From IMG/VR virus record IMGVR_UViG_3300047550_003584, positions 12,777-76,776 of that record: a DNA stretch of 64,000 nucleotides. One strand, 5' to 3'. The translations under genes were made by a program, and so were the position numbers. Under the pieces are notes generated by a model. It searched no databases, was not told where the DNA came from, and saw nothing but the letters and a program-made list of their open reading frames with translations. The DNA comes from a virus. Within the stretch, counting starts at the first letter, position 1; each line of letters begins with the position of its first letter. Below are positions 1 to 64,000 of this stretch, one piece after another.

Positions 1-2778
1 ATAGTTGGTGAATTGCGCTCTAGGTATTGGGCGTAATTGAGGAGTTGTTTCTCCAGTAGAAAGTAAACCTTTAGCGCTTTGCGCTGCGGTACTAGCCGTA
101 AGAACTTCACCAGTGCGGCGATCACGTACAACTTGAGGAGCCGTTTCAATACGGGGCGCAAGATATGCAGTGGCCCCTTCGTAGTCATCAGTGATTGACA
201 TTGGATCAACGCCGCCTGTCCCACGAATATCAACTTGTCCAGGAATTGGGCGTGCTTCTTTGGACATATCTACAGCGGGTACCCGCCCTTTTGCTGTTCG
301 TTCATACAGTAAACCGCCTTTCTCGCCAATCTTGACAGGGCGCCCAAACACAGGGCTTTCTTTGGTAACTTGAATAACATTGCTCATAAATTCATGAGCT
401 GTTTTGGGATAGTATTTATTGCCGCTTACTTTTGATGTTTGTGGTTGAAGAATAGGTAACTTGTACCCACGAGCCTGTAAACTCTTGTCTAAAGACTCGA
501 TAATAAAATCGTTATAAGAAATAGCATTACCTATTTCGCTTAATACCTTACCCTGCATCATGCCTTCCTCTAAAAGGTTGGGATGACGCCGAGCAAGAAA
601 CTCACGCTTAACAGAAGGATTATTAAGATATTGATCCTTTGCTTCTTCGGCAAGTTCGGTCAACGTTGCCAGGGGGAGAGAAACGGCTTGTGGTTTTTGA
701 TTCTTAAGAAAAACATAAGGGCCTTTTGAGCCATCCGGATTAGTTGTACGCGTGCCGCGTTGTGCAATTAAAGGCTCTTCTCCGGTAACTTCAGTTGCAC
801 TGGAATAAGCATAATAACGGCCATCACTGCCTTTAACAATACGAGTGTCTTTTGGTCCCACAGCAGCGGTAGACCGTCGTGCTGTAGTTGGTTGTGTCGA
901 CACCATGGCAGAAGGTTCGCCAGTTGCAGGCTGGAAGCCACCAATCAAACGCGTAACAAGCCTATCTTCGTAATCACCTTCCACCATCATGGTTGGATCG
1001 GTAGGTCGTAAGCGCCCACTAGGATCGCGTTCAGACGCGCCTTCAAATACAAGGCGGCCAGTTCCAGGGTCAATCCTGAAACCACGCGACGTATCACCCT
1101 CTTCTGTGCTACGTGTTGGCATCACACGATCAATGCGTTCTTGACGTGTGTAAAGTTCTTCGTTACTACGATTTAACGGACGAACGGCCCTTGGAGATTG
1201 TGAGCCACCAACTGCAAGTTGGTATTGACCTGGGAGATCGGTGCGGCTCTTGCCAGTGCGTTCGTCAAATGTACGACTAAGAGTTAAACCACCAGGGCCT
1301 TCACCTTCACCAAGATCAGTGGCCCCTTCATAATCTTCCCAAGATACGGTCTCAACGTATGGGGTATCACCCGCATACTCGTCATAAACTACCTCTTGGG
1401 ACATTTGTGCGCGACGCGCGGCTTGTTCATCTTTCCAGCCAGGTACCTCAGTCATGCTTGCCCTAGCACCAGGGGTAATCTCGTGCGTTAAATTTCTACC
1501 AACACGGCCCTGTTCAACTCGCAAGGCACTCCCAAGTAGACCACGAATTTTTTCGGTTGGTACTGTTGGATTTAAAAGTAATTGATGTTCGTAGGAGCCA
1601 GGGGTAAAGTTAGCAGCCGCAGAAATACGGTCAGCAATCTCAAGTTTGGATACAGTCGTGGGCGCCGTGCGCTGAGGAGACACATAATTTTTTATAGAAG
1701 GCCCTTGAACGGCGTCTTCAAAATCAGTCATATCCACATCTGCACCAAAGAAACCAGCAGATTCAGGATCTTTAGAAGGACGAAGATCTAAGCCTATTTG
1801 CTTGCCAAAGATTTTTCGTTCTTTTGGCGACATTTCAGAGACGCCGGGAAGATCGCCCCGTGCTCCGGATAAGTTAAAACCTGCAAGAGGAGTATTACGA
1901 GTTTCTTGTTGACGCAAGAAATTACCAAGATCATCAAGCACATGCTCTGGTGGTCCATCGGACCAATCATTTATTTCAAATTCATACGATGCGCGTTTTA
2001 ATGAAGTTGTTGGATCTTCTAAATTTGTTTTTGGAGCACCCACTTGACCCATCTCAGCCATGAGCCTTTGCTGGCGTGGAGTCAATTGTTCAGCAACTCC
2101 TGTATATTTTTCAACAGCAACAATAGGTTTGCTATAACGAACGGAATCTACGTCACGTTGAACTACGGATTCAAGTTTGGAGTCAAGTTGATCCGAGCCG
2201 CTCTCCAGGGAGTCAAGCGTATTTTCTGCAACCACAGGTGTGGTTTTTTGTTGAATAGTAACTAGATCATCAACTGCCGCTCTAACAAAAGATTGGGCGT
2301 CTACTTCAGCAGGAGGAACGTCAAACTCTTCTGTACTTGGTTGTGCACGAGAAGCTGCCGTTACATCAGAAAAAGGAACTTCAACGTATTTAGAAAGGTC
2401 AACTGTAGAAGATTTAACAGCAGCTTTAGGTTGACTAAGGGCAACTTTTGAAGGAGCAGGCTCTGTTGAACGCAAAGGAGTCTCTTTGACCTTGGCAAGA
2501 TCAGTCAGATTCACACCCAAGGGGGCTTGTGATGTTTTTTGCGCCTCTCGCCCACGTAATGCACGGACACCAAGGAACCCACCACCCAAAATGCCAGCGC
2601 CGGCAAGAGCAGCTCCCACCGCACCAAGGAGATTACCGCCTTGATCAGGGGCTTTGAGCTGATTACGGCGAAATTCCAGAACCTCTGGAGCCATTTCAGC
2701 CCTTTCTTCCGGATCTTCTGGTACCGGCACCCCGGTTGCACGGCTGTAGGCGTAAAAATCAGCGGGTGCTAGTGCCAT
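1..2778 (-). CDS. Large hypothetical protein, probably virion/internal protein (>926 aa, runs off the window)
   Basis: Manually translated open frame from ATG at 2778 (MALAPADFYAYSRATGVPVPEDPEERAEM...) to the window edge (...RAQFTNY). Gly/Ala hydrophobic stretch near the N-terminus; TAAAAT box at 2815-2820. Absent from the ORF track because there is no stop in the window. Confidence 0.85.
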   Translation of the reverse strand, partial: MALAPADFYAYSRATGVPVPEDPEERAEMAPEVLEFRRNQLKAPDQGGNLLGAVGAALAGAGILGGGFLGVRALRGREAQKTSQAPLGVNLTDLAKVKETPLRSTEPAPSKVALSQPKAAVKSSTVDLSKYVEVPFSDVTAASRAQPSTEEFDVPPAEVDAQSFVRAAVDDLVTIQQKTTPVVAENTLDSLESGSDQLDSKLESVVQRDVDSVRYSKPIVAVEKYTGVAEQLTPRQQRLMAEMGQVGAPKTNLEDPTTSLKRASYEFEINDWSDGPPEHVLDDLGNFLRQQETRNTPLAGFNLSGARGDLPGVSEMSPKERKIFGKQIGLDLRPSKDPESAGFFGADVDMTDFEDAVQGPSIKNYVSPQRTAPTTVSKLEIADRISAAANFTPGSYEHQLLLNPTVPTEKIRGLLGSALRVEQGRVGRNLTHEITPGARASMTEVPGWKDEQAARRAQMSQEVVYDEYAGDTPYVETVSWEDYEGATDLGEGEGPGGLTLSRTFDERTGKSRTDLPGQYQLAVGGSQSPRAVRPLNRSNEELYTRQERIDRVMPTRSTEEGDTSRGFRIDPGTGRLVFEGASERDPSGRLRPTDPTMMVEGDYEDRLVTRLIGGFQPATGEPSAMVSTQPTTARRSTAAVGPKDTRIVKGSDGRYYAYSSATEVTGEEPLIAQRGTRTTNPDGSKGPYVFLKNQKPQAVSLPLATLTELAEEAKDQYLNNPSVKREFLARRHPNLLEEGMMQGKVLSEIGNAISYNDFIIESLDKSLQARGYKLPILQPQTSKVSGNKYYPKTAHEFMSNVIQVTKESPVFGRPVKIGEKGGLLYERTAKGRVPAVDMSKEARPIPGQVDIRGTGGVDPMSITDDYEGATAYLAPRIETAPQVVRDRRTGEVLTASTAAQSAKGLLSTGETTPQLRPIPRAQFTNY

Positions 2779-2900
2779 GGGTCGTTTATTTGCTTATGTG
2801 ATCCTGTTATTTGTATTTTAGGGTATTAAAACGCACGTAGATGCGTTAAAGTAGTAGCAGAAGACGTAAGAATACCCTGAATCTAGGGATTTAACACGAG

Positions 2901-3107
2901 ATGAACCCTAAAAACCGGGCAGAACGCGTTGTTGCGTTAGATGCAATTACCGAAGAAGCGGAAAAGTTAGCGGCAGGCGGCGCTGATCCCCTTACCGTCA
3001 AGAGTTTTACGGTTGGTGCCAGGAAAGAACTAGCCGATCAACGGCCAGATGTGGAAAATTACTTTGATGCAGCCGTTGCTGCAAAGAAAGCAAAGAACAG
3101 TTTTTGA
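2901..3107 (+). CDS. Small hypothetical protein
   Basis: 68-aa ORF divergent from the large ORF, followed by a terminator. Confidence 0.75.
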   Translation: MNPKNRAERVVALDAITEEAEKLAAGGADPLTVKSFTVGARKELADQRPDVENYFDAAVAAKKAKNSF

Positions 3108-3139
3108 TTTTAGGTAACACAAAAGTAAATTCACATACA

Positions 3140-3167
3140 GCCGGGGATAATACCCCGGCATTTTTGT
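3140..3167 (+). terminator. Rho-independent terminator
   Basis: GCCGGGG-ATAATA-CCCCGGC followed by ATTTTT. Confidence 0.75.
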
Positions 3168-3399
3168 CTGTAAATTAGGGTAAAACCTTAAATAACGCGA
3201 CACTTTTTAGGTTTTGGTACGTTGTGATACAAAAGAAGGCCCCCTATAGGGTCGAAAAAGGATAAAAAATTATCTGAGCCTTCTCCAACACCCCACGCGT
3301 AGCGAAATACGTATAGAAAAAAAGAAAGGTGTGAGGGGTTGAAATAGTTATCGGGGGCTGCGCATCCGTGTAACGCAGAGTACCACCGCATTCAACACC

Positions 3400-3636
3400 A
3401 TGACAGACCGTATGCAGCGTTTTGAGACAGCAGCGGAAGCACTTGTCGCTGGCCGTAAGGTTAGCGTACCAGTTCGTGAGCTGCCACAAGGTAACGTGCA
3501 GGCTTGGCTAGCCGAGCTACGTAGTTACGTCATCTTTGGTCACACTGATCCAGGAGATGAAGTGACTTATCGAGTGTACGTTACCGTTAAGGAAGGCCGA
3601 GCAATTGCTCAGGCCAAGCTGACATACATCGATTGA
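3400..3636 (+). CDS. Hypothetical early protein
   Basis: 78-aa ORF preceded by the TTCAACACC leader typical of this region. Confidence 0.75.
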   Translation: MTDRMQRFETAAEALVAGRKVSVPVRELPQGNVQAWLAELRSYVIFGHTDPGDEVTYRVYVTVKEGRAIAQAKLTYID

Positions 3637-3790
3637 AGGTTACCTCTTCCCCTGGTGAAAGCCAGGGGTTTATGTAGCCCTCAATACCTGCTTCGTTGAT
3701 ACGAATTCGTATCGCGCGTGCGGGTTTTTGGGTATTCGCGGCACCGCTTCGCCAAGAACCGTTCTCGCGCAAGGGATCTCAGCGATTGCT

Positions 3791-3815
3791 CGTCAAGCTG
3801 GACGTTAAACGCAGC
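3791..3815 (+). repeat. Family A pseudoknot-type element (A1, divergent)
   Basis: CGTC-AAGCTG-GACG-TTAAAC-GCAGC; loop GCTG pairs with downstream CAGC. Confidence 0.7.
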
Positions 3816-3840
3816 AGACAACTCGGCGGTTGGTCACGAC

Positions 3841-3874
3841 CTTGGCATCCACACTTCAGTGGTGTAAGACCAAG
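3841..3874 (+). repeat. Family B bulged-stem element (B1)
   Basis: CTTGG-CATCCAC-ACTTCA-GTGGTG-TAAGA-CCAAG; compensatory variant of CTGGG/CCCAG. Confidence 0.75.
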
Positions 3875-3895
3875 CTCAACCTACGGAGTAACACC

Positions 3896-4057
3896 GTGAC
3901 CATCAACCCCACCAAGCTGCTCTCTCGTGAAGAGGTTGGCGACAAGATCATGCTTGAGATCCTTGATCTCCTTGAGCATGGTCATAGCCAGACTCTCGGT
4001 GAGCAGCACCTCCAGGTCATTAAGTCCTACGTGGACGAGATGCTGGAGAACAACTGA
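3896..4057 (+). CDS. Hypothetical early protein
   Basis: GTG start after leader; MTINPTKLLSREEVGDK... Confidence 0.7.
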   Translation: MTINPTKLLSREEVGDKIMLEILDLLEHGHSQTLGEQHLQVIKSYVDEMLENN

Positions 4058-4121
4058 TCCGTTAAAGCGGGTGACCAGGTGCAAACCCTGGTCCAGTTAT
4101 TGCCCCCTGTGGAGATGGGCA
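4052..4121 (+). repeat. Family D T-loop three-way-junction element (D1)
   Basis: AACTG/CAGTT closing stem, CCG-TTAAAG-CGG, GACCAGG-TGCAAAC-CCTGGTC, then a TATTGCCC..GGGCA hairpin. Confidence 0.75.
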
Positions 4122-4142
4122 CCACACACACGGAGAACACCC

Positions 4143-4424
4143 GTGATTGACCTGACTACTGGTTGGGTATCGCATCCTAATGTACCAGGTGGTTTCCACT
4201 TGGTTTACATCGATAGCCTCGTTGGCGAAATCTCTATCGTTACTGGACCCAAGGGTTCAGGACTGATGGCAGCCAACGATCCAGGTAATGAACCTACCTA
4301 TGAGGTATGGTTTCCAGGTATGTGCGACCCGACCGGTTACCTGACTCTTGCCCAAGTGAAAGGCATAATCATGTTCATGCGTCAGCGTGAGCAACAACGC
4401 CTTGCTTGGCAAGATGAAGACTGA
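4143..4424 (+). CDS. Hypothetical early protein
   Basis: GTG start; MIDLTTGWVSHPNVPGG...TYEVWFPG. Confidence 0.75.
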   Translation: MIDLTTGWVSHPNVPGGFHLVYIDSLVGEISIVTGPKGSGLMAANDPGNEPTYEVWFPGMCDPTGYLTLAQVKGIIMFMRQREQQRLAWQDED

Positions 4425-4487
4425 GTCCGTATAAGCGGCATTGGCAGGTGCAAACCCTGCCTTCAGTATTGCCACAATCCAGTGGCA
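4420..4487 (+). repeat. Family D element (D2)
   Basis: ACTGA/TCAGT, CCG-TATAAG-CGG, GGCAGG-TGCAAAC-CCTGCC, then GCCAC/GTGGC hairpin. Confidence 0.75.
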
Positions 4488-4505
4488 CCTACCTTATTCA
4501 ACACC

Positions 4506-4667
4506 ATGACTTACACCGTCATCATCAAGCATCACGACGTATTCTCTCAGTCCTATCTCCAGGGCTGTGAGCAATCGTTTGATACTGAGCAGCAAGCTCA
4601 GGACTACATTCAAACATTTGAGGATTGGGAACAAGATCTCCTGGAGATTGACTTCAATCCTTTCTGA
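4506..4667 (+). CDS. Hypothetical early protein
   Basis: MTYTVIIK..., acidic, 53 aa. Confidence 0.7.
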   Translation: MTYTVIIKHHDVFSQSYLQGCEQSFDTEQQAQDYIQTFEDWEQDLLEIDFNPF

Positions 4668-4728
4668 GTAACAGGCGTGATGCCGGGGGATCGAATCCCC
4701 CACTCAGTATTGCCACAACTCAGTGGCA
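4664..4728 (+). repeat. Family D element (D3)
   Basis: CTGAGT/ACTCAG, GGC..GCC, GGGGG-ATCGAAT-CCCCC T-loop, then GCCAC/GTGGC hairpin. Confidence 0.75.
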
Positions 4729-4748
4729 TTCACCTACACCACACCACC

Positions 4749-4937
4749 GTGATCAAAAGCGAATCCGTATTTGCATCTATCATCGTTACTGCATTTGGGC
4801 TAGGCATCCTTGCTGGCCCAGTCGCTGGGTACTTCATTGATCGGGCAACTGCCAAGCAATGCATCACCCATGACTGGCCTAAGGAGGCTAACCAAGTGCA
4901 TCGTGATTGGTGCATTACCAACGGCTACAAGATCTAA
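4749..4937 (+). CDS. Small membrane protein
   Basis: GTG start; N-terminal TM helix and a Cys pair. Confidence 0.7.
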   Translation: MIKSESVFASIIVTAFGLGILAGPVAGYFIDRATAKQCITHDWPKEANQVHRDWCITNGYKI

Positions 4938-4939
4938 GA

Positions 4940-4987
4940 CTCCTGCTCTGGGGACTACGGTCCCCTCAACAGGACTCAACATCCTGT
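4940..4987 (+). repeat. Family C element (C1)
   Basis: TCCTG...GGGGAC-TACG-GTCCCC...ACAGGA-CTCAACA-TCCTGT. Confidence 0.7.
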
Positions 4988-5009
4988 ATCCCACTGCTAA
5001 CTCAACACC

Positions 5010-5219
5010 ATGTCAATGATCAAGCACTGCACTGTCGTACTTTCCAACGGCAACGTCGTTGGGATGCATGCAAACGAAGCAGATGCAGAAATGCAAGCAA
5101 TGGAGCTGGCATACGAATGGCGCAGACAATCTGACTGCGGCTCTGAAGTACCAGCGCCTAGGCTTGCCGTCCTGTCATTCAATGACTGGATGCAACTGCA
5201 GAAAGAGTTTGCATTCTGA
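5010..5219 (+). CDS. Hypothetical early protein
   Basis: 69-aa ORF with CTCAACACC leader. Confidence 0.7.
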   Translation: MSMIKHCTVVLSNGNVVGMHANEADAEMQAMELAYEWRRQSDCGSEVPAPRLAVLSFNDWMQLQKEFAF

Positions 5220-5220
5220 C

Positions 5221-5293
5221 TCCTGCACTTAACCCTTCCGTTGTGGTATGTATGTACTACGACGGTGGGTTTTCTGCAGGCAATCAAGCCTGC
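5221..5293 (+). repeat. Family C element (C2)
   Basis: TCCTGCA-CTT-AACCC-[long hairpin]-GGGTT-TTC-TGCAGG-N8-CCTGC. Confidence 0.75.
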
Positions 5294-5313
5294 TATCCAA
5301 CTCAACTCAGACC

Positions 5314-5502
5314 ATGACTGCATTACACATCCGCAAGAACATTGCAGCACTGCTGGTCAACACAGCTGCTGCTGTAGAGAATGCCAAGCTTCCTGACAAG
5401 GAGGCTGCTCGTACCAAGCTGCATGACATCCGTTGTCGTGCAGCGGCACTCATGATGCCGAACGATATGGCATTCGTCATCACTCCCAAGAACAACATCT
5501 GA
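5314..5502 (+). CDS. Hypothetical early protein
   Basis: MTALHIRKNIAALL... Confidence 0.7.
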   Translation: MTALHIRKNIAALLVNTAAAVENAKLPDKEAARTKLHDIRCRAAALMMPNDMAFVITPKNNI

Positions 5503-5505
5503 TCC

Positions 5506-5709
5506 ATGTCAAACAATCACTTCTTTGATTCCTGTGTGGCTATCATTCTTGGCACTAGCGTGGGCTTACTCGCTTCTGTTGGAGCGCAGAAGCTTCTCAA
5601 CAGACACTACCAAGCAACGTGCCATGACCGACCAGGACACAATTTGATCTACACCCAAGGATTCTTGGGTGATACGTACTACTGCATCAACAGTAAGTAC
5701 ATGAACTGA
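5506..5709 (+). CDS. Small membrane protein
   Basis: TM helix plus C-terminal C...GDTYYC. Confidence 0.7.
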   Translation: MSNNHFFDSCVAIILGTSVGLLASVGAQKLLNRHYQATCHDRPGHNLIYTQGFLGDTYYCINSKYMN

Positions 5710-5710
5710 T

Positions 5711-5783
5711 CTCTGCACTTAACCTTTCCGTCTTGATACGAATTCATATCGGACGGTAGGTTTTCTGCAGGGTTCTCCCTGCA
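5711..5783 (+). repeat. Family C element (C3)
   Basis: CTCTGCA-CTT-AACCT-[hairpin]-AGGTT-TTC-TGCAGGG-TTCT-CCCTGCA. Confidence 0.75.
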
Positions 5784-5814
5784 CTACACCACACGACACC
5801 ACCAGGACTCAACC

Positions 5815-6060
5815 ATGACTCCTAAAGCTGTTGAACAACTGCTGACCCAAGACGCACGTCTATTGGCTCGCAGAGACTCCCCTGCCATTGACCAAGAGAT
5901 TGAAGAACAGCGTCAAGCTGCTCTCGATCTTTTCTTCCAATGGCAAGATGGGTTAGCCCAGTTTCAAGACCTAGTTCCCTTCGTTGCCATCGTGCAGCGT
6001 AAAGTAGATCTCAACCGGGATCTGCTGCGGTGGGAACGCAAGCAACTGGAACAAGACTGA
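5815..6060 (+). CDS. Hypothetical early protein
   Basis: 81-aa helical ORF. Confidence 0.75.
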   Translation: MTPKAVEQLLTQDARLLARRDSPAIDQEIEEQRQAALDLFFQWQDGLAQFQDLVPFVAIVQRKVDLNRDLLRWERKQLEQD

Positions 6061-6111
6061 CTCTTGCACTGAGGGCCTCCGGGCCTTCTCTGCAGGACTC
6101 AACATCCTGCA
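6061..6111 (+). repeat. Family C element (C4)
   Basis: TCTTGCA-CT-GAGGGCC-TCCG-GGCCTTC-TC-TGCAGGA-CTCAACA-TCCTGCA. Confidence 0.75.
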
Positions 6112-6136
6112 CCTAATCTTTATCTCAATTTAACCA

Positions 6137-6418
6137 ATGGCACTAACACTTACGCCACGTGAAATTTTTGATGCATTGCAACCTATCAATGCAAATTCAG
6201 ATGCTTGTTACTTGGAATTTACAGGTGACATTGTTTATTTGCATTGGACCACAGATAAGGAGAACGCTCAAATGTATGTAGACAACATCTTTGAGTGTTT
6301 AGATATCAAACTCTATGGTCATTGGGTAGACATCTGCGGGCAACACGAACGTGGTACCCCAGTTACATTGCCTAATGCAGCTTTGTTTGATTGTCGTTAT
6401 ATCCTTGCAACCAACTGA
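6137..6418 (+). CDS. Hypothetical protein
   Basis: 93-aa ORF in the operon. Confidence 0.7.
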   Translation: MALTLTPREIFDALQPINANSDACYLEFTGDIVYLHWTTDKENAQMYVDNIFECLDIKLYGHWVDICGQHERGTPVTLPNAALFDCRYILATN

Positions 6419-6419
6419 T

Positions 6420-6623
6420 ATGAGGACAATCTACTCCATGGGCAAGGGCAAGTATATCCATTTGGATTCTTACGGTGAGTCTCATGAGACGCGCCGTTGG
6501 TCTATTGCCATTGCCACCTTCTCCCTCATCATCGCCACCATCACCGCTACAGCGTTGGTTGGCGTTGATATGACACAACTCAATCCTCAACCTATCCAGG
6601 GACAAATCAATGAATCTCGCTGA
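6420..6623 (+). CDS. Small membrane protein
   Basis: MRTIYSMGKG..., one TM helix. Confidence 0.7.
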   Translation: MRTIYSMGKGKYIHLDSYGESHETRRWSIAIATFSLIIATITATALVGVDMTQLNPQPIQGQINESR

Positions 6624-6957
6624 ACACACTCAAGTCCTCGAAGCACGTATCAATGCTTTGATTGATAAGCTGCTCGAGAAGTACCACAAACAGTACGGAG
6701 AACTGGGCATCGAGTTTGACATTGTATGTGGCACTAAGTACTACAAGATCATTCAACGTAACATCAGACGTAACTGTCTTGGTGGCTACGAAGGCAGTGT
6801 CCATGCATTTGTCCACAGACAATCAGGTGCTGTCTACAAGCCTGCTTCGTGGAAAGCACCGGCCAAACACGTACGTTACAACTTGCTTGATGACGTATCA
6901 TATGGGACCTGCCTACACAATGCCGACTGGGCAGGCAGCTATCTGTACATGAAATAG
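6610..6957 (+). CDS. Conserved cyanophage hypothetical protein
   Basis: KYYKI...SVHAFV...GAVYKPASWKAPAKHVRYNLL...ADWAGSYLY motif, common in cyanophages. Confidence 0.85.
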   Translation: MNLAEHTQVLEARINALIDKLLEKYHKQYGELGIEFDIVCGTKYYKIIQRNIRRNCLGGYEGSVHAFVHRQSGAVYKPASWKAPAKHVRYNLLDDVSYGTCLHNADWAGSYLYMK

Positions 6958-6965
6958 CTACAATT

Positions 6966-7005
6966 CCCTGGGCATCCTCACGTAAGTGAGGTATAAGTCC
7001 CAGGG
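6966..7005 (+). repeat. Family B element (B2)
   Basis: CCCTGGG-CATC-CTCAC-GTAA-GTGAG-GTATAAGT-CCCAGGG. Confidence 0.8.
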
Positions 7006-7034
7006 GTTACATCATTTCAACCCAACATCTAACC

Positions 7035-7409
7035 ATGCGCAATCGCATCTCACTCGTCAAAGAAGATCGGATCTGGCATCTTAGGTGCCAGGGCTATGGC
7101 TACGAATCAATCGGCAGCATTGTCAACTGCAATCCTGGTTACATGACGATTATCTTACGTCGTGTAAGGCAGCGTCCACCGATTGAAGAAGATCCGATCA
7201 AACGAGGAAGAAGAACGAACTTCCTAAGTGATGCACAAGTAGATGACATTAGAGCACGCAAGGCCAAAGGCGAGACTTGTCATTCAATCTCCAAGGATTA
7301 TGACTTAAGTGAGTCCGCCATCTGGAACATTGCAAACCATGTCACCTACAAAGAACCAGCTTATGACAGCGGTTATCATTACAACTTTAGTAATCGGCTA
7401 ACACGCTGA
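7035..7409 (+). CDS. Putative DNA-binding protein (tandem HTH)
   Basis: Two HTH-like segments (GYGYESIGSIVNC; GETCHSISKDYDLSESAIWNI). Confidence 0.7.
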   Translation: MRNRISLVKEDRIWHLRCQGYGYESIGSIVNCNPGYMTIILRRVRQRPPIEEDPIKRGRRTNFLSDAQVDDIRARKAKGETCHSISKDYDLSESAIWNIANHVTYKEPAYDSGYHYNFSNRLTR

Positions 7410-7413
7410 TCAA

Positions 7414-7466
7414 CCTGGGCATCCACAATTGAGAACTCTTCTCAATAACGTGGTGTAAGTCCCTGG
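7414..7466 (+). repeat. Family B element (B3) carrying a Fur-box-like palindrome
   Basis: CCTGGG-CATCCAC-[ATTGAGAACTCTTCTCAAT]-GTGGTGTAAGT-CCCTGG. Confidence 0.75.
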
Positions 7467-7495
7467 CTTACTGTCCATCTCACTCAACTCACACC

Positions 7496-7642
7496 ATGAG
7501 AGACCCTAATTTCATTGACGAGCAACGTAACGCTGATTTGCTTGATGCCATGGCTGATCTTGCGTACCAGCAGGAGCAAGCCATGCGTGAAGAATACGAA
7601 CTCAACCCACCAGAACAGGAGACTTACGATGACCAAGCCTAA
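7496..7642 (+). CDS. Small acidic protein
   Basis: MRDPNFIDEQRNADLLDAMADLAY... (48 aa, below the ORF-track cutoff) with typical leader. Confidence 0.7.
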   Translation: MRDPNFIDEQRNADLLDAMADLAYQQEQAMREEYELNPPEQETYDDQA

Positions 7643-8060
7643 GTACACACTACGGCAAGCATGGGATGACGGTGACATCATCGTCATCCTGATCGCAATC
7701 ATCTCAATTATCATCACGGAGTTTGCATCATGTCTTACATCTCAGAACTCAAGAAGTTCTACCCCAAGTCCTACAAAGTGCGTTACGCAGTCAACGCCTA
7801 TAAGGTCCACAAGTACTTCGAACACGAAGATCCAACGGTCATTGTTATCCACGAAGTCAGGCTCTGCTACGGCGGACCAGAGGAAGGTGGATGGTGGTAC
7901 CACGCAGGAGACCCTGTCCTCAGCCACTGCATCTTTTCCAAGAAGCAGGCGATCCAAACCTTCATCCAGTACTTCGAAGAGTACGAGATCGAAGGGCAGC
8001 CGTCTCTTGGAGATACAACAACTCGATCCAACATCGAGCTTAGCTTCTCCAACGAGCTAG
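7629..8060 (+). CDS. Possible membrane protein with Ser/Thr-rich tail overlapping the next gene
   Basis: MTKPKYTLRQAWDDGD plus a TM helix; the tail is in another frame over 7730-8098. Confidence 0.45.
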   Translation: MTKPKYTLRQAWDDGDIIVILIAIISIIITEFASCLTSQNSRSSTPSPTKCVTQSTPIRSTSTSNTKIQRSLLSTKSGSATADQRKVDGGTTQETLSSATASFPRSRRSKPSSSTSKSTRSKGSRLLEIQQLDPTSSLASPTS

Positions 8061-8098
8061 CTAAGGCGTATCCTGAGTCCCGTCCACACTATTGCTAA
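7730..8098 (+). CDS. Conserved phage hypothetical protein
   Basis: YGGPEEGGWWY and C-terminal YPESRPHYC motifs. Confidence 0.8.
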   Translation: MSYISELKKFYPKSYKVRYAVNAYKVHKYFEHEDPTVIVIHEVRLCYGGPEEGGWWYHAGDPVLSHCIFSKKQAIQTFIQYFEEYEIEGQPSLGDTTTRSNIELSFSNELAKAYPESRPHYC

Positions 8099-8101
8099 GC
8101 C

Positions 8102-8344
8102 ATGCCAGCAACAACACTACCTGCACTCAGCATCAATCAACGCAACCTCTACGCATACTTCCTGAATCACAGGAAGAAGTATGGGAATACACCATGTTTT
8201 GTACCTAAGCTTCCAGCGCAAAGCTCAAGGCTTGAGCAATATCTCCAGGCCTTGGTGCGACTGGAAGAATACGGATTGATACGTGTAGACAGAAGCAGTG
8301 ATAACTACACAGCATGGATCATGCTTGCGCCTAAGAGCGCATGA
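8102..8344 (+). CDS. Hypothetical protein, winged-helix-like
   Basis: LSINQRNLYAYF...ALVRLEEYGLIRV. Confidence 0.7.
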   Translation: MPATTLPALSINQRNLYAYFLNHRKKYGNTPCFVPKLPAQSSRLEQYLQALVRLEEYGLIRVDRSSDNYTAWIMLAPKSA

Positions 8345-8420
8345 CGTAGGTATTTATACTTAATATTGTTTGCTATTGGAAAATAGCCAATACATGCCAA
8401 TACTTCAGTCATAGCCTCAC

Positions 8421-8463
8421 TCCTGGGCAGCACCGATGTAAGTACGGTGTATAAGTCCCAGGA
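8421..8463 (+). repeat. Family B element (B4)
   Basis: TCCTGGG-CAG-CACCG-N9-CGGTG-TATAAGT-CCCAGGA. Confidence 0.8.
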
Positions 8464-8491
8464 TTTACCTCAACCCAACTTCACATCAACT

Positions 8492-8779
8492 ATGGAACAA
8501 GCTAAGAAGTATCCAGCAATTGACTGGACCAAAAATGAGTACCATCAACTGCAGCTGGTAGTTGATGCACTCAAAGCCATTTGTGCTCGCGAAGATAAAC
8601 GTCATCAAATGGACGAGCATCTCGATCCACACATGCGTAACGTTATCGATGAAGTGATCGGTATGTTAAGCGATGAGCTTGACTACGATCCAACGCCTAA
8701 CGAACCTGGTGAACCACCCATGACAATGAATGAAATGCACAGCGCTGCATGGAAAGAACATCAGGAGATGCATCGGTAA
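8492..8779 (+). CDS. Hypothetical protein
   Basis: MEQAKKYP...GEPPMTMNEMHSAAW. Confidence 0.75.
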   Translation: MEQAKKYPAIDWTKNEYHQLQLVVDALKAICAREDKRHQMDEHLDPHMRNVIDEVIGMLSDELDYDPTPNEPGEPPMTMNEMHSAAWKEHQEMHR

Positions 8780-8797
8780 CAGCCGACCAGGGGGACT

Positions 8798-8811
8798 AGT
8801 ACATAAGTACT
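8798..8811. promoter_or_regulatory. Cyanobacterial LexA-box-like palindrome
   Basis: AGTAC-ATAA-GTACT matches RGTACNNNDGTWCB; intergenic. Confidence 0.5.
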
Positions 8812-8924
8812 TCCCCCCTCAAACTCCCCCGTTGGAGCACCAGGGAATCCTTGGATTTATATAGGAAATACTTATGTCCCAATCCTTGACTTCTCTGGTA
8901 TTTATATCTAATTAACCTTTGATC

Positions 8925-9428
8925 ATGACACACCTTCCATTGCCTTCACTTGATTGGCTTAAGCAATATCTTGCTGTTGATCCAAGTCAGCCTAGTGGTT
9001 TGATCTGGATCAAGAACTATGCCAACAGGAAGGCGCAAACAATGGCAGGTTCCGTGAATACAAACGGATATTATCAAGTCAGAATCAAAGGTAAACTTTA
9101 CCTAACTCATAGAATCATTTATTTTTTACTAAACGAGAGAGACCCAGCTGACCAGGTTGTTGATCATGTTTACTCCAAAGCTAATCATGTAGATGTTCGT
9201 TGCGCAAACTATGTTCAGAATTCTTTCAACTCTAAACATCAAGCGACTGTTACATCGAGTGATTACAAAGGAGTTACATGGGATCGCAACAAATGGAAGG
9301 CTCGTATTTCCTATGGAGGAATAACTTATGACTTAGGAAGATTCGATGATGAAATCAAAGCTGCTCAAGCATATGACCTCAAAGCTGTCGAGCTTGATCC
9401 AGAGTTTGCATTTCTTAACTTTCCATGA
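8925..9428 (+). CDS. HNH endonuclease with AP2 domain
   Basis: HRIIY..VVDH..N..N; YKGVTW..KWKARI..LGRFDDEIKAAQAYD. Confidence 0.9.
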   Translation: MTHLPLPSLDWLKQYLAVDPSQPSGLIWIKNYANRKAQTMAGSVNTNGYYQVRIKGKLYLTHRIIYFLLNERDPADQVVDHVYSKANHVDVRCANYVQNSFNSKHQATVTSSDYKGVTWDRNKWKARISYGGITYDLGRFDDEIKAAQAYDLKAVELDPEFAFLNFP

Positions 9429-9480
9429 GGGGCTTGCGCTCCCTGGTAGACTTACCTCGTTACTCAACTCATCTCAACTC

Positions 9481-9690
9481 ATGACTGACAACACTCCTTG
9501 CATACCAGACTCCATGGATATGCAAAGACTTCAAGCTATGCAACTTGTTGCCAAGATGAAGGAATCTGCAGAGAGACATGGCATTGGATTCATTGGTGGA
9601 TTCATCTCACCTAACGGTGAGAAGTTTGTAATGACCAACATGACAAACGATGATGACATCAATGCACTAATGCCGGAGGATCTCAAATGA
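9481..9690 (+). CDS. Hypothetical protein
   Basis: MTDNTPCIPDS..., CTCAACTC leader. Confidence 0.75.
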   Translation: MTDNTPCIPDSMDMQRLQAMQLVAKMKESAERHGIGFIGGFISPNGEKFVMTNMTNDDDINALMPEDLK

Positions 9691-9926
9691 CTCAACAACA
9701 CCCTGTTGTTCCAACCAAATATCTATTTGATGCTTGGCGTCAACAATACATAGAACATGAGAAAGACTTTAGTGAACTTCTTACTGAAGCTGCACAGTGG
9801 GGTGCAGATATTGAATTAGAAGAATGCTGTGCATTATTCAAATCTAATTCGGTATGTGGCACCAAGTTCCAACGTGACTCTTCTGTGCGGGATCTACGCA
9901 ATAAACGTAGACCGAAACCGAAGTAA
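9687..9926 (+). CDS. Modular 'QHP..P / AAQWGAD.EL / RRPKP' family protein, copy 1
   Basis: Shares blocks with 15031 and 17397. Confidence 0.8.
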   Translation: MTQQHPVVPTKYLFDAWRQQYIEHEKDFSELLTEAAQWGADIELEECCALFKSNSVCGTKFQRDSSVRDLRNKRRPKPK

Positions 9927-9993
9927 ACAACATTGACAGTATCAATTACTGGTACTGAAGATGAACTTGAACAACTCATTCGTAAACTCAAAG

Positions 9994-10191
9994 ATGACCG
10001 ACAAATCTCCGTTAAATTTTGACAAGACTATTGCTGGATTCAACGTCACTGAAAAGGGCGTTCAATCGTACAGCAAATCGTTTCAACTTGGTCCGTTTCA
10101 ACTCACACTCAATGCTCGTGAGTCTGGTGTCCGTGGATCAATCAGTATCCCTGGCACAGGATTAAGCAAACGAAACATTAAATTATTCTAA
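9994..10191 (+). CDS. DUF4236-like small protein
   Basis: KSFQLGPFQLTLN...GSISIPGTGLS. Confidence 0.6.
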   Translation: MTDKSPLNFDKTIAGFNVTEKGVQSYSKSFQLGPFQLTLNARESGVRGSISIPGTGLSKRNIKLF

Positions 10192-10192
10192 A

Positions 10193-10228
10193 GATCCTGG
10201 GCATCCTTACGGTGTAAGTCCCAGATCC
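10193..10228 (+). repeat. Family B element (B5, minimal)
   Basis: CTGGG-CATC-CTTAC-GGTG-TAAGT-CCCAG. Confidence 0.8.
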
Positions 10229-10251
10229 CGTCCACTTACTCAACTCAACTC

Positions 10252-10437
10252 ATGTCTGCTTACGTCGAGAACCTTACCCTGTTTGATCGCATCAATCTTG
10301 CTGCCTGCGCACAACGCAGGGCATCAGCAAATGTGTTGGATTCAACACGATTTAAAGGCGAGTTTGACACGGCACGTCTGTGGACTAAGTATCGCCTTGT
10401 CAAGACCACTACCTATTCCTACATCGAGGACAACTAA
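10252..10437 (+). CDS. Hypothetical protein
   Basis: 61 aa, CAACTCAACTC leader. Confidence 0.7.
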   Translation: MSAYVENLTLFDRINLAACAQRRASANVLDSTRFKGEFDTARLWTKYRLVKTTTYSYIEDN

Positions 10438-10688
10438 TGACAGTACTTGCTATTGAACACACATCATTTACTGAGACTCATGTCACAGTTACAGCAGTTG
10501 TTGACGAAATGCGCCTGCTCTATCGGGCAACTTACCTTGACCCTGAAGAGTGGGCTCCTGCATTGTGTCAAGCAACTATTGAACTGGATCCAGAGGAACC
10601 GATTCCTCTTGACGAAGATGGCTTCTGCAGTTATCTTGATCAGCTCGATCCTCAATGGGAATTACTAGACAAGGATGACATCGAATGA
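10437..10688 (+). CDS. Hypothetical acidic protein
   Basis: ATYLDPEEWAPALC motif; coupled stop/start. Confidence 0.75.
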   Translation: MTVLAIEHTSFTETHVTVTAVVDEMRLLYRATYLDPEEWAPALCQATIELDPEEPIPLDEDGFCSYLDQLDPQWELLDKDDIE

Positions 10689-10867
10689 TTGGATTCTCAA
10701 TTGAATTCAAACGTTGGTACTTTGTACTACGTGGTCCTAAAGGTCGCGTCTATCTAGCTACTGGCTTTGCTAAGCACATGCCAGTATTTGTTAATAACCG
10801 TAGCATTCATCTTCATGATCTTACTGATGATGATATGAGTTACGGCACTTATCGTTGCGACCTTTAG
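10685..10867 (+). CDS. Hypothetical protein
   Basis: ATGA overlap with the previous gene. Confidence 0.65.
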   Translation: MIGFSIEFKRWYFVLRGPKGRVYLATGFAKHMPVFVNNRSIHLHDLTDDDMSYGTYRCDL

Positions 10868-10872
10868 TTAAT

Positions 10873-10901
10873 CGTCCTGGACATGACGTTAAACTGTCCA
10901 G
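10873..10901 (+). repeat. Family A element (A2)
   Basis: CGTC-CTGGACAT-GACG-TTAAAC-TGTCCAG. Confidence 0.85.
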
Positions 10902-10920
10902 TTCAATTACATTTTGCCCA

Positions 10921-11220
10921 ATGGAAATCAATTCTCCAACACCTCCTTTAGATCTTGTCAATGATTGGATGACGCATTGGTATGACGACAACCAAACAGA
11001 TGAACTGCAATATGTGTACGTTACAAACAAAGCTGCAATGTGGGGTGCCATCTGGGGTGCTACCAATGCTTTGGAAACAGCTATCAAAGACACGGCACCT
11101 GTTCATTGGCGTGTAGCAGGTGGCGCAGAAGATGGCCAACAGGTAGTGCGTGTTATTGATCTAATGGAATGGCTTGAACAATTCCGCAAAGAATACGAAG
11201 AAAAGATGTCTTGTAATTAA
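10921..11220 (+). CDS. Divergent/chimeric member of the TPP..LV..W / AA.WGA family
   Basis: TPPLDLVNDW...KAAMWGA, then an unrelated C-terminus. Confidence 0.75.
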   Translation: MEINSPTPPLDLVNDWMTHWYDDNQTDELQYVYVTNKAAMWGAIWGATNALETAIKDTAPVHWRVAGGAEDGQQVVRVIDLMEWLEQFRKEYEEKMSCN

Positions 11221-11225
11221 TCAAC

Positions 11226-11253
11226 CGTCCTGGACATGACGTTAAACTGTCCA
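11226..11253 (+). repeat. Family A element (A3), identical to A2 over 28 bp
   Basis: CGTCCTGGACATGACGTTAAACTGTCCA. Confidence 0.85.
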
Positions 11254-11280
11254 TTCCACCACACACCACCACACCATGCA

Positions 11281-11823
11281 ATGAAACCTAGGCCACTTCC
11301 ACCTGTTGACTACTTGCAACAAATGTTTTATCTAGATACAACATCTCCTAGTGGTTTACGTTGGCTTAAAGCGCCAAGTGCCTGGACCAAAGCTAACTCT
11401 GTTGCAGGTGTTCAACGTACTAAAGATCATTACTGGCGTGTTCGCTGGAAGTATCAAGGTAAAGCGGTGGATTACATGGCTCATCGGATTGTGTATGCAC
11501 TACAACATGGCTCTGATCCAGGGGATATGTTCGTAGATCATATACACAATGACAAAGACAACAACAAACCATTGCGATTGGCTACTAAATTACAAAACTC
11601 ACATAATCGTAACGGTCGCAAAAACACAAGCAGCATTTACAAAGGTGTCTGTTTAATTAAAGCGACTGGTCGATGGCGTGCATCCATTCGTGTTGATAAA
11701 CAATTCAAACACATTGGTGTGTACGCAACACAAGAAGAAGCAGCCTTGGCTTACAACCAAGCTGCTTTGCTAAACTTTGGTGAGTTTGCTCGCCTTAATC
11801 AAATCAATTCAACCGAGAACTAA
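11281..11823 (+). CDS. HNH endonuclease with AP2 domain
   Basis: AHRIVY..VDHIHNDKDNN..LRLAT..QN..N; YKGV..WRASI..IGVYATQEEAALAYN. Confidence 0.92.
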   Translation: MKPRPLPPVDYLQQMFYLDTTSPSGLRWLKAPSAWTKANSVAGVQRTKDHYWRVRWKYQGKAVDYMAHRIVYALQHGSDPGDMFVDHIHNDKDNNKPLRLATKLQNSHNRNGRKNTSSIYKGVCLIKATGRWRASIRVDKQFKHIGVYATQEEAALAYNQAALLNFGEFARLNQINSTEN

Positions 11824-11825
11824 TC

Positions 11826-13562
11826 ATGCAATTTGCTCTACCATCTAATCTGCAAACTGAACTGATTGCCTATGATCCAACGCTCAAGGTGTTGGCTAAG
11901 CAAGCTAACAAACCTGCAGCCAAGAAACCTACATATCCACTTGGCAAGATTCCTTGCTTGATACCAACGCATATTGTGCGTGAAGCTGATCAGCAAGATG
12001 TAATTGCTCAGATCAATCAGCGTCCAGCACCACAGCGTTATCAAGTGTTTACTACGCCTGTAGATGTAGCAACACCACAGGCTAGGCTTAAGGTCATTGC
12101 CATCCTGTATCACTACGAACAAGTGTGGTATGCAGCATGGCTACCTTCTAAAAAGGAGAAGGATGATTATGTGTTTGGTCATGCATATGCATTCAAGAAC
12201 ACATCAACTACACATAAAATTGCGCCAACTTGGATATGGAATAGTAAAGATGATTGCGTTGTCCACGACATTGGTCGTGGCTCACAACTCTTTGTGCATA
12301 GCAAAGTTGTAACTAAAGCAGATATCTGTGGTCAAAACTATGATAGCTGGCGTAGTTATCCATGGCGAGCAGGTAACCTTTACTGCCAGAAGGGTTATAC
12401 AATTCGTGACAATGTTGTTACTGAATTTGATAACAGCCTAAGGGAAGATCTCCCAACATGGGAGGATTCACGTGGATTGTTTGACAGAATACGCTGCAAG
12501 AATATCTTTGATGCAGCAGAAATACCGTCAATGATGTCAAAACATCTTGACGAAACTCAAGGCTTGACTGTTGATAACTTCATTGCTGGTTCACTTGCAT
12601 TCAAAGAAGAGCATGGTTATAGCTCCATAACATACTCTATTGTCACGAGGATTCAGCACATTGTCGCTAAACCTACTATCAAGAAACTATTGCAAGCAGA
12701 GTTGAATCGTAGTATTGATGCATACAATGATCCTAATAACAAACATCAGCAACCTATTAAGCAAGGCTTTTTAACTTTTGTACAGATTCTTAACTCAATT
12801 GAGTGGATCAATAACATTTGGCCAGACTGCCCTATTGATTACTATCAGACTTACTTCAAGGAACTCAAGTATCTTCGCTTGACTGAAGTACGTGTACGCA
12901 ACGGAGCTACACAAGAACCTTGTTTAATTAATTGGTTACGTGCGCACATGCCTATTGCATCATTGTTTACAATCATGCGCAAGTACTTGGATAGACAACT
13001 TACTGAATACAATGGTCGCTGGGTTGATAGTGATGTTGGTTACCAGCGTCAACGCTTTGGTGAACTAAACGATACATTCTCCATGATGAGTAAGATCTTG
13101 GATGCAGGTAAAACACTAGAGCCACCAAAGCGTTGGCGACTGACTGAGTTCCATGACTACGTGCAATCTGAGGCATGGAAGATTGAGAATCCAAAGGAAT
13201 CTTTACGGCAAGATTTATTCCCTGAACCTATTAAAGTCAAGCGTCTTGATAATGTATGGACATTCTTCCAGCCTATTGATACACATCAACTATCTATGTG
13301 GGGTCAAGCCGTACGCAATTGCGTTGGCTCTGCATCCCACTATGCGGATGACATCAAGAAACGTAAGCACTTCATTGTGCTGTGCATGATTGATAGCAAG
13401 CCCACCTTCACAATTCAATTGGTTGTGGACCAGGGCATGATGTCTGTCAAACAGATTGCTGGTGTTGGTAACCAGCGATTGACTGACGACCAACGTGAAG
13501 CTTACACAGAAGCTTTCCGTGAGGTCTTGCAGCAACGCGAGAAACAGCTAGCATGTAGCTGA
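11826..13562 (+). CDS. PcfJ-domain protein
   Basis: C-terminal FHD..., QPIDTHQLSMWGQAVRNCVGS..Y...TFTIQL...QIAGVGN pattern typical of PcfJ-like domains. Confidence 0.7.
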   Translation: MQFALPSNLQTELIAYDPTLKVLAKQANKPAAKKPTYPLGKIPCLIPTHIVREADQQDVIAQINQRPAPQRYQVFTTPVDVATPQARLKVIAILYHYEQVWYAAWLPSKKEKDDYVFGHAYAFKNTSTTHKIAPTWIWNSKDDCVVHDIGRGSQLFVHSKVVTKADICGQNYDSWRSYPWRAGNLYCQKGYTIRDNVVTEFDNSLREDLPTWEDSRGLFDRIRCKNIFDAAEIPSMMSKHLDETQGLTVDNFIAGSLAFKEEHGYSSITYSIVTRIQHIVAKPTIKKLLQAELNRSIDAYNDPNNKHQQPIKQGFLTFVQILNSIEWINNIWPDCPIDYYQTYFKELKYLRLTEVRVRNGATQEPCLINWLRAHMPIASLFTIMRKYLDRQLTEYNGRWVDSDVGYQRQRFGELNDTFSMMSKILDAGKTLEPPKRWRLTEFHDYVQSEAWKIENPKESLRQDLFPEPIKVKRLDNVWTFFQPIDTHQLSMWGQAVRNCVGSASHYADDIKKRKHFIVLCMIDSKPTFTIQLVVDQGMMSVKQIAGVGNQRLTDDQREAYTEAFREVLQQREKQLACS

Positions 13563-13613
13563 GTCCGCACGGCTTACCAGCCTTAGCCTCGATACTAGGG
13601 CTGGTTTCTACCC

Positions 13614-13835
13614 ATGACTGACTACACCGACGATCAGCTACTTGCCATGGCTATGGCCAACATTGGTGAGTACATCACGGACAACTCACCACAGTACATC
13701 TTGATTGAAGAAGATCCTCGCAATGAGGATGATTACGATAGCTGGACTTACGGAATGGAAGTCCTACCTCAAGACCACACTTGGCAGTCAGATTCAATTG
13801 ACGTAAGTCCAAGTGATGCAGACATGGCGGAATAG
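13614..13835 (+). CDS. Small acidic protein; stop codon lies inside tRNA-Leu
   Basis: 73-aa ORF; TAG at 13833-13835. Confidence 0.7.
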   Translation: MTDYTDDQLLAMAMANIGEYITDNSPQYILIEEDPRNEDDYDSWTYGMEVLPQDHTWQSDSIDVSPSDADMAE

Positions 13836-13903
13836 GTAGACGCAACGGACTTAAAATCCGTAGGCCATTGGCCGTGAGAGTTCAAGTCTCTCTGTCTGTA
13901 CCA
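13818..13903 (+). tRNA. trnL: tRNA-Leu(UAA) with encoded CCA
   Basis: GCAGACA/TGTCTGT acceptor, ACGGA-CTTAAAA-TCCGT anticodon arm, long variable arm, GAGAG-TTCAAGT-CTCTC T arm, ACCA. Confidence 0.95.
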
Positions 13904-13924
13904 ACCCACAATCAATTCAAAACC

Positions 13925-14287
13925 ATGCAAATCTTTGCAGCTTTCAAGCACATCATCCCTGAGTTCCATGCATTCAGTGATGAAGACAAGCGTTACAACA
14001 TTGGTGCTACTTGGACTGATGGCGATGGCTTGCGTGACTTCCACAATCTTGAGATGCGGTATGTCCGTAACTCAGAGCGTCTTGCTCTCCAAGGGGAGCC
14101 TCAACCTGATGGGTCATGGAAGTACGTAGAGCCCAACGGCAACACGCATGTCATCTCAGCGGACCGTGCACGTCACTTCATGGAGACGACTCAAGCTCAT
14201 GCCAGCATGATGTGTGACATGCTTGAACGCCTCAAGAAGGCTGGTCTCTATGACAAGTTCATTGACACTGAAGCCAAGCCCGCCTAA
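13925..14287 (+). CDS. Hypothetical protein
   Basis: MQIFAAFKHIIPEF... Confidence 0.75.
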   Translation: MQIFAAFKHIIPEFHAFSDEDKRYNIGATWTDGDGLRDFHNLEMRYVRNSERLALQGEPQPDGSWKYVEPNGNTHVISADRARHFMETTQAHASMMCDMLERLKKAGLYDKFIDTEAKPA

Positions 14288-14305
14288 GCTTACAACGGAA
14301 TGTTC

Positions 14306-14333
14306 GGCCCCTGCGCAAGCGGGGGTCTTTCTC
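14306..14333 (+). terminator. Rho-independent terminator
   Basis: GGCCCCTGC-GCAA-GCGGGGGTC-TTTCT. Confidence 0.65.
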
Positions 14334-14334
14334 T

Positions 14335-14658
14335 ATGACAAACGACACCATTGATCTTGATCTTGTTGACAAAACAATTGAGTTGATACCAGAGAGAGCT
14401 TGGTCTCAGGTAAGACAAACGATTGTTACAGCCTTGGTTGACAACATGCCGGGGTCTGTAGTTGAACGTTTAACTGGTTCTTATGATGACTTTGATCAAG
14501 CAGAAAAATTTTTATTTGATTACTACGAATTGCCTCAAAAGAAATGTGAGTTAATTATTGATTCATTTAAGATCATGGGCGCATTTAATTGCCTTGAACT
14601 ACTAAATACATTGAACCTATCTGCTGAAGATGGTATTTCAGAAACCAATCCTTCCTAA
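14335..14658 (+). CDS. Hypothetical protein
   Basis: 107-aa ORF. Confidence 0.75.
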   Translation: MTNDTIDLDLVDKTIELIPERAWSQVRQTIVTALVDNMPGSVVERLTGSYDDFDQAEKFLFDYYELPQKKCELIIDSFKIMGAFNCLELLNTLNLSAEDGISETNPS

Positions 14659-15034
14659 TTGTCCTCAATGTAATCAACCTGCACTCAAAATTATTGATTC
14701 AAGAAAGACTGGTTTATCCACCAGGCGTCGCAAAGAATGTGAATGCTGTAGCTACAGGGTTACAACCCATGAAGTAACAGCAGACTTCTTTGAAGAAGCT
14801 AAGCGCAATCTCTATCTTGTTGAACAGTTTCACAAACTTATGACAAATCAACCACTCACATCCGGGGTGGAACCACCCCCGTCTGGAGTGAGTGCATCTG
14901 AATTCAAGGCACTCAACAAATGCAGTGACTGCCAGCACAACATTGATGGTTGTCACTGTGCCTTTGACTTTCCTGAGTACGACACTGCTGAGTCGTACGA
15001 CTGCAATCACTTTCAACTTTGGAAATCGAAATGA
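14630..15034 (+). CDS. NrdR-like zinc-ribbon protein (no ATP cone)
   Basis: CPQC..IIDSR..RRRKECECCSYRVTTHE, plus a C-terminal Cys cluster. Confidence 0.75.
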   Translation: MVFQKPILPNCPQCNQPALKIIDSRKTGLSTRRRKECECCSYRVTTHEVTADFFEEAKRNLYLVEQFHKLMTNQPLTSGVEPPPSGVSASEFKALNKCSDCQHNIDGCHCAFDFPEYDTAESYDCNHFQLWKSK

Positions 15035-15378
15035 CACAAGAACATCCCATTACCCCACCGCCTGAGCTGGTGCGACAGTGGCTTGGTGAGTTCTTCGGCT
15101 GCACGGTTAGCGGTGAGCTGAGTGATTCAGAGCGTTTTCTTGCCACCCGCGCCGCCCAATGGGGCGCGGACAAGGAGCTTTTGGCTTGTGGCAACTACCT
15201 CAAACAGTGCGCTGTATGGGAAGAAGAGGATGTGACCGAGTTCTATAACTATCGCCGCCCCAAGCCACCGAGCTTGAAAGAGCAAGCGCTAAAAGAGATA
15301 AAAGAACTTGCGCGTGAAGCTGTTACAGGCTGTAATCTTGACATTCTGGAACGCGCTATTAAATCAATTCCTGATTAA
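15031..15378 (+). CDS. Modular MTQEHPITPPPELV family protein, copy 2
   Basis: Paralog of 17397-17729. Confidence 0.85.
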   Translation: MTQEHPITPPPELVRQWLGEFFGCTVSGELSDSERFLATRAAQWGADKELLACGNYLKQCAVWEEEDVTEFYNYRRPKPPSLKEQALKEIKELAREAVTGCNLDILERAIKSIPD

Positions 15379-15382
15379 TTCC

Positions 15383-15685
15383 ATGACAACCAAACGCCAG
15401 TACGACTACACCATTGGGGATCGCGTAGCAGAGCGTCCCAAAGCGCATGGCATTTTTGCTGTACGCAATGAAACTAAAGAACGCATCCAGCAGTACAGAA
15501 GCCAACGCTATGGCACTGTTGTTGGTATCAACTTAAAACCAAACAAGTCAGGAGCTAAGCAGAAGTTTTTGCTTGTGAAATGGGATCACCTCAAGTCACC
15601 CACTGAACATGCACAGATGAGGATCTGTCCTGCTGATCAGCTCCAGCGGTTACAATCTGAAGGCTATGGCTTTGAGGTAGAGTGA
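15383..15685 (+). CDS. Hypothetical protein (SH3-like)
   Basis: YTIGDRVAE...RYGTVV...LVKWD. Confidence 0.75.
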   Translation: MTTKRQYDYTIGDRVAERPKAHGIFAVRNETKERIQQYRSQRYGTVVGINLKPNKSGAKQKFLLVKWDHLKSPTEHAQMRICPADQLQRLQSEGYGFEVE

Positions 15686-15891
15686 TAAATCACAGAACTA
15701 GCATGATTTTTCAGGCTATTGCGTGGGGTTTAATCTTTGGAACATTCATTGTACTTTTTATTGCAATGATCTTTGATACGCCAGAGACAACTAAGGAAAA
15801 ATTCAAAGTTGTTGACAGCTACAAAGGTTGCGATATTGTTCAGTACACTGATCCATCTCAGCGTTACCAGTACTTCCTGCACTGCTCATGA
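15682..15891 (+). CDS. Small membrane protein
   Basis: TM plus FKVVDSYKGCDIVQY...YFLHC, a common cyanophage motif. Confidence 0.75.
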   Translation: MINHRTSMIFQAIAWGLIFGTFIVLFIAMIFDTPETTKEKFKVVDSYKGCDIVQYTDPSQRYQYFLHCS

Positions 15892-16526
15892 ACGTACAAC
15901 TTACTTGGGCAACGCCCAATGCAGAAGAAATGATCGTCAAGATGGCACGAGTTTCTGCACCCAAGAACCAAGACAACATGGATACAGCTTTACGGTTGTT
16001 ACGGTATCTGATCAAGCATTCCCACTGGAGTCCGTTTGAGATGGCGGGGATGTGTGTAGAGATTGAAACCACGCGTGCAATCTCACAACAAATTCTTCGT
16101 CATCGGTCATTCTCATTCCAGGAATTTAGTCAGCGTTATGCAGACACCAATGAACTGGGCTCAGCTGTTATTCCACATCTACGTAGACAAGATCAAAAGA
16201 ACAGGCAAAACAGTATTGATGACTTATCTCCTGATCTTGTTGGTAATTATTATCGACGCATTAGTGAACTGTACGAGAACTCAGAACATCTGTATCGTGA
16301 GATGGTAAGCAATGGTATTGCTAAAGAATGTGCTAGGTTTATTTTGCCACTTTCGACACAGACCCGTTTGTTCATGAACGGTACACTCAGATCGTGGATC
16401 CACTATCTTGATCTTCGTTGCTCCAATGGAACCCAACTCGAACACCAACAAATTGCCAGAGAAATCAAAAGAATCTTCTGCAAAGAATTCCCCATCATTG
16501 GAGAAGCAGCCTTTGCAGAAGACTGA
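15888..16526 (+). CDS. thyX: Flavin-dependent thymidylate synthase
   Basis: HWSPFE, RHRSFSFQEFSQRY, ARFILP, LRSWIHYLDLR. Confidence 0.97.
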   Translation: MNVQLTWATPNAEEMIVKMARVSAPKNQDNMDTALRLLRYLIKHSHWSPFEMAGMCVEIETTRAISQQILRHRSFSFQEFSQRYADTNELGSAVIPHLRRQDQKNRQNSIDDLSPDLVGNYYRRISELYENSEHLYREMVSNGIAKECARFILPLSTQTRLFMNGTLRSWIHYLDLRCSNGTQLEHQQIAREIKRIFCKEFPIIGEAAFAED

Positions 16527-16658
16527 TGAACTTAAGCAGTGGCGATCAGAAGGTCGCGGCGCTTTGTTTTTTTAATTCAGTGGTGGCATGCTTGGACTCC
16601 ACATCCTTGCGTGCCAGCTTTTTCCGTTTGTCCACCAGGTAGACGATCAGTGCTTTGT

Positions 16659-16811
16659 TCATTCGATTTGTCCTCCAGTGACGTAAGGAAAGTAGCAGAT
16701 GTTACGGTAAGTCAGGCAAAGCCAGGGACGGTGGGCTAAGTTCCACCAAGCTCTGTCTTTTTGAGCCTGCTCCTCTTGGTTGTACTTGCAACCACGATAC
16801 GTTAACGTCAT
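16659..16811 (-). CDS. DUF4278-like small protein
   Basis: MTLTYRGCKY...LTYRNICY; two (L)TYRGxxY-type repeats; isolated minus-strand gene. Confidence 0.7.
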   Translation of the reverse strand: MTLTYRGCKYNQEEQAQKDRAWWNLAHRPWLCLTYRNICYFPYVTGGQIE

Positions 16812-16818
16812 GGGTTCT

Positions 16819-16842
16819 GTATCTATTGATACGGAAAGTATA
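16819..16842 (-). promoter_or_regulatory. -10 box TATACT with adjacent NtcA-type site GTA-N8-TAC
   Basis: GTATCTATTGATAC at 16819-16832; TATACT (minus) at 16842-16837. Confidence 0.55.
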
Positions 16843-16897
16843 TGACGATTGATGTATGTGATGTTGTTCACCTTGTAACACAACACCAAACAATCTC

Positions 16898-17080
16898 ATG
16901 ACACTTCTTGTTAATCGAATGGATGATGATTGGAGCGAAGATTATCCAGATGAAATGTTTGAATTTGGATCTCAGTTTATGTACATGAGTGGCTATGACT
17001 CTTATCTAGATCTTGATTCGTTAATGGTTTTACTTTGGAAAATGAATCAACGTATTAAGGAGTTGGAAAACAAGCAATGA
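16898..17080 (+). CDS. Hypothetical protein
   Basis: 60-aa ORF. Confidence 0.65.
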   Translation: MTLLVNRMDDDWSEDYPDEMFEFGSQFMYMSGYDSYLDLDSLMVLLWKMNQRIKELENKQ

Positions 17081-17373
17081 AAGGTTTTGGTTCAACTCAA
17101 CAACCAACAAAGTCAGCATCGTATTGGATAGCTGCCTACACCAAAGACAATGAGGACGAACCGCTTGGCATTCACAAAAAAGTCTTGTCTTACAAACCAG
17201 GGCAAGACAAAGAACTCTTGATGATTCGTTACTGCAATTCAATCATGAAAATTAACAAAAACATATGGGAGATCCTGGTCCATCAAGGACCAGATGATAC
17301 CCCAGATTCTGGTGACCAAATTGTTTTGCGTTTATCCAGGGGGAAATTCAAGGGCTCTGCCCAAGTAAACTAA
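17077..17373 (+). CDS. Hypothetical protein
   Basis: MKGFG start typical of cyanobacterial/cyanophage small proteins. Confidence 0.75.
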   Translation: MKGFGSTQQPTKSASYWIAAYTKDNEDEPLGIHKKVLSYKPGQDKELLMIRYCNSIMKINKNIWEILVHQGPDDTPDSGDQIVLRLSRGKFKGSAQVN

Positions 17374-17396
17374 CTAGCCATTACCACTAATCACCC

Positions 17397-17729
17397 ATGA
17401 CACAAGAACATCCCATCACCCCACCGCCAGAGCTGGTGCAGCAGTGGCGAGAGCAGGCTCCGCGTTGCCGTGACAGTGGCATTGCTCGTGAAGACTGGCT
17501 GATAACGCGTGCCGCCCAATGGGGCGCCGACCAGGAGCTGGAGGCGTGCTGTGAGTGGCTGGAGGACTGGGTGGGCAATGACAGTTATGCAATCCCGATG
17601 CGGGCCGCCAGACGCCCCAAGCCGCCGAGCTTGAAGGAGCAAGCGTTGGCTGCTGCTGCTGAACTTGAAGGCTTTAAGGGCGTTGACATCATCCGCCGCG
17701 CCCTTGAACAACTACCCGACAACGAGTAG
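17397..17729 (+). CDS. Modular MTQEHPITPPPELV family protein, copy 3
   Basis: GC-rich; paralog of 15031. Confidence 0.85.
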   Translation: MTQEHPITPPPELVQQWREQAPRCRDSGIAREDWLITRAAQWGADQELEACCEWLEDWVGNDSYAIPMRAARRPKPPSLKEQALAAAAELEGFKGVDIIRRALEQLPDNE

Positions 17730-17743
17730 TCACCTTCTTTAAT

Positions 17744-17771
17744 GGACCTGAGTATGTCCCTAAACTACTCA
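17744..17771 (+). repeat. Family A element (A4)
   Basis: GGAC-CTGAGTAT-GTCC-CTAAAC-TACTCA; compensatory changes in both stems. Confidence 0.85.
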
Positions 17772-17806
17772 TTAGTTTTTCTTATCATTCACTTCAACTC
17801 AACACC

Positions 17807-18571
17807 ATGAAACTCCTCAAGTTTTCCACCGGCAATGGCAAGCTCAAGAATCGTTTGATCTTCAATTTGCCTGCTGGGTACGCATGCCCTCACGCTGGTG
17901 TGTGCAAGACCTTTGCTGATCGCACCACAGGGCAGATCACTGACTTGCCTCAGTACACAGGCGTGACGGCAACACAGGACTTCCGTTGCTTTGCTGCCAT
18001 GGCAGAGACACGTCCTGCCGTACGGGAAGCACGTTGGTACAACTGGGATCTGTTGCGTGAAACTATTCACATGAATGGGAACCAGGCTGTGCTATTGCGT
18101 GACCTGATCGACCTATCGCTCTTGATGCAACCAGTTAAAGAGTTGATTCGCATCCATGAGTCTGGTGACTTCTGGACTGAGAATTACATGCGAGCTTGGA
18201 TCATGGTGGCCCAAGGTCGGCCGCAACAAAAGTTTTACGCATACACCAAGTCTCTTGGCATGTGGTACAACTTGCGTGATATGATCCCATTCAATTTCTA
18301 TCTCACTGCATCGCACGGTGGCACACTCGACTACTTGATCGATAAGTATCCTGAGGTGTACCAGCGGGTTGCTTATGTTGTGTACACAGAAGAGGAAGCA
18401 GCAGAGCGTGGATTGCCCATTGATCACAGCGACAGTCATTGTTTAGGTGACAAACCGTTTGCGCTTTTGGTCCATGGATCCCAACGTGCTGGTTCTGATG
18501 CCATGGCTGCTATCACACAACGCAAGAAAGAAGGCAAGTTTGTAGGGTATAGCAAGAAGAATCGGGAATAA
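17807..18571 (+). CDS. GP88-like phage protein
   Basis: GNGKL..FNLPAGYACPHAGVC...CFA...RIHESGDF...FYAYTK. Confidence 0.75.
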   Translation: MKLLKFSTGNGKLKNRLIFNLPAGYACPHAGVCKTFADRTTGQITDLPQYTGVTATQDFRCFAAMAETRPAVREARWYNWDLLRETIHMNGNQAVLLRDLIDLSLLMQPVKELIRIHESGDFWTENYMRAWIMVAQGRPQQKFYAYTKSLGMWYNLRDMIPFNFYLTASHGGTLDYLIDKYPEVYQRVAYVVYTEEEAAERGLPIDHSDSHCLGDKPFALLVHGSQRAGSDAMAAITQRKKEGKFVGYSKKNRE

Positions 18572-18633
18572 TTCCGTAAGCACTTGCGGATCAGGTGAAA
18601 TCAGATATCATCTATCTGTCTTTCATCTGATCC

Positions 18634-18867
18634 ATGTCTTACGTAATTGCTTGTTGGCAATGGGGCAAAGCCCATGCCATCACTGCTAATAGTGAAACCA
18701 ATAAGTTTGAGTTGATTCCACTAGACTCTGATGTAGCTTTAAACAAGATCTTGTCGCTTCCGTATCGTGCGGGTGCACAGCAAATCTTGAAGTGGATCAA
18801 CAGTAACGATGAAGACCTTGCCTGTAAAGAACTCTCAATTCAAGATGAAGCCCGCTTCCGTAAGTGA
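18634..18867 (+). CDS. Hypothetical protein
   Basis: 77-aa ORF directly after a long hairpin. Confidence 0.7.
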   Translation: MSYVIACWQWGKAHAITANSETNKFELIPLDSDVALNKILSLPYRAGAQQILKWINSNDEDLACKELSIQDEARFRK

Positions 18868-20668
18868 TAAGTTCTACGTCTTTGACTTGGAATCTGATGG
18901 TCTTTATGACAAGGTTACTAAGATCCACTGCATTGTCATCCATGACATCACCGGCCAACAAACTTTTAGCTATGGGCCTGATCGCATTGCTGATGCTATT
19001 GCTCATCTGGCAACCGCTGATGTTTTGATAGGTCATAACCTGCTTTTTTTCGACATTCCTGTTCTGCAAAAGTTGCATTCATTTGACTGCAAAACACGCA
19101 TCATTGACACACTCATCTGTACACGATTGATCTGGCCCAAGGAAAAACTCTATGACCTTGACATTGAACAATATCCGCAGGTTCCACCGAACCAGCGAGG
19201 TGCCGCATCACTTAAGGCCTGGGGATGGAGGTTGGCCGATCATAAGATCAGCTTCAAAGACTTCTCCACATATTCTCAGGAGATGTTGGACTACTGTATC
19301 CAAGACGTTGCAGTTACTACAAAACTCTGGGAGCATATCACCAAACAGAACTATCCAGAGCCAGCGCTCAAGCTTGAACACGACTTTGCTTTGGCGATTA
19401 ACAAACAAATTAGAGCAGGCGTTCCTTTTGATGTGGATGCAGCTCTTGATCTTGTGGATGATCTCCGAGCAAAAGAAGCACAACTTGAGCCACAGCTAAA
19501 GGAAATCTTTCCTCCAATCAAACACAGCACATGGTTTACCCCTAAGGTAAACAACACCAAACGTGGTTATGTCAAAGGAGTTCCATTTGAAAAAATACGA
19601 TACGAAGAATTCAATCCTGGATCTCGTGACCAAATTGCTGATCGCCTTAAGAGTAAGTACGGATGGCAACCAGAAAAATTTACTGCGAAAGGAAATCCAG
19701 TCGTTGATGATGAAGTGTTAGAGCAGTTGCCTTATCCGGAGGCAAAAGCTTTGGCAGAATACATGCTTGTCAAGAAACGTCTTGGACAAATTGTTAATGG
19801 CAACAATGCTTGGCTCAAGTTGGTTAATAATGACAGCGGTCGCATGCACGGTGACGTTGTTACTAATGGTTGTATCACTGGTCGTTGTTCTCACCGATAC
19901 CCAAATATGGGTCAAGTTCCAGCGGGGTATTCGCCATACGGTAAAGAATGCCGTGCATTATTTCATGCACCGCAAGGGTGGGACATGATTGGCATTGACG
20001 CCAAAGCATTGGAGCTACGTTGTTTGGCTGGTTACCTTGCTTATTGGGACCAGGGGGAATATGCGCGTATCGTAACAAATCCTGAGATTGACATCCATGT
20101 GTATAACCAGGAACGTTTTGGTGTAGAGACTCGTGATATAAGTAAGAGGTTGCTGTACGCTGTATTATATGGCGCCGGCAATCTCAAAGCTGGTACCATT
20201 ATTAACCCGAAGGAAAAAGATGACGAAGTTCTCCGTCAACTAGGAAGAACTGCAATCAATTCATTCATGAAAGGTGTACCAGCTCTTAAATCACTCAAGG
20301 AAAAGATTGATGAAAACATTGGATCCAGGGGTTATCTCATTGGGCTTGATCGTCGTATTTTATATTGTCGCTCAGCTTTCAAAGGACTGAATGTTCTATT
20401 GCAATCAGCAGGTGCAATCCTGATGAAGCAAGTTGTTATTAACATTCACAACAACATTGAACAAAACCTTGGCTTGACCCACGGCAAGGATTGGGAGCAA
20501 GTCCTTATGGTTCATGACGAAGTGCAACTGGTTTGTAACCCACAGCACACGGAGCGCATCCGTGACCAGGCCATGGCAGCTTTCCCGCAAGCTCAGAAAT
20601 TCTTTGGGTTCCAATGCGAAATTGAAGGCGACTCTCGTGTAGGATCCTCGTGGGCTGAAACGCACTAG
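18845..20668 (+). CDS. polA: Family A DNA polymerase (T7 gp5-like) with 3'-5' exonuclease
   Basis: Exo FDLESDG, GHN..FDIP, YCIQDV; motif A DAKALELR, motif B RDISKRLLYAVLYGAG, motif C HDE. Confidence 0.97.
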   Translation: MKPASVSDKFYVFDLESDGLYDKVTKIHCIVIHDITGQQTFSYGPDRIADAIAHLATADVLIGHNLLFFDIPVLQKLHSFDCKTRIIDTLICTRLIWPKEKLYDLDIEQYPQVPPNQRGAASLKAWGWRLADHKISFKDFSTYSQEMLDYCIQDVAVTTKLWEHITKQNYPEPALKLEHDFALAINKQIRAGVPFDVDAALDLVDDLRAKEAQLEPQLKEIFPPIKHSTWFTPKVNNTKRGYVKGVPFEKIRYEEFNPGSRDQIADRLKSKYGWQPEKFTAKGNPVVDDEVLEQLPYPEAKALAEYMLVKKRLGQIVNGNNAWLKLVNNDSGRMHGDVVTNGCITGRCSHRYPNMGQVPAGYSPYGKECRALFHAPQGWDMIGIDAKALELRCLAGYLAYWDQGEYARIVTNPEIDIHVYNQERFGVETRDISKRLLYAVLYGAGNLKAGTIINPKEKDDEVLRQLGRTAINSFMKGVPALKSLKEKIDENIGSRGYLIGLDRRILYCRSAFKGLNVLLQSAGAILMKQVVINIHNNIEQNLGLTHGKDWEQVLMVHDEVQLVCNPQHTERIRDQAMAAFPQAQKFFGFQCEIEGDSRVGSSWAETH

Positions 20669-20670
20669 TT

Positions 20671-20847
20671 ATGAAACTCAACAAAGAGAACTCTGGTGTA
20701 GTTGCAAAAGCAATTGCATCTGCCATTATTGGCATTGTAATTTGGTGCGGTCTTAAATACGCATTTAATTTCACTTGGTTTCAAAGCTTTATGCTTGCTT
20801 GGTTGTATTGCATTCTTAGAGATTCAGTTATTCATTCCAAAGAATAA
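20671..20847 (+). CDS. Small membrane protein
   Basis: MKLNKENSGVVAKAIASAIIGIVIW..., two TM segments. Confidence 0.6.
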   Translation: MKLNKENSGVVAKAIASAIIGIVIWCGLKYAFNFTWFQSFMLAWLYCILRDSVIHSKE

Positions 20848-20851
20848 AGTT

Positions 20852-20879
20852 ACGTCCTAAGCATGACGTTAAACTGCTT
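20852..20879 (+). repeat. Family A element (A5)
   Basis: ACGTC-CTAAGCAT-GACGT-TAAAC-TGCTT. Confidence 0.85.
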
Positions 20880-20900
20880 TAACACAACCCTTTTGATCCG

Positions 20901-21716
20901 ATGAATTACGTTGATGTTTGCGCAATCCTGAACGAGAATCCTCGTCAGGTGTACACCAGTTCAACCACATTCAACTACTGCGCTGAAGTAACACTTCCGC
21001 CAGTTGGCAACAAAGCACCCACTATCCTTGTACTCAATGTTTACGGGAAAACCGGAGATGCTTTCCGATCCCTCAACAAAGGAGATCGGGTGTACATTCA
21101 CGGCTCCAAGCTACGGTTTGATCTCGAATCAAAAACGTACTCGCTCAATGGAGGAGTTGTTGCTCAAGTTACTGAAGCATTCCCTGTCTTCAACGACGTC
21201 ATCTTGACGGGACGTTGCATCAAAGACATTGATCAAACAGATGCACGTGCTTTCAAGACAACCGCAGATGGTTTGATGATTGCCAATCAAACACTCTCGG
21301 TAAACACTGGGCGCAACCAAGCTGATCTCTTTAACTTCTACGCAATTAACACGGCACAAGATAAGTTCAACCAAGCTGAACTTCTTGTGAACATGACGCG
21401 CAAAGGCACTGGTCTTACGATTCGTGCCAGGATTGTGACCGATGCCTGGACCGATAAAGAGTCCAATCAACGGCGCAGCGTCACCAAGTTGCAGCTTGTG
21501 CAGATGACACTGGCTCCCAAAACAAATGAGTCTCAGCCGAAACAAGTGACATCCCAAACAACTGTGGCATCCACAGAGAATGTTGCTAGCCTATGGGGCG
21601 GCAAGACCGTTGAGGAGTCCAGCGATCCCTGGAATGCAGGCCCCAACACTGGGCTGCCTGATCTCCCCGGTCAATACGGCAACGCACCTGAATTCAACGA
21701 CGAAGTTCCATTCTGA
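20901..21716 (+). CDS. ssb: Single-stranded DNA-binding protein with tandem OB folds
   Basis: Two SSB-like repeats (LNKGDRVYIHG; NDVILTGR...RKGTGLTIRARIVTDAWTDKES) and acidic tail FNDEVPF. Confidence 0.85.
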   Translation: MNYVDVCAILNENPRQVYTSSTTFNYCAEVTLPPVGNKAPTILVLNVYGKTGDAFRSLNKGDRVYIHGSKLRFDLESKTYSLNGGVVAQVTEAFPVFNDVILTGRCIKDIDQTDARAFKTTADGLMIANQTLSVNTGRNQADLFNFYAINTAQDKFNQAELLVNMTRKGTGLTIRARIVTDAWTDKESNQRRSVTKLQLVQMTLAPKTNESQPKQVTSQTTVASTENVASLWGGKTVEESSDPWNAGPNTGLPDLPGQYGNAPEFNDEVPF

Positions 21717-21970
21717 TGTCAACTCAACCTGAAGATCAGTTCACTCTCCTTTATGAGGATGGTAAACGAAAAGTTCTGCATGAGTTCCAGTGCATTGGCA
21801 CTGATGAAATTGTTGATGAGTTCATTAATTTCATGCGTGGTGTTGGGCATCTTGAGCTAAACATCATCGAGCGAATGTACGAAATCTCAAAGCAGTATCT
21901 TGCTTTGTACCAAGGGGAGCCAGCTATTCAGTTACCTCTCCAACAAGATGATCTTGAGAAAGTAGCTTAA
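21716..21970 (+). CDS. Hypothetical protein
   Basis: EIVDEFINFMRGVG motif. Confidence 0.75.
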   Translation: MSTQPEDQFTLLYEDGKRKVLHEFQCIGTDEIVDEFINFMRGVGHLELNIIERMYEISKQYLALYQGEPAIQLPLQQDDLEKVA

Positions 21971-21975
21971 CTTCC

Positions 21976-22002
21976 CGTCCTCTGGTACGACGTTAAACTG
22001 CC
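21976..22002 (+). repeat. Family A element (A6)
   Basis: CGTC-CTCTGGTAC-GACG-TTAAAC-TGCC. Confidence 0.75.
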
Positions 22003-22024
22003 TGTCCTTGACTACGAACTAACC

Positions 22025-23044
22025 ATGACTGCTTCAATGACTACTAAGAAAACCTCTGCACTTGCAACACGTGGGCTGGATTCCTTCAAACTTTTCCAAG
22101 ATAAAAAGTTTGTATCCGGATACCAGAATCTTGTCACCATCCAACCTCTCAACAAGTCCAAGATCCGAGGTTGGTTCGTGCGGAAGTCAGACCTTGATGC
22201 TTGTGGATGGAACGCCACTGAAGATCAATTTGCTAAGGGTTCAGTTATCTGGGACTACAAGCAAACTTTTGGTATGGCTCCCAACACTTCAATTGAAGAA
22301 GGACTCAATTTCATTGAGCCTCGTTTGCAAATCCTTTTGCGTTCTCCCCTCATGGTTGAGGAAACCACAGGGATGAGACAGACGATTGGAACCTTTGAGG
22401 ATCCAGATGTCAAAGAAATGTTTGATAACGACAAGGTTGCCGCTGATCTTGCCAACAGCAAAGGCGAGATGTATAAGCGTAAGTACAGTGTACGTACAAA
22501 GTACCTGGTCTACGTCTTGACCCAGGACAACAAACGTGCTCACAAGATTCCCATGGTGCTTACGCTCAAGGGTCTTAACGGCACCGACGTCAGCGACAAG
22601 GTCAAACTGTATGAAAAGGAAATGTCTAAGTGCTTGAGCAAAGCACTGGACTCTGAGGTACCTTTGGCATTCAACGAAAAGTTTTATGCCACCACAGTGT
22701 TTGCTCCCGTACTTGCCAACGAGATGCGTGGTGCAAACAATGTAGAGATTTGTGCTATCGAATCGTTTGAGATTCCTGATTACAGCTCTCAAGATGAAGC
22801 GATTACTTCGCTGAATCGCCTCAGCATTCCCGATGAAGATCGTGAATCAACCTGGAAGTTCCAGGAGATGTTCAGTGATTACATCAATCAACATGCACGA
22901 CAAGATGCACAAAAGCTCGGTGGTGCATACGGAATCAAAGAAGGAGTTGAGATCCTGCCTGTCTCTCGGACTACGGATACAGTTGATGTCAAGGCATTAC
23001 CTGCTCGTGATCCCCTGACTGGTGAGGATGCAGATCTGAGCTGA
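22025..23044 (+). CDS. Cyanobacterial DUF5895-like protein, possibly recombination-related
   Basis: PRLQILLRSPL...KYLVYVL..DNKRAHKIPMVLTLKG; next to ssb. Confidence 0.55.
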   Translation: MTASMTTKKTSALATRGLDSFKLFQDKKFVSGYQNLVTIQPLNKSKIRGWFVRKSDLDACGWNATEDQFAKGSVIWDYKQTFGMAPNTSIEEGLNFIEPRLQILLRSPLMVEETTGMRQTIGTFEDPDVKEMFDNDKVAADLANSKGEMYKRKYSVRTKYLVYVLTQDNKRAHKIPMVLTLKGLNGTDVSDKVKLYEKEMSKCLSKALDSEVPLAFNEKFYATTVFAPVLANEMRGANNVEICAIESFEIPDYSSQDEAITSLNRLSIPDEDRESTWKFQEMFSDYINQHARQDAQKLGGAYGIKEGVEILPVSRTTDTVDVKALPARDPLTGEDADLS

Positions 23045-23499
23045 TGACTAAAGCAAACACGTCTGTTGATTTGCTTGGAATGATTGACCCCTCCGGGGGT
23101 CTTTATTCCTGTTGGCCTTACATTGGTCGACGATGGCATCGAGATGGCTATGGTTATCCAAAGCGTAACCAAAAAGCAATTCTTGCTCATCGTTGGAGCT
23201 ACGAGCATCATTACGATGTTGAGTTAACTCCTAAGATTGTTATCCGACACAAATGTGATAACCCTGCATGTTGTAATCCTTTACATCTAATGCCTGGTTC
23301 TCAAGCCGACAACATCAATGACATGCATCAAAGAAAGCGCTGGAAGCCTGGGAGGCATCCTTTAACTTTAAATGAAAAGACTATTTGTCAAATCATTGAG
23401 TTAAGAAAACAGGGTTTATCGCAAGACAAAATTGCCAAGATTGTTGGTTGCTCTCAGCCAACAGTTGGTAAATACCTTTTGTTTTGCGACAGCCTGTGA
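23044..23499 (+). CDS. HNH endonuclease with C-terminal HTH
   Basis: CWPYIG..DGYG..AHRWSY..IRHKCDNPACCNPLHL..GSQADN. Confidence 0.92.
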   Translation: MTKANTSVDLLGMIDPSGGLYSCWPYIGRRWHRDGYGYPKRNQKAILAHRWSYEHHYDVELTPKIVIRHKCDNPACCNPLHLMPGSQADNINDMHQRKRWKPGRHPLTLNEKTICQIIELRKQGLSQDKIAKIVGCSQPTVGKYLLFCDSL

Positions 23500-23718
23500 T
23501 TAATCGTTGATAGCTGGGAGCTTATGAGAGTAATTATCTTTCATAAGCTCCATTGCATCAGCAACTAATCCTTTGATTGCAATCTGACGCTGCGTGGCAA
23601 TCTTGGTTAACAAGGTTGCCATTTCCTTTAGCTCACTCATTGAACTGCAATCATTAATGCTACGTATCATCTTCTCTTGCCAGAACATATCCTCTGGCGA
23701 CATTTCAAATTTCAACAT
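23500..23718 (-). CDS. NblA-like protein (picocyanobacterial type)
   Basis: MSPEDMFWQEKMIRSINDCSSMSELKEMATLL...QRQIAIKGLV two-helix pattern; own TAGAAT box. Confidence 0.55.
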   Translation of the reverse strand: MLKFEMSPEDMFWQEKMIRSINDCSSMSELKEMATLLTKIATQRQIAIKGLVADAMELMKDNYSHKLPAIND

Positions 23719-23797
23719 GTTATTCAATTGGTTCAGTTTATTCTACGCCTTCATTTAAACTTGACTTGATTCCACTGAATGTGTTAAGGATTACCAA

Positions 23798-24001
23798 ATG
23801 AAACCTGAAGACAAAGCCGCACTCAAGGTTGGTGGTGCCACGGCTCTCATCGTTGGTACCATTGCGTTTTGCGCACCAAACCCTGCTGCTTGGGCCGCTG
23901 TGATCTGGGGATCGTATAAGATGGGCAAGCAGGCCAGGGATCGAGAGATTGACCGGCAAGCCAAAAGACGTTGGTCAACTGACCAAGATCACTGCATCTA
24001 A
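23798..24001 (+). CDS. Small membrane protein
   Basis: Hydrophobic N-terminal half. Confidence 0.65.
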   Translation: MKPEDKAALKVGGATALIVGTIAFCAPNPAAWAAVIWGSYKMGKQARDREIDRQAKRRWSTDQDHCI

Positions 24002-24019
24002 CACCACACCATTCAACTC

Positions 24020-24964
24020 ATGACAACGCAACTTCAGCAACAAGAACTTAACGCTGCTCAGTCTCTGATCTACACACGTACTAACATTGGTCGTGCGTTC
24101 CAGGATTTTGATGACACCGAAATTGCTGGCATTTATCTGCGAGATGACAATTGTCTTGTGGTGCGTCGTGATGGTAGCGAGCAGGCTTACCCACGGGAGC
24201 TGATTAAGCTAGCCTTCACGAATTACACCAACCGTCTCAAAGATTTCTTTTCTTACCTTGGCCCTAATTATCGTGGCCCTAGTGTATGGCACAACAATGC
24301 TTACGTATTGTTTAAGGGCTGGAACTACACACACGCACTCGGACACCTGACTTCCAATGCAAAACTACAAGCTCACTGGGCAGACAAATTTATACACATA
24401 TCAGACGTTGCCAAAATCACAACCATCCTTCAGTCTGACCAAACGGACATTGGCCATTTGGTTGCGCCGGACGGGATGCGGCTTGCGAATCGGCCGATTG
24501 ATATGGACTCTGAACTGGACGATGGCACCAAACAAGACTCGATGTTTGGCGAACCTACATGCTCATGTGGGTCCTTTCAACGTCAGCTCAGTAACCTATC
24601 TTTTTTCCAAGAAGAGATCCAGGGATTTAAACCATGGTGCATCCACCTGAGTTGGTTTAACAAGTACCGTGAGCTGCTGTGCAAGCGCACAGATGCGCGT
24701 AACGCTAGTCCCAGTGGAACACCTGAGAAGTGTGTGGCATGGTTCTATGCACCGCCCAAAGACTCGGTCAGTGATGGACGTTTTGTTTTGTTGTATACCA
24801 ACCAAGGGGCACAAGCTCCGCTGACCCATTGGCGCAACTACAAACCTAACGAAGTGTTCACTCAACACCATGCATGGGATCTATTCTTCAATATGATGGA
24901 TGCGTCCTATGTGCCATTCCCTGGCATTGCTTTACCTCAACTCAAGTCTGCTATCAAGAAATGA
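24020..24964 (+). CDS. SWIM zinc-finger protein
   Basis: TCSCGSF...PWCIHL. Confidence 0.7.
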   Translation: MTTQLQQQELNAAQSLIYTRTNIGRAFQDFDDTEIAGIYLRDDNCLVVRRDGSEQAYPRELIKLAFTNYTNRLKDFFSYLGPNYRGPSVWHNNAYVLFKGWNYTHALGHLTSNAKLQAHWADKFIHISDVAKITTILQSDQTDIGHLVAPDGMRLANRPIDMDSELDDGTKQDSMFGEPTCSCGSFQRQLSNLSFFQEEIQGFKPWCIHLSWFNKYRELLCKRTDARNASPSGTPEKCVAWFYAPPKDSVSDGRFVLLYTNQGAQAPLTHWRNYKPNEVFTQHHAWDLFFNMMDASYVPFPGIALPQLKSAIKK

Positions 24965-25179
24965 CTGACGACATTCTTGAATACGCACGTCAATTAGCTA
25001 TGCGACCACGCAACGACACAATCATGGGCGACAAACGTTATGATCTTGAGATTCCAGAGGACACTCATTGGGAGCTTGTAAAGCTAGCTGCAGACCTTAA
25101 AATGCACCACGAAGACTACGCACAAAACGTATTAATTGGTCATGTTGAATCTGAACTGGATCGAAAAGCTCAAGCTTGA
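24961..25179 (+). CDS. Hypothetical protein (ribbon-helix-helix-like)
   Basis: YDLEIPEDTHWELVKLAADLKM. Confidence 0.65.
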   Translation: MTDDILEYARQLAMRPRNDTIMGDKRYDLEIPEDTHWELVKLAADLKMHHEDYAQNVLIGHVESELDRKAQA

Positions 25180-25360
25180 ATGTATTGATGAAGAAGATGG
25201 CACCATGTCCATCAACATTGAGTGGGATGAAAAAGATCCTGACCTTGACTACTGGACTTCTCTAGGTCCAGAAGGTCAAGAAGAATTTGTTCTCACTGCA
25301 CTGCGTGAAGCCTGTGCCTCTTACACTGACACCGAATCTTTTGATGATCATGTCGATTGA
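25136..25360 (+). CDS. Hypothetical acidic protein
   Basis: EEDGTMSINIEWDEKDP. Confidence 0.65.
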   Translation: MVMLNLNWIEKLKLECIDEEDGTMSINIEWDEKDPDLDYWTSLGPEGQEEFVLTALREACASYTDTESFDDHVD

Positions 25361-25751
25361 CACCTACGGCCTTAGTTCTGAGCAGTATACCGAGTTCTTC
25401 CATAAAAACTTGCGGTTTGCTGCCAAGCTTTACCTTGATACCTGCAACATCTTGAGCAGTGAAGGAGTCGGTAATATTGACTTCAAAACTGTCTCAGAGA
25501 TGTACCAGGAAACTGTATACACAACAAACGATGATTGTCGTCGTTACCAAAAGAGCAACAACCCTGAGGTATTGAAAGAAGTTACCGCTGATCTTTATGG
25601 TATTAGTCCCAGTAGGGAAGAGCTGATGGATGAGATTCAATCGCTTAGCGCCAAGGTGGAATCCCTTGTTGACTACATTGGTAACTTGGTCACTATCACT
25701 ACGGCAGGCCTTGAGGGTATTGCCACTACCCTTGATGACAAGGTAGACTGA
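25350..25751 (+). CDS. Hypothetical protein
   Basis: MSIDTYGLS..., coiled-coil C-terminus. Confidence 0.75.
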   Translation: MSIDTYGLSSEQYTEFFHKNLRFAAKLYLDTCNILSSEGVGNIDFKTVSEMYQETVYTTNDDCRRYQKSNNPEVLKEVTADLYGISPSREELMDEIQSLSAKVESLVDYIGNLVTITTAGLEGIATTLDDKVD

Positions 25752-25776
25752 GCACGCACAAACCCTGCAGAGTTGC

Positions 25777-25804
25777 CGTCCTGGTCATGACGTAAAACTG
25801 ACCA
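25777..25804 (+). repeat. Family A element (A7)
   Basis: CGTC-CTGGTCAT-GACG-TAAAAC-TGACCA. Confidence 0.85.
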
Positions 25805-25825
25805 CCACACCATCTCAGCTCAGTC

Positions 25826-25939
25826 ATGTTTGAATCCTTGTTTGCCGCCGTACTTCCGGTGTTAAAAGACATCTTGTGGGCAGCAGCCGGAGCGCTGATG
25901 ACCTATGCACTTAACAAATTCCAATCTCAATTCAACTAA
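25826..25939 (+). CDS. 37-aa hydrophobic peptide
   Basis: MFESLFAAVLPVLKDILWAAAGALMTYALNKFQSQFN, directly after the A7 leader. Confidence 0.6.
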   Translation: MFESLFAAVLPVLKDILWAAAGALMTYALNKFQSQFN

Positions 25940-25942
25940 GTC

Positions 25943-26656
25943 ATGTCACAAATTACCCAGGCTAAACTCAAGGACTTATCTGTTATCAAACTTTACGAGC
26001 ATTATGCTGCTCTCGAAAAGTCTTTGCCTCTTCTCACTCCTGAGTCCCAGGAACTGGCTAAAGCCGAGCTTGAATCTTGCGCCGACTTACGGTCAGAAAA
26101 AATTGATCGCATCTATTACGCCATGGCGGCGCATGAAGATGCCCTTGAACGCATCAAGAAAGAAGGTGATCTCATTACGCAAGCCAAGCGTCACCACGAA
26201 TCCCAACTGCGGTCGCTCAAAGGTTTGCTAAATTATTTGCGTCGTGTCCTACCACTGGACACGAACAAAATCACCGGTCGCAATTACCAGTTCACCCTTG
26301 TTAAAAAGAAAGAACTTACAGTCGAGGTCTCATCGGACCCGGAGTTTTGGCACTCTAAAGAAAGAGAACTTTATTGCGTTACAGAAGAAGTCACCACAAC
26401 TAAACGAGTTGTGTTACGTTCAATGTCAGGAGAAATCCTTAACGAAAGGATTGAACCCAAAACAACCACTAAAGTCCTCCCTAACCTTGATGCCATACGC
26501 AGCGCCTATCAAGAAGGTCAACAACTCCCAAGCGGAGTCAAAGTCCAACAAGAATACTCCGTCCGTTCCAAACGAATCTTCTCAGAACCACGACTGGACT
26601 TGGTATCATCCGAGTATCCAGGAGAGTTTCTACCAGAAGATTCCAGCGCCGACTGA
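25943..26656 (+). CDS. Siphovirus Gp157-like protein
   Basis: EKIDRI...IKKEGDLI...LKGLLNYL...DAIRSAYQEGQQLPSGVKV. Confidence 0.75.
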   Translation: MSQITQAKLKDLSVIKLYEHYAALEKSLPLLTPESQELAKAELESCADLRSEKIDRIYYAMAAHEDALERIKKEGDLITQAKRHHESQLRSLKGLLNYLRRVLPLDTNKITGRNYQFTLVKKKELTVEVSSDPEFWHSKERELYCVTEEVTTTKRVVLRSMSGEILNERIEPKTTTKVLPNLDAIRSAYQEGQQLPSGVKVQQEYSVRSKRIFSEPRLDLVSSEYPGEFLPEDSSAD

Positions 26657-26678
26657 TGGTGAAGACGCTCGTATCAAG

Positions 26679-26903
26679 ATGAGCTGTCATGATCATGCGA
26701 TTAAAGACTTTGATCTCCAACTGGAGATGAATGGTCTGCAAATGGAAATGCTTATGGAAGAGGGCAAGGTGTTAGACTACCACATGAGTGAGTATGAAGA
26801 CCTTGAGCAAAAAAAGCTCAAGCTTCTAGTTGGTAAACGGTTTCACCAAAATGCAGCTAATGCCTATTGGTATTGGACGCAACGGGAGAAAGCTGGTAAA
26901 TAA
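26679..26903 (+). CDS. Hypothetical protein (start uncertain)
   Basis: 3' part of the 26244-26903 frame. Confidence 0.55.
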   Translation: MSCHDHAIKDFDLQLEMNGLQMEMLMEEGKVLDYHMSEYEDLEQKKLKLLVGKRFHQNAANAYWYWTQREKAGK

Positions 26904-26937
26904 ACTGCAATACAATAAGTAAAGCAGTAGGAGTTCC

Positions 26938-27201
26938 ATGGGCGGTGATCCCGTTTTAAACAAATTAATTGCTGGGTTCACCCAAGATGGGACTCCTTTA
27001 TCAGCAACCATTGGTTCTAAAATGGAGCATGGTGTTGTCATTTTGACGGCAGCCATGCTTTCTAATGAAAACCTTGCTGCATCAATGGATGCAGAAGAGA
27101 TGGTAGATGCTGCCATCAATTACTACAACTTGATTCAAAAACGTCTTGGGTATTACCAAGAGCATCAGGCCCATTCCCTTGAGCGTTTGTTAGGCAGCTA
27201 A
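26938..27201 (+). CDS. Hypothetical protein
   Basis: 87 aa; SD-like GGAG and TACAAT upstream. Confidence 0.75.
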   Translation: MGGDPVLNKLIAGFTQDGTPLSATIGSKMEHGVVILTAAMLSNENLAASMDAEEMVDAAINYYNLIQKRLGYYQEHQAHSLERLLGS

Positions 27202-27236
27202 TTACTGCTACAGTAATTGCACCCTTACGACAAGGA

Positions 27237-27431
27237 ATGGAACCCGTCTACGTACCAAAGCTCACCGTGTCTTTTGCGGTTGACCTTGAGTTGGAGTACA
27301 ACTCTTTCGGCGGTAAAACCGCAGATGAAATTACAGAGGCCCTCCAAGACGAGCTGGATGATCTATTATTTGAGTTGCCTAACGTGACCGGTGTCTACAC
27401 AAGCTGTACTGCCATCCAATTCAATGACTGA
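27237..27431 (+). CDS. Hypothetical protein
   Basis: 64 aa. Confidence 0.7.
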   Translation: MEPVYVPKLTVSFAVDLELEYNSFGGKTADEITEALQDELDDLLFELPNVTGVYTSCTAIQFND

Positions 27432-27702
27432 CGACCTTGCCACCAGGCTCAATACAGCCGGTGCATTTGATACGCCTTGGCTCAAAGAACAACTGCAAAG
27501 TTGGAATGTAATTACTGAGCAAAAGAAAGCCGACTTTATGGAACACATGTACAAGTGTTCAGGTCGTACCAGCGGTCTTTACACTGGGCTATGGCAAGAC
27601 TTTTGCATCCGTGAAGCAGGCCCTATCATGCGGGAACGGTACTTTGAAATGCTCGAAGCAATCCGTCTCTATGAAGAAGGTTTGCTTGAACCTATTTCTT
27701 AA
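27424..27702 (+). CDS. Hypothetical protein
   Basis: KADFMEHMY..SGR..GLYTGLWQ motif. Confidence 0.75.
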   Translation: MTDDLATRLNTAGAFDTPWLKEQLQSWNVITEQKKADFMEHMYKCSGRTSGLYTGLWQDFCIREAGPIMRERYFEMLEAIRLYEEGLLEPIS

Positions 27703-27729
27703 GGTTTACACTGAACTGACACATTTGTT

Positions 27730-27762
27730 AGGGCGTGCCACGATAGTGGTGCGTCCCTTTTA
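27730..27762 (+). terminator. Probable terminator
   Basis: GGGCGTGCCAC-GATA-GTGGTGCGTCC-CTTTT. Confidence 0.55.
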
Positions 27763-27765
27763 GTT

Positions 27766-28110
27766 ATGACTACAGCCAACGAACCTGTCGAGGCCATTGC
27801 TAAATGGCAAGAGTGGTATCGCAAACATCGTGTTGTTCCTGAAATTAACGCACCACTTGTCACCCAAGATTCTGGTACTCTGGATGCCAGCAACAATCTA
27901 TTGACTGACTACTGCACAACTATGTCATTTGAAAAAGCCAAAGAGTATTTTGCCGATACTCTTGCTGAATTTGCCAATGAGTTATCCGGCAAAGAACTCT
28001 ACAAAGCTTTCTATGCCGCTGCCATGGACAACATGGATTGCGCAGAAAAAGAATACAACAAAGCCAAGCAACTTGTTGACATGCTACGTCATAACAATGT
28101 CGCGCCTTAA
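27766..28110 (+). CDS. Hypothetical protein
   Basis: 114 aa. Confidence 0.7.
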   Translation: MTTANEPVEAIAKWQEWYRKHRVVPEINAPLVTQDSGTLDASNNLLTDYCTTMSFEKAKEYFADTLAEFANELSGKELYKAFYAAAMDNMDCAEKEYNKAKQLVDMLRHNNVAP

Positions 28111-28351
28111 AGATCCCGACTACCCAACTTGGGTCTGTGATACCTGTGGCCAAGACTATGGCACCTGGTACAAAAAGGGTTCCTACATTGGACCGCCACA
28201 TCACTATGCCACTTATCACAACGGTACATGTGGTGTCTGTGGTGCAGAAAACATCCCCGTCACGGAGCCCAGGGACTATGGGCATCTAGCTGGTGAGTGG
28301 AGGGCTGCGATAATAAAGAGACGTAAGCCTAAGTCCGATGCCAATCTATAG
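28097..28351 (+). CDS. Small zinc-binding protein
   Basis: WVCDTCG...ATYHNGTCGVCG...VTEPRDYGHL. Confidence 0.75.
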   Translation: MSRLKDPDYPTWVCDTCGQDYGTWYKKGSYIGPPHHYATYHNGTCGVCGAENIPVTEPRDYGHLAGEWRAAIIKRRKPKSDANL

Positions 28352-29657
28352 AGAAGCAGGCGAACCTCTTTTATATGAAGTTGTAAAGGTACAAACTTGC
28401 AGTGGTCAACCCCTTGAGGTAACTACTGCAAGTGGTAATACTGTTTATATACAACCGGCAACTACGGCAGGTGATGCGTTTGGGCGGCTGCGGACGTCAA
28501 GTCCGCTGACGCTTTTTGATTCCAGTCATCGTTATCGCGATAATGGATTGTGGGCTACTTCCACAGGAACAGGTGGTACCTACACATTTAGTAGTGGAGA
28601 AGGTCTTGTCAACCTAAATGTAACCACCGCGTCCGGCGCGGAAGTTCTTAGAGAAACCACCAAAGTGTGCTCATACCAACCAGGGAAATCCCTGCAGGTT
28701 ATGAATACATTTGTCATGGCTTCTGGTAAAGCAAACCTGAGACAACGGGTTGGTTACTATGGCACGGATAATGGCATCTACATTGAAGTTAGTGGGGTTA
28801 GTGCTCCTTCTTTTGTTGAAAGGAACTCCGTGTCAGGCGTTGTTGCTGAAACACGAGTTCCTCAGACCCAGTGGAATGTAGACCAGCTAGATGGCAATGG
28901 CCCTTCTGGTTTTACGCTTGACATCACCAAAGCTCAGATCCATTGGATTGATGTGGAATGGTTGGGGCTTGGTACCGTGCGTACTGGTTTTGTAATCAAT
29001 GGGCAACTAGTCCATTGCCATTCATTTCACCATGCAAATCTTATTGCTTCAACCTATATGACAACGGCGTCTTTGCCGGTGCGTTATGAAATCACAAACC
29101 TTGGTACGACTGCAAGCAGCAGCACACTGAAACAAGTATGTACAACAGTGCTATCAGAAGGTGGCTACGAATTACGTGGTGCACAGTCCTCTATTGGTAC
29201 ACCGATTGCCTCTCCGCGTGATTTAACAAATACCTCAACGGATTATCCGGTTGTTGCAATTCGTCTTAAATCAACTCGTCTTGATGCGGTTGTTATCTTG
29301 ACCGCTATTTCTTTAATGGGCATTACCAATAACTCCAACTACAACTGGAAAGTTATTGTTGGTGGTGCAACCAGTGGTGGAACATGGTCTGAAGTAAGTT
29401 CTGATTCTTCGGTTGAATACAACATTACTGGCACGTCTTATACCCAAGGAACAGGGCGGGTGCTAGCTGGCGGTTTTGCCACAGGTTCCAACCAAGGATC
29501 AACTGTGATTGACATCTTGAAAGAAGCATTGTTTAAATTCCAGCTAGAACGTAATAGTTTTACTAGTACGCCAACAGAACTTACGCTTGTGTGCAGCAGT
29601 GCCCAGGCTGGATCCGATGTGCTGGCTTCTTTAGACTGGGAAGAAATTTCAAGATGA
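28338..29657 (+). CDS. Virion structural protein (beta-rich; decoration/tail)
   Basis: DAFGRLRTSSPLTLFDS, YQPGKS, IDVEWLGLGTVRTGF, WEEI C-terminus; family common in cyanophages. Confidence 0.75.
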   Translation: MPIYREAGEPLLYEVVKVQTCSGQPLEVTTASGNTVYIQPATTAGDAFGRLRTSSPLTLFDSSHRYRDNGLWATSTGTGGTYTFSSGEGLVNLNVTTASGAEVLRETTKVCSYQPGKSLQVMNTFVMASGKANLRQRVGYYGTDNGIYIEVSGVSAPSFVERNSVSGVVAETRVPQTQWNVDQLDGNGPSGFTLDITKAQIHWIDVEWLGLGTVRTGFVINGQLVHCHSFHHANLIASTYMTTASLPVRYEITNLGTTASSSTLKQVCTTVLSEGGYELRGAQSSIGTPIASPRDLTNTSTDYPVVAIRLKSTRLDAVVILTAISLMGITNNSNYNWKVIVGGATSGGTWSEVSSDSSVEYNITGTSYTQGTGRVLAGGFATGSNQGSTVIDILKEALFKFQLERNSFTSTPTELTLVCSSAQAGSDVLASLDWEEISR

Positions 29658-29701
29658 GTCGTTAATACGCTATAATTTACAGGCGCGTTACCGCTTGTTT
29701 T

Positions 29702-30259
29702 GTGTCCATCCTCTTAAAAAACAGGCTTTCCCTAAAAGCCCATCGTACTTTGATTGAAGGACGCTTCTACATTTGTACAGAATCCCCCAGTGGATTGCGG
29801 TATAAAGTAAACTTACGTGGCTCTGCCAAAGCAGGTGCTGTTGCAGGTTCTTGTAATCACAACGGTTATTGGCAAATTGGTATCCGCATAAATGGAACAT
29901 ATAAAAAATTTCAAGCACATCGTATTGTTTATTTTCTTCAAACAGGTACAGATCCCGGTGAGTTAATTGTTGATCACGCACAAGGAGTTGAAAACCCGCT
30001 TGATTTAAGGGGAGGTACTCAAAGCGATAACTTAGGTAACGCAAAAAAAAGATTGTTGGTAAATGGTAAACCAACAACAAGCAAATACAAAGGAGTTAGT
30101 TGGTTTACTTCCACACAAAAATGGCGAGTTGAAATAAGACATCAAGGTAAATCAATTCATCTTGGTTATTTTGACGATGAAGTTACTGCTGCTTTGATGT
30201 ATGATGCAAAAGCATTTGAGTTACGTGGAGACAAAGCACGTTTAAACTTTCCGCATTAG
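29702..30259 (+). CDS. HNH endonuclease with AP2 domain
   Basis: AHRIVY..IVDH..N; SKYKGVSW..KWRVEI..HLGYFDDE. Confidence 0.92.
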   Translation: MSILLKNRLSLKAHRTLIEGRFYICTESPSGLRYKVNLRGSAKAGAVAGSCNHNGYWQIGIRINGTYKKFQAHRIVYFLQTGTDPGELIVDHAQGVENPLDLRGGTQSDNLGNAKKRLLVNGKPTTSKYKGVSWFTSTQKWRVEIRHQGKSIHLGYFDDEVTAALMYDAKAFELRGDKARLNFPH

Positions 30260-30292
30260 CCGCTGATAAACTAGAACTATTGAGAAAACACC

Positions 30293-30835
30293 ATGTATAC
30301 TCCTGGTCCTCAAACGCAACAACCACCCCAGATGGGGGTGACTCCAGAGCCGCAAGCAAAGCCCAAGGCGCCTGGTAAATCAAAGAATGGTGATGTTGGG
30401 GCCTTTATCCAGCAATGTATTTCCCTCTGCTCCTACCTCAAGGAACTTCAAACACAAGCGCACTTGGTCCATTTAAATTTTGAGGGATCAAACTTTCTTG
30501 GCGTGCATGCTTTTCTTAAAGAACAATATGAAGCTCATCTAGAACAGTTTGATACGTTAGGTGAGTTTATTCGTTCTTTAGATTATTTAATGCCGATGTG
30601 CGCCAGGGGGCTGGCAGATGCTGGCCCAGGTATTCAGCATGTTACTAGCTATAAAGGTACTGATCAACTTGCTACGTACTACAAAAATCTTGAAGAGCTT
30701 GGCATGAAAGCTAAAAAACTTGAGCCTATTGCGGCCAAGGTAGGTGCTATTGACGTGCAAAATTATATGGCAGAGCTTTGCGGCCAAGCTTTTAAAGCTG
30801 CTTGGTTCTGTAAAGCTACTCTACGTAATGGGTAA
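30293..30835 (+). CDS. dps: Dps/ferritin-like protein
   Basis: HLVHLNFEGSNFLGVHAFLKEQY...FDTLGEFIRSL retains the H, H, D, E ferroxidase pattern. Confidence 0.85.
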   Translation: MYTPGPQTQQPPQMGVTPEPQAKPKAPGKSKNGDVGAFIQQCISLCSYLKELQTQAHLVHLNFEGSNFLGVHAFLKEQYEAHLEQFDTLGEFIRSLDYLMPMCARGLADAGPGIQHVTSYKGTDQLATYYKNLEELGMKAKKLEPIAAKVGAIDVQNYMAELCGQAFKAAWFCKATLRNG

Positions 30836-31070
30836 GACGGTGACAGTTGCAACATAATAGTATACACTTGCTAATCTCTTCTTCTACGCGTTTCCAGGCG
30901 TAGCCATGGTTCACCATGCTGGAGATGTTATTGTCCTTGTCTCCAATGTGGTGGAACTCAAGGACACGATGATCATTCAAACCACACTTCTCGCATTGCA
31001 GAGTCTTCTTGTACTCCAGAAGCTTTTGTCGGTTCTTGTTGATGCGTTCCTTGGATTGGCTCCAGGGCAT
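30816..31070 (-). CDS. Small HNH endonuclease
   Basis: CEKCG..LEFHH..EISKCILLCCNCHR. Confidence 0.85.
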   Translation of the reverse strand: MPWSQSKERINKNRQKLLEYKKTLQCEKCGLNDHRVLEFHHIGDKDNNISSMVNHGYAWKRVEEEISKCILLCCNCHRLTHYVE

Positions 31071-31123
31071 TTATAAAATTTATTCGTGTAATTAATATAA
31101 CGCTTTTATTGATGTTTGTTATA

Positions 31124-31195
31124 TCGAGATGACAGGGATTGAACCTGTGACCCTCTGCTCCCAAAGCAGATGCGCTACCGCTGCGCTACATCTCG
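31124..31195 (-). tRNA. trnP: tRNA-Pro(UGG)
   Basis: CGAGATG/CATCTCG acceptor, TCTGC-TTTGGGA-GCAGA, ACAGG-TTCAATC-CCTGT; no encoded CCA. Confidence 0.95.
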
Positions 31196-31198
31196 GAG

Positions 31199-31282
31199 CA
31201 GGGCAAGAGTATCCGCCTACGATAATCTACGATGCGGCCTAGGGGACTCTTTGTTTAATGCAACGTTCCTTGTTGCACCCTG
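31199..31282 (-). ncRNA. Unassigned structured RNA
   Basis: CAGGG/CCCTG closing stem; TGCAAC/GTTGCA, AAGAGT/ACTCTT and CCGC/GCGG stems. Confidence 0.65.
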
Positions 31283-31283
31283 A

Positions 31284-31354
31284 TCGGTCGTGCTGGAATC
31301 GAACCAACTTTCTCGTGCATTGTCTGCCCGTCCTTACCAATAGACTACCGACCG
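31284..31354 (-). tRNA. tRNA-like RNA with aberrant anticodon arm
   Basis: Acceptor CGGTCG/CGACCG, D arm GTCT-ATTGGTAA-GGAC, T arm GTTGG-TTCGATT-CCAGC; anticodon arm short and lacking U33. Confidence 0.7.
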
Positions 31355-31359
31355 AGTGA

Positions 31360-31441
31360 CCCCCTGGTTTGTGCATCATCCTGAAAACCATTTTGTTGAC
31401 GTCAACAAAATGGTCTACGTATCGGAGCTAAGCATAGGGGG
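31360..31441 (-). ncRNA. Unassigned structured RNA containing a 28-bp perfect palindrome
   Basis: CCCCCT/AGGGGG closing stem; ACCATTTTGTTGACGTCAACAAAATGGT at 31387-31414. Confidence 0.6.
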
Positions 31442-31448
31442 TGTTGTT

Positions 31449-31533
31449 AATAGATGGATGCAGTGTAACTGGCTTACCGACAATCGGGCTGTGAGTTAAC
31501 CAGGCGTATCCAGACAGTGACTGCACCTCTATC
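31449..31533 (-). ncRNA. Unassigned structured RNA
   Basis: ATAGA-GGTGCAGT/ACTGCATC-TCTAT closing helix; internal CTGGTTA/TAAGCCAG and CCGA/TCGG stems. Confidence 0.55.
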
Positions 31534-31537
31534 ATTG

Positions 31538-31690
31538 TTACTCCGGGGCCTTTGCTGACAGAGAGCAAAGGTTGGTAACCCGGAGAGGCCAGAATAAATC
31601 CTGGACTTAATCTTGGGCTCTCCTTCTAGGCTATCTGCCTAACGAGTCACCCAGCCTTCGCGCTTGCCGAATCGGTCCCCGGCGCATCAG
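31538..31690 (-). ncRNA. manA-RNA-motif-like element
   Basis: GCGCCGGG...GACTCGTTAGGCAGATAGCCTAGAAGGAGAGCC...CTCCGGG/CCCGGAG, recalled as similar to manA RNAs found beside cyanophage tRNAs; not verified. Confidence 0.5.
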
Positions 31691-31725
31691 CGGCCAACTG
31701 AGCCCCATCGAAAGAGAGGGGGAAC

Positions 31726-32382
31726 TCACATATTATACACACAACTTACATCACGGTACTTTAAAAACGTGTCATACATGAAATGATCTGACGTCTCAAT
31801 CATCCGTGAGTTCTCAACACTGTACTCATTCAGGTCAATCTCGTAGCCAGGGTTCTTATCAATCCTGTTGCGTAGCCAAGCGTCATCGTACCAAATGATT
31901 TTGTTATTGGGGTACGCGTAGAAGTTTCCGTTGTCCATACGAAAGAAATGCGCACACTTATGTTCAGGCGTTTCGCTGAAGTTAGTGTTAAGAGTTGCTT
32001 TGGATTCCCAAGACCAATCCAGCGTGAACATGTAAACGCCTTGATTGCGTTCTTCTTTGTAGTTAATTAGCTCTGCGCGTAAGTTGGCAAGACGTGAGCG
32101 CACCTGCACATCGATATAGGGAGAGAAGCAATCCCACCACATACACTCGTTCAACACAGGGACTGGTGCATCTGGTTTCCAGCACAACGCATGGATTGGG
32201 CGACGGGTCCAGTTGACGCCATTCTCCAGAAACACCTCAAACAAAGGTACGCGTTTCTCCAGGGATGCTACAGAGTGTACGTCGCAAGGCGTTACCTCGC
32301 CCTGACCTTGCTTGTGGTTGTATAAAAACTCGTTGCGTATATAGCAAGTGAAGGTAGGTAGGTTGTGGTTGAGATATGCCAC
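31726..32382 (-). CDS. Conserved phage hypothetical protein
   Basis: MAYLNHNLP..YIRNEFLY...WWDCFS...YMFTLDW...EHKCAH...GNFYAYPNN. Confidence 0.85.
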   Translation of the reverse strand: MAYLNHNLPTFTCYIRNEFLYNHKQGQGEVTPCDVHSVASLEKRVPLFEVFLENGVNWTRRPIHALCWKPDAPVPVLNECMWWDCFSPYIDVQVRSRLANLRAELINYKEERNQGVYMFTLDWSWESKATLNTNFSETPEHKCAHFFRMDNGNFYAYPNNKIIWYDDAWLRNRIDKNPGYEIDLNEYSVENSRMIETSDHFMYDTFLKYRDVSCVYNM

Positions 32383-32500
32383 AAAAAATCCCGGTTGTTA
32401 TACCGGGATCTTAGCTTCCTTCCTTGCTCTTGTGAGCACTACATTCATAACGTGAAAGGGGTTTCGACTATTACCCCTAGAGCGAAATTGCTCCGTGTGT
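32383..32500 (-). ncRNA. Putative small RNA ending in a terminator
   Basis: Hairpins GAGC/GCTC, AGGGG/CCCCT, TGCTC/GAGCA, then ATCCCGGT/ACCGGGAT-TTTTT. Confidence 0.5.
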
Positions 32501-32521
32501 CAGGATATCACAACACGAGCG

Positions 32522-32671
32522 TTACTTTTTCTTTTTGGCTGCCGCTTCTTTTTTCTTGGCAATCATTTCTTTAAACTTGTCGCGTGCTTCGGTCTGCTTG
32601 GCAGATGCACCACCTTTGCCCTTAGGAGGCACAGCACCTTTCTTGGGAGGCACGGGTTTCTTTTTTTCCAT
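32522..32671 (-). CDS. Small Lys-rich basic protein
   Basis: MEKKKPVPPKKGAVPPKGKGG...AAAKKKK (49 aa). Confidence 0.7.
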   Translation of the reverse strand: MEKKKPVPPKKGAVPPKGKGGASAKQTEARDKFKEMIAKKKEAAAKKKK

Positions 32672-32715
32672 GGTAAAAAGGAATCTTTGTTAAGTATAGG
32701 AGCTGTTAATTGTAA

Positions 32716-33600
32716 TTACCAAGCCCAAACACGAACATAACCACTGGCGCCATTACCACCAGCGCCGGAATTACCAGATCCGCTGCCGCCTCCACCGCCG
32801 CCTCCGCCGCCAGGAAAAGCTCCATCACCGCCGTTCCCGCCAGTACCGGTAGAACCACCGCCACCGCCACCGCCATCACCTCTTGTAGAACCTGCAACAC
32901 CTGAACCGCCTCCAGTTCCTCCCGCACCGCCACCACCTAAAGCTGTTGATCCGGTAGCGCTATTTTTTTGTTCAGAAAATCCTTCTCCGCCCGCAGCGCC
33001 TGTAGTTGTAGCGTTAATGGTTGTAGCACCACCGCCACCACCGCCACCACCTGGTCCTAAAGATGCTCTAGTAGCGCTTGTTGCAGTTCCTCCGCTAATA
33101 GAAGCAGTTCCACCCGAACCTCCATATAAACCGTTTGCACTAAAACCATATTGACTAACTGTTCCTGCAGTAATTGATACAGTACTACCGCCACCGCCAC
33201 CAGTGCTACTTGCAGTAATAAGTAAAGTTCCAAAAGAAGAAGAACCTCCATCGCCTCCTGGGCTACCGTCTCCAGTACTTGTACGTGCAGCTCCACCTGT
33301 GCCTCCTGCACCAACTGTAACCGTTACAGTTGCACCAACTTCGGAAGCTGGAAACCAACGACTAACAAATTTTCCTCCTGCACCTCCTGCACCTCCTGGT
33401 CGTGCAGTTGAAGTAGTGGCATTTTTACGCCCACTGCCGCCACCACCACCACCACCAACGCACTCAACATAAACAAAGCTTACGTTGTCTGGCTTTGTCC
33501 AGGTCCCATTACTTGTAAATTCTTGATATGAAAGCGTGGCTGAAGAAGAAGAACCTGTATTATCAAACGTCCCAGTAAAGGGATTAAACTCGTAGGCCAT
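32716..33600 (-). CDS. Glycine-rich tail-fibre-like protein
   Basis: FTSNGTWTKP..VECVGGGGGGG...GNGASGYVRV. Confidence 0.85.
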   Translation of the reverse strand: MAYEFNPFTGTFDNTGSSSSATLSYQEFTSNGTWTKPDNVSFVYVECVGGGGGGGSGRKNATTSTARPGGAGGAGGKFVSRWFPASEVGATVTVTVGAGGTGGAARTSTGDGSPGGDGGSSSFGTLLITASSTGGGGGSTVSITAGTVSQYGFSANGLYGGSGGTASISGGTATSATRASLGPGGGGGGGGATTINATTTGAAGGEGFSEQKNSATGSTALGGGGAGGTGGGSGVAGSTRGDGGGGGGGSTGTGGNGGDGAFPGGGGGGGGGSGSGNSGAGGNGASGYVRVWAW

Positions 33601-33604
33601 TTAA

Positions 33605-33847
33605 TTAACTCTTGGTAACGCTTGTTAAATTCCCGCCGCTATATGTAAGTGCTAGTGTTGCAATAGTTGTGCCACCTGAGCCTCCTGTTTTGTATTCAAC
33701 ACCTGTCAAAGTAGTGCCGCTATAGCTTAAAGAAATATGGTCATAGCTAGGAATACTAAAGCCTTCTTTAATTTCTAAAGGTTTTCCGCTAACTGTTGAT
33801 ACTTTGTAATGCGTATATAGCGCATTACCCTCCCAAACATTTGGCAT
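33605..33847 (-). CDS. Small virion protein
   Basis: IPSYDHISLSY..LTGVEYKTGG..ATLALTYSGGNLTSVTKS. Confidence 0.75.
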   Translation of the reverse strand: MPNVWEGNALYTHYKVSTVSGKPLEIKEGFSIPSYDHISLSYSGTTLTGVEYKTGGSGGTTIATLALTYSGGNLTSVTKS

Positions 33848-33897
33848 TTTTATTCTCCTGGTAACTCTATTTTATCAAATAAAACTGTTGGACAGTT

Positions 33898-34110
33898 TTA
33901 TTTGCTGTTTTTCTTGTAGCGTTTTGCTACACGGGCAGCACGTCCTGCTTTTTTTGCGGTATCTGTGTTAGGTACAAACTGTTTACCTTCGCGGCTACCA
34001 GCTCTTTTCTTTTGATCTGTCTCTTGACGCTCTTCTTTAGACAGCGATGCCCACGCAGCCTTTGGTAGGTAACGCTTGGTATATCCCTTTTGTATAGCCT
34101 TGTCTGGCAT
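33898..34110 (-). CDS. Basic protein (C-terminal half of DUF5872-like family)
   Basis: RYLPKAAWASLS..TDQKKRAGSREGKQFVPNT. Confidence 0.75.
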   Translation of the reverse strand: MPDKAIQKGYTKRYLPKAAWASLSKEERQETDQKKRAGSREGKQFVPNTDTAKKAGRAARVAKRYKKNSK

Positions 34111-34394
34111 CACTTGTTCTCCTTGTATTTTTTAGCGGCAGCTTTAGCTTTACCACGTTTCTCGTATTCATCCTTAGTCATCCATTTTTCAGATGACCAT
34201 TTCTCTAACGACTTTTGTTTTTCTCCCTTGCCACCTTTATATCCACCACCAGCCTTTTCATATTCCTGGGCAAGTAGTTGACTTTTCCTAGCACTCCACT
34301 GACCTTTTCGAGCGCCACGATCACCTGCCATAATGCGATCTTTAATTCGCTCGCGTAACTCAGGTTTTGTGTACTTGCTATCATCCTGCGCCAT
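34110..34394 (-). CDS. Basic protein (DUF5872-like)
   Basis: YTKPELRERIK..GQWSARKSQLLAQEYEKAGGGY. Confidence 0.8.
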   Translation of the reverse strand: MAQDDSKYTKPELRERIKDRIMAGDRGARKGQWSARKSQLLAQEYEKAGGGYKGGKGEKQKSLEKWSSEKWMTKDEYEKRGKAKAAAKKYKENK

Positions 34395-34621
34395 TAGCGT
34401 AAAACCCCCATACGACGTGCATCTTCTAAAGTGCCAGGAGCTGTTGCTCCTGCATTTAAAGTCATAACGCCTAAAGCAGGAATAGAAACATAAGGTAAGC
34501 CAAAGAAAGTAGCAGCGCCTTTATTTAACGGATCATTACTGCTTGCAACCATTCCTTGAGAAATAGCGGCTTTTCCAAACGGATTGTTTAAGAATTTACC
34601 AGCTAACTGAAAGGGATTCAC
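34394..34621 (-). CDS. Small late protein with LAGKF N-terminus
   Basis: 75 aa; TAAAAT box upstream. Confidence 0.65.
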   Translation of the reverse strand: MNPFQLAGKFLNNPFGKAAISQGMVASSNDPLNKGAATFFGLPYVSIPALGVMTLNAGATAPGTLEDARRMGVLR

Positions 34622-34752
34622 TTCACTTTTTCTTGCGTTCTTCTATTATTTTACGATACTTACATGGACGCAACAAAGCATCGTCAACGTCACGCTTGGT
34701 GATGTACGGAAACTCTCGCTCTAGTTGAGCAAAGTATTTAGCTAGACGCTCT

Positions 34753-34959
34753 TCATCGCTTTGGGGACTGAGCATCGTTCTTGCTGGAGAAGTGCTGCAT
34801 CAATTCGTCCACTTGCTCCAGGGATTCGAGACGGCACAACAGATCGGAAATCGTGTTAACGGTCAATGGATGCTCAGTGCGTGCAGCAAAGGCAAGGGCG
34901 TCGCGCAAGCAATTGGAAGCTTGATCGACTGCTTCTTTAACTTGGGTGGAAAGAGCCAT
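34753..34959 (-). CDS. Conserved cyanophage hypothetical protein
   Basis: MALSTQVKEAV..LRDALAFAARTEHP. Confidence 0.8.
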   Translation of the reverse strand: MALSTQVKEAVDQASNCLRDALAFAARTEHPLTVNTISDLLCRLESLEQVDELMQHFSSKNDAQSPKR

Positions 34960-35081
34960 TTCAGATTCCTTGGGTTTACGAAGTACAGGAACGATGATCA
35001 TGTCAATATCGTAGCAACTAATGTATTGTTGCACGATAAAAAGAAAAGCCTTGGTGTAATACTACTACCAAGGCATATGGT

Positions 35082-35687
35082 TTACTCGTATTCTTCTGAC
35101 CAAATCCAACCGATTTGGTATTTGTCAAACAAAGGTTCGATACCAAGAGCATCCATCAGCTCGTAAATCAAGCGTCCTTTGCCCAGGCGTTTGCCGGTTG
35201 GTGTCTTGATGTTGTCATCAACAACGATCAAAGTCCCAGGGACAATTAAGTTTTTTGCGGCAAATAATTCTTTGAGGTGATGGGCGGCCGGTGCCCAATC
35301 ATTGTTCCAATCTGTGATGTTGTATGAATCTAAATACAGCAAAGAAACTTTCTCATTACTTGTATGCTCTCCTAAAAACTCAACTGAGTCAGAACAAGCA
35401 ATCCAAGAACCTGAATAGATAACACTTTTGCCTGCTAATTTACATGCAACGGGATCAATATCAACAGATACCAGGGTTCCTTCATTTCTGAAAGCAAGGT
35501 AGTTGTCGAATAAAAGCGTTGAACAACCGTCGCCTGTGTAATTGTTTTCTTCTCGATAGGTGCCAGTTTCAATAATGTACGGATCTTTAAACTCGTCTAG
35601 GTAATTAAAAATCTGTTTAAAGGTGTTGCCACGGGCGCCCAGCTTGGGATATACCTCCCGAAAATAACTATCCCAAGAAGAAGCCAT
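35082..35687 (-). CDS. Class I SAM-dependent methyltransferase
   Basis: IIETGT..SVDIDP..DSVEFL..LLYLDS..HHLKEL..IVVDDN..GKG. Confidence 0.85.
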   Translation of the reverse strand: MASSWDSYFREVYPKLGARGNTFKQIFNYLDEFKDPYIIETGTYREENNYTGDGCSTLLFDNYLAFRNEGTLVSVDIDPVACKLAGKSVIYSGSWIACSDSVEFLGEHTSNEKVSLLYLDSYNITDWNNDWAPAAHHLKELFAAKNLIVPGTLIVVDDNIKTPTGKRLGKGRLIYELMDALGIEPLFDKYQIGWIWSEEYE

Positions 35688-35848
35688 CAGAAATCAACGC
35701 GCGTATAAGAAATGTCTTGTGATTGTAACTCAGTTTCGTACTGATCGGCTTCAATGGTTTCTACATCAAGGAAAGAAAGTCCCTCAAAGCAACCAGTACG
35801 GCAATCTTCGTCAAATTCAAAATAAAATCTCGTTAAGTTTGATGTCAT
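35687..35848 (-). CDS. Small acidic protein
   Basis: MTSNLTRFYFEFDEDCRTG... (53 aa); coupled to the methyltransferase. Confidence 0.6.
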   Translation of the reverse strand: MTSNLTRFYFEFDEDCRTGCFEGLSFLDVETIEADQYETELQSQDISYTRVDF

Positions 35849-36059
35849 GGGTGATGCACCAGATCAAGAGAAAAGTAAGGGCAAGCATGGCAATGCGCCC
35901 ATTGACACGTTCGGCATACCAGATGTGATCGTCAAGGTTTGTGTGTCGTTTCCAAAACTTGAGGTCGGGGGATTCCTCCCAAATAAATTTGAGGATTGCC
36001 CCAGGGATCCAGGAGACGCAGGAGAAATACCCTTGAAGACCAAGCCAGAACTTGTTCAT
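35817..36059 (-). CDS. hli: High-light-inducible protein (Hli)
   Basis: AERVNGRIAML chlorophyll-binding motif plus TM helix. Confidence 0.85.
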   Translation of the reverse strand: MNKFWLGLQGYFSCVSWIPGAILKFIWEESPDLKFWKRHTNLDDHIWYAERVNGRIAMLALTFLLIWCITHDIKLNEILF

Positions 36060-36178
36060 TGCCGTGACAACACTTCTGTGAAGAAGAGGTAGGCATCCAT
36101 GCTAATCACAACGAGCATTGCGCCAAGGATTGAGGCAATTGCGTAGTTGAATCCTTCCATACCAATCTGTTGATTCAT
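36056..36178 (-). CDS. 40-aa membrane peptide
   Basis: MNQQIGMEGFNYAIASILGAMLVVISM...; ATGA overlap with hli. Confidence 0.55.
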   Translation of the reverse strand: MNQQIGMEGFNYAIASILGAMLVVISMDAYLFFTEVLSRQ

Positions 36179-36211
36179 CTGTTAAGCTAGCAGCAATATA
36201 CAAAACCGTCG

Positions 36212-37066
36212 ATGGTTGCTAAGATAGATACATCCGATCCTTGGATTAAGGCCAAGGAAGAGCAACCAGAAGTTATGCGGTCGATTAATAAGACCGCAGC
36301 CAGAATTACGCTTAACGGTAAAAGACACTACACAACGCCGTTACCCACTGGACCTGCGCCGTCTGTAACTACTATCATTGGTGAGACAGCTTCCGAAGCA
36401 AATAAACGGAAGCTCGAAATGTGGTCCAAAAATAATCCAGGTGTCAAGGAAGCTGCCGCTGAAAGGGGTACAGCGATCCACTATGGCATGGAACAGTATC
36501 TCAAAGGGAACAAAAATCCAGAGATCAAAGAGGATTATGCGGACTTTTGGGCGGGTATGCCAGCGATTCTTGATCAGTTTCAGGAAGTTCTCTGGGCTGA
36601 ATCTCCCGTGCTGGACAAATTTAATTTTACTATTGGTGCTGATGACGTGGCTCGTGTCTGGGGTTGCGATCCCGAGGGCCGTGCTTGGGCTGGCGCTCCT
36701 GACATTATTGCTGTTGCCAACAACAAACTGACGCTTGCTGACCTAAAAACCAGCGTCAAACCTTACAGTCGCAAGTGGCCTAAAGACTTAGAGAAGGGCT
36801 CCCAAGAGTGGAGGGATCTGCTCGGCGGTCACATGAAATTTAAAAAGACCTGCAAGCAGTTGGCAGCCTACGATATTGCCATCGAACAGACCCTGGGCAT
36901 GAAGGTTCAGCAGGCAGCAATCTTGGTATCGACTCCGATTCGTACCCAGGTATTTAAAATCTCCCGCAGGTTTTTAGACTCGCTGCGGGATGATTGGTAC
37001 AAAATCGTAGAGGAGTACTATACGCAAATTGAAAACTGTAATGTCTACGATCCAGATCTCATCTAA
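36212..37066 (+). CDS. PD-(D/E)XK exonuclease
   Basis: PSVTTI..RGTAIH..E..WAGAPD..ADLKTS..KQLAAY. Confidence 0.9.
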   Translation: MVAKIDTSDPWIKAKEEQPEVMRSINKTAARITLNGKRHYTTPLPTGPAPSVTTIIGETASEANKRKLEMWSKNNPGVKEAAAERGTAIHYGMEQYLKGNKNPEIKEDYADFWAGMPAILDQFQEVLWAESPVLDKFNFTIGADDVARVWGCDPEGRAWAGAPDIIAVANNKLTLADLKTSVKPYSRKWPKDLEKGSQEWRDLLGGHMKFKKTCKQLAAYDIAIEQTLGMKVQQAAILVSTPIRTQVFKISRRFLDSLRDDWYKIVEEYYTQIENCNVYDPDLI

Positions 37067-37081
37067 ATCCTTTGGTAGACT

Positions 37082-37264
37082 GTGTCTTACAACCCGAACG
37101 GCAAGATGGAATGCAGGAAGCGCCTGGCATGGACGATTGCCTGTGAGCGGGCGGTCGTCACAAAAGAAGACGCTATTACGTTATACAACAAGATGATGAA
37201 AGAGTTTGAATCCATTGACAAACGCTCGGCATATAAAGAGCACGAGTCTAGTGAGGCCCAATAA
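37082..37264 (+). CDS. Hypothetical protein
   Basis: 60 aa. Confidence 0.6.
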   Translation: MSYNPNGKMECRKRLAWTIACERAVVTKEDAITLYNKMMKEFESIDKRSAYKEHESSEAQ

Positions 37265-37330
37265 CTGTTACAATTAAAGGGCAGCGGTGCGTCAACACCC
37301 TGCCCAACGGCAACCACTTGTACTGGTCAC

Positions 37331-37864
37331 ATGGACATCCTACCTGGTTTTAAGCTTTGTCGCAAAGGACTTCATCAATATCCTGTTACAAATAAAAGAT
37401 GTTTAGAATGTAAAAAATTATATTACAAAAAGTGGGCAAAAAATAACCGTAAAAAACTAAACAAACTTCAACGTGAATGGAAGGAAGCCAACAGGGTCAG
37501 ATATCGTCAACTTGTAAATAACTGGAGAAATAAAAATATAGATAAAGCACGAAAAAGAAATAGAGAATGGGCTAAAAACAATACCCATAAAAGAGCCGCA
37601 TTAAAAATGAAAAGAAAGGCGGCGAAAACGTTTGCTATAGCTTCTTGGGCTGACCATGAAAAAATAAAATACCTATACAAAAAAGCTGCTGAATTAACAA
37701 AAAAGACGGGTATAAAACACCATGTAGATCATATTTATCCACTACAAAGCAAATACCTTTGTGGTTTGCACGTGGAAACAAATCTTCAAATCCTAACAGC
37801 TGAAGAAAATATAAAGAAAGGAAATCGTAGCTGGCCCGGTCAACTTGACTGCCAAAAAGAATGA
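37331..37864 (+). CDS. HNH endonuclease
   Basis: [35 protein letters not shown]; AT-rich. Confidence 0.92.
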
Positions 37865-37953
37865 GTCTACTAAGACTTGGGAATCTTAACTTTGTTTTGG
37901 GAGGCGGAACAGCTTGGGCGCCGTAAACTAAAGGAACGTCGAACAGGTCTTCC

Positions 37954-38142
37954 ATGTCAACCCATGTCATCAGCATGGGGCAGTGGATGAATGCGCTTAT
38001 GCACAGCATGCAAACTGCTGTGGATGAAGACGTGTTCTTACTGCCCACACTTATGCACCTCCATGCCTACAACATCATGAAGGAGGACTTTTTCCCAGAC
38101 AGAACCTTTAAAGTAGAAATCAAGAATTCGGTGGACGCATGA
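37954..38142 (+). CDS. Hypothetical protein
   Basis: 62 aa, coupled to the primase. Confidence 0.65.
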   Translation: MSTHVISMGQWMNALMHSMQTAVDEDVFLLPTLMHLHAYNIMKEDFFPDRTFKVEIKNSVDA

Positions 38143-40772
38143 CAAATCAATCCGTTAAACCAGGCGAAATTCGTCTTGATCTCATCCCACTGGATTGGCC
38201 ACTTACTCCCTTGGGTGGCAACAAGGATCCCTACATCCAAGGATGGCAGAACAAACCCTTTAGTGTCAAAGAAATTGAAGAAGAGCTAGCAACAGGTGAC
38301 TGCAAAGCAATCGGCGTCCTTGGTGGTCCTGTCTACAACCATCCCTTTGGCCTTGTATGGGTGGATGTGGATGGCCCAAGCGTATACTCCCTTGTCGAAC
38401 AGATCAGTGGACTCCCCCTCCAGGATGCGCTGCCTGCCACCCTTACCATCTTCAGCGGTAAAATTGGCCGCGAACGCAAGCTCTACAAACTAGATCGGGA
38501 GAAACACAAGCACTTCCTCCGCAACAAATACGTCTGGCACGCAGAGGAAGATAAAGAAAAACTTGAGATCTTGTGGAAGCGGCACCAAGGTGTGCTGATG
38601 GGTGTGCATCCACAAACGGATGGGTATTACACAGGAGAAAACCTTGGTTTTGAGTGGGCCAGTGATCTGCCTGAACTGCCGGAATGGATCCTGAATGGCA
38701 TCATCACCAAAAACGCCAAGTTAGGGAAGCCATCCCAGGAAACATCACGGGTCATTGGTCCAACGTTTGCTATCCAATCCGTTGTTGGTCTTGATCGAGA
38801 CATCAAGCTTGCTACGGAAGCAACTTGGGGCATGCCTCCAGAGGCTACTGATGACTACGACATCTGGATCATGGTCGGTCAGACGCTTCATTCGTTGGAT
38901 GAATCGCTGTTGGACGTATGGGATGAATGGTCCAAACAATCCGATAAGTACAAAGAGGGTGAATGCCATAAGCGTTGGCTTTCCTTTAGCCGGAATGGTG
39001 GTCGTGGGATTGGTTCTCTAATTCATGCTGCAAAGGAGTATGGGTGGGTTCAGTCTGAGGATCACCGTGTTCAGAGTGTTGATGATGAGACAATAACCGC
39101 TGTATCTGAAATTCTTCCTCAACTTGAACAGGACATTGCAGACCACATGGAAGCACTTGTTGAATTGGTAGATCCTTCTGCACGTAGCGTTCAATCGACA
39201 ACGACTCCGGTGTCATGGAACTCCAACAAGAAAGAAGACTCAAAAAATGAAAAGCCGAAGAGATTGCCATCGAGCGTCATCGCGGATCAGGTCTTCGCCA
39301 TGTTCAATGGAGATCTCCGGTTCAGTCAACCTCATAATCAATTCTTTTTATACGACAAGCGTAAAGGATTATGGGAGCGTATGACCAGGGTGGAGATGAT
39401 GGGCTCCATCCGGACAAAAATGCAGTACCTTTCCACTACTGATTGGTTGCCCAATGGTTTCACGCAAAACCTGCTAGAGGACATCTACAAACAGCTCCAG
39501 TCCATGATTCCGTTTGATGAGTGGTATGACGGTGCTGAATACCTGCTTTTCACCAACGGTGTATTAGAAGTAGCCACCAGAGAGCTGCATGCTTTCCGTC
39601 GTGATTTTTACATGACGCAACAAATGCCGTATGAGTACGACGCATCGGCTACTTGTGAAGACATCATTAAATGGTTGAAGCACACTCAACACAATTCTTG
39701 GAATCGCACCCAGGTACTTAGGGCATGGCTGCGGGCAACACTACTTGGTTGCTACGAGATTCAGAAGTTTGTTGAGATTGTGGGTCCTGGTAAGTCAGGT
39801 AAATCAACCTACGCAAACTTGGCAGTAGCACTGGTTGGCAAGAGCAATACCTACTCCACGGACTTTGAGAACATGGAGAAGAACCGCTTTGAAGCAGCGG
39901 CTTACATGGGTAAAAAGCTCCTGCTGTTCCAGGATGCTGATCGTTGGGGTGGTTCCGTATCCAAACTGAAAGCAATCACGGGTGGTGACTGGATTCGTTC
40001 TGAGCGTAAGTACCAGGGGGAGACGTTAGATCCTTTTCAGTACCACGGAATGGTCATCATTACTGCTAATGAAGCCATCCAGTCCACTGACTACACCTCT
40101 GGTCTTGCTCGTCGTCGTCTCACTATTCCATTCGATCGTCCGTTTACGGGCGCACAACACGAACAAAAAGAACTGATTAAGTTCGATGCCAAGGGGAATC
40201 CGCAGGGAATTTTTTCTCCTTTGCTGCCAGGGCTTGTGAACTGGCTCCTGGACATGTCGGAAGAAGACATGCGTTCCTACCTGATGGAAACCGCTAAGCA
40301 TGTTGATTTCTTCCAGCGGTATGAGAAGGAGCAAAGCCTGCGTTCCAACCCTGTGCTCGATTGGATGGACAAGCATCTGGTCTTTGATCCAGGTGTACGG
40401 TCAGTCCTTGGTATTTGTAAAGCTGCACAAGGAACCAACAACTACTACAACAACTGGAATCAATGGTTGTATCCCAGCTACGCTGAGTTCTGCCGTGGTA
40501 CCAACATTGGTTCCGTTGGTCGTGGTCGCTTTGAAGTGCTCTTCTTTGACATCTGTAAGCACCAGCTTAAGATCAACGTCTTCTCCAAGAAGACCACCAA
40601 GGGTTTACAGATCTTTAATGTGGCAATCAGGGAGTCCAACCCATCCAAATATGAGAACTACCCATCGGTGGTAGAAGTGGCCGCTAATCCTGAAAAGTAC
40701 GCCCCTATGTACGGGGTTGACCCAACCATGGATAACCATGAGAGAATGGAAGAACCTGTAGAAGCGCTGTGA
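38139..40772 (+). CDS. Primase-helicase (PrimPol + PriCT-2 + D5/SF3 helicase)
   Basis: WVDVDG PrimPol motif; YDIWIMVGQTLH..WDEWSKQSDKY PriCT-2; LLFTNG; GPGKSGKST Walker A; KAITGGD; IITAN; RRRL. Confidence 0.93.
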   Translation: MTNQSVKPGEIRLDLIPLDWPLTPLGGNKDPYIQGWQNKPFSVKEIEEELATGDCKAIGVLGGPVYNHPFGLVWVDVDGPSVYSLVEQISGLPLQDALPATLTIFSGKIGRERKLYKLDREKHKHFLRNKYVWHAEEDKEKLEILWKRHQGVLMGVHPQTDGYYTGENLGFEWASDLPELPEWILNGIITKNAKLGKPSQETSRVIGPTFAIQSVVGLDRDIKLATEATWGMPPEATDDYDIWIMVGQTLHSLDESLLDVWDEWSKQSDKYKEGECHKRWLSFSRNGGRGIGSLIHAAKEYGWVQSEDHRVQSVDDETITAVSEILPQLEQDIADHMEALVELVDPSARSVQSTTTPVSWNSNKKEDSKNEKPKRLPSSVIADQVFAMFNGDLRFSQPHNQFFLYDKRKGLWERMTRVEMMGSIRTKMQYLSTTDWLPNGFTQNLLEDIYKQLQSMIPFDEWYDGAEYLLFTNGVLEVATRELHAFRRDFYMTQQMPYEYDASATCEDIIKWLKHTQHNSWNRTQVLRAWLRATLLGCYEIQKFVEIVGPGKSGKSTYANLAVALVGKSNTYSTDFENMEKNRFEAAAYMGKKLLLFQDADRWGGSVSKLKAITGGDWIRSERKYQGETLDPFQYHGMVIITANEAIQSTDYTSGLARRRLTIPFDRPFTGAQHEQKELIKFDAKGNPQGIFSPLLPGLVNWLLDMSEEDMRSYLMETAKHVDFFQRYEKEQSLRSNPVLDWMDKHLVFDPGVRSVLGICKAAQGTNNYYNNWNQWLYPSYAEFCRGTNIGSVGRGRFEVLFFDICKHQLKINVFSKKTTKGLQIFNVAIRESNPSKYENYPSVVEVAANPEKYAPMYGVDPTMDNHERMEEPVEAL

Positions 40773-41119
40773 GCAACGGCCGTCACCTTATTTTGGATCT
40801 GTACGACTGCGATAAGCAGATCCTTGATGACTATGAGGAGCTTCAACGATTGCTTGAGGCTTCTCTTGTGATGGCAAAAGCTACCATCCTTCGGATCTTT
40901 GGGGAAAAATTCCAGCCGCAAGGGGTAACGCTACTTGCTTTGCTAGCGGAATCGCATGCCTCTATCCATACGTGGCCAGAAATTGGTTATTGCGCAATCG
41001 ATCTCTACACTTGTGGTGATACTACACAGACACACAAGGCCGCAAGATTTTTATCGGAAAAGTTAAAAGCTGGTACTGTAGAGCAGAAAGAGTTAGAACG
41101 GTCAGTAACTCCGACCTAG
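40769..41119 (+). CDS. speD: S-adenosylmethionine decarboxylase proenzyme family
   Basis: GRHLILDLYDC..FQPQGVT..LAESHASIHTWPE..DLYTCG. Confidence 0.93.
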   Translation: MSNGRHLILDLYDCDKQILDDYEELQRLLEASLVMAKATILRIFGEKFQPQGVTLLALLAESHASIHTWPEIGYCAIDLYTCGDTTQTHKAARFLSEKLKAGTVEQKELERSVTPT

Positions 41120-41995
41120 CTGGCGTTCTAGCTCTTCAATCTTTTTATCCTTTTCTGATTTGATACCAAGTGCTCCTGATAGCGCGCCGCCAAGACCCAT
41201 CCCAAGAGCAACGCCTACTTCATCACCAATAAAACGGCCCGCTGCGCGTCCCAAGTGTTCCCCAGTAATTGGTTTTGCATCTTTTAGAAGAGCTTCAAAC
41301 GCAGATCCAATGTTTATATCCGTTCCGGGGACGGTTTTGCTCTTATTGAGCATTGCCATTTTCATAAGATTGTTATCTAAATGCGCTGCAGCTTGAGTAT
41401 TAATTAAATGCTCAACTTGATTAAACCCTTGTTCCATTACTTGTTGAGCAGCAGCGCCTAGTTGCTTGCGTTGTTCTGGAGAAAGATTTTCCAATGTCTC
41501 CAGCCCGGCACGTGCTTGGCTAGCCGCTCCTACAGCCGTATGATATTTTTTAAAAGTTTCAGGATTAACTCCATATTTACCAGCAAATGCTTGTGGATTT
41601 TGTAAAGCTTCGTTTAAAAGTTGAGCGGAAGTCTGCTCTTTTATCTCTTGTTTAAGCTGTCCTTTTGCATAGCGAGCTTGTTCGGCTGCGCCTTTGGCTA
41701 AAGTTTTTTGTCCTGTTGTTCGGCCTATGGTTGCTAAGACGCCTTCTTGATTTTTTAAAGCGTTAGGATTAATTGCTTTACCTATACGTGCTCCAATAGA
41801 TTTTCCTAATAAGCCAATGCCTACACCGCCAGCAATTCCCGCCAAGGTTTGAATCGCAACCTGAGCTGGCGGCGTGTCAGTACCAAGTTGGGTAAGGCCT
41901 GCTGTTCCGCCAAGTAGCGTTCCTTCTACAGCTTCTTGGAATAAATCATTTTGTTGTAACTGTAGAAACTTCCCGGCAAGCGCAGCTTGATTCAT
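41102..41995 (-). CDS. Probable internal virion protein (LAGKF N-terminus)
   Basis: Gly/Ala/Gln-rich helical protein with glycine-zipper segments. Confidence 0.7.
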   Translation of the reverse strand: MNQAALAGKFLQLQQNDLFQEAVEGTLLGGTAGLTQLGTDTPPAQVAIQTLAGIAGGVGIGLLGKSIGARIGKAINPNALKNQEGVLATIGRTTGQKTLAKGAAEQARYAKGQLKQEIKEQTSAQLLNEALQNPQAFAGKYGVNPETFKKYHTAVGAASQARAGLETLENLSPEQRKQLGAAAQQVMEQGFNQVEHLINTQAAAHLDNNLMKMAMLNKSKTVPGTDINIGSAFEALLKDAKPITGEHLGRAAGRFIGDEVGVALGMGLGGALSGALGIKSEKDKKIEELERQLGRSY

Positions 41996-42055
41996 AATAT
42001 AGTTTTTTTCTAGTCTACGTTCTTTTAATTTTCGGTATAGTAAATCAAGTTACTC

Positions 42056-43345
42056 TTGATTGCCTTGACAAAAAAAACAAAAGTATTGTGGTGTGGTGAC
42101 ATTGTTGCAATGACCGGCTTTGCTCGTGTCACTGAAAACGTCATCTATCGCCTTAAGGATGATTTTGAAATTGTAGTCCTTGGTCATAACTGGTGGGGGG
42201 ATCCGTGCGAGCAACAGAAAGACTTCAAGATTTATCCGTCATCCAATCGATTCCAAACCGCACCCTTCGGTGAGCAACGCATTCGCGAGATCGTTGAACG
42301 TGAACAACCTGACATTGTGTTCACCATCAATGACATGTGGATCATCAATGAACAATACCGGCAGATTGAAGACCTACATAAGCAGGGCAAATTCAAGTTC
42401 GTGGGTTATGCCCCCATGGATTCGTATGGGTGGATTGGTTGCCTCGCTGATACCGCCAACGATTGGGATGCCATCATTTCGTACACAGAATTTGGTGCGC
42501 ACGAATTTGTGGCCGGCGGGATCCGCAAGCCCATTGCCGTCATTCCCCATGGCGTAACACCAGGGCAGTTCTATCCACTGGATAAGAAGGAGTGCCGTCG
42601 CAAGCTGGGACTTAAAGAAGACTTATTCATTGTTTTCAACGGGAACAGGAACCAGTTCCGCAAACGAATTGACATCACGATCCAGGGCTTTGCTCGCTTT
42701 GCAGTCGATAAGCCGGAAGCGCAACTGTATCTACATATGGGGCTTAAGGACCAGGGCTGGGATGTGATGGGTGTCTTTGCACGAGAAATGTCACGGGTGG
42801 GGCTGGATCCGAACGGACGCATCATCATGACTACGCAGACGGAAGGGCCGCCGAACGTATCGGTGGACATGCTGAACACCATCTATAACGCTGTCGATGT
42901 GGGCGTCAACACCTGTAAGGGCGAGGGCTGGGGCCTTGTCAACTTTGAACACGCAGCCTGTGGTGTGGCGCAAGTGGTGCCTGACCATACGTCATGCAAG
43001 GAGATCTTTGAGGGATGTGGCGAGCTGATCCGTTGCGACCACATCGATGTGGATACTAACTACGCACGTGAGATGCCATGCCCGTCCTCTGAGCACCTCA
43101 CTGAACTTCTAGACATTTTGTACTACGACACAAAACGTCGGGATCGAGTGGGTGAGGCCTGCTACCAGCGGGTAACAGATCCTCAATTCTCATGGGATAC
43201 GGTTGCGTCTCAGTTTGGCGGCATCTTCGAGGACGTCATGAATCAAGTTGATCACTCGGTCTCAAATGAGATCAGTGAGCAACCGAAGCGAAAAGCAAAG
43301 CGTCGCAAGAGTCCCAAACGAGAATTAGCCAGTTTGCGCAATTGA
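42056..43345 (+). CDS. Glycosyltransferase family 4
   Basis: TGFARV..VIPHGV..NRNQFRKRID..YNAVDV..GEGWGL..EHAACG. Confidence 0.9.
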   Translation: MIALTKKTKVLWCGDIVAMTGFARVTENVIYRLKDDFEIVVLGHNWWGDPCEQQKDFKIYPSSNRFQTAPFGEQRIREIVEREQPDIVFTINDMWIINEQYRQIEDLHKQGKFKFVGYAPMDSYGWIGCLADTANDWDAIISYTEFGAHEFVAGGIRKPIAVIPHGVTPGQFYPLDKKECRRKLGLKEDLFIVFNGNRNQFRKRIDITIQGFARFAVDKPEAQLYLHMGLKDQGWDVMGVFAREMSRVGLDPNGRIIMTTQTEGPPNVSVDMLNTIYNAVDVGVNTCKGEGWGLVNFEHAACGVAQVVPDHTSCKEIFEGCGELIRCDHIDVDTNYAREMPCPSSEHLTELLDILYYDTKRRDRVGEACYQRVTDPQFSWDTVASQFGGIFEDVMNQVDHSVSNEISEQPKRKAKRRKSPKRELASLRN

Positions 43346-43357
43346 TGAGATTGTCAC

Positions 43358-43393
43358 AAGCCCCAGGCCTCCACGTCAGTGGGGGCTTTTTTA
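43358..43393 (+). terminator. Rho-independent terminator
   Basis: AAGCCCC...GGGGCTTTTTT. Confidence 0.65.
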
Positions 43394-43526
43394 TGGCCTG
43401 AAAAGGTGTCAAGAGTGCGTCTAAAACAAGATGGATGCGACAAGGAAAGAAGGGAGGGTAGGACTCTGGTGATGCAACCATCCTTATGGGCGCAAAAATT
43501 GGTGTGACAAGGCGGATCTATAACCC

Positions 43527-43656
43527 TATATAAGCAATACGACAGTTTTACAAAAGTGTCGTAGTTTCTCAAAGTAAGAAAAGGATGAGACAATGGATAC
43601 GTGATGCAACAGGGCTAATGCGACACTTTCTGCAAGTTGTCGTAAAACCTTATATA
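43527..43656. repeat. Nested inverted repeat; candidate replication origin
   Basis: Arm 43527-43563 (TATATAAG..TACGACAG..AAAGTGTCGTA) inverted at 43619-43656; further (G/C)GACA motifs over 43437-43740. Confidence 0.55.
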
Positions 43657-43754
43657 AGAAAAATAGAGTGCTTGCAACACCTATTTTTACCCCTTTTCCG
43701 CCCTGCTTTGCGTGACAACACCTGCTATGCTGTGACAACACCCTATCCCTGGTA

Positions 43755-44198
43755 TTGGTGGCCCGTACTTACCAGAAAATGCTGCCGCTCTGGTGGTTGC
43801 AAGAGCAGGTGGACCTCTCAAATGAATACCCGTCAGGTCTGGTGTGGCGCTCAGAAGGGCGCTACCACAAGCCCGGAGAGATGGCTGGTACCCAACGGGC
43901 AGACGGTCGTTACTACTACGTCTTCCTGGCGGGCACCCGCTACACAGCGCATCGGATCGTCTACTACCTACGCACAGGTGAAGACCCTGGTACTGCTGAC
44001 GTGATGCACGGTGCTGACAACCCCACCCGTGACAACCGCCTTGAGTTGACCTTGTTTCAACGCAAGCCCAAACCTGCACCTAAGTGGCGAAGGCGCGTAC
44101 GAAACGCAGAAGGACAACTTGTGTACAGCCATCTCGCCAAAGACGGCGTCTCCGTCAGGCAACTTGAGCGGGAACAGGGCATCAAAATTGAGGAATAA
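43755..44198 (+). CDS. HNH-family protein, degenerate, lacking AP2
   Basis: YPSGLVW..AHRIVYYLRTGEDPG..DVMH..DNRL, paralogous to the HNH-AP2 N-termini. Confidence 0.75.
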   Translation: MVARTYQKMLPLWWLQEQVDLSNEYPSGLVWRSEGRYHKPGEMAGTQRADGRYYYVFLAGTRYTAHRIVYYLRTGEDPGTADVMHGADNPTRDNRLELTLFQRKPKPAPKWRRRVRNAEGQLVYSHLAKDGVSVRQLEREQGIKIEE

Positions 44199-44199
44199 C

Positions 44200-44916
44200 A
44201 TGGCTAATAACTTGAATCGCATGTTGGACATTGCTAAATCACGCTCCGGTTTTCGCCATGTACCCAACATTGAACAGCTTTCTCCCCAACAACTGGAAGC
44301 ACATGGTTATTACGTGGGTTTCCCATGTGCCTATGGTCATCGGATACGTGATACCAGCCAGCATTGGTGCTATGACTGCGTGCGCAAGATCCAAAGCAAC
44401 AACTGCGCTTTTGACTTGAATTACGTCCATGCAGCGTACAAGACACGTCTTCTGATGATCTGGAAGCAGATCTCAGTTGGTCACTTTGAAGACTGCTGGG
44501 AAGCCCCATCTTTGGTCAACGCTCGCATTCGCTTTCCTTCGTATCGTTCCATAGGCGACAAACGCCTTTCGGATAACATCTCAGCCCACAAGGTGATTTA
44601 CCAATGCACCTGGGGAGATGTCGGCAAGATGTTTGTGACTCGTCTGTGCAAAAACAAGGCGTGTCTCAACCCTCTCCATATGGTCTCAAGTTGGAACCGC
44701 ACGTTTCCACCGGAGGTCATTCATCCGTTTGATTATGAGTTCAACCCTGAAAAACTGATGTATGCAGCACGGAATCAAATGCGTGAGGAACCAGAGCAAA
44801 TCATAGAAAAGCAATACAAAAGCACAATTCAACATCCGTTAGTAAACAAAAATACCCCGGATTATGATGAAGATAAGGCCATGTGTTACGAACCATATGT
44901 CGAGGAGTGCACTTAG
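44200..44916 (+). CDS. Zn-binding HNH-like protein
   Basis: PCAYGH..CYDC; DCWE..AHKVIY..RLCKNKACLNPLH. Confidence 0.75.
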   Translation: MANNLNRMLDIAKSRSGFRHVPNIEQLSPQQLEAHGYYVGFPCAYGHRIRDTSQHWCYDCVRKIQSNNCAFDLNYVHAAYKTRLLMIWKQISVGHFEDCWEAPSLVNARIRFPSYRSIGDKRLSDNISAHKVIYQCTWGDVGKMFVTRLCKNKACLNPLHMVSSWNRTFPPEVIHPFDYEFNPEKLMYAARNQMREEPEQIIEKQYKSTIQHPLVNKNTPDYDEDKAMCYEPYVEECT

Positions 44917-45808
44917 TCAGTCACAACGCACCCAAAACGATCCATTACTACTTGGTACGTTTAGCCAGACTACGCTGCGCTATTTGAAGGGTACGCTTGG
45001 TGCTCAATACAAACCAATTGGACGTGCGGATACCAGGCAAATCTCTAACGGTGGTATTGGCGGCGGTACTTACAACCACTGGTTCCAAGTCAATTTGACT
45101 GAGCCAGCTTGGATTATCTTGACAAAAGGACCGCCGCGCCCCAAGTACATTCAAGTTTCCGCATACGATCTCAATAAGACTCCAATCCAGGGAGATCCTA
45201 TATTTGATGCAGATTCTGTTCAATCGTCAACCAACGGAACGCGTTATATCCCGTATTTAGATACGGTGATGAGTGTCCAGTCGGATCTTTATAACACCTT
45301 TGATCGTTTACGTCTTGATCGTGGTGATGACCGCTACTTCCCCCTGGAAACAGGTAGCTATCTCATCTGTGTTTCATCAACGCGCAATGAACCCCTTGCA
45401 TACGAGCTTGGTGTTGTCATTGAGTTTCCAACGGATGAAGCGTTCTTTGAGCTGGAAGATGTTGATGGTAGTGTTTGCTTACAAGAAACTGAAATTGACG
45501 CCGCCGAAATTGTTGGACCTATCCTTGTTGATACTGTTATTAGCGCCAATGCTTTTTCTGAAACAAGCTGTGAGATTGCAGCAGGCGTGACGGTGACCGT
45601 GAATCCAGGTATTACTTGGCTGATCGGCGAGCGTATCCCTGCTGCAGACTACGACAACTATAAAATTATTCTTGAGGTAGGCGATGATGCGTATTACAAC
45701 ACAGTACATGATCATTCCTTGTCAGAATGGCAGAATGCATGGGAGAGGGAACATCAAGACACTGATCGATTCCCTGAACTCTTTGTTCCTTTAACGAACA
45801 GACCATGA
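44897..45808 (+). CDS. Probable structural protein
   Basis: Acidic, beta-rich; ends with a fibre-like IAAGVTVTVNPGITW segment. Confidence 0.7.
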   Translation: MSRSALSQSQRTQNDPLLLGTFSQTTLRYLKGTLGAQYKPIGRADTRQISNGGIGGGTYNHWFQVNLTEPAWIILTKGPPRPKYIQVSAYDLNKTPIQGDPIFDADSVQSSTNGTRYIPYLDTVMSVQSDLYNTFDRLRLDRGDDRYFPLETGSYLICVSSTRNEPLAYELGVVIEFPTDEAFFELEDVDGSVCLQETEIDAAEIVGPILVDTVISANAFSETSCEIAAGVTVTVNPGITWLIGERIPAADYDNYKIILEVGDDAYYNTVHDHSLSEWQNAWEREHQDTDRFPELFVPLTNRP

Positions 45809-45927
45809 TTAAATTTTTGTTAAACCTGTTTAAAAAACCTGTAGCAAAACATTCGCCTGCACTAGCTTGGGCACAGTATTGTGTTAGTAATCCAAGCGCT
45901 CCTGACTGCCGTATTTACGATGTCTGA
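45805..45927 (+). CDS. cp12: Minimal CP12-like protein (40 aa)
   Basis: ...LAWAQYCVSNPSAPDCRIYDV matches the CP12 C-terminal C..NP....CR.YD motif; ATGA overlap. Confidence 0.75.
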   Translation: MIKFLLNLFKKPVAKHSPALAWAQYCVSNPSAPDCRIYDV

Positions 45928-46048
45928 AGAAAAGCAAAACGAAAAAGAATCTAAAGATTTGCAAAACAATCCCAGAATCACTGAGGCAACTCAACGTGAT
46001 TGGGATGATTTTTTCGCAGCACAAGAAGACAATTTATTTGACCGGTAA
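45920..46048 (+). CDS. Small acidic peptide
   Basis: MSEEKQNEKES...DWDDFFAAQEDNLFDR (42 aa). Confidence 0.55.
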   Translation: MSEEKQNEKESKDLQNNPRITEATQRDWDDFFAAQEDNLFDR

Positions 46049-46083
46049 TAGGGTATCTAGAATAAAAGAAATGGAATATAACC

Positions 46084-46248
46084 ATGGCTCACCTTAACCA
46101 GTATCTTGAAGTTGCTCTTGCTATCCATGCAGCAGCTTCCGCAATTTGTGCTCTGACCCCAACACCTTCCGATGACAAGCTTGTCGGCAAGCTCTACAAA
46201 TTAATTGAGATTGCAGGTCTTGTCATTGGTCGCGCTAAGCAGCGCTGA
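46084..46248 (+). CDS. Putative holin
   Basis: ASAICALTPTPSDDKLVGKLYKLIE motif; convergent with the endolysin. Confidence 0.65.
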   Translation: MAHLNQYLEVALAIHAAASAICALTPTPSDDKLVGKLYKLIEIAGLVIGRAKQR

Positions 46249-46410
46249 TCAATCAGGTAATACCTGCGTCCAAAATACGACGCCTCCCTGTTCTTCTACC
46301 CAATCCCTTGTTTCATATGCGTGTTCCCTTGGTAGGGTCGCGCATTTCTTTTCGTCGCCAATCTGCCAGCACATATTGATGCGCGTTGGCTTCTCCTTAT
46401 GTTTTTTCAT
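46249..46410 (-). CDS. Hypothetical protein
   Basis: MKKHKEKPTRINMCWQ... Confidence 0.65.
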   Translation of the reverse strand: MKKHKEKPTRINMCWQIGDEKKCATLPREHAYETRDWVEEQGGVVFWTQVLPD

Positions 46411-46411
46411 A

Positions 46412-47431
46412 TCAATAATCCCATCTGACTTTTGGGCGGCCTGGTCGAATTCCAAGGTGGCAAAATCCTTTTGGTGCTCCATATCCTAATGAGTACGCCC
46501 AGTTTCTGTCACACCATTCTTGCACAGCATAGATACCTGCGCCTTCGATGTAAAAATCAACGGCACCTTTAGACGGAGCATCGTAAGTGTGCTCGCTGTT
46601 CTTAGCACCACCCACTTGTGTATTGATGGGCTCTGGACGAGAACCACTGGTGATGATCAAAGGTTTGTTGCCAAATTGTTTACGGACCTTTTCCAGGAAT
46701 AAACAGAGTTCTTTTGCTGTGTCACATTGATATTGTTTAGTAAAACGGCGCTTTTCCTGGTTGAGAGTCAACTCTCCATACGTGATGTTAGGCGTGATTT
46801 TGTAGTTGAAAGGGCTCCAGGGATTGAAGTTATTGCTGTGTGGATCAGCAGGATCTTGCTTGGTGCCGCTGTTTTGTAGTTGACGGTCAAGGATCTGGAT
46901 CAACTTAGTCGCATATTCAGGATCAGTTGCGTACCCTTCCTCGATTAAAAGCTGCGCACATTCGTTCCGTGACTGCGCACGGTTAACACCTTTGAATCGG
47001 CCAAAATCTTTGTACCAGCGATCTACAAGGTATACAACACAGGTTTCCAAATCAGGAAAATCAAGGAACCCGGCTTTGATTGTGATCCATTTTCCGTTGA
47101 TGAATTCTTGAGTACTGACCGTAGAGCCAGATCCTTTTAATCCAAAGTAGTTATTTTTACCAGATGTGTGTTTACCCCAGCCCGATTCAAGTGCCCACTG
47201 CGCACTAACACATTCCGGAAATTTAGCGCCAGCTTGTTTTGCTGCAGCGTAAACACCGTCCCAAGTGTTGCCTGCTTCTAAAGAAGGCTTAGGTGCAGGC
47301 TTAGTTCTGTACTTAGACGCAAAAGTGTCCAGGGTCTCTGGTGCAAGAGTTCCCTGGAGCCAATCCCATGCTTCAATTTGATGCGGTTCTTCGTTAAAAA
47401 ACTCAGCCGCATCAACGAGTTTAATAGACAT
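46412..47431 (-). CDS. Endolysin: GH73 glucosaminidase + peptidase M15A
   Basis: AQWALESGWG..NNYFGLKG..GYATDPEY; ITSGSR..N..VGGAKNSEH..AVDF..FCHLG. Confidence 0.9.
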   Translation of the reverse strand: MSIKLVDAAEFFNEEPHQIEAWDWLQGTLAPETLDTFASKYRTKPAPKPSLEAGNTWDGVYAAAKQAGAKFPECVSAQWALESGWGKHTSGKNNYFGLKGSGSTVSTQEFINGKWITIKAGFLDFPDLETCVVYLVDRWYKDFGRFKGVNRAQSRNECAQLLIEEGYATDPEYATKLIQILDRQLQNSGTKQDPADPHSNNFNPWSPFNYKITPNITYGELTLNQEKRRFTKQYQCDTAKELCLFLEKVRKQFGNKPLIITSGSRPEPINTQVGGAKNSEHTYDAPSKGAVDFYIEGAGIYAVQEWCDRNWAYSLGYGAPKGFCHLGIRPGRPKVRWDY

Positions 47432-47474
47432 ATCGACCTAGGGCGTTAGTACAACTCTAGGTCAAGTCTATTTT

Positions 47475-47648
47475 TCACTCAGCAATTTCTTCGGTCGGTT
47501 CTCCGGTTTCTTCTGGAGCAAACTCAAGGGTTTCAATCAATTGACCGATAAGGTTACCAGCGAAAGCAACAAGGTTGCCGTCACCAGTAGCACGTGCAGC
47601 TCCAAATGAATTGATAGCGGAAATCAACTCAGCTTTAGTGCAAGCCAT
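47475..47648 (-). CDS. Small hypothetical protein
   Basis: MACTKAELISAINSFGAARATGD... Confidence 0.65.
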   Translation of the reverse strand: MACTKAELISAINSFGAARATGDGNLVAFAGNLIGQLIETLEFAPEETGEPTEEIAE

Positions 47649-47682
47649 AATGAAGCAATAACTTCAAAAAGTATAACAAAAA

Positions 47683-48006
47683 TCACCAAGGAACGCCAGA
47701 TTCAGAAGTTGGGTGCAGTTTGGTTTGGATCTGGTTGTGCAGTGCTTCTTCAATCGAAACAACTTGATCAACACCAAGTGCTGCCAGAGTCCAATTTACT
47801 ACTTCTTCTTTGGTGAGTTCACCGAAAGGAGTGAAGTTATCAGGGTCGGGTTCACCAAGGCCAACGCTGCCGTAACAACCGGCAGTTTCACCATCTTCTT
47901 CCAGGGATGCAGTCCAATGGACGGTATATACAGCGCCATCAGGACAGGTGTCACCATCAGGAAGATGACGTTCGAGGTTGGCAATATCCCAAACAGTATT
48001 AGCCAT
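47683..48006 (-). CDS. Tail-fibre-associated small protein
   Basis: WDIANLER..VYTVHW..YGSVGL..LTKEEVVNW..GVPW. Confidence 0.8.
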   Translation of the reverse strand: MANTVWDIANLERHLPDGDTCPDGAVYTVHWTASLEEDGETAGCYGSVGLGEPDPDNFTPFGELTKEEVVNWTLAALGVDQVVSIEEALHNQIQTKLHPTSESGVPW

Positions 48007-48059
48007 AATCAACAATGTTTTCTTTTTATTTTACCAGGGGTGATCAGTGAGTAGGACTA

Positions 48060-50081
48060 CTAGCTCAAGCGATAGGTCACAAACGTATTCGCAGCCGTGC
48101 GCCGTGAGGCGAAGCGACCGGATGTGCCGGTGGCAACCGAGCCAGAACCCACGATGGTGTGAGCAGTGCCAGCCAACACACGCACCAAGCTGGGGCCTGT
48201 GTTGATGACGCTCCATTCAAACGTCATGTTCGTGTAGATGCCACTGAATCCAGCTTCTGTATCGGTTCCAGTAGGCAGCGTCATGTCGGTTGCTGCGGCT
48301 GACGTGCTGGTGATAATGCCGGTTTTGAGGTTGGCAACAGTCAGCGTTGCAGTGGCGTTGACGGCAGCAGGGGCGCCTTGGTTGTAAGCATGAACACCAT
48401 CATTGGTGATGCGAACTCGCTCCGTCGGGCTGCTCGCTCCATCGGCGGTGGTCGAGAAGACAAGCCTGCCCGGCATGTCGTTAGTGCCGGGGGTGCCGTC
48501 TACCTCAGCAAAGATTGTTGCTGCTTGCTTGAAATCAGTACCATCAGACCCTGTAAAGCGAATAGTGCCAAGCCTTGCACCATCAACAACAACTGTATGC
48601 GTGCCTAGTGTGTCGCTATAAGAACGCCTAAAATGAAGCTGGGAAGCAAATCCCGTCGAAGTTCCGCACCAAGTAGTTAAACTTGTAATTGATTCCGAGC
48701 TTGCTCCATTCTGCGAAAACTGAACTTGTGGCGTAGAAAGCCCTGATGCGCCAACGCTCGTAGACGTCCCCACCAACAATCTGCCGGAGCTGTCGATGCG
48801 GGCGCGTTCTTGGCTAATTCCACCTGCTGTTCTTGTATGGAATCCAAGCTCACCAGCGGCTGAAGCCACCCGATAGCCCCTAATTTCACAAGTAGAGTTC
48901 GCGGTTACATCAACGGTGGATCCGTTCCAAACGATTGCGGAATAATCGTTTGCAGTGGTGCTATTAAGGTCAAGCGTAATGTTATTACCTAGTCCTCTGA
49001 CAGTTAGGGGAGAGTAAGGACTCGTGGTGCCGATGCCGACGTTGCCTGCAGATGTGATTCGAACTCGCTCCGTCGGGCTGCTCGCTCCATCGGCGGTGGT
49101 CGAGAAGACAAGCCTGCCCGGGTAGTCAGATGCAGACCAACCAGCATCAGCTTGTGCTGTAATCCACGCGGCTTCACCGCCTTCGCCATTACCAAAGGCA
49201 ACGCGGCCAAGGCTTTCTCCTGCTCCAATTCCGGCAGCAATGGTTCTGCCTGTGAATAGGGCTAGCTTTCCTTCAAATGTTGATCCCGAGCTGTTGCCAC
49301 GGACCTGAATCAGCGAGTCTGACCAGTTGCCGGCGCTAAGGCTAGAAGACGTGCCAACCAACAACCTGCCGGAGCTGTCAATGCGGGCGCGTTCGGAACC
49401 AGCAGTTCTAAACTGCATTGAATCGGAAGCATGCAGATACTCGATGAGACCTTGAGCACGAGCGTTTGCATCTGAAAACGCAACAAAGCCAGTTGTACTT
49501 GTGGTGAGGTTGATGCCATGAACGCTGCCTTCAATCTTGAAAGCATCTGCACTATTAGCTGCCCATGCTTCAGTTACATCTCCTGCTCGCACATGTAATA
49601 AATTATCTGGACTCGCAGTGCTGATGCCGACCTTCCCATCACTTGCAACAAACAACCGCCCAGTGCCATTAGTCGAGATGGCTACTTGGTCTGCGCCGGG
49701 GGAGTAAATGCCGGTGTTGAGGTCAGAAACAAAACTAATTGATGGGCTTGCTGCAGTACCTAACGCAAATACACCCGATGTAATGGTATGAGTGCCGCCA
49801 CTGATATTGGTAAAATTACCACTAGTAAAGTCTGCAGTGGTACCAGTGACAGTAACCCCTGTTAATGAAGTAAAGGTTCCACTGGTAAATTGAGCAGTTG
49901 TTCCAGTGATTGTAACACCTGAAATTGTTTGACCTTGTACGGTATTACCAGAGATAGTTCCGGTTACGGTAACGCTTCCTGTAAAAGTAGGATTCTGAAC
50001 TAAACCAGAAACTGCAACGCTCTTATCAATACCACCATCAGTAAAGGTGATTGTATCAATCTTGATAGTGCCGTACGCCAT
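48060..50081 (-). CDS. Tail fibre protein with repeated modules
   Basis: ERARIDSSGRLLVGTS and PGRLVFSTTADGASSPTERVRIT, each twice. Confidence 0.9.
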   Translation of the reverse strand: MAYGTIKIDTITFTDGGIDKSVAVSGLVQNPTFTGSVTVTGTISGNTVQGQTISGVTITGTTAQFTSGTFTSLTGVTVTGTTADFTSGNFTNISGGTHTITSGVFALGTAASPSISFVSDLNTGIYSPGADQVAISTNGTGRLFVASDGKVGISTASPDNLLHVRAGDVTEAWAANSADAFKIEGSVHGINLTTSTTGFVAFSDANARAQGLIEYLHASDSMQFRTAGSERARIDSSGRLLVGTSSSLSAGNWSDSLIQVRGNSSGSTFEGKLALFTGRTIAAGIGAGESLGRVAFGNGEGGEAAWITAQADAGWSASDYPGRLVFSTTADGASSPTERVRITSAGNVGIGTTSPYSPLTVRGLGNNITLDLNSTTANDYSAIVWNGSTVDVTANSTCEIRGYRVASAAGELGFHTRTAGGISQERARIDSSGRLLVGTSTSVGASGLSTPQVQFSQNGASSESITSLTTWCGTSTGFASQLHFRRSYSDTLGTHTVVVDGARLGTIRFTGSDGTDFKQAATIFAEVDGTPGTNDMPGRLVFSTTADGASSPTERVRITNDGVHAYNQGAPAAVNATATLTVANLKTGIITSTSAAATDMTLPTGTDTEAGFSGIYTNMTFEWSVINTGPSLVRVLAGTAHTIVGSGSVATGTSGRFASRRTAANTFVTYRLS

Positions 50082-50117
50082 TTTGTTGTCTCTTTTTGTC
50101 TATTTTAACTGAAAGAA

Positions 50118-51974
50118 TTAAGGAAGAATAACCAATGGTCCTTGGATAATTAAGCCGTTTGCAGCACCACCGGAAATAACACCAGAACACACAATGGCAG
50201 GTGTTGCGCCAGAGGGGGTTGTGACTGCAAGCGTGCTACCGGTAATTGAAGTAAATGCTCCAGTAGTGCCAGTGACCGTAGCTCCTGATATGCAAGAGGT
50301 AAATACACCGGAGGTGAACGTTGCCGTGACGCCAGTAGTTGTGGTACCGGTAAGCGAAGTAAAAGAACCGGTCGTAAACGTAGCGGTAATACCAGTTGTT
50401 GTTGTGCCCGTTAACGAAACAAAGGTTCCAGTTGTTGCTTGAATTGTTGTTCCGGTAATGGTTGTGCCACTAAGTGTTCCTGTAATTTGTACACCAGATG
50501 CAAAAAATCCGGAGCCAAGAACGTTTAGGTCGCCGGATACGGTGGTGTTTGTAAACGATAAGTTGGTTGCTTGAAGGGTGTTAAAGACACCAGTCGTAGC
50601 ATTGACCGTCGTTCCAGTAATGGTCGTGCCCCTGAGATTAACAAAAACACCTGATGTCCCCTGGACGGTATTGCCAGTGATCGTGGCACCGGAAACACTT
50701 GTGGTGAAGATACCTGCAATACCGGTCAGATTTGTAAAAGCACCCGTGTTGCCGGTAACGGTTAGGCCAGAAACAATTGTTGTAAAGGTACCCGTGGCGC
50801 CAGTGACTGTTGTGAAGTTTGCGCTGTCTCCGGTGACTGCACTTCCACTGAGGTAGCTGCTGAACGTACCAGAGATACCATTGACAATTGAAAATAAACC
50901 CGAAGCACCTGTAATAGTCATGCCTGAAACACGACTATTAAAGACACCAGATACACCGGAAATTATTGTTGCGTTGACGTTGGTGCCAGTAATAGTTGCA
51001 CCGGAAACATTGGTGAATGTCCCAGAAACACCTGTAAGTGTTGTGTAGTTTCCGATATCACCAGTAATAAAAGCCCCTGACAACACCTGGGTAAAAACAC
51101 CCGAGATGCCGCTGACGTTGCCAAAGGATCCCGTATTTCCTGTTACGGTTGCACCAGAAACCCTGGTCGTAAAAGTACCGGATACACCGGTGACATTCGC
51201 AAAACGTGCCGTGTCACCTGTAATGGTGGCGCCTGAAAGCAGTGTTGTGTAGACTCCAGATACGCCAGTAACGGTCGTAAATTGAGCTGTAGTTCCGGTG
51301 ATGGTTGTTCCAGAAAGCGTCCCGGTGGCTTGGACGCCGTTTGCAAACTGAGCTGTACCAGTGACGGTCAATCCGCTTGCAACGGAGAGGTTACCACTGA
51401 CGTTAAGAACGGGAGTACTAAGAGTTTGGAATGTGCCCGTCGTTGCGGCAACCGTTGTTCCAGTAATTGTTGTACCGCTTAGCGCCGTAAAAACACCACT
51501 GGTGGCCGATAAATTATCTCCAGTGATCGTTGCGCCGGACAAAGTTTGATAACGACCACTGGTGAACAGTGCTGTCGTACCGGTTGCAGTCGTTGTTGTT
51601 ACGGTACCTGCATTAAGGGTTGTCCCCTGGAGGGCAGTGCCTGTAATGGTAACTCCACTGATGGTGCCGCTGACTGTTGCATTATTTTGAACAATGATGG
51701 CACTGAACGTTCCTGTACCAGACGCCGTTACGGTATTGAATGTGCTGCTGCCTGAAACCGATAAGTTACCAGCGATATCAATGTTGCCACTGATGGTTTC
51801 ACCGCTGATATTTGCGTAGTACTGATCAAGGTATGAACGAAACTGCGTAAAGGTAATTTTTTTGTTGCGCAGTGTCGGATCCACCTCAAAAACGTGGACT
51901 AGAGTAAGTAGATCCTGCTCGTCAATATCGATCCCGCTAATTGCGGGAAATTCTGAAATCCTACGGTTTGCCAC
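50118..51974 (-). CDS. Thr/Gly-rich repetitive tail fibre/spike
   Basis: MANRRISEFP start; many (L/V)SG.T(I/V)TG and G.F repeats. Confidence 0.85.
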   Translation of the reverse strand: MANRRISEFPAISGIDIDEQDLLTLVHVFEVDPTLRNKKITFTQFRSYLDQYYANISGETISGNIDIAGNLSVSGSSTFNTVTASGTGTFSAIIVQNNATVSGTISGVTITGTALQGTTLNAGTVTTTTATGTTALFTSGRYQTLSGATITGDNLSATSGVFTALSGTTITGTTVAATTGTFQTLSTPVLNVSGNLSVASGLTVTGTAQFANGVQATGTLSGTTITGTTAQFTTVTGVSGVYTTLLSGATITGDTARFANVTGVSGTFTTRVSGATVTGNTGSFGNVSGISGVFTQVLSGAFITGDIGNYTTLTGVSGTFTNVSGATITGTNVNATIISGVSGVFNSRVSGMTITGASGLFSIVNGISGTFSSYLSGSAVTGDSANFTTVTGATGTFTTIVSGLTVTGNTGAFTNLTGIAGIFTTSVSGATITGNTVQGTSGVFVNLRGTTITGTTVNATTGVFNTLQATNLSFTNTTVSGDLNVLGSGFFASGVQITGTLSGTTITGTTIQATTGTFVSLTGTTTTGITATFTTGSFTSLTGTTTTGVTATFTSGVFTSCISGATVTGTTGAFTSITGSTLAVTTPSGATPAIVCSGVISGGAANGLIIQGPLVILP

Positions 51975-52019
51975 CTACTGTACTACGCAATCCTTTGTAT
52001 CAATTATAGGTCTGCTTAT

Positions 52020-52337
52020 TTAGCGCACCTTAATCTCAACACGGGGCAAAATATTGGATAATGTGTTCCAGGTCCACTGAATTCCTGTTACAATTCCACA
52101 GGAAAGCAGTAATACCAAAAGGACTTCAGCAACGGTCAAGTTACGGCGTAAGTAAATAACTTGCGGCGGTTGAGGCGGTTGCTGTTGTTGAAGGGCAGCT
52201 TGCTGAGCAATGGTTTGTTGAATGGCAAGTTCCCTGGCACGAGCCTTCAATTCAGCCAATTGTTCAGGCGTAATTTGGTTCTCCATCTGCGGAGGCATTG
52301 GCATCGGTGGTTGACTAGCGGGAATTTGTTCTTCCAT
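52020..52337 (-). CDS. Gln/Pro-rich membrane protein
   Basis: C-terminal TM helix. Confidence 0.7.
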   Translation of the reverse strand: MEEQIPASQPPMPMPPQMENQITPEQLAELKARARELAIQQTIAQQAALQQQQPPQPPQVIYLRRNLTVAEVLLVLLLSCGIVTGIQWTWNTLSNILPRVEIKVR

Positions 52338-52389
52338 GGTCGCAAATTGTTTTCTCACAGGTTAGCATCTAAACAAAGCGTGTGTAGGT

Positions 52390-52827
52390 ATGCAGTACGG
52401 ACTTCGTAAAAGTTTGGAAGATATTGCGCATGAACTAAAAGGAATCAGAAATATCCTTGGTTCTATGTGGCACTCTCGTTATTCCAACGGGGAGACAGAC
52501 GTCTTGAGTCCCCAGGCTTTTGCCGATGAGTATATCTCGACAGAAGAATGCGGTAGGCGACTTGGTGTATCAGATCAAACCATCCGTAACTGGATGTCCA
52601 TTGGCAGAAAACAACCAGGAAAAGGTTGGGTCGAAGGCATTCATTATGTCAACGTTTCCCCTGATCCAAAAAAGAAGGCAGTCCTACGGATCCCTTGGAA
52701 CCAACTGATTCAATCTTTTTCCAAAAACCCGGAGGTTTTGACGGTTGATCTTAACCCTCAACGTCAAGATCGCAAACCAATGTACCAAAAAACGTGGGAT
52801 CCTACTGAGAATGGCGCACCGTTTTAA
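52390..52827 (+). CDS. MerR/excisionase-like HTH protein
   Basis: YISTEECGRRLGVSDQTIRNW..WVEGIHY. Confidence 0.8.
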   Translation: MQYGLRKSLEDIAHELKGIRNILGSMWHSRYSNGETDVLSPQAFADEYISTEECGRRLGVSDQTIRNWMSIGRKQPGKGWVEGIHYVNVSPDPKKKAVLRIPWNQLIQSFSKNPEVLTVDLNPQRQDRKPMYQKTWDPTENGAPF

Positions 52828-53269
52828 TGGTATTGATCTTGATGCAGTGACCGTAGAGAACCACGGGGAACTGCTTCCGGAATCCTTGGTCAGGCAAGTG
52901 GAGATGTTCTTGCCGCCCAGTGGTTCTTTTGATGACGGGTGCTTACGCCGTTACCTGGAAAACTTAAAAAATTATGAAGAAGAAGACGCTAATTCCGGTA
53001 TGACACTTGCCAACAGGTTGCGTCTTGCTTTTTGTGATCTGCAGCCGGATACAATCTGTGGCAAATTCCCGCAGGCTGAATTGCCTCTTAAGAGGAGACT
53101 CCGCTGTGTTGCGGAATATCTGATCCGATCTGGAGAATTTGATAAGGTAAGAGATGACCTTGGCAAGCTTGTCAAGAAACGCGGCGTACTTGGCAAGCTA
53201 GTTGTCATGTACCAACCAACGCCAAAGCTTTTAGAATCTTTAAACCGACAAGGATTGTTGCAAAAATGA
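52811..53269 (+). CDS. Hypothetical protein
   Basis: 152 aa in the operon. Confidence 0.75.
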   Translation: MAHRFNGIDLDAVTVENHGELLPESLVRQVEMFLPPSGSFDDGCLRRYLENLKNYEEEDANSGMTLANRLRLAFCDLQPDTICGKFPQAELPLKRRLRCVAEYLIRSGEFDKVRDDLGKLVKKRGVLGKLVVMYQPTPKLLESLNRQGLLQK

Positions 53270-53649
53270 ACCGACGTGAAAAATTAATTGCTTCTGTGAT
53301 TGGTCCAGAGATGGACGAAACAAAAGCCAGGATGCTCGATGCAACAGTCAAGTTGATGCTTGGTGATATGGGTGAGTATTACGTCAAGATGTGGGAAGCA
53401 GAAGGCCCTGGCGTGATGTGTTTTCAACCTACGGCTGAACGCACGATGTTCTTCTTGACACTCAAAGAACTGCATGCGGCTCAGGAAGAGGAAGAGCGCA
53501 ATAACAACGGTGATCTTGCTGAGACTTTTAGGCGTATTTTATCTGCTGCTCAAAAGATTGACCCACAGGAAAAAGCTGGATATCTGATTAACGATGGCGC
53601 CGGTATTCGGTACTGTGAGGTGGACTATAACAAAGTGTCGGAGCAATGA
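53266..53649 (+). CDS. Hypothetical protein
   Basis: WEAEGPGVMCF motif. Confidence 0.75.
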   Translation: MNRREKLIASVIGPEMDETKARMLDATVKLMLGDMGEYYVKMWEAEGPGVMCFQPTAERTMFFLTLKELHAAQEEEERNNNGDLAETFRRILSAAQKIDPQEKAGYLINDGAGIRYCEVDYNKVSEQ

Positions 53650-54242
53650 GTAACGAAGGGCTTCAACGTACGTCGAACCGACGAGAAGGCATTGAGCTGA
53701 TCACAAGTTCAGATCTAATCATCGCTGCAAACGAACTGATGGGTGGCATCACATTAGATGTTGCCAGTTCCAAGGTTGCCAATGAGTATGTCGGCGCCGA
53801 AAACTTTTACACACCAGCGGATGATGGACTGAATGCCCAACAGTGGTACGGCAAGGCTTACTTGTTTCCACCTGCGGGTATGTACTTCTGGGATAAGAAG
53901 AATGGACGCTGGAAAAAAACAAGGGCTTCTGCTGTATCGCTGACATCGTCCCATGCCGTATGGTTTCGACGGATGTACCATGCCTGGATCTCTGGTGAGA
54001 TAGAGCAGGGGCTGTATTTCAGCAACTGCCCTGACATGATTCGTTACGAACCTAAAATCTTTAGCTTTCCGATGTGCATCTTGCGTACACGACCAGTGTT
54101 GCAGGAGTATGACGGAAAGAAATTTTCGCGCCGCCAAACGTGCACTTCATTTGTTGTCTACCTACCTCCCACCGATTTAACAGATGATGCTACCGAACGG
54201 TTTAGAAGTATCTACGAAGATCGTGGGCATATTCTCATCTGA
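53646..54242 (+). CDS. Phage Dam-type DNA methyltransferase homolog with altered catalytic motif
   Basis: LDVASSKVANEYVGAENFYTPADDGL..WYGKAYLFPP (NPPY expected). Confidence 0.75.
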   Translation: MSNEGLQRTSNRREGIELITSSDLIIAANELMGGITLDVASSKVANEYVGAENFYTPADDGLNAQQWYGKAYLFPPAGMYFWDKKNGRWKKTRASAVSLTSSHAVWFRRMYHAWISGEIEQGLYFSNCPDMIRYEPKIFSFPMCILRTRPVLQEYDGKKFSRRQTCTSFVVYLPPTDLTDDATERFRSIYEDRGHILI

Positions 54243-54275
54243 TCTCTGTATACTGAAGGACGATTACAAGGATCT

Positions 54276-54863
54276 ATGAGCGTCCTGGCCGACTGGGAAA
54301 TCAAAAAACTTGCTGAAGAAGAGGAGATGATTGCTCCTTTCGTTGATCACTTGATCAACAAGGAAGATGGCCGCAAGCTCCTAAGCTATGGCCTTAGCTC
54401 ATACGGATATGACATCCGCCTTTCTCCCAAGCAGTGCTTGATTTTTGGCAAAGTTCAAGCTGGTGATTGCGATCCAAAAAACTTTGATCCTGATATCTTG
54501 AAGCCCGCTGATCTCCTGGAGGATGAAAGAGGTCAATACTTTTTGTTGCCTCCGTACGGATACTGTCTTGGTGTTGCGCAAGAACGTCTGAAACTTCCCA
54601 GGGATGTCACTGTTGTTGCCGTAGGTAAATCTACCTATGCACGTTCAGGTATCTTGGTTAATATCACGCCTGCCGAAAGTGGATGGGAGGGTTACCTAAC
54701 GCTTGAGATCAGTAACTGCACAGGACTCTTCAATCGTATTTACGCAAATGAAGGGATCACGCAATTGTTGTTCTACCGTGGCAACCCTTGTCATACCACG
54801 TACCAAGACCGGAAAGGCAAGTATCAAGACCAGCCTAACAACGTGGTCTTTTCTCAGGTCTAA
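54276..54863 (+). CDS. dcd: dCTP deaminase
   Basis: SYGLSSYGYDIRL, GKSTYARSG, WEGYLTLE, YQDRKGKYQ. Confidence 0.96.
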   Translation: MSVLADWEIKKLAEEEEMIAPFVDHLINKEDGRKLLSYGLSSYGYDIRLSPKQCLIFGKVQAGDCDPKNFDPDILKPADLLEDERGQYFLLPPYGYCLGVAQERLKLPRDVTVVAVGKSTYARSGILVNITPAESGWEGYLTLEISNCTGLFNRIYANEGITQLLFYRGNPCHTTYQDRKGKYQDQPNNVVFSQV

Positions 54864-55346
54864 TTAGGAAAACCCATCTCTCCAAGAGTAAGATTTGCCG
54901 GCAAATGGTTTTGGTTTGTCGGCATAACCAGTTGATCCGCTCTTGCCGCCGGATGTGCCCATAGAAGGTGTTTCTACGGCGCCATAAGCTGGGCCAAAAG
55001 TAGAGACATTCATGTAACCAGGATTTCTTGGGGTTTTTCCTTTATTTGTGTATTCTCTTAATGAGCTTGCGACTTGAAAGCGACCTGCAGCTTTTGCTGA
55101 TTTGATAAATTTTTCCGCTCTTTTTTGATTAATAGCATCTCCTTCATTTGTATACGAAGGACGCTCTGGCCAGGAACCAGGGGTTAATGTGGGCGCATCT
55201 GCTCTTCTTTTATATATATCTTCATCAGCATCTCCGTATCGAAGGTCAATATTGTAATCTGATCCCGGATTTAAATCAGACGCTTCGGCTCCTGACGTAC
55301 CAGAGTCCTTTCCAGAATCGTAAGTAGATTTAAAGATGTTTGCCAT
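54864..55346 (-). CDS. Probable virion protein
   Basis: MANIFKSTYDSGKDSGTSG..., TACAAT upstream. Confidence 0.7.
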   Translation of the reverse strand: MANIFKSTYDSGKDSGTSGAEASDLNPGSDYNIDLRYGDADEDIYKRRADAPTLTPGSWPERPSYTNEGDAINQKRAEKFIKSAKAAGRFQVASSLREYTNKGKTPRNPGYMNVSTFGPAYGAVETPSMGTSGGKSGSTGYADKPKPFAGKSYSWRDGFS

Positions 55347-55384
55347 CCTATTATTGTAGAAGCAGTGAATCAATTAATCCCGTG

Positions 55385-55726
55385 ATGAATTCCGCCGCAA
55401 GCTTCCTTGACGCATTTGTGCAGGATGAAGTCAAGTGTCGTTGTCTTGATGAGGAAACATTTGGCGCACCTCTGGACAACACAGAGAGCGACGTTCCGCT
55501 GTACGATATGTATAATCGCGGTTTAGTTGCATGCGAACAGGGTCTAGAAAGGAATCCGTTGAATCTCGAGGGGGCACGTCCTGGAATGACGGGCTATATC
55601 CCTTCGATGGAGCAGGGCTTGGCATTGGGAGCCTCTCCGAAGCCGAAGGCTCTGGTACTGGAGCTGGAGGAGCCGGACGAGGAGGAGCAGATGCTGTCGG
55701 CAAAACGTCGTGGTTTGATCCGATAA
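55385..55726 (+). CDS. Hypothetical protein
   Basis: 113 aa, acidic. Confidence 0.7.
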   Translation: MNSAASFLDAFVQDEVKCRCLDEETFGAPLDNTESDVPLYDMYNRGLVACEQGLERNPLNLEGARPGMTGYIPSMEQGLALGASPKPKALVLELEEPDEEEQMLSAKRRGLIR

Positions 55727-55758
55727 AAGTCGATTCTGTACCAGAGAACCAGCCCGTG

Positions 55759-56046
55759 ATGGAATGTAAGGACGGTGTTTGCCCGGTACCCTGGGCAGTC
55801 AAGGAAGGATCTCCTGTCCTTCTTCCAGATGTAGTGAATCACCCTCCGCATTACACGGAAGGCGAGATTGAATGCATTGAAGCGATTGAAGCCGGCTTAA
55901 CGCTGGAAGAATTTCGTGGTTACTGCAAGGGTAACGTGATGAAATATAACTGGCGGGAGCGCCATAAAGGCGGAACCGAATCACTGAAAAAAGCGCTGTG
56001 GTATCTGGAGCGTCTTATCCAGCTTGATGAAGCTCAGAAGGGCTGA
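55759..56046 (+). CDS. DUF3310 protein (T7 gp1.7-like nucleotide kinase family)
   Basis: VNHPPHYTEGEIECIEAI..GNVMKYNWR..KG..LKKALWYL. Confidence 0.85.
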   Translation: MECKDGVCPVPWAVKEGSPVLLPDVVNHPPHYTEGEIECIEAIEAGLTLEEFRGYCKGNVMKYNWRERHKGGTESLKKALWYLERLIQLDEAQKG

Positions 56047-56336
56047 AGCTCATCTTCATCATCGTCGTACTCGTCGTCCATGCAAGCGGCGGCGAGTTCG
56101 GCCAATTCAAGATCGGTTGGATGATCCCAGTCGATTTCAATGTTTTCGGACGCCATGATGTCTCTGATAGCGTGCCACTCCATCATGCGTTGGTGGTAGA
56201 GGCTAAGCAGAGCGTAACGTAGTTCCTCCCATGTCATCTCGGCCGATTGAAGTTCCGCCTTACGCATGGCAAATTGCAGTTCCAGGGGGAGTTCAAATTC
56301 CCGTGGCTCAACTGAACGCTCCATTCCGCTCTGCAT
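56034..56336 (-). CDS. nblA: Phycobilisome degradation protein NblA with acidic tail
   Basis: LPLELQFAMRKAELQSAEMTWEELRYALLSLYHQRM fits the NblA L.LEQ.F...MS.EQ...L..LY.Q.M pattern. Confidence 0.75.
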   Translation of the reverse strand: MQSGMERSVEPREFELPLELQFAMRKAELQSAEMTWEELRYALLSLYHQRMMEWHAIRDIMASENIEIDWDHPTDLELAELAAACMDDEYDDDEDELQPF

Positions 56337-56360
56337 TTGCTCGTTGCAATTATTCTAATC

Positions 56361-57020
56361 CTAGCTATTAAAGAGCAGATCGAGTTCCTGATCTACAAAC
56401 TCATCCCACTTGTTTTCGTCAATGCGAAATGCATTGGCAAATTCGGACAAAAGATAAGGGCTAATGCGCTCTTCCAGTTGTCGAACTGCACGTACCTCAT
56501 GGGGAGCAGCACTGTAACTGCGGAACGCAGTCAACAAAATTTCGGTAGAGGACCAGGGATTGGCGTCAATTTCCTGGAGAAACAGATTGATTTCTTCCCG
56601 GCGGCGATCCAAAAGTCCACCAATGACGTTGTGGTCTTCATCAAAAATCCAATGACCCATTTCCTGTGTAGCGCCACAAAAGTTCTCTGCTTCGATACAA
56701 TCAATGACGTGACTGTACAAGAAAGGATCCCAGCCTACCGAATGGATGAATGAGATTAGAGCCTGGCGCATGCTGTTGTCCAGGCCAAGGTTGAGTTTGG
56801 CAAGCTGGTTATCAATGACATTGATCTCGTGGAAGAGGTATTCCAAAGCTTTCTCACGAGTGCAGCATTGGCCACGCTTAACGGGAGAACCATCGGGATA
56901 GAACTGAGTCCCAAACCCGATGGTATAGGGATCTTCACCGGTCGTCGGATCTGGATATGCTTTTTCGCTATACCCTTCGTATTTGCGGATTAAGTTAACC
57001 GCATGCGAAAGATCCGACAT
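56361..57020 (-). CDS. GH24 lysozyme with C-terminal extension
   Basis: EGYSEKAYPD..YTIGFG (E/D/T), ALISF..VG, GLLDRRREE. Confidence 0.9.
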   Translation of the reverse strand: MSDLSHAVNLIRKYEGYSEKAYPDPTTGEDPYTIGFGTQFYPDGSPVKRGQCCTREKALEYLFHEINVIDNQLAKLNLGLDNSMRQALISFIHSVGWDPFLYSHVIDCIEAENFCGATQEMGHWIFDEDHNVIGGLLDRRREEINLFLQEIDANPWSSTEILLTAFRSYSAAPHEVRAVRQLEERISPYLLSEFANAFRIDENKWDEFVDQELDLLFNS

Positions 57021-57056
57021 AGGAGTAACAATTAGTACTCCTAATATACATAACTT

Positions 57057-57179
57057 TTACTTGCCTTGACCACGAGAAAGCTTGCGTCCGTGATTAGGAC
57101 GTGAATGCTTACCATCACCTTGACGTGTTTTCTTGGGCTTGGATTCAATTTGAATGACTGTGGATTTGGGTTTTGCCAT
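57057..57179 (-). CDS. Small basic protein
   Basis: MAKPKS..PKKTRQGDGKHS..RGQGK, a common cyanophage peptide. Confidence 0.7.
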   Translation of the reverse strand: MAKPKSTVIQIESKPKKTRQGDGKHSRPNHGRKLSRGQGK

Positions 57180-57203
57180 GGATAGCAGGATGGCTTACGT
57201 GGC

Positions 57204-57455
57204 TCAGCTTAGGGCATCAAACGCTTGTCCGCGCAATGCGTTGATTTTTGTTTGTAATTGCAAGGCCTGCTGGGAACCGGGATCAGCAAGTTCCAGGTAA
57301 CCAAGTAGTTTATTCAACTCTTGGCGTATTGCTGGTTCAGTTGTGTACAAATCGGTTGACTCTGTCCACTGTTGGCGGTTAACGAGATCACGCCTACTAA
57401 GGAAAGGATTAACCGCCCCCTGACCAATTTGTTTATACTTACCTGCTAATTCCAT
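57204..57455 (-). CDS. Small late protein with LAGKY N-terminus
   Basis: MELAGKYKQIGQG... Confidence 0.7.
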   Translation of the reverse strand: MELAGKYKQIGQGAVNPFLSRRDLVNRQQWTESTDLYTTEPAIRQELNKLLGYLELADPGSQQALQLQTKINALRGQAFDALS

Positions 57456-57727
57456 CACCAAGCCTTGCAGGACCAGTAGCCCGCCGTAAGTTTACTCTTG
57501 GGCTCGTCGCAATTATGGCGAGCACGAAAATTCTTGCGTCGTTCTGGATTATCGCGTTTAATTTCCATATTGGCATCACCAAAACGAACTATTTTTTCTT
57601 GGCCGTTTTCGCACGCCTTCACAACAGATTTTTTTCCACCTTGCACGTCACGTCTCGGCTTATTGCAAGGCATTGAATCCTTTGCAATCTTGGAAGCTTT
57701 TGCTGCTTTTTTATATTTATCTGACAT
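57455..57727 (-). CDS. Conserved basic phage protein
   Basis: KIVRFGDANM..ERRKNFRARHNC..AGYWSCKAW. Confidence 0.85.
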   Translation of the reverse strand: MSDKYKKAAKASKIAKDSMPCNKPRRDVQGGKKSVVKACENGQEKIVRFGDANMEIKRDNPERRKNFRARHNCDEPKSKLTAGYWSCKAW

Positions 57728-57730
57728 GTG

Positions 57731-59971
57731 TTATTGACCGAAGAAAGAGCCAAAGCTGCCAAGAAAATCTTGAGCAGACGGAGATTTGCTAGCCGTTGTC
57801 TTGCTACTTCCTATTTTAAAGTATGAGGGCGCACCTTCATCCTCTTCATCGGTAAAGATACTGAAATAACTTTTCTTTGTAGGTAACTCGGGTTTTTTTG
57901 CACTGCTGTCTTCAAACATGCTACCAATAGAGGACATAGCGGCAAATGGATCGGACATGTCAGGCATGGAGAAGCCAAACAAACCTTGCATCCCTCCTTT
58001 GGTAGATACTGTACCGTCTACTTTGCCAAGATTTTTGTCTTCTTCTGTTGCATCAGGAAAGAAATCACGATAGAACTCGGATTCTGTTCCGTTGTATCCG
58101 GCTTTTTTAAAAATGTTAAAGAGGGCTGTACCGCCGGCAGGGGCTCTTGGTTTTTCATCTGTATCTCGTTGAATGTAACCAGCCCCTAATTCCTCCTGTG
58201 TTGGTTTAATTTGTTGCTCATTAAGTAGACGAATTTTTTCTCGTATTTCAGAAGCAGGTTCTGTCCTTAAAAATTCAGCAAGATAAGCTTTAACTTGTTC
58301 AGCAGGCGTTTCATTAGGATCCAGGCCAACACCTTTTAACTGTGCCAGGTACTCCTCCGGAAGATCTTTTAGGTTTAATTTATCAACCAGCTCTTGTGTC
58401 TTTGTCTCAGCGGAAACAAAGTCCAAGAATACCGGATTGCTATACGATGCTTTTTCATTTTGCAATGCGGTTGCTAAATCCTTTTGAATGTAAGAAGCAA
58501 GATCATCTCGTGTATAAGAGTCTGCTACCGGATCATATCCCTGAGGTTTACCCACCAATTCGTAATGCAGTCTTGCAAAATCATCTTTGTTATTGACGTC
58601 TAATCCGTATTCATAAGCCCATTGCGCCCAAGTTTTTCCGTCTTTTACGGCATTGGCAGAGGCTCTATTTTCCCACGCTCCGTTAACACTTGCTTTCTGT
58701 TGAGCATATAGATTTGCTTTGCTCGTGACATCTGTACCACTCAATAATTCAGGATTTAAATAAAACTTAGGGTCAAACGCTTTACTTGTTGTTTTTGTTG
58801 CAAGGTCACTTAGATAATTATTGGCTTGTTTGTTGGCAAAATCTTTCAATGCACTTGATGCAAGCTGAGTCTGCAAAACGTTTTGTTCATTTTCAGCCAC
58901 ATCCATGTAGCTGACAAATTCGGTAATTGACTTTGAGGTATCAAAACGTGGTTTCAAATAATCGTTGATGAATTTGTTCGCAAACTCTTGTTCAATTTTG
59001 TACGTTGTTGCCGCATCTTTTGGATCCTTAATTTCTTGCATATTGCGATAACGCTCAGCAAGCGTTTCATCAAACCACTTCTGCCAGTTGTATTTAACTG
59101 AGGATCCAATGCCAAGGCTTTTATCAAGAGACTTGGAAAGACCTTGTCCAAAACTTGTAAAACCACCGCCACCCAGATCACCGAGAATTGAGTTTTTGAT
59201 GTCTTGTTTAAAGCCATTCACATCAGGCATGCCCATTCCTTGGAACATGGAACTCATCTGCTCTTGCTTCAGAGTTTTTGAGTATTGATCCAGGGTTTGC
59301 TTGAGGACATCAGCGGAGAGCGCACCAAAGGTTTGCTCCCCTTGGCGGTCAACGTACTCCTGCGTGGATAGCTCAACCAAAGAAGTTGGCTGCTCAGCAG
59401 AAGTACCCAGTAAGGTTTCCCGTAAAATCTGGCGTTCTCTATCGGTGGGAGGTCGAAGAGTCTCCTTGTAATCCGTAAGTTGTCGTTGTTTACCAGGGAG
59501 GCCAGCCGGTGACCCAACAAAGCTATAGTCTGCGTGAAGGTAACTATCTAGACTGGGATATTGCTTGGTGATATCAACGTCTGCAATCTTTTGCCCTGCA
59601 AAAGTAACTGCCGTGTTTGCTTCTTTCCAGGTTTTAGCTTTATCTGGGACAAGTCCGGCATAAAACTTTGCGTCAAATTCAGCGAGGTTCTTGCCCTGCT
59701 TGGTTGAGTCCCAAGGTTTTATGCCTGCTGCTTTTTCATAAAAAGATTCAATAGTGCCAATGGTATCTGCGTCAATAACTTCTTTTGTTGCAACACCTTT
59801 GCTTTGAAGATCTTTATCAATACCCTCCATCAATGTTTTATAGCTTCCTGCTGATCCTTGAAAAGCATTTAACCGTGCAGCAATAAGTTCTGCAGCCTCT
59901 TTTTCTTCAGAAGAAACATCCTCCGCAAGAGTAGGTGTTAAACGTCCGCTGGATACGATAAAACGAATCAT
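57731..59971 (-). CDS. Large probable virion protein
   Basis: 746 aa; two FD.KFY repeats; late cluster. Confidence 0.8.
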   Translation of the reverse strand: MIRFIVSSGRLTPTLAEDVSSEEKEAAELIAARLNAFQGSAGSYKTLMEGIDKDLQSKGVATKEVIDADTIGTIESFYEKAAGIKPWDSTKQGKNLAEFDAKFYAGLVPDKAKTWKEANTAVTFAGQKIADVDITKQYPSLDSYLHADYSFVGSPAGLPGKQRQLTDYKETLRPPTDRERQILRETLLGTSAEQPTSLVELSTQEYVDRQGEQTFGALSADVLKQTLDQYSKTLKQEQMSSMFQGMGMPDVNGFKQDIKNSILGDLGGGGFTSFGQGLSKSLDKSLGIGSSVKYNWQKWFDETLAERYRNMQEIKDPKDAATTYKIEQEFANKFINDYLKPRFDTSKSITEFVSYMDVAENEQNVLQTQLASSALKDFANKQANNYLSDLATKTTSKAFDPKFYLNPELLSGTDVTSKANLYAQQKASVNGAWENRASANAVKDGKTWAQWAYEYGLDVNNKDDFARLHYELVGKPQGYDPVADSYTRDDLASYIQKDLATALQNEKASYSNPVFLDFVSAETKTQELVDKLNLKDLPEEYLAQLKGVGLDPNETPAEQVKAYLAEFLRTEPASEIREKIRLLNEQQIKPTQEELGAGYIQRDTDEKPRAPAGGTALFNIFKKAGYNGTESEFYRDFFPDATEEDKNLGKVDGTVSTKGGMQGLFGFSMPDMSDPFAAMSSIGSMFEDSSAKKPELPTKKSYFSIFTDEEDEGAPSYFKIGSSKTTASKSPSAQDFLGSFGSFFGQ

Positions 59972-60324
59972 GATGCCGCTTTATATTCTTGCATATCAAT
60001 TAAGTTTACATTCTCCGGCTGCATCCAGGTCTTTATTGCATCTAACCTTGCTTGTTCAAAAAAGTCTTGTTGTTTGTACCAGGTTTCCATGTGCGATGAA
60101 GCTTTGTTTGCATTGCAGCGACAACAAGCTGGGATCAAGTTGTGTCGGTTAGAACACCCCGATTTAAACCGTGGGATCACGTGATCAAGGCTTGTGGCAG
60201 TATTGCCGCAATAACCACATTTGTGATCCCAGGCTTGATATATACTTTCTCTGAAACGTTTCTTGGCAAGTTTTGGAGTGATTTCAACTAGCAGGGCGAG
60301 AGGCTCGTGCTGGCTGCAAAACAT
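59968..60324 (-). CDS. HNH endonuclease (McrA-like)
   Basis: CGYCG..LDHVIPR..NLIPACCRCNANK. Confidence 0.9.
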   Translation of the reverse strand: MFCSQHEPLALLVEITPKLAKKRFRESIYQAWDHKCGYCGNTATSLDHVIPRFKSGCSNRHNLIPACCRCNANKASSHMETWYKQQDFFEQARLDAIKTWMQPENVNLIDMQEYKAAS

Positions 60325-60459
60325 GCTCTTCAATTGCCGTTAATTCATTTTAAGTTGTCCACACTGTTACAGGTTTGAGCATAAAGATAAATTTTAAATA
60401 AAGACCCTTGACGCCGCACTAATCTTGTGTAAGGTGAGAGAGTTGCTACTACCGCCTAC

Positions 60460-60678
60460 ATGGCCTCGCATCCTGGTTGGGTTTCTGCTCAGAAGCTAGA
60501 AGAACTTCTTGGCATTGACCGTAAGACACTCTTCAAGTTCCGCGATGACGGCACCCTGAAGCTTGGCCCTCATTATGCGGCATTCCCGGAGACCCGCTCC
60601 AGGGATAGCTACCGCTGGAACGTAACGGCAGTACGCAAACAACTTACAAAAGCTGGTATGATGCCAATGGCCGCCTAG
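60460..60678 (+). CDS. Excisionase-like HTH protein
   Basis: WVSAQKLEELLGIDRKTL..LKLGPHY..YRWN. Confidence 0.75.
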   Translation: MASHPGWVSAQKLEELLGIDRKTLFKFRDDGTLKLGPHYAAFPETRSRDSYRWNVTAVRKQLTKAGMMPMAA

Positions 60679-60692
60679 GGGACGGCCGGGGG

Positions 60693-60730
60693 AAAAGAAA
60701 CGGTCCTGTCAGTGATGGGGCCGTTTTTTA
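60693..60730. terminator. Bidirectional terminator between convergent genes
   Basis: AAAAGAAACGGTCCTGTC-AGT-GATGGGGCCGTTTTTT. Confidence 0.7.
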
Positions 60731-62257
60731 TGGCTTGTATGGCCTGCCGTCTTTATCAAACATGGTAAAGCCTTGCATCAAAATGAACTCTGGTGGAACG
60801 TTGAATAGCTTCTGCATCATTGGCATCATCATCACGGATTGACAGTTGTAGGGAGGGACATCCATCTGAGATAGCGAAAACCTATTCAATGAAGAGGCTT
60901 GAATAGATAACTGTTCATTCTCGGTTTGGTCCACAAGGCGTTGCTCCCATGCTGCCATGCTTTCTCTCCCGACAGGAAAATCAGAAGGCTCTGGCGGAAA
61001 CGTATTATCCGCAAACTTAAGTGCATAGATATGCTTGCAGTAACGCATTTCATCAAGCAACGGTTCCCAGTTGTCTGTTAATGAGGTGATTTCTCCTTGC
61101 TCAGCAGAGTAATCATTGTATCCAGGTAAGCCTTCTGCCTTGGCACCCGTAATGCCTGGGTTTGCGGTACTTCTGATGTAGGTGGCGCCAAAATCAGCAT
61201 AAATGCCGGGATTATCTCTAGTTGCTTTATTATCGACAACACTGTCGGCAACATTGTATGGAAGCTGGAAACCAGAAGGTGCATAGACCTCCATCTGACG
61301 ATTGACGTTGCCAGGTGTCATGGCGCTGTTGTCAATCTCCCCGCCTCTCCTCATTAATTCAAAACGTCCTGGCTTAACAGAAGATGCGCCACTTCTTGGG
61401 AAACGCGTCTTAATACTCTTCGTAATATCCCGCATGAATGCATAATCACGGTGCGTAAAGTCCTGACAAGAACAACAGAATCGTGCACCTGTAATAATGT
61501 ATCGGCCAGGGGTAAAACTAATGGGAGACGGCGTTAAGTACTCTTGGTCAGGTGTGACCTGCACGGACCCAGCCTTACGTAAAGTAAGGATGCCCGTTGT
61601 TGGGTTTGTAGCTGTCAGTACAGCTTGAACATAGCCGTACCGTTTTTGTGTCGTGGGATCAATCGTATCTTTGTCAATGATTTGACCACCAGGAGTAATG
61701 ACGCGATCTTCGATAATTTCACTGTTTAACGGGGTAAGACCCCCTGGTACGCCTGGGATCGCAACATAGAAAGGAGGGGGAAGTGGGTTGGCTGCACTCC
61801 AGGCTCCTGCAAGCTTTACATACCAATTCTCTGTATCTTCTGTAACTGATTCAATGTAAAGACCACTCGTGGTAATGGGATCAACAAGACGATCACTACG
61901 CATGGAGCCTGCATAACGCCAGCCAGCCCAATGCATGCCCATCTCTTTGTTCTTGGTCGGAAACCCTACAAATGTTCCTGAGATGATTGGAGCAGGATTT
62001 GCAACAGAACTTGGTGTACCAGAGGGAACAGGAATTTGATATTGGAAAGGATATTCGTAGCTGTTATCAAAAAACGTAGCAGTTGCCAACTCATACCCAC
62101 GGCGCCAGCGAGACCAGGCTGATTCCCTGTTTGCGGCGTAAATAGAATCTGGCACCGAGCCACGCGAAAACTCAGTCGTAATCGGCTTTATCCCATTGGG
62201 AGCACTGATTGCCGACTGAGTAAAATTACCAAAAGAGCTTCCACTCTTTTTGGCCAT
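60728..62257 (-). CDS. Late-region protein with split SWIM-like Zn finger
   Basis: FCCSCQDF ... YCKHIYAL. Confidence 0.75.
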   Translation of the reverse strand: MAKKSGSSFGNFTQSAISAPNGIKPITTEFSRGSVPDSIYAANRESAWSRWRRGYELATATFFDNSYEYPFQYQIPVPSGTPSSVANPAPIISGTFVGFPTKNKEMGMHWAGWRYAGSMRSDRLVDPITTSGLYIESVTEDTENWYVKLAGAWSAANPLPPPFYVAIPGVPGGLTPLNSEIIEDRVITPGGQIIDKDTIDPTTQKRYGYVQAVLTATNPTTGILTLRKAGSVQVTPDQEYLTPSPISFTPGRYIITGARFCCSCQDFTHRDYAFMRDITKSIKTRFPRSGASSVKPGRFELMRRGGEIDNSAMTPGNVNRQMEVYAPSGFQLPYNVADSVVDNKATRDNPGIYADFGATYIRSTANPGITGAKAEGLPGYNDYSAEQGEITSLTDNWEPLLDEMRYCKHIYALKFADNTFPPEPSDFPVGRESMAAWEQRLVDQTENEQLSIQASSLNRFSLSQMDVPPYNCQSVMMMPMMQKLFNVPPEFILMQGFTMFDKDGRPYKP

Positions 62258-62259
62258 GA

Positions 62260-63042
62260 TTAGAAGAAGCCGCCTTGAGCAACGATATGAGCGCCAGGGG
62301 TGTAGCCAGAGATGTTAGGACCGTCTGGGAACACACCGACGTAAATACGGTCGCCCCGTTCCAGGTAAATGCCTTTGTTGCGGAGAGGAGCTGTGGAGCC
62401 AAGGCCAGCGGTATTACCTGCTTGTGCCACAGGAGCTGCCAGTTGCGGCATCAGATCTGAACAGTCAACAGTACCACTGTTGGCAGGGACTGTCTTGGCG
62501 AACAGCACACGGTAATCACCTGACGCAGGAATAGGTACTGTCGTTCCACGAGTGTGGTAGAACACAAAGGTGACTGCAGGCTGATAGCCGTAAGCAACAC
62601 CGTTGTACGTGAAACCGCTCGATGTACCACCTGAGTAGTGCAGAGCGGTATTAACGCCCGTCAAGGTCGTTGCACCGGTGTAGGTGTAGTAACCAACGCC
62701 ACTGGCCGGGGTGGTTGCAGTGATAACACCCGTGGTCGTTACGTAAACAATCTGTCCACTAACCAGGGAGATAACAGTGCCTGAAGTAGAGGCATTGATG
62801 GTGTAGTCAGGTGCACGATAGAAGTCGTTGCGACTGATGGTGATTGAATCAACAACGCCACCATTGTTGTTGTCTTCCTGGATAGCGGCATCCATGTCGA
62901 CCAGGATCGACGGTGCTTGCCCACCTTGCACAAAGAGGGTATTAGTAGTGGAGCTGCCAACCGTCTGCGTGGTTACTCGGACCGAATCGAATAACGGACG
63001 ATCGATTAACAGTGGCTGCTTGTTCGTTGCGGATGACGACAA
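62260..63042 (-). CDS. Probable structural protein
   Basis: TNKQPLLIDRP start; beta-rich; AQGGFF end. Confidence 0.75.
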   Translation of the reverse strand: MSSSATNKQPLLIDRPLFDSVRVTTQTVGSSTTNTLFVQGGQAPSILVDMDAAIQEDNNNGGVVDSITISRNDFYRAPDYTINASTSGTVISLVSGQIVYVTTTGVITATTPASGVGYYTYTGATTLTGVNTALHYSGGTSSGFTYNGVAYGYQPAVTFVFYHTRGTTVPIPASGDYRVLFAKTVPANSGTVDCSDLMPQLAAPVAQAGNTAGLGSTAPLRNKGIYLERGDRIYVGVFPDGPNISGYTPGAHIVAQGGFF

Positions 63043-63085
63043 TGTTCTACTTCCTACTTGTTTACATTATAAAGCTTGTTTTCAA

Positions 63086-63769
63086 TCAAGCGTACGGATT
63101 AAGGTAGCTTGAAAGAAAATCAAGGGGACCCGCCATGGTCTGAGGGGAGAATAGTTCCATTACTAATCTTTCTTTCAAGATATCTTTCATGGACGCTTGC
63201 TTGGTGTTACTGCCGGACATTGCCGCCATAAAACCTTTCAAGAAGCCATTGCTAGACAGATCTTGCTGTTGCTGTCCCTGAGAAGCTTGGCCAGTAGAAG
63301 GCAACGTGCCATAACCCTCAGGAATGTCCCCTAAAACACGTTGAGCATTTTTAAAGAGATCTCCACCTTCTTTAAAACGTGGCAAAGCACTCCTTACGGA
63401 TGTACCAAAAGAATCTTTAGCGTCTAGCGATACGTTTGGATTTCCACCAAGAACTGTTGCATAGGCACGCCCAATATCCATCCCAGGCTTAAAGCCACGG
63501 TCTTGAAAATATTTCAAGACAGCAGACATCTGACCAGCTCTTGTTTGCGGTCCAGTAATGCCGTAAAGTTTTTGTTCGTTTTGCCCAAACTGAATTAAGC
63601 CTTTATGTCGACCTCCTGCACCACCAACAATGTTGGGATCCATGTTGGGTCCGGATTCCAGAGAAAGGAATCCACCAAACTCATAAGGATGCAATCCTAG
63701 TTGCTGTGCCCCACGGAAGATTGCCATCCGCTCTTCATGGGGAAGGATACCAACGCGTGGAGTAGACAT
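63086..63769 (-). CDS. Lytic-transglycosylase-like virion protein
   Basis: AQQLGL..LSLESG..GLIQF..Y..VL.GNP. Confidence 0.75.
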   Translation of the reverse strand: MSTPRVGILPHEERMAIFRGAQQLGLHPYEFGGFLSLESGPNMDPNIVGGAGGRHKGLIQFGQNEQKLYGITGPQTRAGQMSAVLKYFQDRGFKPGMDIGRAYATVLGGNPNVSLDAKDSFGTSVRSALPRFKEGGDLFKNAQRVLGDIPEGYGTLPSTGQASQGQQQQDLSSNGFLKGFMAAMSGSNTKQASMKDILKERLVMELFSPQTMAGPLDFLSSYLNPYA

Positions 63770-64000
63770 AAGAGCCGAAGTTTTATTCTCCTACCCAATT
63801 TGATTGTGCTTTGAGACCAGGAATGAAGACTGCTTGTACTGCAACAACCAGGCTTAGTTTGGCAGCAAGGCGTTTAACAAAATTGGGACAAAGAATCATT
63901 GGTTTAAAGCAACAACACTGGCCCCCGTGAATCAAAGATTCGTGTCCAGTTGGATTGGGCTTACATGCAACGCAATGCCAATGAATCAAGACTTTGCTTG

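Follow-up and report, generated by a model that had tools for sequence, protein, structure and literature searches.

An S-EIV1-like Synechococcus phage with a 76.8-kb genome carries 19 small structured elements of four families between its genes, and we propose, tentatively, that they are RNA modules that would define the 5′ end of each cistron and protect it against 5′-to-3′ decay, with family D serving in addition as a tRNA-like processing signal. Family A is an H-type pseudoknot in which both stems covary, and its invariant letters closely match, as far as sequence comparison goes, those of coremin, a plant-virus motif resistant to Xrn1. Family D, a tRNA-like minihelix, combines a 12-bp stack with a T-loop. 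Families A and B are general phage motifs.

Inventory and placement of the elements

The preliminary description of the window (the 64,000-nucleotide stretch of DNA that was analyzed) had listed at least 19 elements in four families, with none noticed beyond 26 kb or on the minus strand. A scan of both strands of the whole genome bore this out exactly, giving seven copies of A, five of B, four of C, and three of D, all on the plus strand and all between positions 3791 and 25804 of the window (Table 1). No convincing copy of any family was found elsewhere in the 76,776 bases. The order along the window was also as described: one A and one B, then three D, four C, four B, and six A. The region is rich in small early proteins without an assigned function. 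It also holds a tRNA-Leu(UAA) gene, excision of which would cut the transcript there too.

Table 1. Positions in the window of the 19 elements and of the tRNA gene lying among them
Feature	Position	Strand	Description
A1	3791..3815	+	Pseudoknot, S1 CGUC/GACG, S2 GCUG/CAGC; in the long first intergenic region, directly ahead of B1
B1	3840..3875	+	Two-stem hairpin, 5′ bulge CAU, 3′ bulge UGUAAGA, outer stem CUUGG/CCAAG
D1	4052..4123	+	tRNA-like minihelix: 5-bp closing stem holding the stop TGA, side hairpin, 7-bp stem with loop UGCAAAC; then 3′ hairpin
D2	4420..4489	+	Architecture of D1, 6+6 bp stack
D3	4664..4730	+	Architecture of D1, 6+5 bp stack, loop AUCGAAU
C1	4938..4993	+	Short form: 5′ strand CCUG, inner hairpin, middle CAGG, 3′ strand CCUGU
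C2	5218..5295	+	Long form, 47-nt inner hairpin; middle strand able to pair with either flank
C3	5708..5784	+	Long form; inner hairpin tip GAUACGAAUUCAUAUC found also at 3696
C4	6059..6111	+	Short form
B2	6966..7005	+	Family B copy
B3	7414..7466	+	Long inner hairpin
B4	8422..8462	+	Family B copy
B5	10196..10224	+	Minimal form: inner stem of 2 bp with 4-nt loop
A2	10873..10901	+	Pseudoknot; 5 nt past stop codon
A3	11226..11253	+	Pseudoknot, duplicate of A2; precedes HNH-AP2 endonuclease gene
tRNA-Leu(UAA)	13818..13903	+	Genuine tRNA gene between same-strand ORFs; outside the four families
A4	17744..17771	+	Variant, compensated S1 GGAC/GUCC, linker CUAAACUAC
A5	20853..20879	+	Precedes SSB gene; orthologous copy in S-EIV1
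A6	21976..22002	+	Precedes DUF5895 gene; orthologous copy in S-EIV1
A7	25777..25804	+	Linker UAAAAC; precedes 37-codon ORF at 25826, then Gp157-like gene at 25943

Each unit reads stop codon, element, G-poor leader, start codon, and the measured positions agree with the SD-less layout that had been described. In 14 of the 19 units, the element begins within −8 to +8 nt of the stop codon that precedes it. All D copies and three of the four C copies overlap that stop codon with their first bases, and four of the seven A copies begin exactly 5 nt past it. The leader that follows is 16 to 35 nt long, has no more than 3 G residues (0 to 3), and lacks an SD sequence; A1 is the exception because B1 stands between it and the start codon. 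The 10-mer GACGTWAAAC has six exact occurrences, always on the plus strand and always between genes, and every nhmmer match in the window and 19 relatives lies on the plus (gene) strand (69/69 for B, 36/36 for C, and 31/31 for D). Together, these observations exclude chance as the source of the elements.

No element coincides with a sigma-70-like (−35/−10) site, and sites resembling promoters number 17 in 19.5 kb versus 29.5 in shuffled sequence. The clearest terminator-like hairpins with T-tracts on the plus strand, at 3649-3668 and 14306-14327, both lie outside the elements; two weaker terminator calls fall inside C2 and C4. That the elements are themselves intrinsic terminators was considered and rejected, T-tracts being absent. 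With Rfam 15, including the preQ1, pistol, and xrRNA models, only tRNA scored above the gathering threshold, and nothing appeared over the elements at an E value of ≤5 or ≤10 apart from below-threshold matches to an unrelated snoRNA over B4 and to another over A2. The preliminary description had likewise seen no U-tracts and no obvious −35/−10 boxes in the elements and could assign no family to a known Rfam model.

Folds and covariation of the four families

The families had been said to keep their pairing despite sequence change, and compensatory changes are indeed clear in A, B, and D and weak in C. In family A, stem S2 covaries at all six pairs, and slid controls collapse. Stem S1 reads CGUC/GACG in 108 unique copies, and it is noncanonical yet perfectly complementary in 27 copies, compared with about 2 expected by chance. 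Of the 733 stem pairs on the sense strand, 86 are G-U. Loop L1 is 1 nt long in 67 of 135 copies and 2 nt long in 43. The sequence U(U/A)AAACU is invariant, and base 20 is a G in most copies and an A in those of the A4 type. In the window, the A loops read C-U-N4-A-U/C and take part in stem 2: the hp1 loop is the pairing partner of the bases 3′ of AAAC, after which comes the unstructured leader.

The outer stem of family B shows all four Watson-Crick pair types and is accompanied by a T-loop-like bulge, UGUAA, facing CAU. The spacing between the conserved parts varies with stem inserts. Pairing of the bulge with downstream sequence is weakly enriched (23% versus 7 to 10% in controls). Family B is frequent in unrelated phage contigs; in 596 Gb of cellular genomes, it was found at the rate expected by chance. 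In S-CBWM1-like contigs (a single lineage, with capsid proteins 74% identical), it precedes the major capsid gene. Contigs with a terminase closest to those of cyanosiphoviruses S-CBS1/3 carry it between the terminase and portal genes. Covariation in family C consists of one compensatory change, confined to the 3′ hairpin.

In family D, changes on both sides were found at 15 of 20 pairs. Of 20 copies, 12 have a contiguous stack of 12 bp, 6 have one of 11 bp, and 2 have one of 13 bp; the partition is 7+5, 6+6, or 5+6, with ATTGCC in constant register past the stack. The 7-nt loops, closed by G-C, are UGCAAAC, UGCAAUC, UUCGAUU, and similar, in which the first base is U and the fifth is A; the AUCGAAU subfamily deviates from a T-loop at position 1. 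Minihelices of the tRNA acceptor and T arms are substrates of RNase P and RNase Z, and tRNAs punctuate mitochondrial transcripts. Family D resembles such minihelices in its 12-bp coaxial stack, its G-C-closed 7-nt T-loop, and an unpaired A past the stack, and the transcript bearing it also carries a real tRNA gene. It differs in having no D arm, anticodon arm, or CCA; a junction of 13 to 19 nt with one small hairpin stands in place of the arms. Any cleavage of D is putative. ARAGORN made no tRNA call for family D, and no Rfam tRNA model matched it.

Resemblance to exonuclease-resistant RNAs

The coremin motif, GUCCGAAGACGUUAAACUAC, is an Xrn1-resistant element found in RNA viruses, among them beny- and cucumoviruses; its spacer, GUUAAACUAC, is conserved, A15-A20 are essential, and motifs of the “Watson-Crick type” have proved to be pseudoknots in which L1 measures 1 nt (PMC6546385, PMC10520033, PMC10321173). 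Family A shares with it a short 5′ stem, GUC/GAC, that is free to covary, a loop that starts with a pyrimidine (C) and ends in A-U, and the linker GU(U/A)AAACU, including the same natural U-to-A variant (U14A). With the Watson-Crick type in particular, it shares the 1-nt L1 and an hp1 loop paired with the bases past AAAC. Family A has both an hp1 of 3 to 4 bp that tolerates compensatory change and a stem 2 formed between the hp1 loop and bases past the A-rich linker, as published for these motifs.

The differences are also plain. The second stem of the window A copies is 4 to 7 bp rather than 3 bp. Their second loop base is U rather than G, so the hp1 loop does not follow the consensus YGAD, YGNNAD, or longer YG..AD; base 20 is usually G; and no second hairpin (hp2) directly follows the spacer. 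BNYVV-type motifs strictly require an hp2 to resist Xrn1, and the absence of both the YG..AD loop and hp2, two published coremin requirements, from the window copies argues against a roadblock model. Since published frameshifter pseudoknots fail to stall Xrn1, a pseudoknot alone is insufficient. Furthermore, the hosts of family A are DNA phages, in which the relevant enzyme for any putative resistance would be RNase J or RNase E and not Xrn1. A folded xrRNA does block bacterial RNase J1 in vitro (PMC5760640).

Classical coremin-type copies, as judged from their letters, are common in DNA-phage contigs, with at least 113 viral-contig stretches compared with 23 for a reversed control pattern. 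Among the matches listed, 19 of 83 unique copies lie directly 3′ of a T-tract, and some copies are in tandem, with compensated stems. Copies with loops of the classical kind, accompanied by a second hairpin, include CGAAAU in S-CBWM1; in IMG/VR contigs the loops read CGAA or CGAAAC. The cultured phage S-CBWM1 has two such copies, each followed by a hairpin (hp2), at 2 to 4 nt past its tRNA-Glu and tRNA-Thr genes, where tRNA processing creates new 5′ ends.

Class 3 plant-virus xrRNAs are built on a T-loop core (UGGAA in ST9a), which a U-A reverse Hoogsteen pair closes and into which a bulged A intercalates (PMC6299227, PMC12397905). Their T-loop, L2B, docks the J1/2 bulge, and an AGY motif and a ring-closing pseudoknot are further features. 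The B bulge UGUAA and the D loop UGCAA are compatible with such a T-loop. Like class 3 elements, which precede coding subgenomic RNAs, B and D are small and lie in intergenic positions ahead of coding sequence, and the conserved pentamer with its docked bulged A has a possible counterpart in UGUAA facing CAU in B and in UGCAA in D. In contrast, the T-loop of B sits between two stems on the 3′ side instead of forming an apical loop, and B has no conserved AGY motif, no clear pseudoknot, and no Rfam match. Neither B nor C has a demonstrated relative among xrRNAs.

Proposed role of the elements and alternatives

We suggest that the 19 elements act in cis as folded RNA modules in the intercistronic spacers of long rightward early and middle transcripts. 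Each module would stand at the 5′ edge of the unstructured, G-poor ribosome-loading leader of the next cistron and would both define the 5′ end of that mRNA segment and protect it. As a coremin-like pseudoknot, family A would be a mechanical roadblock to 5′-to-3′ decay, likely by RNase J as an exonuclease or by 5′-end-dependent RNase E; cyanobacteria possess both enzymes. Family B would probably be a roadblock too, and family C possibly. RNase P or RNase Z could cut at D, leaving the downstream message capped by the D 3′ hairpin, although an RNase P cut there would remove the stop codon of the upstream gene. The outcome would be a separate stability for each small gene cassette, whatever happens upstream. 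Among the functions the preliminary description had offered, processing and stabilization gained from the coremin match of A and the minihelix of D, and antitermination and temporal classes gained nothing.

The zonation that had been described is real and extends to 19 relatives, whose anchor protein is only 64 to 90% identical: their zones follow the order (A,B), D, C, B, A, and the unpaired letters of the elements are invariant over the same range. Such constancy, together with the many small early proteins of unassigned function, would also suit operators, each family being bound by a different phage or host RNA-binding protein that switches the translation or stability of its zone in time. 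The fixed order of four different families across the lineage is left unexplained by a roadblock. The expectation that the elements form a lineage-specific system failed, however: A and B occur in many contigs with no detectable proteins in common with this lineage, which speaks against a binding protein specific to it. In unrelated phages, A lies upstream of scaffold genes. Among the proteins scanned, no family of RNA-binding proteins was recognized, and the coremin likeness of A offers a protein-free mechanism, coremin working without protein cofactors in vitro. We therefore regard operators as unlikely. Protection of 5′ ends by general-purpose phage modules would leave the zonation to be accounted for, most likely by local duplication and recombination of cassettes of one element and one gene.

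Cassettes flanked by two copies of the same family (A-gene-A) have been gained and lost among relatives, exchanges within the D zone have their ends inside D elements, HNH-AP2 genes adjoin A3 and occur inside a B-like element, and breakpoints are 2.6-fold enriched in the elements. All of this would fit a role at the DNA level, as recombination anchors of the PeSL or attC kind, homing-endonuclease targets, or priming sites. Yet breakpoints are equally enriched in other intergenic sequence, so the earlier proposal of homology anchors finds partial support, in the gain and loss of cassettes and not in any preference of breakpoints for the elements. In addition, G-U pairs are tolerated on the sense strand only, the elements are fully co-oriented with genes, in unrelated phages as well, and the closest sequence relatives function as RNA. 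The PeSL cassettes of T4-type phages, an early promoter and stem-loop flanking small ORFs, are similar in that small early ORFs are bounded by a repeated structured element and cassettes come and go between relatives, but the sigma-70 early promoter that defines them is absent from the elements here, and selection has acted on a conserved structure, not merely on a repeat. A DNA-level role is thus very unlikely.

Action on ribosomes is an unlikely alternative that draws on the same layout. Blocks 0 to 8 nt past stop codons could halt terminating or scanning 70S ribosomes and uncouple cistrons, or the elements could be standby or enhancer sites for SD-less initiation; coremin blocks scanning ribosomes and stimulates −1 frameshifting, the 5-nt spacing of four A copies and the SD-less, G-poor leaders would suit such a role, and a ribosome that terminates on the 5′ strand of C could reset the alternative pairing of that family. 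Against this, copies in other phages follow terminator-like T-tracts or tRNA genes, with no ORF ending there, and inspection by eye of A2 and A3 showed no conserved slippery site or open downstream frame. A role in transcription, as promoters for a phage-modified polymerase, put- or nut-like antitermination or pause elements, or factor-dependent terminators, seems less plausible still. The elements are co-oriented with transcription and head each cassette, and some copies in other phages lie directly 3′ of intrinsic terminators, but the missing −35/−10 matches, the deficit of promoter-like sites, the variable spacing of conserved parts, and the lack of T-tracts all speak against it, as does the failure to recognize an RNA polymerase or sigma gene among the proteins scanned. 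In other phages, B stands among consecutive structural genes that all point the same way, which is, we infer, an unlikely place for a promoter, and put or nut systems use far fewer than nineteen copies.

Comparable structures are known from phage T7, whose early genes are separated by RNase III processing hairpins, and from the 5′ stabilizer hairpins of bacteria. These share the succession of stop codon, structure, leader, and start codon repeated along a polycistronic early transcript. They differ in that A and the minimal B are too short for RNase III, and here there are four unrelated folds whose conserved letters lie in loops, not in a long duplex. If the elements do protect 5′ ends, phages may shield their messages in a manner so far known only from viruses of eukaryotes.

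Number, placement and genomic setting of the elements

A scan of the whole genome on both strands returned exactly seven A, five B, four C and three D copies, in the order that a preliminary description had reported from the sequence, all of them on the + strand between positions 3791 and 25804. In 14 of the 19 cases the element started close to the upstream stop codon, within −8 to +8 nt, and this codon overlapped the first element bases in all D copies and three of the four C copies. Except after the first A copy, where a B lies before the start codon, the leader separating each element from the next start codon was 16 to 35 nt long and contained 0 to 3 G residues.

The window covers bases 12777-76776 of an IMG/VR virus record of 76,776 bases. 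The + strand genes run from about 3.4 kb to 31 kb, starting with small ORFs without known function and continuing with replication and recombination genes (encoding a PcfJ-like protein, ThyX, a polymerase, SSB, DUF5895 and a Gp157-like protein; ThyX was assigned by synteny with the S-EIV1 annotation). Several HNH-AP2 homing endonuclease genes are scattered among them. The DNA polymerase, of polymerase family A, is 69% identical to its counterpart in Synechococcus phage S-EIV1, with which the gene order is also held in common, and a near-identity DNA search (megablast) of the phage collection gave no match. No RNA polymerase or sigma factor was recognized among the scanned proteins, and none of the sequencing runs listed as containing positions 3401-13400 was an RNA run. 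In the middle region, two ORFs that share stretches of 82 to 94% identity (repeat families D4, D7 and D16) are a recent gene duplication. The middle genes are also broken up by 370 nt that lack a convincing + strand ORF and contain no A, B, C or D element.

Coordinates of individual features discussed in the text
Feature	Record	Coordinates	Strand	Remark
Terminator-like T-tract hairpins	window	3649-3668; 14306-14327
Palindromic hairpin, two occurrences	window	3696-3730; 5733-5767		first occurrence in the first long intergenic region
HNH-AP2 endonuclease gene	window	8925-9428		insertion of ~540 bp, 8900-9440
Flanks of the HNH-AP2 insertion	window	8780-9480		stretch similar to B3 3' side, 9440-9471
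Duplicated ORFs	window	15031-15290; 17397-17650
Stretch without convincing ORF	window	16527-16897
tRNA-Pro and tRNA-Cys genes	window	31124-31355	minus
Coremin-type copies of S-CBWM1	MG450654	12398-12419; 12627-12647 (L275 2416-2470; 2643-2690)		2-4 nt after tRNA-Glu, tRNA-Thr in 21-tRNA cluster
Extra B-type element of S-EIV1	KJ410740	65517-65540 (L265 1218-1241)	opposite to early genes	between two genes
A-type motif upstream of coat protein gene	L033	2383-2410

We considered whether the elements could be familiar signals. None coincided with a sigma-70-like site, in keeping with the earlier remark that they had no obvious −35 and −10 boxes, and readings as sigma-70 promoters and as intrinsic terminators were rejected. 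The two terminator-like T-tract hairpins of the window differ from the elements in appearance. Rfam, searched at curated and at lenient thresholds and E-values, matched no element, nor had the preliminary description been able to assign a family to an Rfam model, and a full-text literature search with the motif letters retrieved unrelated primers only. The pistol ribozyme and the preQ1-I riboswitch, which have their topology and the letters 'ACGUUAAA' in common with family A, were considered for it and rejected, neither Rfam model giving a match. The GTTRRRY core of integron attC sites can be read within GTTAAAC of family A, which we judged a coincidence, there being no inverse core site. For −1/+1 recoding, the frame at the second A copy (A2, 10873) is open through the element but offers no usable slippery site, and the third (A3, 11226) has no open frame, so that this reading was rejected. 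For family B, the letters of the loop do not fit the K-turn, loop E or 11-nt tetraloop receptor, and a likeness between minimal B and the decoding-site helix of 16S rRNA (GGUG.AAGUC) was noted and dropped.

Family A and the coremin motif

Family A is an H-type pseudoknot. Structure and covariation were derived from anchored parsing and MAFFT alignments, and all six pairs of the second stem (S2) covaried among 40 unique copies, a signal that collapsed in slid controls. Across all loci we found 135 unique copies with 66 distinct stem sequences, sense-strand G-U pairs being tolerated. The first stem (S1) is CGUC/GACG in the window and GGAC/GUCC, UGUC/GACA, CGAG/CUCG, CAAC/GUUG or others elsewhere; it was compensated in 27 copies, among them A4 of the window (17744), against about 2 expected. 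Invariant were the 1-nt first loop (C), the linker U(U/A)AAAC and the closing pairs. In three further phages, copies of family A precede scaffold genes.

These invariant letters match the 20-nt plant-virus motif GUCCGAAGACGUUAAACUAC of coremin, an Xrn1-resistant RNA (PMC6546385, PMC10520033, PMC10321173). In published mutagenesis of the coremin spacer the AAACUA part was essential, a natural U-to-A variant is known, and the "Watson-Crick-type" coremin variants form a pseudoknot with a 1-nt first loop. The window copies differ from coremin in that their loop departs from YG..AD, base 20 is usually G, and they lack the second hairpin on which the Xrn1 resistance of BNYVV-type motifs depends. Because of these three departures we regard family A of the window as a variant, and not a member, of coremin.

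Classical coremin patterns were present in at least 113 viral-contig stretches, compared with 23 for the reversed control. Nineteen of 83 unique copies directly followed a T-tract, some copies stood in tandem with compensated stems, and in one contig a classical copy lay beside an A-type copy. The cultured Synechococcus phage S-CBWM1 carries two classical copies, with loops CGAAAU and CGAAAAU, each followed by a hairpin; they sit 2-4 nt behind tRNA genes, at sites where processing of the tRNA would generate new 5'-monophosphate ends. An ARAGORN-based count of coremin copies after tRNAs in the IMG/VR loci gave 0, a figure that probably misses cases of the type seen in loci L303 and L316. Bacterial RNase J1 is blocked in vitro by a flaviviral exoribonuclease-resistant RNA (xrRNA) (PMC5760640), and none of the matches listed in our literature search linked xrRNAs to phages.

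In a 3,959-base contig (L033) that may belong to an RNA virus or a crucivirus, a gene for a tombusvirus-like coat protein (S domain) is preceded at 158 nt by a perfect A-type motif. In a contig of a Cloacimonadota MAG (PWOA01000051; L259, 686-2040), an A-type pseudoknot whose S1 is compensated (CGAG/CUCG) lies no more than 30 nt downstream of a B element, and two further pseudoknots of this kind come later, each preceding a gene that has a Shine-Dalgarno site. In contigs labelled as giant-virus MAGs (L343 and L328/L352), coremin-type motifs stand in tandem, with a run of three in L343.

Structures of families B, C and D

In the outer stem of family B, each of the three positions adjoining the GG/CC core was occupied by all four Watson-Crick pair types. 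The 5' bulge is CAU and the 3' bulge U(G/A)UAAG(U), and the inner stem may be of any length, down to 2 bp with a GNRA or UUCG-type loop. The bulge agrees with the T-loop pentamer around which class 3 plant-virus xrRNAs are built, and in which a bulged A intercalates (PMC6299227, PMC12397905), but the topology of B is not the same. A pseudoknot with downstream sequence was weakly indicated. At least 119 stretches of viral contigs contained minimal B, against a chance expectation of about 1; 596 Gb of prokaryote genomes gave just 7 occurrences, against about 17 predicted by chance, and at most 2 of the 7 look real. In contigs without S-EIV1-like proteins B was always in sense orientation: S-CBWM1-like contigs have it ahead of the major capsid gene, and those closest to S-CBS1/3 have it between the genes for terminase and portal. 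It is absent from S-CBWM1 and S-CBS3 themselves.

The four helices of family D, a tRNA-like minihelix, all covaried, 15 of 20 pairs having changed on both sides. The closing stem, which holds the upstream TGA, continues directly into a stem with a 7-nt T-loop-like loop (UGCAAAC, UUCGAUU or AUCGAAU). Of 20 copies, 12 had a contiguous stack of 12 bp, six one of 11 bp and two one of 13 bp; the stack was partitioned as 7+5, 6+6 or 5+6, and was followed by ATTGCC in constant register and then by a second hairpin. The tRNA finders run on D called no tRNA.

The middle strand of family C, CUGCAGG, has two alternative pairing partners, a 3' strand and a 5' strand by the stop codon; pairing with the latter encloses an inner hairpin of variable sequence. 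One compensatory change (GCAGG/CCUGC to ACAGG/CCUGU) was seen in the 3' hairpin, and the 5' pairing was conserved but barely covarying. A palindromic hairpin, GATACGAATTC.TATC, occurs twice in the window, its second occurrence being the tip of the inner hairpin of the third C copy (C3, 5708), also in C3 orthologues. This identity points to an exchange of hairpin modules among elements.

Conservation in relatives and a proposed role

We compared the window with 18 relatives from IMG/VR (anchor protein 64 to 90% identical) and S-EIV1, all of which share its families. For B, 69/69 nhmmer matches were on the gene strand, as were 36/36 for C and 31/31 for D. The zonation noted earlier held throughout, (A,B), D, C, B and A recurring in this order with a handful of exceptions; three relatives, for example, have a B behind the PcfJ-like gene. 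Copy number within zones varied (1 to 5 D, 1 to 7 B and, compared with four in the window, 1 to 3 C). Relatives differed by complete units of element plus gene, A-gene-A was reduced to a single A in some, and swaps in the D zone terminated within D elements. The proposal that gene exchange breaks at the elements was borne out in part: in long alignments breakpoints fell on them 2.6 times more often than expected, but the excess was equal in other intergenic sequence. The elements may therefore aid the exchange of cassettes, at most as a candidate function.

The HNH-AP2 insertion is confined to the window and absent from all relatives compared. Its flanks resemble two halves of a degenerate B-type element, one stretch being similar to the 3' side of the third B copy (B3, 7414). 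S-EIV1 has an extra B-type element elsewhere in its genome, in sense with its neighbours and without a counterpart in the window.

The best-supported reading is one of RNA punctuation, in which the elements would mark and protect the start of every cistron at its 5' end, with functional steps that we infer throughout. The coremin-like family A would be a roadblock, the tRNA-like D would serve as a processing signal with a protective hairpin behind it, and B would probably be a T-loop-based module with the same 5'-end-shielding purpose, which C may share, least clearly of the four. With slightly less confidence, we propose that xrRNAs may extend beyond the RNA viruses of eukaryotes, with coremin-class pseudoknots and at least one T-loop-based module (B) widespread in DNA bacteriophages of many lineages, where they would protect certain messages against bacterial 5'-to-3' decay by shielding their 5' ends. 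The S-EIV1-like cyanophages would have gone furthest, their whole early and middle transcript being punctuated by four classes in conserved order.

Since B is abundant in viral contigs and no more frequent than chance in 596 Gb of cellular genomes, it could serve as a marker of phage sequence. The phage copies amount to a large natural collection in which both stems covary explicitly, a resource that the plant-virus literature lacks, and so bear directly on the still unsolved coremin fold. If the elements halt bacterial RNases, nuclease-resistant RNA folds, studied so far in flaviviruses and plant viruses, would extend to phages. Bacterial RNA biology would then gain a compact (~28 nt), protein-free and portable 5' stabilizer, and the differing expression levels within long phage operons, for instance of capsid and scaffold genes, would be explained.

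Follow-up and report, generated by a model that had tools for sequence, protein, structure and literature searches.

Four spacers between small early genes of a cyanophage carry an RNA element, here called Family C, in which one central strand (C) can pair either with an upstream strand (U) next to the stop codon of the preceding gene or with a downstream strand (D) ahead of the next leader. Covariation among relatives shows that selection acts, in the sense RNA, on both of these mutually exclusive helices. We tentatively favor, stopping somewhat short of calling it probable, the reading that Family C is a stop-anchored bistable intercistronic module that would be toggled by ribosomes, would be folded either way and would have RNA processing or stability as its output.

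Setting and architecture of the four elements

The window, that is, the whole stretch of 64,000 bases analyzed here, corresponds to positions 12777-76776 of an IMG/VR virus record that is 76,776 bp long and has a completeness rating of 97%. In protein searches, its DNA polymerase showed 69% identity and a 509-aa protein 55% identity to Synechococcus phage S-EIV1, a cultured polar freshwater cyanophage, and these similarities mark the window virus as a related freshwater cyanophage. A megablast search with window positions 3000-12000 gave no nucleotide match to named phages. About 25 small co-oriented ORFs lie on the + strand at ~3400-11300, separated by structured spacers and then G-poor, C/A-rich leaders without Shine-Dalgarno sequence; a polycistronic transcript across this region is assumed. 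Four of these spacers constitute Family C (Table 1).

At gathering threshold, Rfam reported only tRNAs in the window, and no Rfam match overlapped the Family C elements at E-values up to 5 (positions 2700-11500). Two tRNA genes, Leu(TAA) and Pro(TGG), were called by both ARAGORN and Rfam; ARAGORN called a third, Cys with anticodon ACA, at 31282-31355 on the − strand, which the Rfam tRNA model did not report at gathering threshold. We found no paper on Family C elements, and the S-EIV1 record is annotated with CDS features only.

Table 1. Family C elements, their strands and the adjoining leaders (window coordinates)
Feature	Position	Strand	Sequence, remarks or basis
Copy 1, element	4935-4987	+	Basis: folding, sequence, orthologous junctions
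Copy 1, stop	4935-4937	+	UAA; outside lower stem, following GA pairs
Copy 1, lower stem	4938-4945 with 4970-4977	+	GA.UCCUG with CAGGA.UC
Copy 1, U strand	4941-4945	+	UCCUG (plus GA 4938-4939)
Copy 1, apical hairpin	4950-4965	+	GGGGAC-UACG-GUCCCC
Copy 1, short hairpin	4969-4974 and 4982-4987	+	Central ACAGGA, loop CUCAACA, D strand UCCUGU
Copy 1, leader	4988-5009	+	G-poor, C/A-rich, no Shine-Dalgarno; short hairpin to start codon
Copy 1, next ATG	5010	+	
Copy 2, element	5217-5293	+	Basis: sequence, folding, refolding barrier
Copy 2, stop	5217-5219	+	UGA; within stem
Copy 2, U strand	5221-5227	+	UCCUGCA
Copy 2, long apical hairpin	5231-5271	+	
Copy 2, central strand	5275-5281	+	UGCAGG(C)
Copy 2, short hairpin	D strand 5288-5293	+	GCAGGC, loop AAUCAA, D strand GCCUGC
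Copy 2, leader	5294-5313	+	Same kind as copy 1
Copy 2, next ATG	5314	+	
Copy 3, element	5707-5783	+	Basis: sequence, folding, relatives
Copy 3, stop	5707-5709	+	UGA
Copy 3, U strand	5711-5717	+	CUCUGCA; one G.U pair
Copy 3, apical hairpin	5721-5762	+	Apex GAUACGAAUUCAUAUC
Copy 3, short hairpin	5766-5772 and 5777-5783	+	Central UGCAGGG, loop UUCU, D strand CCCUGCA
Copy 3, leader	5784-5814	+	Same kind as copy 1
Copy 3, next ATG	5815	+	Further CAGGACUCAAC before ATG, 5803-5814
Copy 4, element	6058-6111	+	Basis: sequence, folding, orthologous junctions
Copy 4, stop	6058-6060	+	UGA; within stem
Copy 4, U strand	6062-6068	+	UCUUGCA; one G.U pair
Copy 4, apical hairpin	6071-6088	+	
Copy 4, short hairpin	6091-6097 and 6105-6111	+	Central UGCAGGA, loop CUCAACA, D strand UCCUGCA
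Copy 4, leader	6112-6136	+	Same kind as copy 1
Copy 4, next ATG	6137	+	

The original prediction had described the three-strand layout in four copies, and all four are present, with its two examples, CTCTGCA/TGCAGGG/CCCTGCA and TCCTG/ACAGGA/TCCTGT, exact in the sequence. The upstream strand, expected 1-4 nt from the stop codon, lies 1 nt away in copies 2-4 and 3 nt away in copy 1. For each of the four copies, folding predicts as minimum free energy structure a long hairpin starting at the stop codon (-21.9 to -35.4 kcal/mol, z -3.5 to -6.0). Its lower stem, in which the stop triplet, one unpaired pyrimidine and the 7-nt U strand face the central strand, a pyrimidine and UCA, encloses an internal loop and the apical hairpin; the predicted folds have lower stems of 7-10 bp and upper stems of 6-17 bp, with the internal loop between them. 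In the short hairpin a loop of 4-7 nt connects the central strand to D, and the stop codon pairs with the first bases of this loop: the whole UGA in copies 2 and 4, and the GA of the stop in copy 3. In copy 1 the same loop bases pair with the GA that follows UAA. The two folds thus overlap in the entire 5′ arm of the short hairpin and in part of its loop.

At copy 3, the long fold leaves D free, and D is then predicted to pair with the CAGGACUCAAC ahead of the ATG; some copy-3 orthologues have CUGGAGA at this site instead. From these predicted pairings a local four-strand coupling is possible at this junction. As a general feature a fourth strand near the start was rejected, only copy 3 and some orthologues having CAGGACUCAAC.

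Conservation and covariation of the competing strands

The 17-mer CAGGACTCAACATCCTG, the core of the short hairpin, served as search query and was found in 73 IMG/VR stretches, of which about six are unrelated chance matches; the long-hairpin pattern was found in 24. In 185,579 bacterial and archaeal genomes the 17-mer gave 44 matches, evidently by chance, none with Family C architecture, the contexts being unrelated coding sequence or simple terminators. A loose genome-wide finder produced many false positives and extra filters were applied; its counts are circular with regard to pairing and hence were not used as evidence for it. For an unbiased set, we took the orthologues of the genes upstream of copies 1 and 4 and read the sequence after their stops, which avoids selection on the tested feature. 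Behind the copy-4 gene the module was present in 30 of 32 distinct junctions, one of the others having none and one an inserted gene. Seven orthologues of the copy-1 gene were followed by the module and three by a different structured module. The instances collected, ~55-85 nt in size, number 135 distinct ones, spread over dozens of contigs from uncultured freshwater phages, and S-EIV1 adds one more. The same element follows unrelated genes. The S-EIV1 copy, CCCTGCA/TGCAGAGC/GCTCTGT, lies on the minus strand of record KJ410740, just below position 42715; it has an altered central strand and keeps both partners.

Homologues keep both partners of the central strand, as the predicted competition requires, and the two covary. 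In 44/44 distinct members the central strand can form a hairpin of 6 bp or more with D, versus ~3% of shuffled tails. Among sense-strand matches selected only on stop, U, apical hairpin and C, D was present in 120/120, as against 0/30 antisense readings of the same palindromes, and the U strand was present in 62/62 instances of the 17-mer.

In the alignment of the lower stem (A1, 44 sequences), 95.5% of cells were paired, a value reached in 0/500 shuffles, although the sequences are related and hence not independent, and shuffle statistics, here and in the following, overstate significance. Two-sided changes occurred at 5/10 pairs, with 44 such cells versus 9.7 in shuffles, and a control with slid partners left 23-48% paired. 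The short hairpin (A2, 38 distinct sequences) was 91.2% paired, with two-sided changes at 4/7 pairs, again unequaled in 500 shuffles. Three-way covariation is seen at orthologous junctions, with the sets TCCTGCA/TGCAGGA/TCCTGCA, GACTACA/TGTAGTCC/GGGCTAC and GTTTGCA/TGCAGAC/GTCTGC, and further in TTCTGCA/TGCAGAG/CTCTGCA, TTCTGTA/TACAGGA/TCCTGTA and TCCTGa/cCAGGA/TCCTGg. The 135 instances hold 53 distinct U/C/D triplets and 10 central strands, and their helices contain G.U pairs in 80 and 54 cells; triplets and wobbles together indicate that the pairing takes place in sense-strand RNA. U equals D in only 15/135 instances, and the partners are thus not merely homogenized repeats. The spread of triplets across different apical hairpins and genes argues for several independent compensatory events, an estimate based on this diversity.

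The stop codon takes part in the pattern. Stop and loop triplets covary (UGA/UCA in 87, UGA/UUA in 13 and UAA/UUA in 3 instances), and the lower stem has a pyrimidine-pyrimidine mismatch in 127/135, with a Watson-Crick pair almost never at this position. Apical hairpins are freely exchanged in relatives, also for short G+C hairpins, and their loops are mainly UNCG (UACG, UUCG) or GNRA, which suggests RNA rather than DNA as the selected form. The leaders of the 135 relatives consist of 36.5% C, 33% A, 24% U and 6% G, and the end of the D arm mostly lies 18-31 nt from the next ATG. A pyrimidine-purine-pyrimidine triple helix (UCCU.AGGA-UCCU) as the general fold was rejected, since some covarying central strands, UGUAGUCC for instance, do not consist of purines alone.

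Further repeated structures surround the four elements. One module, at window positions 4422-4506 and 4665-4750, consists of a closing stem in which UGA takes part, a hairpin of the CCAGGUGCAAACCCUGG type whose loop has 7 nt and, ~22 nt upstream of the ATG, the hairpin UUGCCAC...GUGGCA. It adjoins Family C junctions and replaces Family C at the orthologous junction in the relatives L095-L097; module families hence look interchangeable. A second repeated junction family, CCUGGGCAUCC-[variable hairpin]-GGUGUAAGUCCCAGG, occurs at 3839-3870, 6966-7005, 7413-7465, 8424-8465 and 10196-10228 and also in S-EIV1. In many relatives the near-perfect 16-bp palindrome GATACGAATTCGTATC is found at the tip of apical hairpins, and in the window it lies at 5733-5750; it occurs once outside Family C, at 3696-3711, and might be a protein site at the DNA or RNA level.

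Energetics, position of the stop and output

All energies given here are nearest-neighbor predictions. In keeping with the idea of two competing folds, the gap between them amounts to only 0.1-3.7 kcal/mol in the window: with the first 12 nt from the stop barred, the short fold costs 2.3, 0.1, 2.0 and 3.7 kcal/mol in copies 1-4. Among 44 relatives this cost has a median value of 2.75 kcal/mol (range 0-7.3). A ribosome at the stop had been suggested to favor the downstream fold, and when 12-15 nt are masked the short hairpin is indeed predicted in 4/4 copies, the masked fold always consisting of the apical hairpin plus the short hairpin. Refolding barriers were estimated at 6-12 kcal/mol, which would allow interconversion in milliseconds to tens of seconds.

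While a stop codon occupies the A site, the ribosome prevents the following ~9-10 nt from pairing, as known from toeprinting and ribosome-helicase work, and in most members it would thus have to unwind the lower stem. In 99/144 instances the upstream ORF ends on the UGA of the stem, at -4 relative to the U strand, and in 120/144 its stop falls in or beside the lower stem, at -9 to -3 relative to the U strand; four further ORFs have a TAA stop at the base of the apical stem. In some 10-15% of relatives the ORF actually ends 10-38 nt ahead of the U strand, and the TGA is still kept, out of frame. Such stops are beyond the reach of a terminating ribosome, which counts against sensing. The modules at orthologous junctions in L095-L097, in which competition of three strands is not obvious, likewise count against our preferred explanation.

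The consequence of sensing is a different matter. Mean predicted unpaired probability of the start region (-18 to +12) in the 135 instances was 0.594 in the free RNA and 0.604 with 13 nt masked, and 0.607 for RNA that begins at the central strand. Classical coupling through unmasking of the start site is hence not supported: the start is not predicted to be paired at rest and freed by the ribosome. The translation-sensing switch originally envisaged is thus supported in its geometry and predicted energetics, and no translational output is apparent. Recoding at the stop was considered as well. Gene-60-like bypass or UGA readthrough was dropped, the codon before the stop not being conserved, and at copy 4 a second in-frame TGA follows three codons later.

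Based on these folds, we propose the following course of events. In the long fold, the stop codon, a Y-Y mismatch and the 7-nt strand would pair with the central strand as an interrupted helix of ~20 bp, closing off a freely exchangeable and very stable apical hairpin. In the short fold, this hairpin would be retained and the central strand would form a 6-10-bp hairpin with D that ends 18-31 nt before the AUG. A ribosome at the embedded stop would unwind the lower stem, D would capture the freed central strand, and the RNA would return to the long fold after ribosome release. Hence, the junction would be folded with or without upstream translation. The likeliest output would be processing or stability of both flanking cistrons rather than gating of the downstream start, with the long helix as a nuclease-recognized or protective structure and the short hairpin as a cap-like structure at the 5′ end of the downstream message.

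Alternative explanations and known systems

A processing signal that involves no sensing, the main alternative, would account for the three strands equally well as the ribosome-toggled junction, and we regard it as possible, if rather unlikely. The long helix would be cut on its 3′ side by host RNase III, or RNase E would cut beside it; the upstream product would keep the apical hairpin as a 3′ stabilizer, and the downstream product, devoid of the U strand, would fold the central strand onto D as a 5′-terminal protective hairpin. Selection on both mutually exclusive helices would be explained in this way. The layout is suggestive: a 10-bp lower stem with Y.Y mismatch, an internal loop of 2x2 to 4x4 and an upper stem add up to ~17-27 bp between early cistrons, and the end of the short hairpin keeps a fixed 18-31 nt from the AUG. 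There is precedent in the T7 early precursor, which has five RNase III signals in which internal loops direct single-strand cuts that leave stabilizing 3′ hairpins (PMC3867540). Like T7 R0.3-R1.3, Family C elements are intercistronic early-operon hairpins with upper stem, internal loop and lower stem spanning about two helical turns (~20 bp in the predicted folds), and a cut on the 3′ side would give the upstream message a stabilizing hairpin. They differ in that there is no sequence relationship, that Family C is known from predicted folds with cleavage putative, that the stem contains a stop codon and the 3′ arm has a conserved third strand as alternative partner, and that the host is a cyanobacterium. 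Processing alone leaves unexplained that ~90% of members include a stop triplet in the stem and that the fold energies are nearly equal. Moreover, with only 7 + 6 bp flanking a 4x4 loop, copy-1-type members would be short substrates for RNase III. A Pfam search found no RNase III gene in the phage, whereas the same search matched RNase III in the Synechococcus elongatus control genome.

The elements could also be linkers for recombination at the DNA level whose conserved flanks permit cassette swaps, with RNA folds as a secondary feature. They resemble the PeSLs of T4-type phages (PMC2839356, PMC4122927), in which a conserved stem-loop likewise belongs to composite elements repeated between small accessory early genes; a location at sites of cassette gain or swap may be a further common trait. 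In Family C, too, unrelated genes precede the same element, and apical hairpins as well as whole module families are swapped at orthologous junctions. One junction outside the window (L129:1226-1500) has gained an extra ORF of ~57 codons (ATG 1266, TGA 1437) that is flanked by a duplicated gene end (~20 nt), TGA, U strand and first bases of the apical hairpin; this duplication looks like the mark left when a cassette was acquired through recombination at the element. PeSLs, for which such a role has precedent (PMC2839356), combine an early promoter with a terminator, whereas Family C is a covarying bistable RNA pairing without detectable promoter: no sigma-70-like site was found within the four elements with an E. 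coli-type consensus, by which a cyanobacterial promoter could be missed. A promoter reading was also rejected on this ground, together with the free replacement of the apical region by short G+C hairpins. A PeSL-like linker cannot explain the RNA covariation, since selection on RNA pairing is evident from the compensatory changes, the many G.U pairs and the UNCG loops; in addition, the D partner is confined to the sense strand and U and D are not homogenized. We thus consider a mere linker improbable.

A third view holds that an RNA-binding protein of phage or host recognizes the short hairpin, which the lower stem would mask. Its loop is CUCAACA, the commonest, in 49/135 instances and most loops begin with YUCA, but in junctions whose selection did not involve the loop they are highly varied in sequence and 3-9 nt long, and a candidate protein was not found, so that we rate this view as very unlikely. 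Mimicry of an anticodon loop by CUCAACA was discarded, the loop not being conserved in the unbiased sets.

The least probable reading, to which we give hardly any credence, is that of a leaky intrinsic terminator or attenuator in which apical hairpin and U-rich tail terminate unless a ribosome at the stop blocks them: many apical hairpins do lie between A-rich and U-rich runs (CUUAACCC...GGGUUUUCU), a terminator scan flags the apical hairpin of copy 2, and only this one, and to our knowledge cyanobacteria lack Rho, which would favor such a device, but within 8 nt after the apical stem at least 4 U are found in only 21/135 and at least 5 U in only 2/135 instances, copies 1 and 4 lack a U run, what comes after the short hairpin is the C/A-rich leader instead of a U run, and the D strand would be left without a role. 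Attenuation by termination is thus weakly supported at best.

The ribosome-toggled junction, our preferred reading, has parallels in the trp and erm leaders and in MS2 coat-replicase coupling, in which likewise one strand has two rival partners and a ribosome on the first decides. In contrast to these, the Family C folds neither terminate nor sequester the downstream start, neither alternative helix being an intrinsic terminator, and the ORF that would do the sensing encodes a full-length gene product instead of a leader peptide. With lambda sib/tI, Family C shares that sequence beyond a hairpin lengthens it, so that the longer double-stranded target exists only in read-through RNA; it differs in that terminator function is unsupported, that there are many elements per genome and that a third strand competes. 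Family C might even represent a new class of RNA switch, with the terminating ribosome as its 'ligand', that reports upstream translation and sets cleavage or survival of the neighboring messages, a proposition that we consider doubtful and, for the present, unlikely.

Very few mRNA punctuation signals of phages are understood beyond T7, T4 and lambda, and for cyanophages we found none. Family C elements are small, abundant and marked by three-way covariation, which makes them a tractable model for structured junctions in polycistronic cyanobacterial messages. If they are processing sites, they would be the first candidate host-nuclease signals for the S-EIV1-like lineage. If ribosome-driven flipping is real, they would offer a natural portable part that couples translation to RNA fate. 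The switch would then be a Rho-independent link from translation to the fate of the mRNA, set cistron by cistron, and such a link would operate in phages whose hosts lack Rho and initiate translation independently of Shine-Dalgarno sequences.

Follow-up and report, generated by a model that had tools for sequence, protein, structure and literature searches.

The genome studied is that of a lake cyanophage (IMG/VR record IMGVR_UViG_3300047550_003584), of which we analyzed a 64,000-nt stretch, hereafter the window. It carries seven copies of a short element, all of them intergenic and on the strand of the genes, several among replication genes:

3791..3815, + strand: divergent hexaloop subtype, CGTC-AAGCTG-GACG-TTAAAC-G-CAGC, within a non-coding stretch of ~300 nt
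10873..10900, + strand: CGTC C TGGACA T GACG TTAAAC TGTCCA, 46.1 bits; stop codon 5 nt before, ATG of a 99-aa ORF 20 nt after
11226..11253, + strand: core identical to the 10873 copy, 48.9 bits; stop codon 5 nt before, ATG (11281) of the HNH-AP2 gene 27 nt after
17744..17771, + strand: S1 switched to GGAC/GTCC, S2 TGAGTA/TACTCA, 41.8 bits; stop codon 14 nt before, GP88-like gene beginning 35 nt past its end
20853..20880, + strand: CGTC C TAAGCA T GACG TTAAAC TGCTTT, 45.5 bits; stop codon 5 nt before, ssb 20 nt after
21976..22004, + strand: copy with a 9-nt loop, CGTC CTCTGGTAC GACG TTAAAC TGCCTG, 24.3 bits; stop codon 5 nt before, DUF5895-like gene 20 nt after
25777..25804, + strand: CGTC C TGGTCA T GACG TAAAAC TGACCA, 46.1 bits; stop codon 25 nt before, 37-aa ORF (25826-25939) 21 nt after, then a Gp157-like gene

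The last six, the strong copies, share a common plan: S1 (4 bp)-C-S2 5′ strand-D-S1′-YWAAAC-S2 3′ strand. The word GACGYWAAAC occurs six times in the window, compared with 0.49 expected by chance, and a structure-aware scan recovered all six strong copies, with no hit on the other strand or in reversed-sequence controls. An orthologous counterpart of the 20853 copy is present in all relatives of the phage and in S-EIVl. The initial annotation of this DNA had proposed seven pseudoknots, and all sites were found as described, except that the copy it placed at 20852 starts at 20853. The pairs of loop and 3′ segment that it quoted are correct, including GGAC/GTCC at 17744; we likewise measured 20–35 nt from six of the copies to a start codon and confirmed the downstream genes it named (HNH-AP2, GP88, SSB, DUF5895, and the 37-aa ORF followed by the Gp157-like gene). 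The covariance-model search that it had suggested scored the six strong copies at 24.3–48.9 bits but missed the copy at 3791; the model used (R1) encodes S2 only, and copies with other loop lengths escape it. The 3791 form recurs in six related contigs (L026, L029, L059, L072, L097 and L122) as CGTC-RAGCTG-GACG-TTAAAC-G-YAGC, with S1 changed in L029, with compensation, to CGCC/GGCG. Judged by this recurrence, the 3791 copy is a conserved subtype of the element.

Covariation identifies an RNA pseudoknot

Covariation of both helices was seen in relatives of the phage and in more than 100 IMG/VR contigs. In the relatives' copies (n = 27), S1 and S2 together are 93.7% paired, with a covariation score of 0.492 compared with 0.188 after shuffling, a value equaled by none of 500 shuffles. 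When 101 sequences were picked blind to S2, this helix was 89.6% paired and contained 104 doubly changed cells; its score was 0.556 against 0.283 (0/500 shuffles), and slid-register controls scored at most 0.155. All four S1 pairs are intact in 155 of 163 sequences picked blind to S1, which between them form 16 different helices. Independent sequences thus give strong support to the compact H-type pseudoknot with compensatory changes in both stems that had been claimed from the window. The 6-bp S2 of that claim does pair, but is effectively 5 bp long, since its outermost pair, U6-N28, forms in only 62 of the 101 sequences. Single-copy MFE z-scores ranged from -2.35 to +0.47 under nested folding, which cannot model pseudoknots.

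Conservation was tabulated over 129 unique copies. The loop-closing S1 pair 4-13 is C-G in 123 of them, whereas pairs 1-16, 2-15 and 3-14 swap with compensation and the outer pair takes all four Watson-Crick types. The first loop base, C5, is present in every copy, including those recovered without requiring it, and more than 90% of copies have U at position 6. A11 is kept in 126 unique copies and position 12 is non-C in 121. Linker positions 17-18 vary (Y, W), whereas the following AAAC-U is invariant (127–129 of 129), and is followed by a purine, more often G than A. A single variable base forms the junction between the helices.

On this comparative evidence, the element is a 28-nt H-type RNA pseudoknot between genes. 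In the predicted fold, S1 would comprise 4 bp (usually CGUC/GACG) and L1 a single C; S2 would be formed by 5-6 bp between the hairpin loop and the segment right after the linker, with one junction nucleotide, and the YWAAAC linker would run along the S1 minor groove.

We also considered a signal acting at the DNA level, namely a promoter with TAAACT as its -10 box, a palindromic operator (CGTC-N8-GACG), or a recombination joint between modules. TAAACT does fit TAnnnT, copies often flank exchangeable small genes, and in Staphylococcus phages B166 and B122 the depositors labeled the site of the element "promoter". However, two interleaved covarying helices would not be expected in duplex DNA, nor would the kinds of mismatch found in S2, where G.T (G.U) occurs 74 times and A.C only 8 times. 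This excess of G.U over A.C indicates that it is the sense strand that folds, i.e., RNA. Strand bias was also pronounced: both flanking ORFs lie on the element's strand in 143 of 202 copies and both on the opposite strand in only one. Furthermore, no -35 element is present and no promoter match falls on any copy; the nearest match to the promoter consensus (25720-25749) stops 28 nt short of the 25777 copy, and the region holds 16 such matches where 29.7 are expected. The sharp minimum of 5 nt between stop codon and element, described below, also lacks a rationale at the DNA level. A DNA-level signal is accordingly highly improbable. The specific version in which the palindrome serves as a 17-nt promoter spacer was rejected on the G.U/A.C asymmetry, the missing -35 element and the lack of matches on copies, and an NtcA-like operator (GTN10AC) was rejected because a protein site leaves the covariation of S2 unexplained. 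Among the large ORFs of the window, which begins after the first 12.7 kb of the genome, we found no phage RNA polymerase that might use the element.

Comparison with cataloged RNAs

Rfam searches of the whole window at gathering thresholds gave no match to the element. Searches of positions 10800-26000 and of a 71-nt piece at E ≤ 10, and of ten other loci, yielded nothing beyond tRNAs, hammerheads and a furovirus pseudoknot below threshold. This pseudoknot, RF01106 (SBWMV1_UPD-PKb), is the top hit in Rfam; in its consensus, CGcu[7]gCGUUAAACUGUAC, the stem, the linker and the order of parts are the same, but its score of 14.9 bits (E = 2.4) falls short of the gathering score of 38, and it derives from the 3′UTR of a plant RNA virus, where it lies beside a tRNA-like structure. 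The element is an uncataloged RNA family, absent from Rfam, which annotation has missed or labeled "promoter". Our literature search found no report of it in phages; the unnamed candidates of the 10,000-csRNA paper (PMC10690425) lay outside this comparison.

The luteoviral BWYV pseudoknot and the gene 32 pseudoknots of phages T2 and T4 resemble the element in being compact H-type folds in which an A-rich loop lies in the minor groove of S1 and an L1 of 1-2 nt crosses the deep groove of S2, and one copy in the window precedes ssb. The conserved letters differ, however, and several copies stand before unrelated genes; the element has no slippery heptamer or overlapping frame, and the place of a shift site (5-9 nt upstream) is taken by the stop codon of the preceding gene. 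A frameshift or readthrough signal was rejected, as no slippery sites are shared and the readthrough frame closes. The Pistol ribozyme (PMC4604425), also phage-associated, is similar in that the loop of a short P1 takes part in a 6-bp pseudoknot and UUAAA comes next, but its P2, P3 and G-U cleavage site are absent here, the pseudoknot strand directly follows the linker, and no Rfam match was obtained at E ≤ 10. The element does not belong to the hammerheads either.

The H-type topology and the A-rich tail are also reminiscent of the preQ1-I riboswitch, and three conserved bases could form a ligand layer in a small-molecule aptamer. Also in favor of this reading, one locus (L099) has three copies in tandem, with a terminator-like hairpin behind each of the first two. 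However, no Rfam riboswitch matches even at E ≤ 10, and preQ1-I itself was rejected because, in addition, the junction is a single variable base rather than an L2 of 4-6 nt with a ligand-pairing C. Most copies lack an expression platform, the 30 nt that follow the element show less structure than control windows do, and hairpins of 4 bp or more that begin 0-3 nt past its end are not enriched (56/274 compared with 61 in shuffles and 84 in control windows). With 5-7 copies per genome, placed before unrelated genes, an aptamer is the least probable of the readings that we considered.

The element matches the coremin motif in sequence

The literal strings GACGUUAAAC and ACGUUAAACU led, in the literature search, to PMC10520033 and hence to coremin, a motif of plant and fungal RNA viruses, including beny- and cucumoviruses and many others (BNYVV RNA3; Dilweg et al. 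2019, 2023). Coremin, GUCCGAAGACGUUAAACUAC, consists of a 4-bp hp1, a loop lp1 of the form YGAD/YGNNAD and a spacer in which A15-A20 are essential, and acts without protein (PMC6546385). It stalls Xrn1, one nucleotide upstream of hp1, as well as scanning ribosomes, and promotes frameshifting, resists elongating ribosomes as well (PMC10520033, PMC10321173), and has been modeled as a BWYV-like H-type pseudoknot, with Watson-Crick S2 variants described (PMC10321173).

The phage element keeps the letters CGUCC...A-D-GACG-UUAAAC-U of coremin, and its conservation profile mirrors coremin's published mutational map. Both have a 4-bp hairpin, here CGUC/GACG, closed at the loop by a C-G pair, at which coremin tolerates U-A but not G-C; in coremin, hp1 may have 3-4 bp. 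The outer pair is free in the phages and dispensable in coremin, where its mutation is harmless; the other hp1 pairs are swappable in coremin, as the S1 pairs are, with compensation, in the phages. The phage loop starts with C (Y in coremin) and ends in A-D. In the coremin spacer, UUAAACUAC, the first two bases are tolerant and A15-A20 are essential; the phage spacer, UUAAACU, likewise has variable first bases (YW, corresponding to U13U14) followed by invariant AAACU. Both RNAs are small and often present in several copies per genome. The compact H-type reading of the initial annotation, with its A-rich linker suited to the S1 minor groove, agrees with the coremin model of PMC10321173.

There are also differences. 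The second loop base is U in the phages rather than the G of YGAD/YGNNAD, the loop has 8 nt (C-U-NNNN-A-D), and hp2, which in coremin directly follows the spacer, is absent; in its place, the nucleotides that follow AAAC form a Watson-Crick helix of 5-6 bp with the loop. The setting differs as well, as the phage element occupies intercistronic regions of dsDNA phage messages, in hosts without Xrn1. A closer counterpart for S2 is xrRNA-WCC (Sanxia picorna-like virus 5 and selected variants; PMC10321173), likewise on a BWYV-like H-type model, which has an antiparallel Watson-Crick S2 in the same register, with the loop A paired to the U after AAAC (pair 7-19), and a single-nucleotide L1 (C in the phages). 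There, however, S2 is 3 bp long and followed by hp2, whereas the phage S2 has 5-6 bp and no hp2, and pair 8-18 is absent from the phage element, in which D stands opposite C. A few canonical copies, with a CGAA tetraloop or CGAAAU hexaloop, share loci with the pseudoknot form. Taken together, the element is probably the bacteriophage form of the coremin / xrRNA-C fold.

Distribution across phages and placement between genes

The knot was found in hundreds of unrelated phages and prophages, reaching phages of cyanobacteria, Firmicutes, Actinobacteria, Saccharibacteria and others; the hosts of cultured carrier phages are mostly Firmicutes, Actinobacteria and Cyanobacteria. Copies are also present in a Vibrio phage and a crAss-like phage, and only one weak match was found among 5,426 E. 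coli genomes.

This distribution bears on the idea that the knot is an operator for a trans-acting protein, either a phage repressor comparable to T4 gp32 or RegA or the host's S1, uniting a regulon of replication genes. Several copies do precede co-expressed replication genes, one of them ssb, and unpaired bases are conserved. Yet in 63 of the 127 viral loci that bear the motif, the fetched DNA encodes no protein detectably shared with the studied genome, and these loci nevertheless keep the same letters, copies in Staphylococcus and Enterococcus phages stand before head genes, and coremin is protein-free (PMC6546385). An operator is thus very unlikely. Of the four roles suggested in the initial annotation, operator and aptamer are weakened because the element occurs in phages that share no proteins with this one and because several copies precede unrelated genes, whereas a block to decay gains support from its near-identity with the Xrn1-resistant coremin motif, which that annotation had not named.

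The commonest placement is 5-6 nt past the upstream stop codon (76 of 202 copies), with a minimum near 5 nt: 54 cases at 5 nt, 22 at 6 nt and two at 4 nt. On the other side, the gap from element to ATG in cyanophages has a minimum of ~19-20 nt. Such spacing would keep the knot folded, just beyond the footprints of ribosomes terminating upstream and initiating downstream.

The same minima, which match ribosome footprint sizes, could mean that the ribosome itself is the target, the knot either stopping post-termination ribosomes from sliding or scanning and so uncoupling the cistrons, or occupying the 30S platform, where it would act as a standby site or enhancer along the 5′ boundary of the ribosome-binding site. 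Coremin's effects on scanning and elongating ribosomes argue for this reading, as do SD-bearing phages in which the knot adjoins the Shine-Dalgarno sequence (L054, L093, L130 and L193). On the other hand, equal minima are expected of any structure that merely needs to stay folded, the 25 nt that follow the element show no enrichment of SD-like words (30 compared with 38 in control windows), and copies also precede tRNAs and hammerhead ribozymes, where there is no translation start. We consider a ribosome-directed role unlikely.

The copies before tRNAs and ribozymes raise the possibility that the knot protects 3′ ends: after a downstream cut by RNase E, RNase P or a ribozyme, it would cap the upstream message, leaving a tail too short for 3′ exonucleases. 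Type III hammerheads directly abut the knot in two loci (L218 and L160), with cleavage 6 nt after it, and in Nostoc phage NMeng1 a tRNA begins 3 nt after the knot. Since cleavage would detach the downstream RNA at such sites, 3′-end protection fits them at least as well as a block acting from the 5′ side, and the frequent position just past the stop codon is also in line with it. However, the known relatives are directional blocks against 5′-to-3′ travel, most copies, including all in the window, have no recognizable downstream cleavage signal, and the terminator-like hairpins of L099 would themselves make a 3′ end. On balance, 3′-end protection appears quite unlikely.

A candidate roadblock on phage messages

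We propose, with a probability of about one half, that the element is a coremin-type pseudoknot that acts as a protein-independent, directional 5′-to-3′ roadblock on phage messages. Each copy would be transcribed within a long multi-gene message and then fold, and an enzyme moving 5′ to 3′ would halt at the 5′ edge of the knot, so that the downstream RNA (the next cistron, or elsewhere a tRNA or ribozyme) would outlive the upstream RNA. The first candidate enzyme is RNase J, the 5′ exonuclease of the cyanobacterial host; scanning RNase E, Rho and ribosomes are others. Our analysis directly establishes the fold, strand, placement, distribution and coremin match, whereas we infer the roadblock activity and its target.

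RNase J is essential in cyanobacteria and has 5′ exonuclease activity there (PMC12464536), and the bacterial enzyme RNase J1 is halted by an xrRNA, though a flaviviral one rather than coremin (PMC5760640). Pseudoknots of the BWYV type that are similar in size fail to stop Xrn1 (PMC10321173); similar shape alone therefore gives no resistance. The absence of hp2 counts against a roadblock as well, because the Xrn1 resistance of coremin requires hp2 right after the spacer. The copies in the Vibrio and crAss-like phages count against RNase J as the target, because the hosts of these phages may lack this enzyme.

To our knowledge, exoribonuclease-resistant RNAs are known only from eukaryotic viruses, where they act against Xrn1. 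Our findings lead us to suggest, tentatively and at somewhat less than even odds, that the coremin fold is a cross-domain viral module, which dsDNA phages and prophages would widely use as a protein-free roadblock against bacterial enzymes that track RNA 5′ to 3′, RNase J in the first place, and so divide long messages into units of separate lifetime. If true, this small fold would also be at work in bacteria, where its opponent would presumably be RNase J, an enzyme unrelated to Xrn1, or the ribosome. It would give phages a simple, general device for differing stabilities within one operon, as well as providing bacterial synthetic biology with a portable stabilizer or insulator of 28 nt. The phage covariation would also expose an S2 helix that is cryptic in plant-virus coremin and offer a direct structural model for a class of xrRNA without a solved structure, with hundreds of natural variants that may be used to work out the structure of coremin.

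A recurrent intergenic pseudoknot

The IMG/VR virus record spans 76.8 kb, 64 kb of which are covered by the window, and the freshwater Synechococcus phage S-EIVl is a relative. Six 28-29-nt copies of the element lie in the window, all on the plus strand and all intergenic, with their parts in the order S1 (4 nt), C, a 6-nt segment, one base, the S1 complement, YWAAAC and the segment complement, which forms S2. In coordinate order, the gaps from the upstream stop codon are 5, 5, 14, 5, 5, and 25 nt, while the gap to the next start codon measures 20-35 nt, as the initial annotation had stated. The string GACGYWAAAC is present six times where 0.49 would be expected by chance, and a structure-aware scan recovered the window copies on the gene strand only, with none in reversed-sequence controls.

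Element copies, the adjoining ORF and tRNA genes in the window
10873, plus: element, 5' of a 99-aa ORF
11226, plus: element, 5' of an HNH-AP2 endonuclease gene
13818-13903, plus: tRNA-Leu(UAA)
17744, plus: element, 5' of a GP88-like gene
20853, plus: element, 5' of the SSB gene
21976, plus: element, 5' of a DUF5895-like gene
25777, plus: element, 5' of a 37-aa ORF heading a Gp157-like gene
25826-25939: that conserved hydrophobic 37-aa ORF (MFESLFAAVLPVLKDILW...), directly 3' of the 25777 copy and 5' of the Gp157-like gene; kept in relatives
31124-31195, minus: tRNA-Pro(UGG)
31282-31355, minus: tRNA-Cys(ACA)

Seven copies had been proposed, and these are six of them. At the remaining site, 3791, the loop is 6 nt long and S2 is shifted, and our S2-only covariance model missed it; the same variant was found again in six related contigs, one with a compensated CGCC/GGCG stem, and is therefore a real subtype. 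Orthologues of the 17744 copy (L007, L009-L013, L037, L055, L103) likewise place a GGAC/GTCC copy 5' of a GP88-like gene, and most retain a C.A mismatch (TGAGCA/TACTCA) where the window copy has U-A.

Covariation of both helices

Each locus or genome compared, from S-EIVl and from nine relatives identified by their SSB, has 3-7 copies at similar sites. Among the 27 distinct copies from this set, the pseudoknot is 93.7% paired, with a covariation score of 0.492 versus 0.188 after shuffling (0/500 as high) and no more than 0.105 for slid partners. For a wider sample, IMG/VR was scanned with conserved letters only (CGTCCT-N5-W-GACG-YW-AAACT), a pattern that left the 3' strand of S2 free and matched at least 117 stretches. 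In 137 of the 146 matches listed, at least 5 of the 6 S2 positions are paired. Among the matches listed, 101 distinct sequences chosen without demanding S2 pairing are 89.6% paired in S2, with 104 doubly changed cells and a score of 0.556 versus 0.283 (0/500); the outermost S2 pair is weak. When S1 pairing was not demanded, all four S1 pairs were present in 155 of 163 copies, formed by 16 different helices (CGUC/GACG, GGAC/GUCC, UGUC/GACA, AGUC/GACU, GGUC/GACC, ACAC/GUGU, CUAC/GUAG, CAAC/GUUG, and others). The proposal of a compact H-type pseudoknot with compensatory changes in both stems is thus borne out in the relatives and in the wider sample. Every copy retains both S1 and S2, which interleave; the simplest reading of the sequences is therefore an H-type pseudoknot in which L1 is 1 nt long and a 6-nt A-rich loop spans the 4-bp S1.

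In the set chosen without S2 pairing, S2 contains 74 G.T versus 8 A.C, so the folding strand is the gene-sense strand, as expected of an RNA element. Both neighboring ORFs share the strand of the element for 143 of 202 copies and oppose it for one. A search of the region for sigma-70-like promoters found no match on any copy, and matches of this kind are rarer there than in shuffles; the nearest one, at 25720-25749, stops 28 nt short of the 25777 copy. Three copies lie between two strong terminator-like sites, one at 14306 and the other at 23086. Given these sites and the promoter-free copies, we infer that the elements lie inside long transcripts.

Relation to coremin

Rfam has no family for the element; the best match, a furovirus 3'UTR pseudoknot that shares its linker, scores far under threshold. 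Coremin, the xrRNA-C motif of plant and fungal RNA viruses, is GUCCGAAGACGUUAAACUAC, comprising a 4-bp hairpin (CGUC/GACG), a YGAD or YGNNAD loop (7-8 nt are tolerated), the spacer UUAAACUAC and a second hairpin (PMC6546385). In the mutational map of coremin, the loop-closing pair has to be C-G, the remaining stem pairs tolerate swaps and the outer pair is dispensable (PMC6546385); phage copies have C-G in 123 of 129, swap the remaining pairs with compensation and leave the outer pair free, with all four Watson-Crick types. The first two spacer bases, UU, are changeable in coremin, AAACU(A) is essential, and the loop begins with Y and ends in A-D (PMC6546385). Correspondingly, the two bases vary (Y, W) in phage copies, the loop begins with C and ends in A-D, and AAACU is invariant in the conservation profile, upholding the invariant AAAC linker claimed earlier. 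The group behind that map models coremin as a BWYV-like H-type pseudoknot with non-canonical S2 and also found Watson-Crick S2 variants (PMC10321173). The phage element keeps the S2 register of those variants but forms 5-6 bp; it also lacks the separate second hairpin and has U rather than G as second loop base. Canonical copies with a CGAA tetraloop (GGTC CGAA GACC TTAAAC T) or a CGAAAT hexaloop adjoin pseudoknot copies within the same loci.

Canonical coremin-type copies in loci that also carry the 8-nt-loop form
L156, 4116: one copy
L180, minus
L118: two copies
L218: one copy

We class the phage element as a variant of the coremin kind, not a plain member. Our literature search returned no report of coremin-like elements in phages; the unnamed candidates of PMC10690425 lay outside this comparison.

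Distribution

Within the DNA compared, 63 of 127 motif-bearing viral loci encode no protein in common with this genome. Cultured carriers include Nostoc NMeng1, Mycobacterium Labelle, Arthrobacter Molivia, and Moorella, Lactobacillus, Bacillus and Microcystis phages, besides 85 Staphylococcus phage records, a crAss-like phage and a Vibrio phage group. In the one Staphylococcus record read, the S. aureus phietavirus SA13 (L253, ~1496-1530), the element has CGAC/GUCG as S1, is followed by TTTTTAT and separates a head-morphogenesis gene from a scaffold gene; depositors labeled the same spot "promoter" in phages B166 and B122. Vibrio phage D456 (L256, 299-326) has a good copy (TCTC C CGAGCA T GAGA TTAAAC TGCTCA) antisense to small annotated ORFs on both sides; either these ORFs are miscalled or the copy is transcribed against them.

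In bacterial genomes sampled once per species, the pattern matched 129 times, and 90 of these matches have a good S2. Flanking ORFs were scanned in four contexts: those of Enterococcus and Phytoplasma are prophage-like, that of Saccharibacteria resembles another mobile or defence element, and the Poribacteria ORFs gave no family match. Matches also occur in further genomes, among them Chloroflexota and Selenomonadaceae, and E. coli yielded one weak match in 5,426 genomes. Near-identical copies sharing 40 nt of downstream sequence recur in Saccharibacteria MAGs (L133, L147, L159, L184, L188, L196, L252); that of L133 lies between DUF7249 and DUF3768 genes, adjacent to an AAA_13 ATPase.

The element could instead be a protein operator or a DNA-level signal, and an aptamer is a further alternative. 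Spread among unrelated phages speaks against an operator and strand asymmetry against a DNA-level signal; together they are the heaviest counter-evidence to both.

Position relative to ribosomes and other RNAs

For 202 distinct copies, the gap from stop codon to element has a sharp floor (4 nt, n = 2; 5 nt, n = 54; 6 nt, n = 22; then a long tail), and the distance to the next ATG likewise has a floor, at 19-20 nt. When a stop codon occupies the A site, ~5 further nt lie inside the entry channel of the ribosome, and the footprint of an initiating 30S subunit extends ~20 nt 5' of the start codon. These general footprint sizes match the floors, and the element is therefore positioned just beyond both terminating and initiating ribosomes. 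A ribosome-directed role is one alternative. The 30 nt 3' of the element are less structured than control windows, a T-rich run follows immediately in 27 of 269 copies versus 2 in control windows, and in phages with Shine-Dalgarno sequences the element can adjoin them.

Alternatively, the element might guard the upstream message at its 3' end, as suggested by the hammerheads and the tRNA that start right after some copies. In the bacterial MAG contig L218 (minus strand; copies at 2154, 3136, 5096, and 5647 in plus coordinates), a type III hammerhead-like sequence directly follows all four copies, its GUC cleavage site 6 nt past the knot; Rfam Hammerhead_3 confirmed two (2089-2150 and 3071-3132). 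L160 has the same arrangement. A tRNA-like gene begins 3 nt past the pseudoknot in NMeng1 (L254, 1501-1606), and in Labelle (L255, ~1502-1787) tRNA-Gln lies ~185 nt downstream. The GC-rich virus locus L099 (4620-4800) has three tandem copies spaced 74-75 nt, the first two each followed by a terminator-like CCCC...GGGG hairpin and T run; the array could give rise to small stable RNAs.

A candidate roadblock

Coremin needs no protein to stall Xrn1; it also stops ribosomes that are scanning and stimulates frameshifting (PMC10520033, PMC10321173). Bacterial RNase J1 is also stopped by a flaviviral xrRNA, an argument for regarding folds of this sort as mechanical blocks in general (PMC5760640), and cyanobacterial RNase J is essential and has 5' exonuclease activity (PMC12464536). 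On these grounds we favor, at roughly even odds, the reading that the element may be a directional 5'-to-3' roadblock. By halting 5'-to-3' travel, such a roadblock would shield the downstream cistron.
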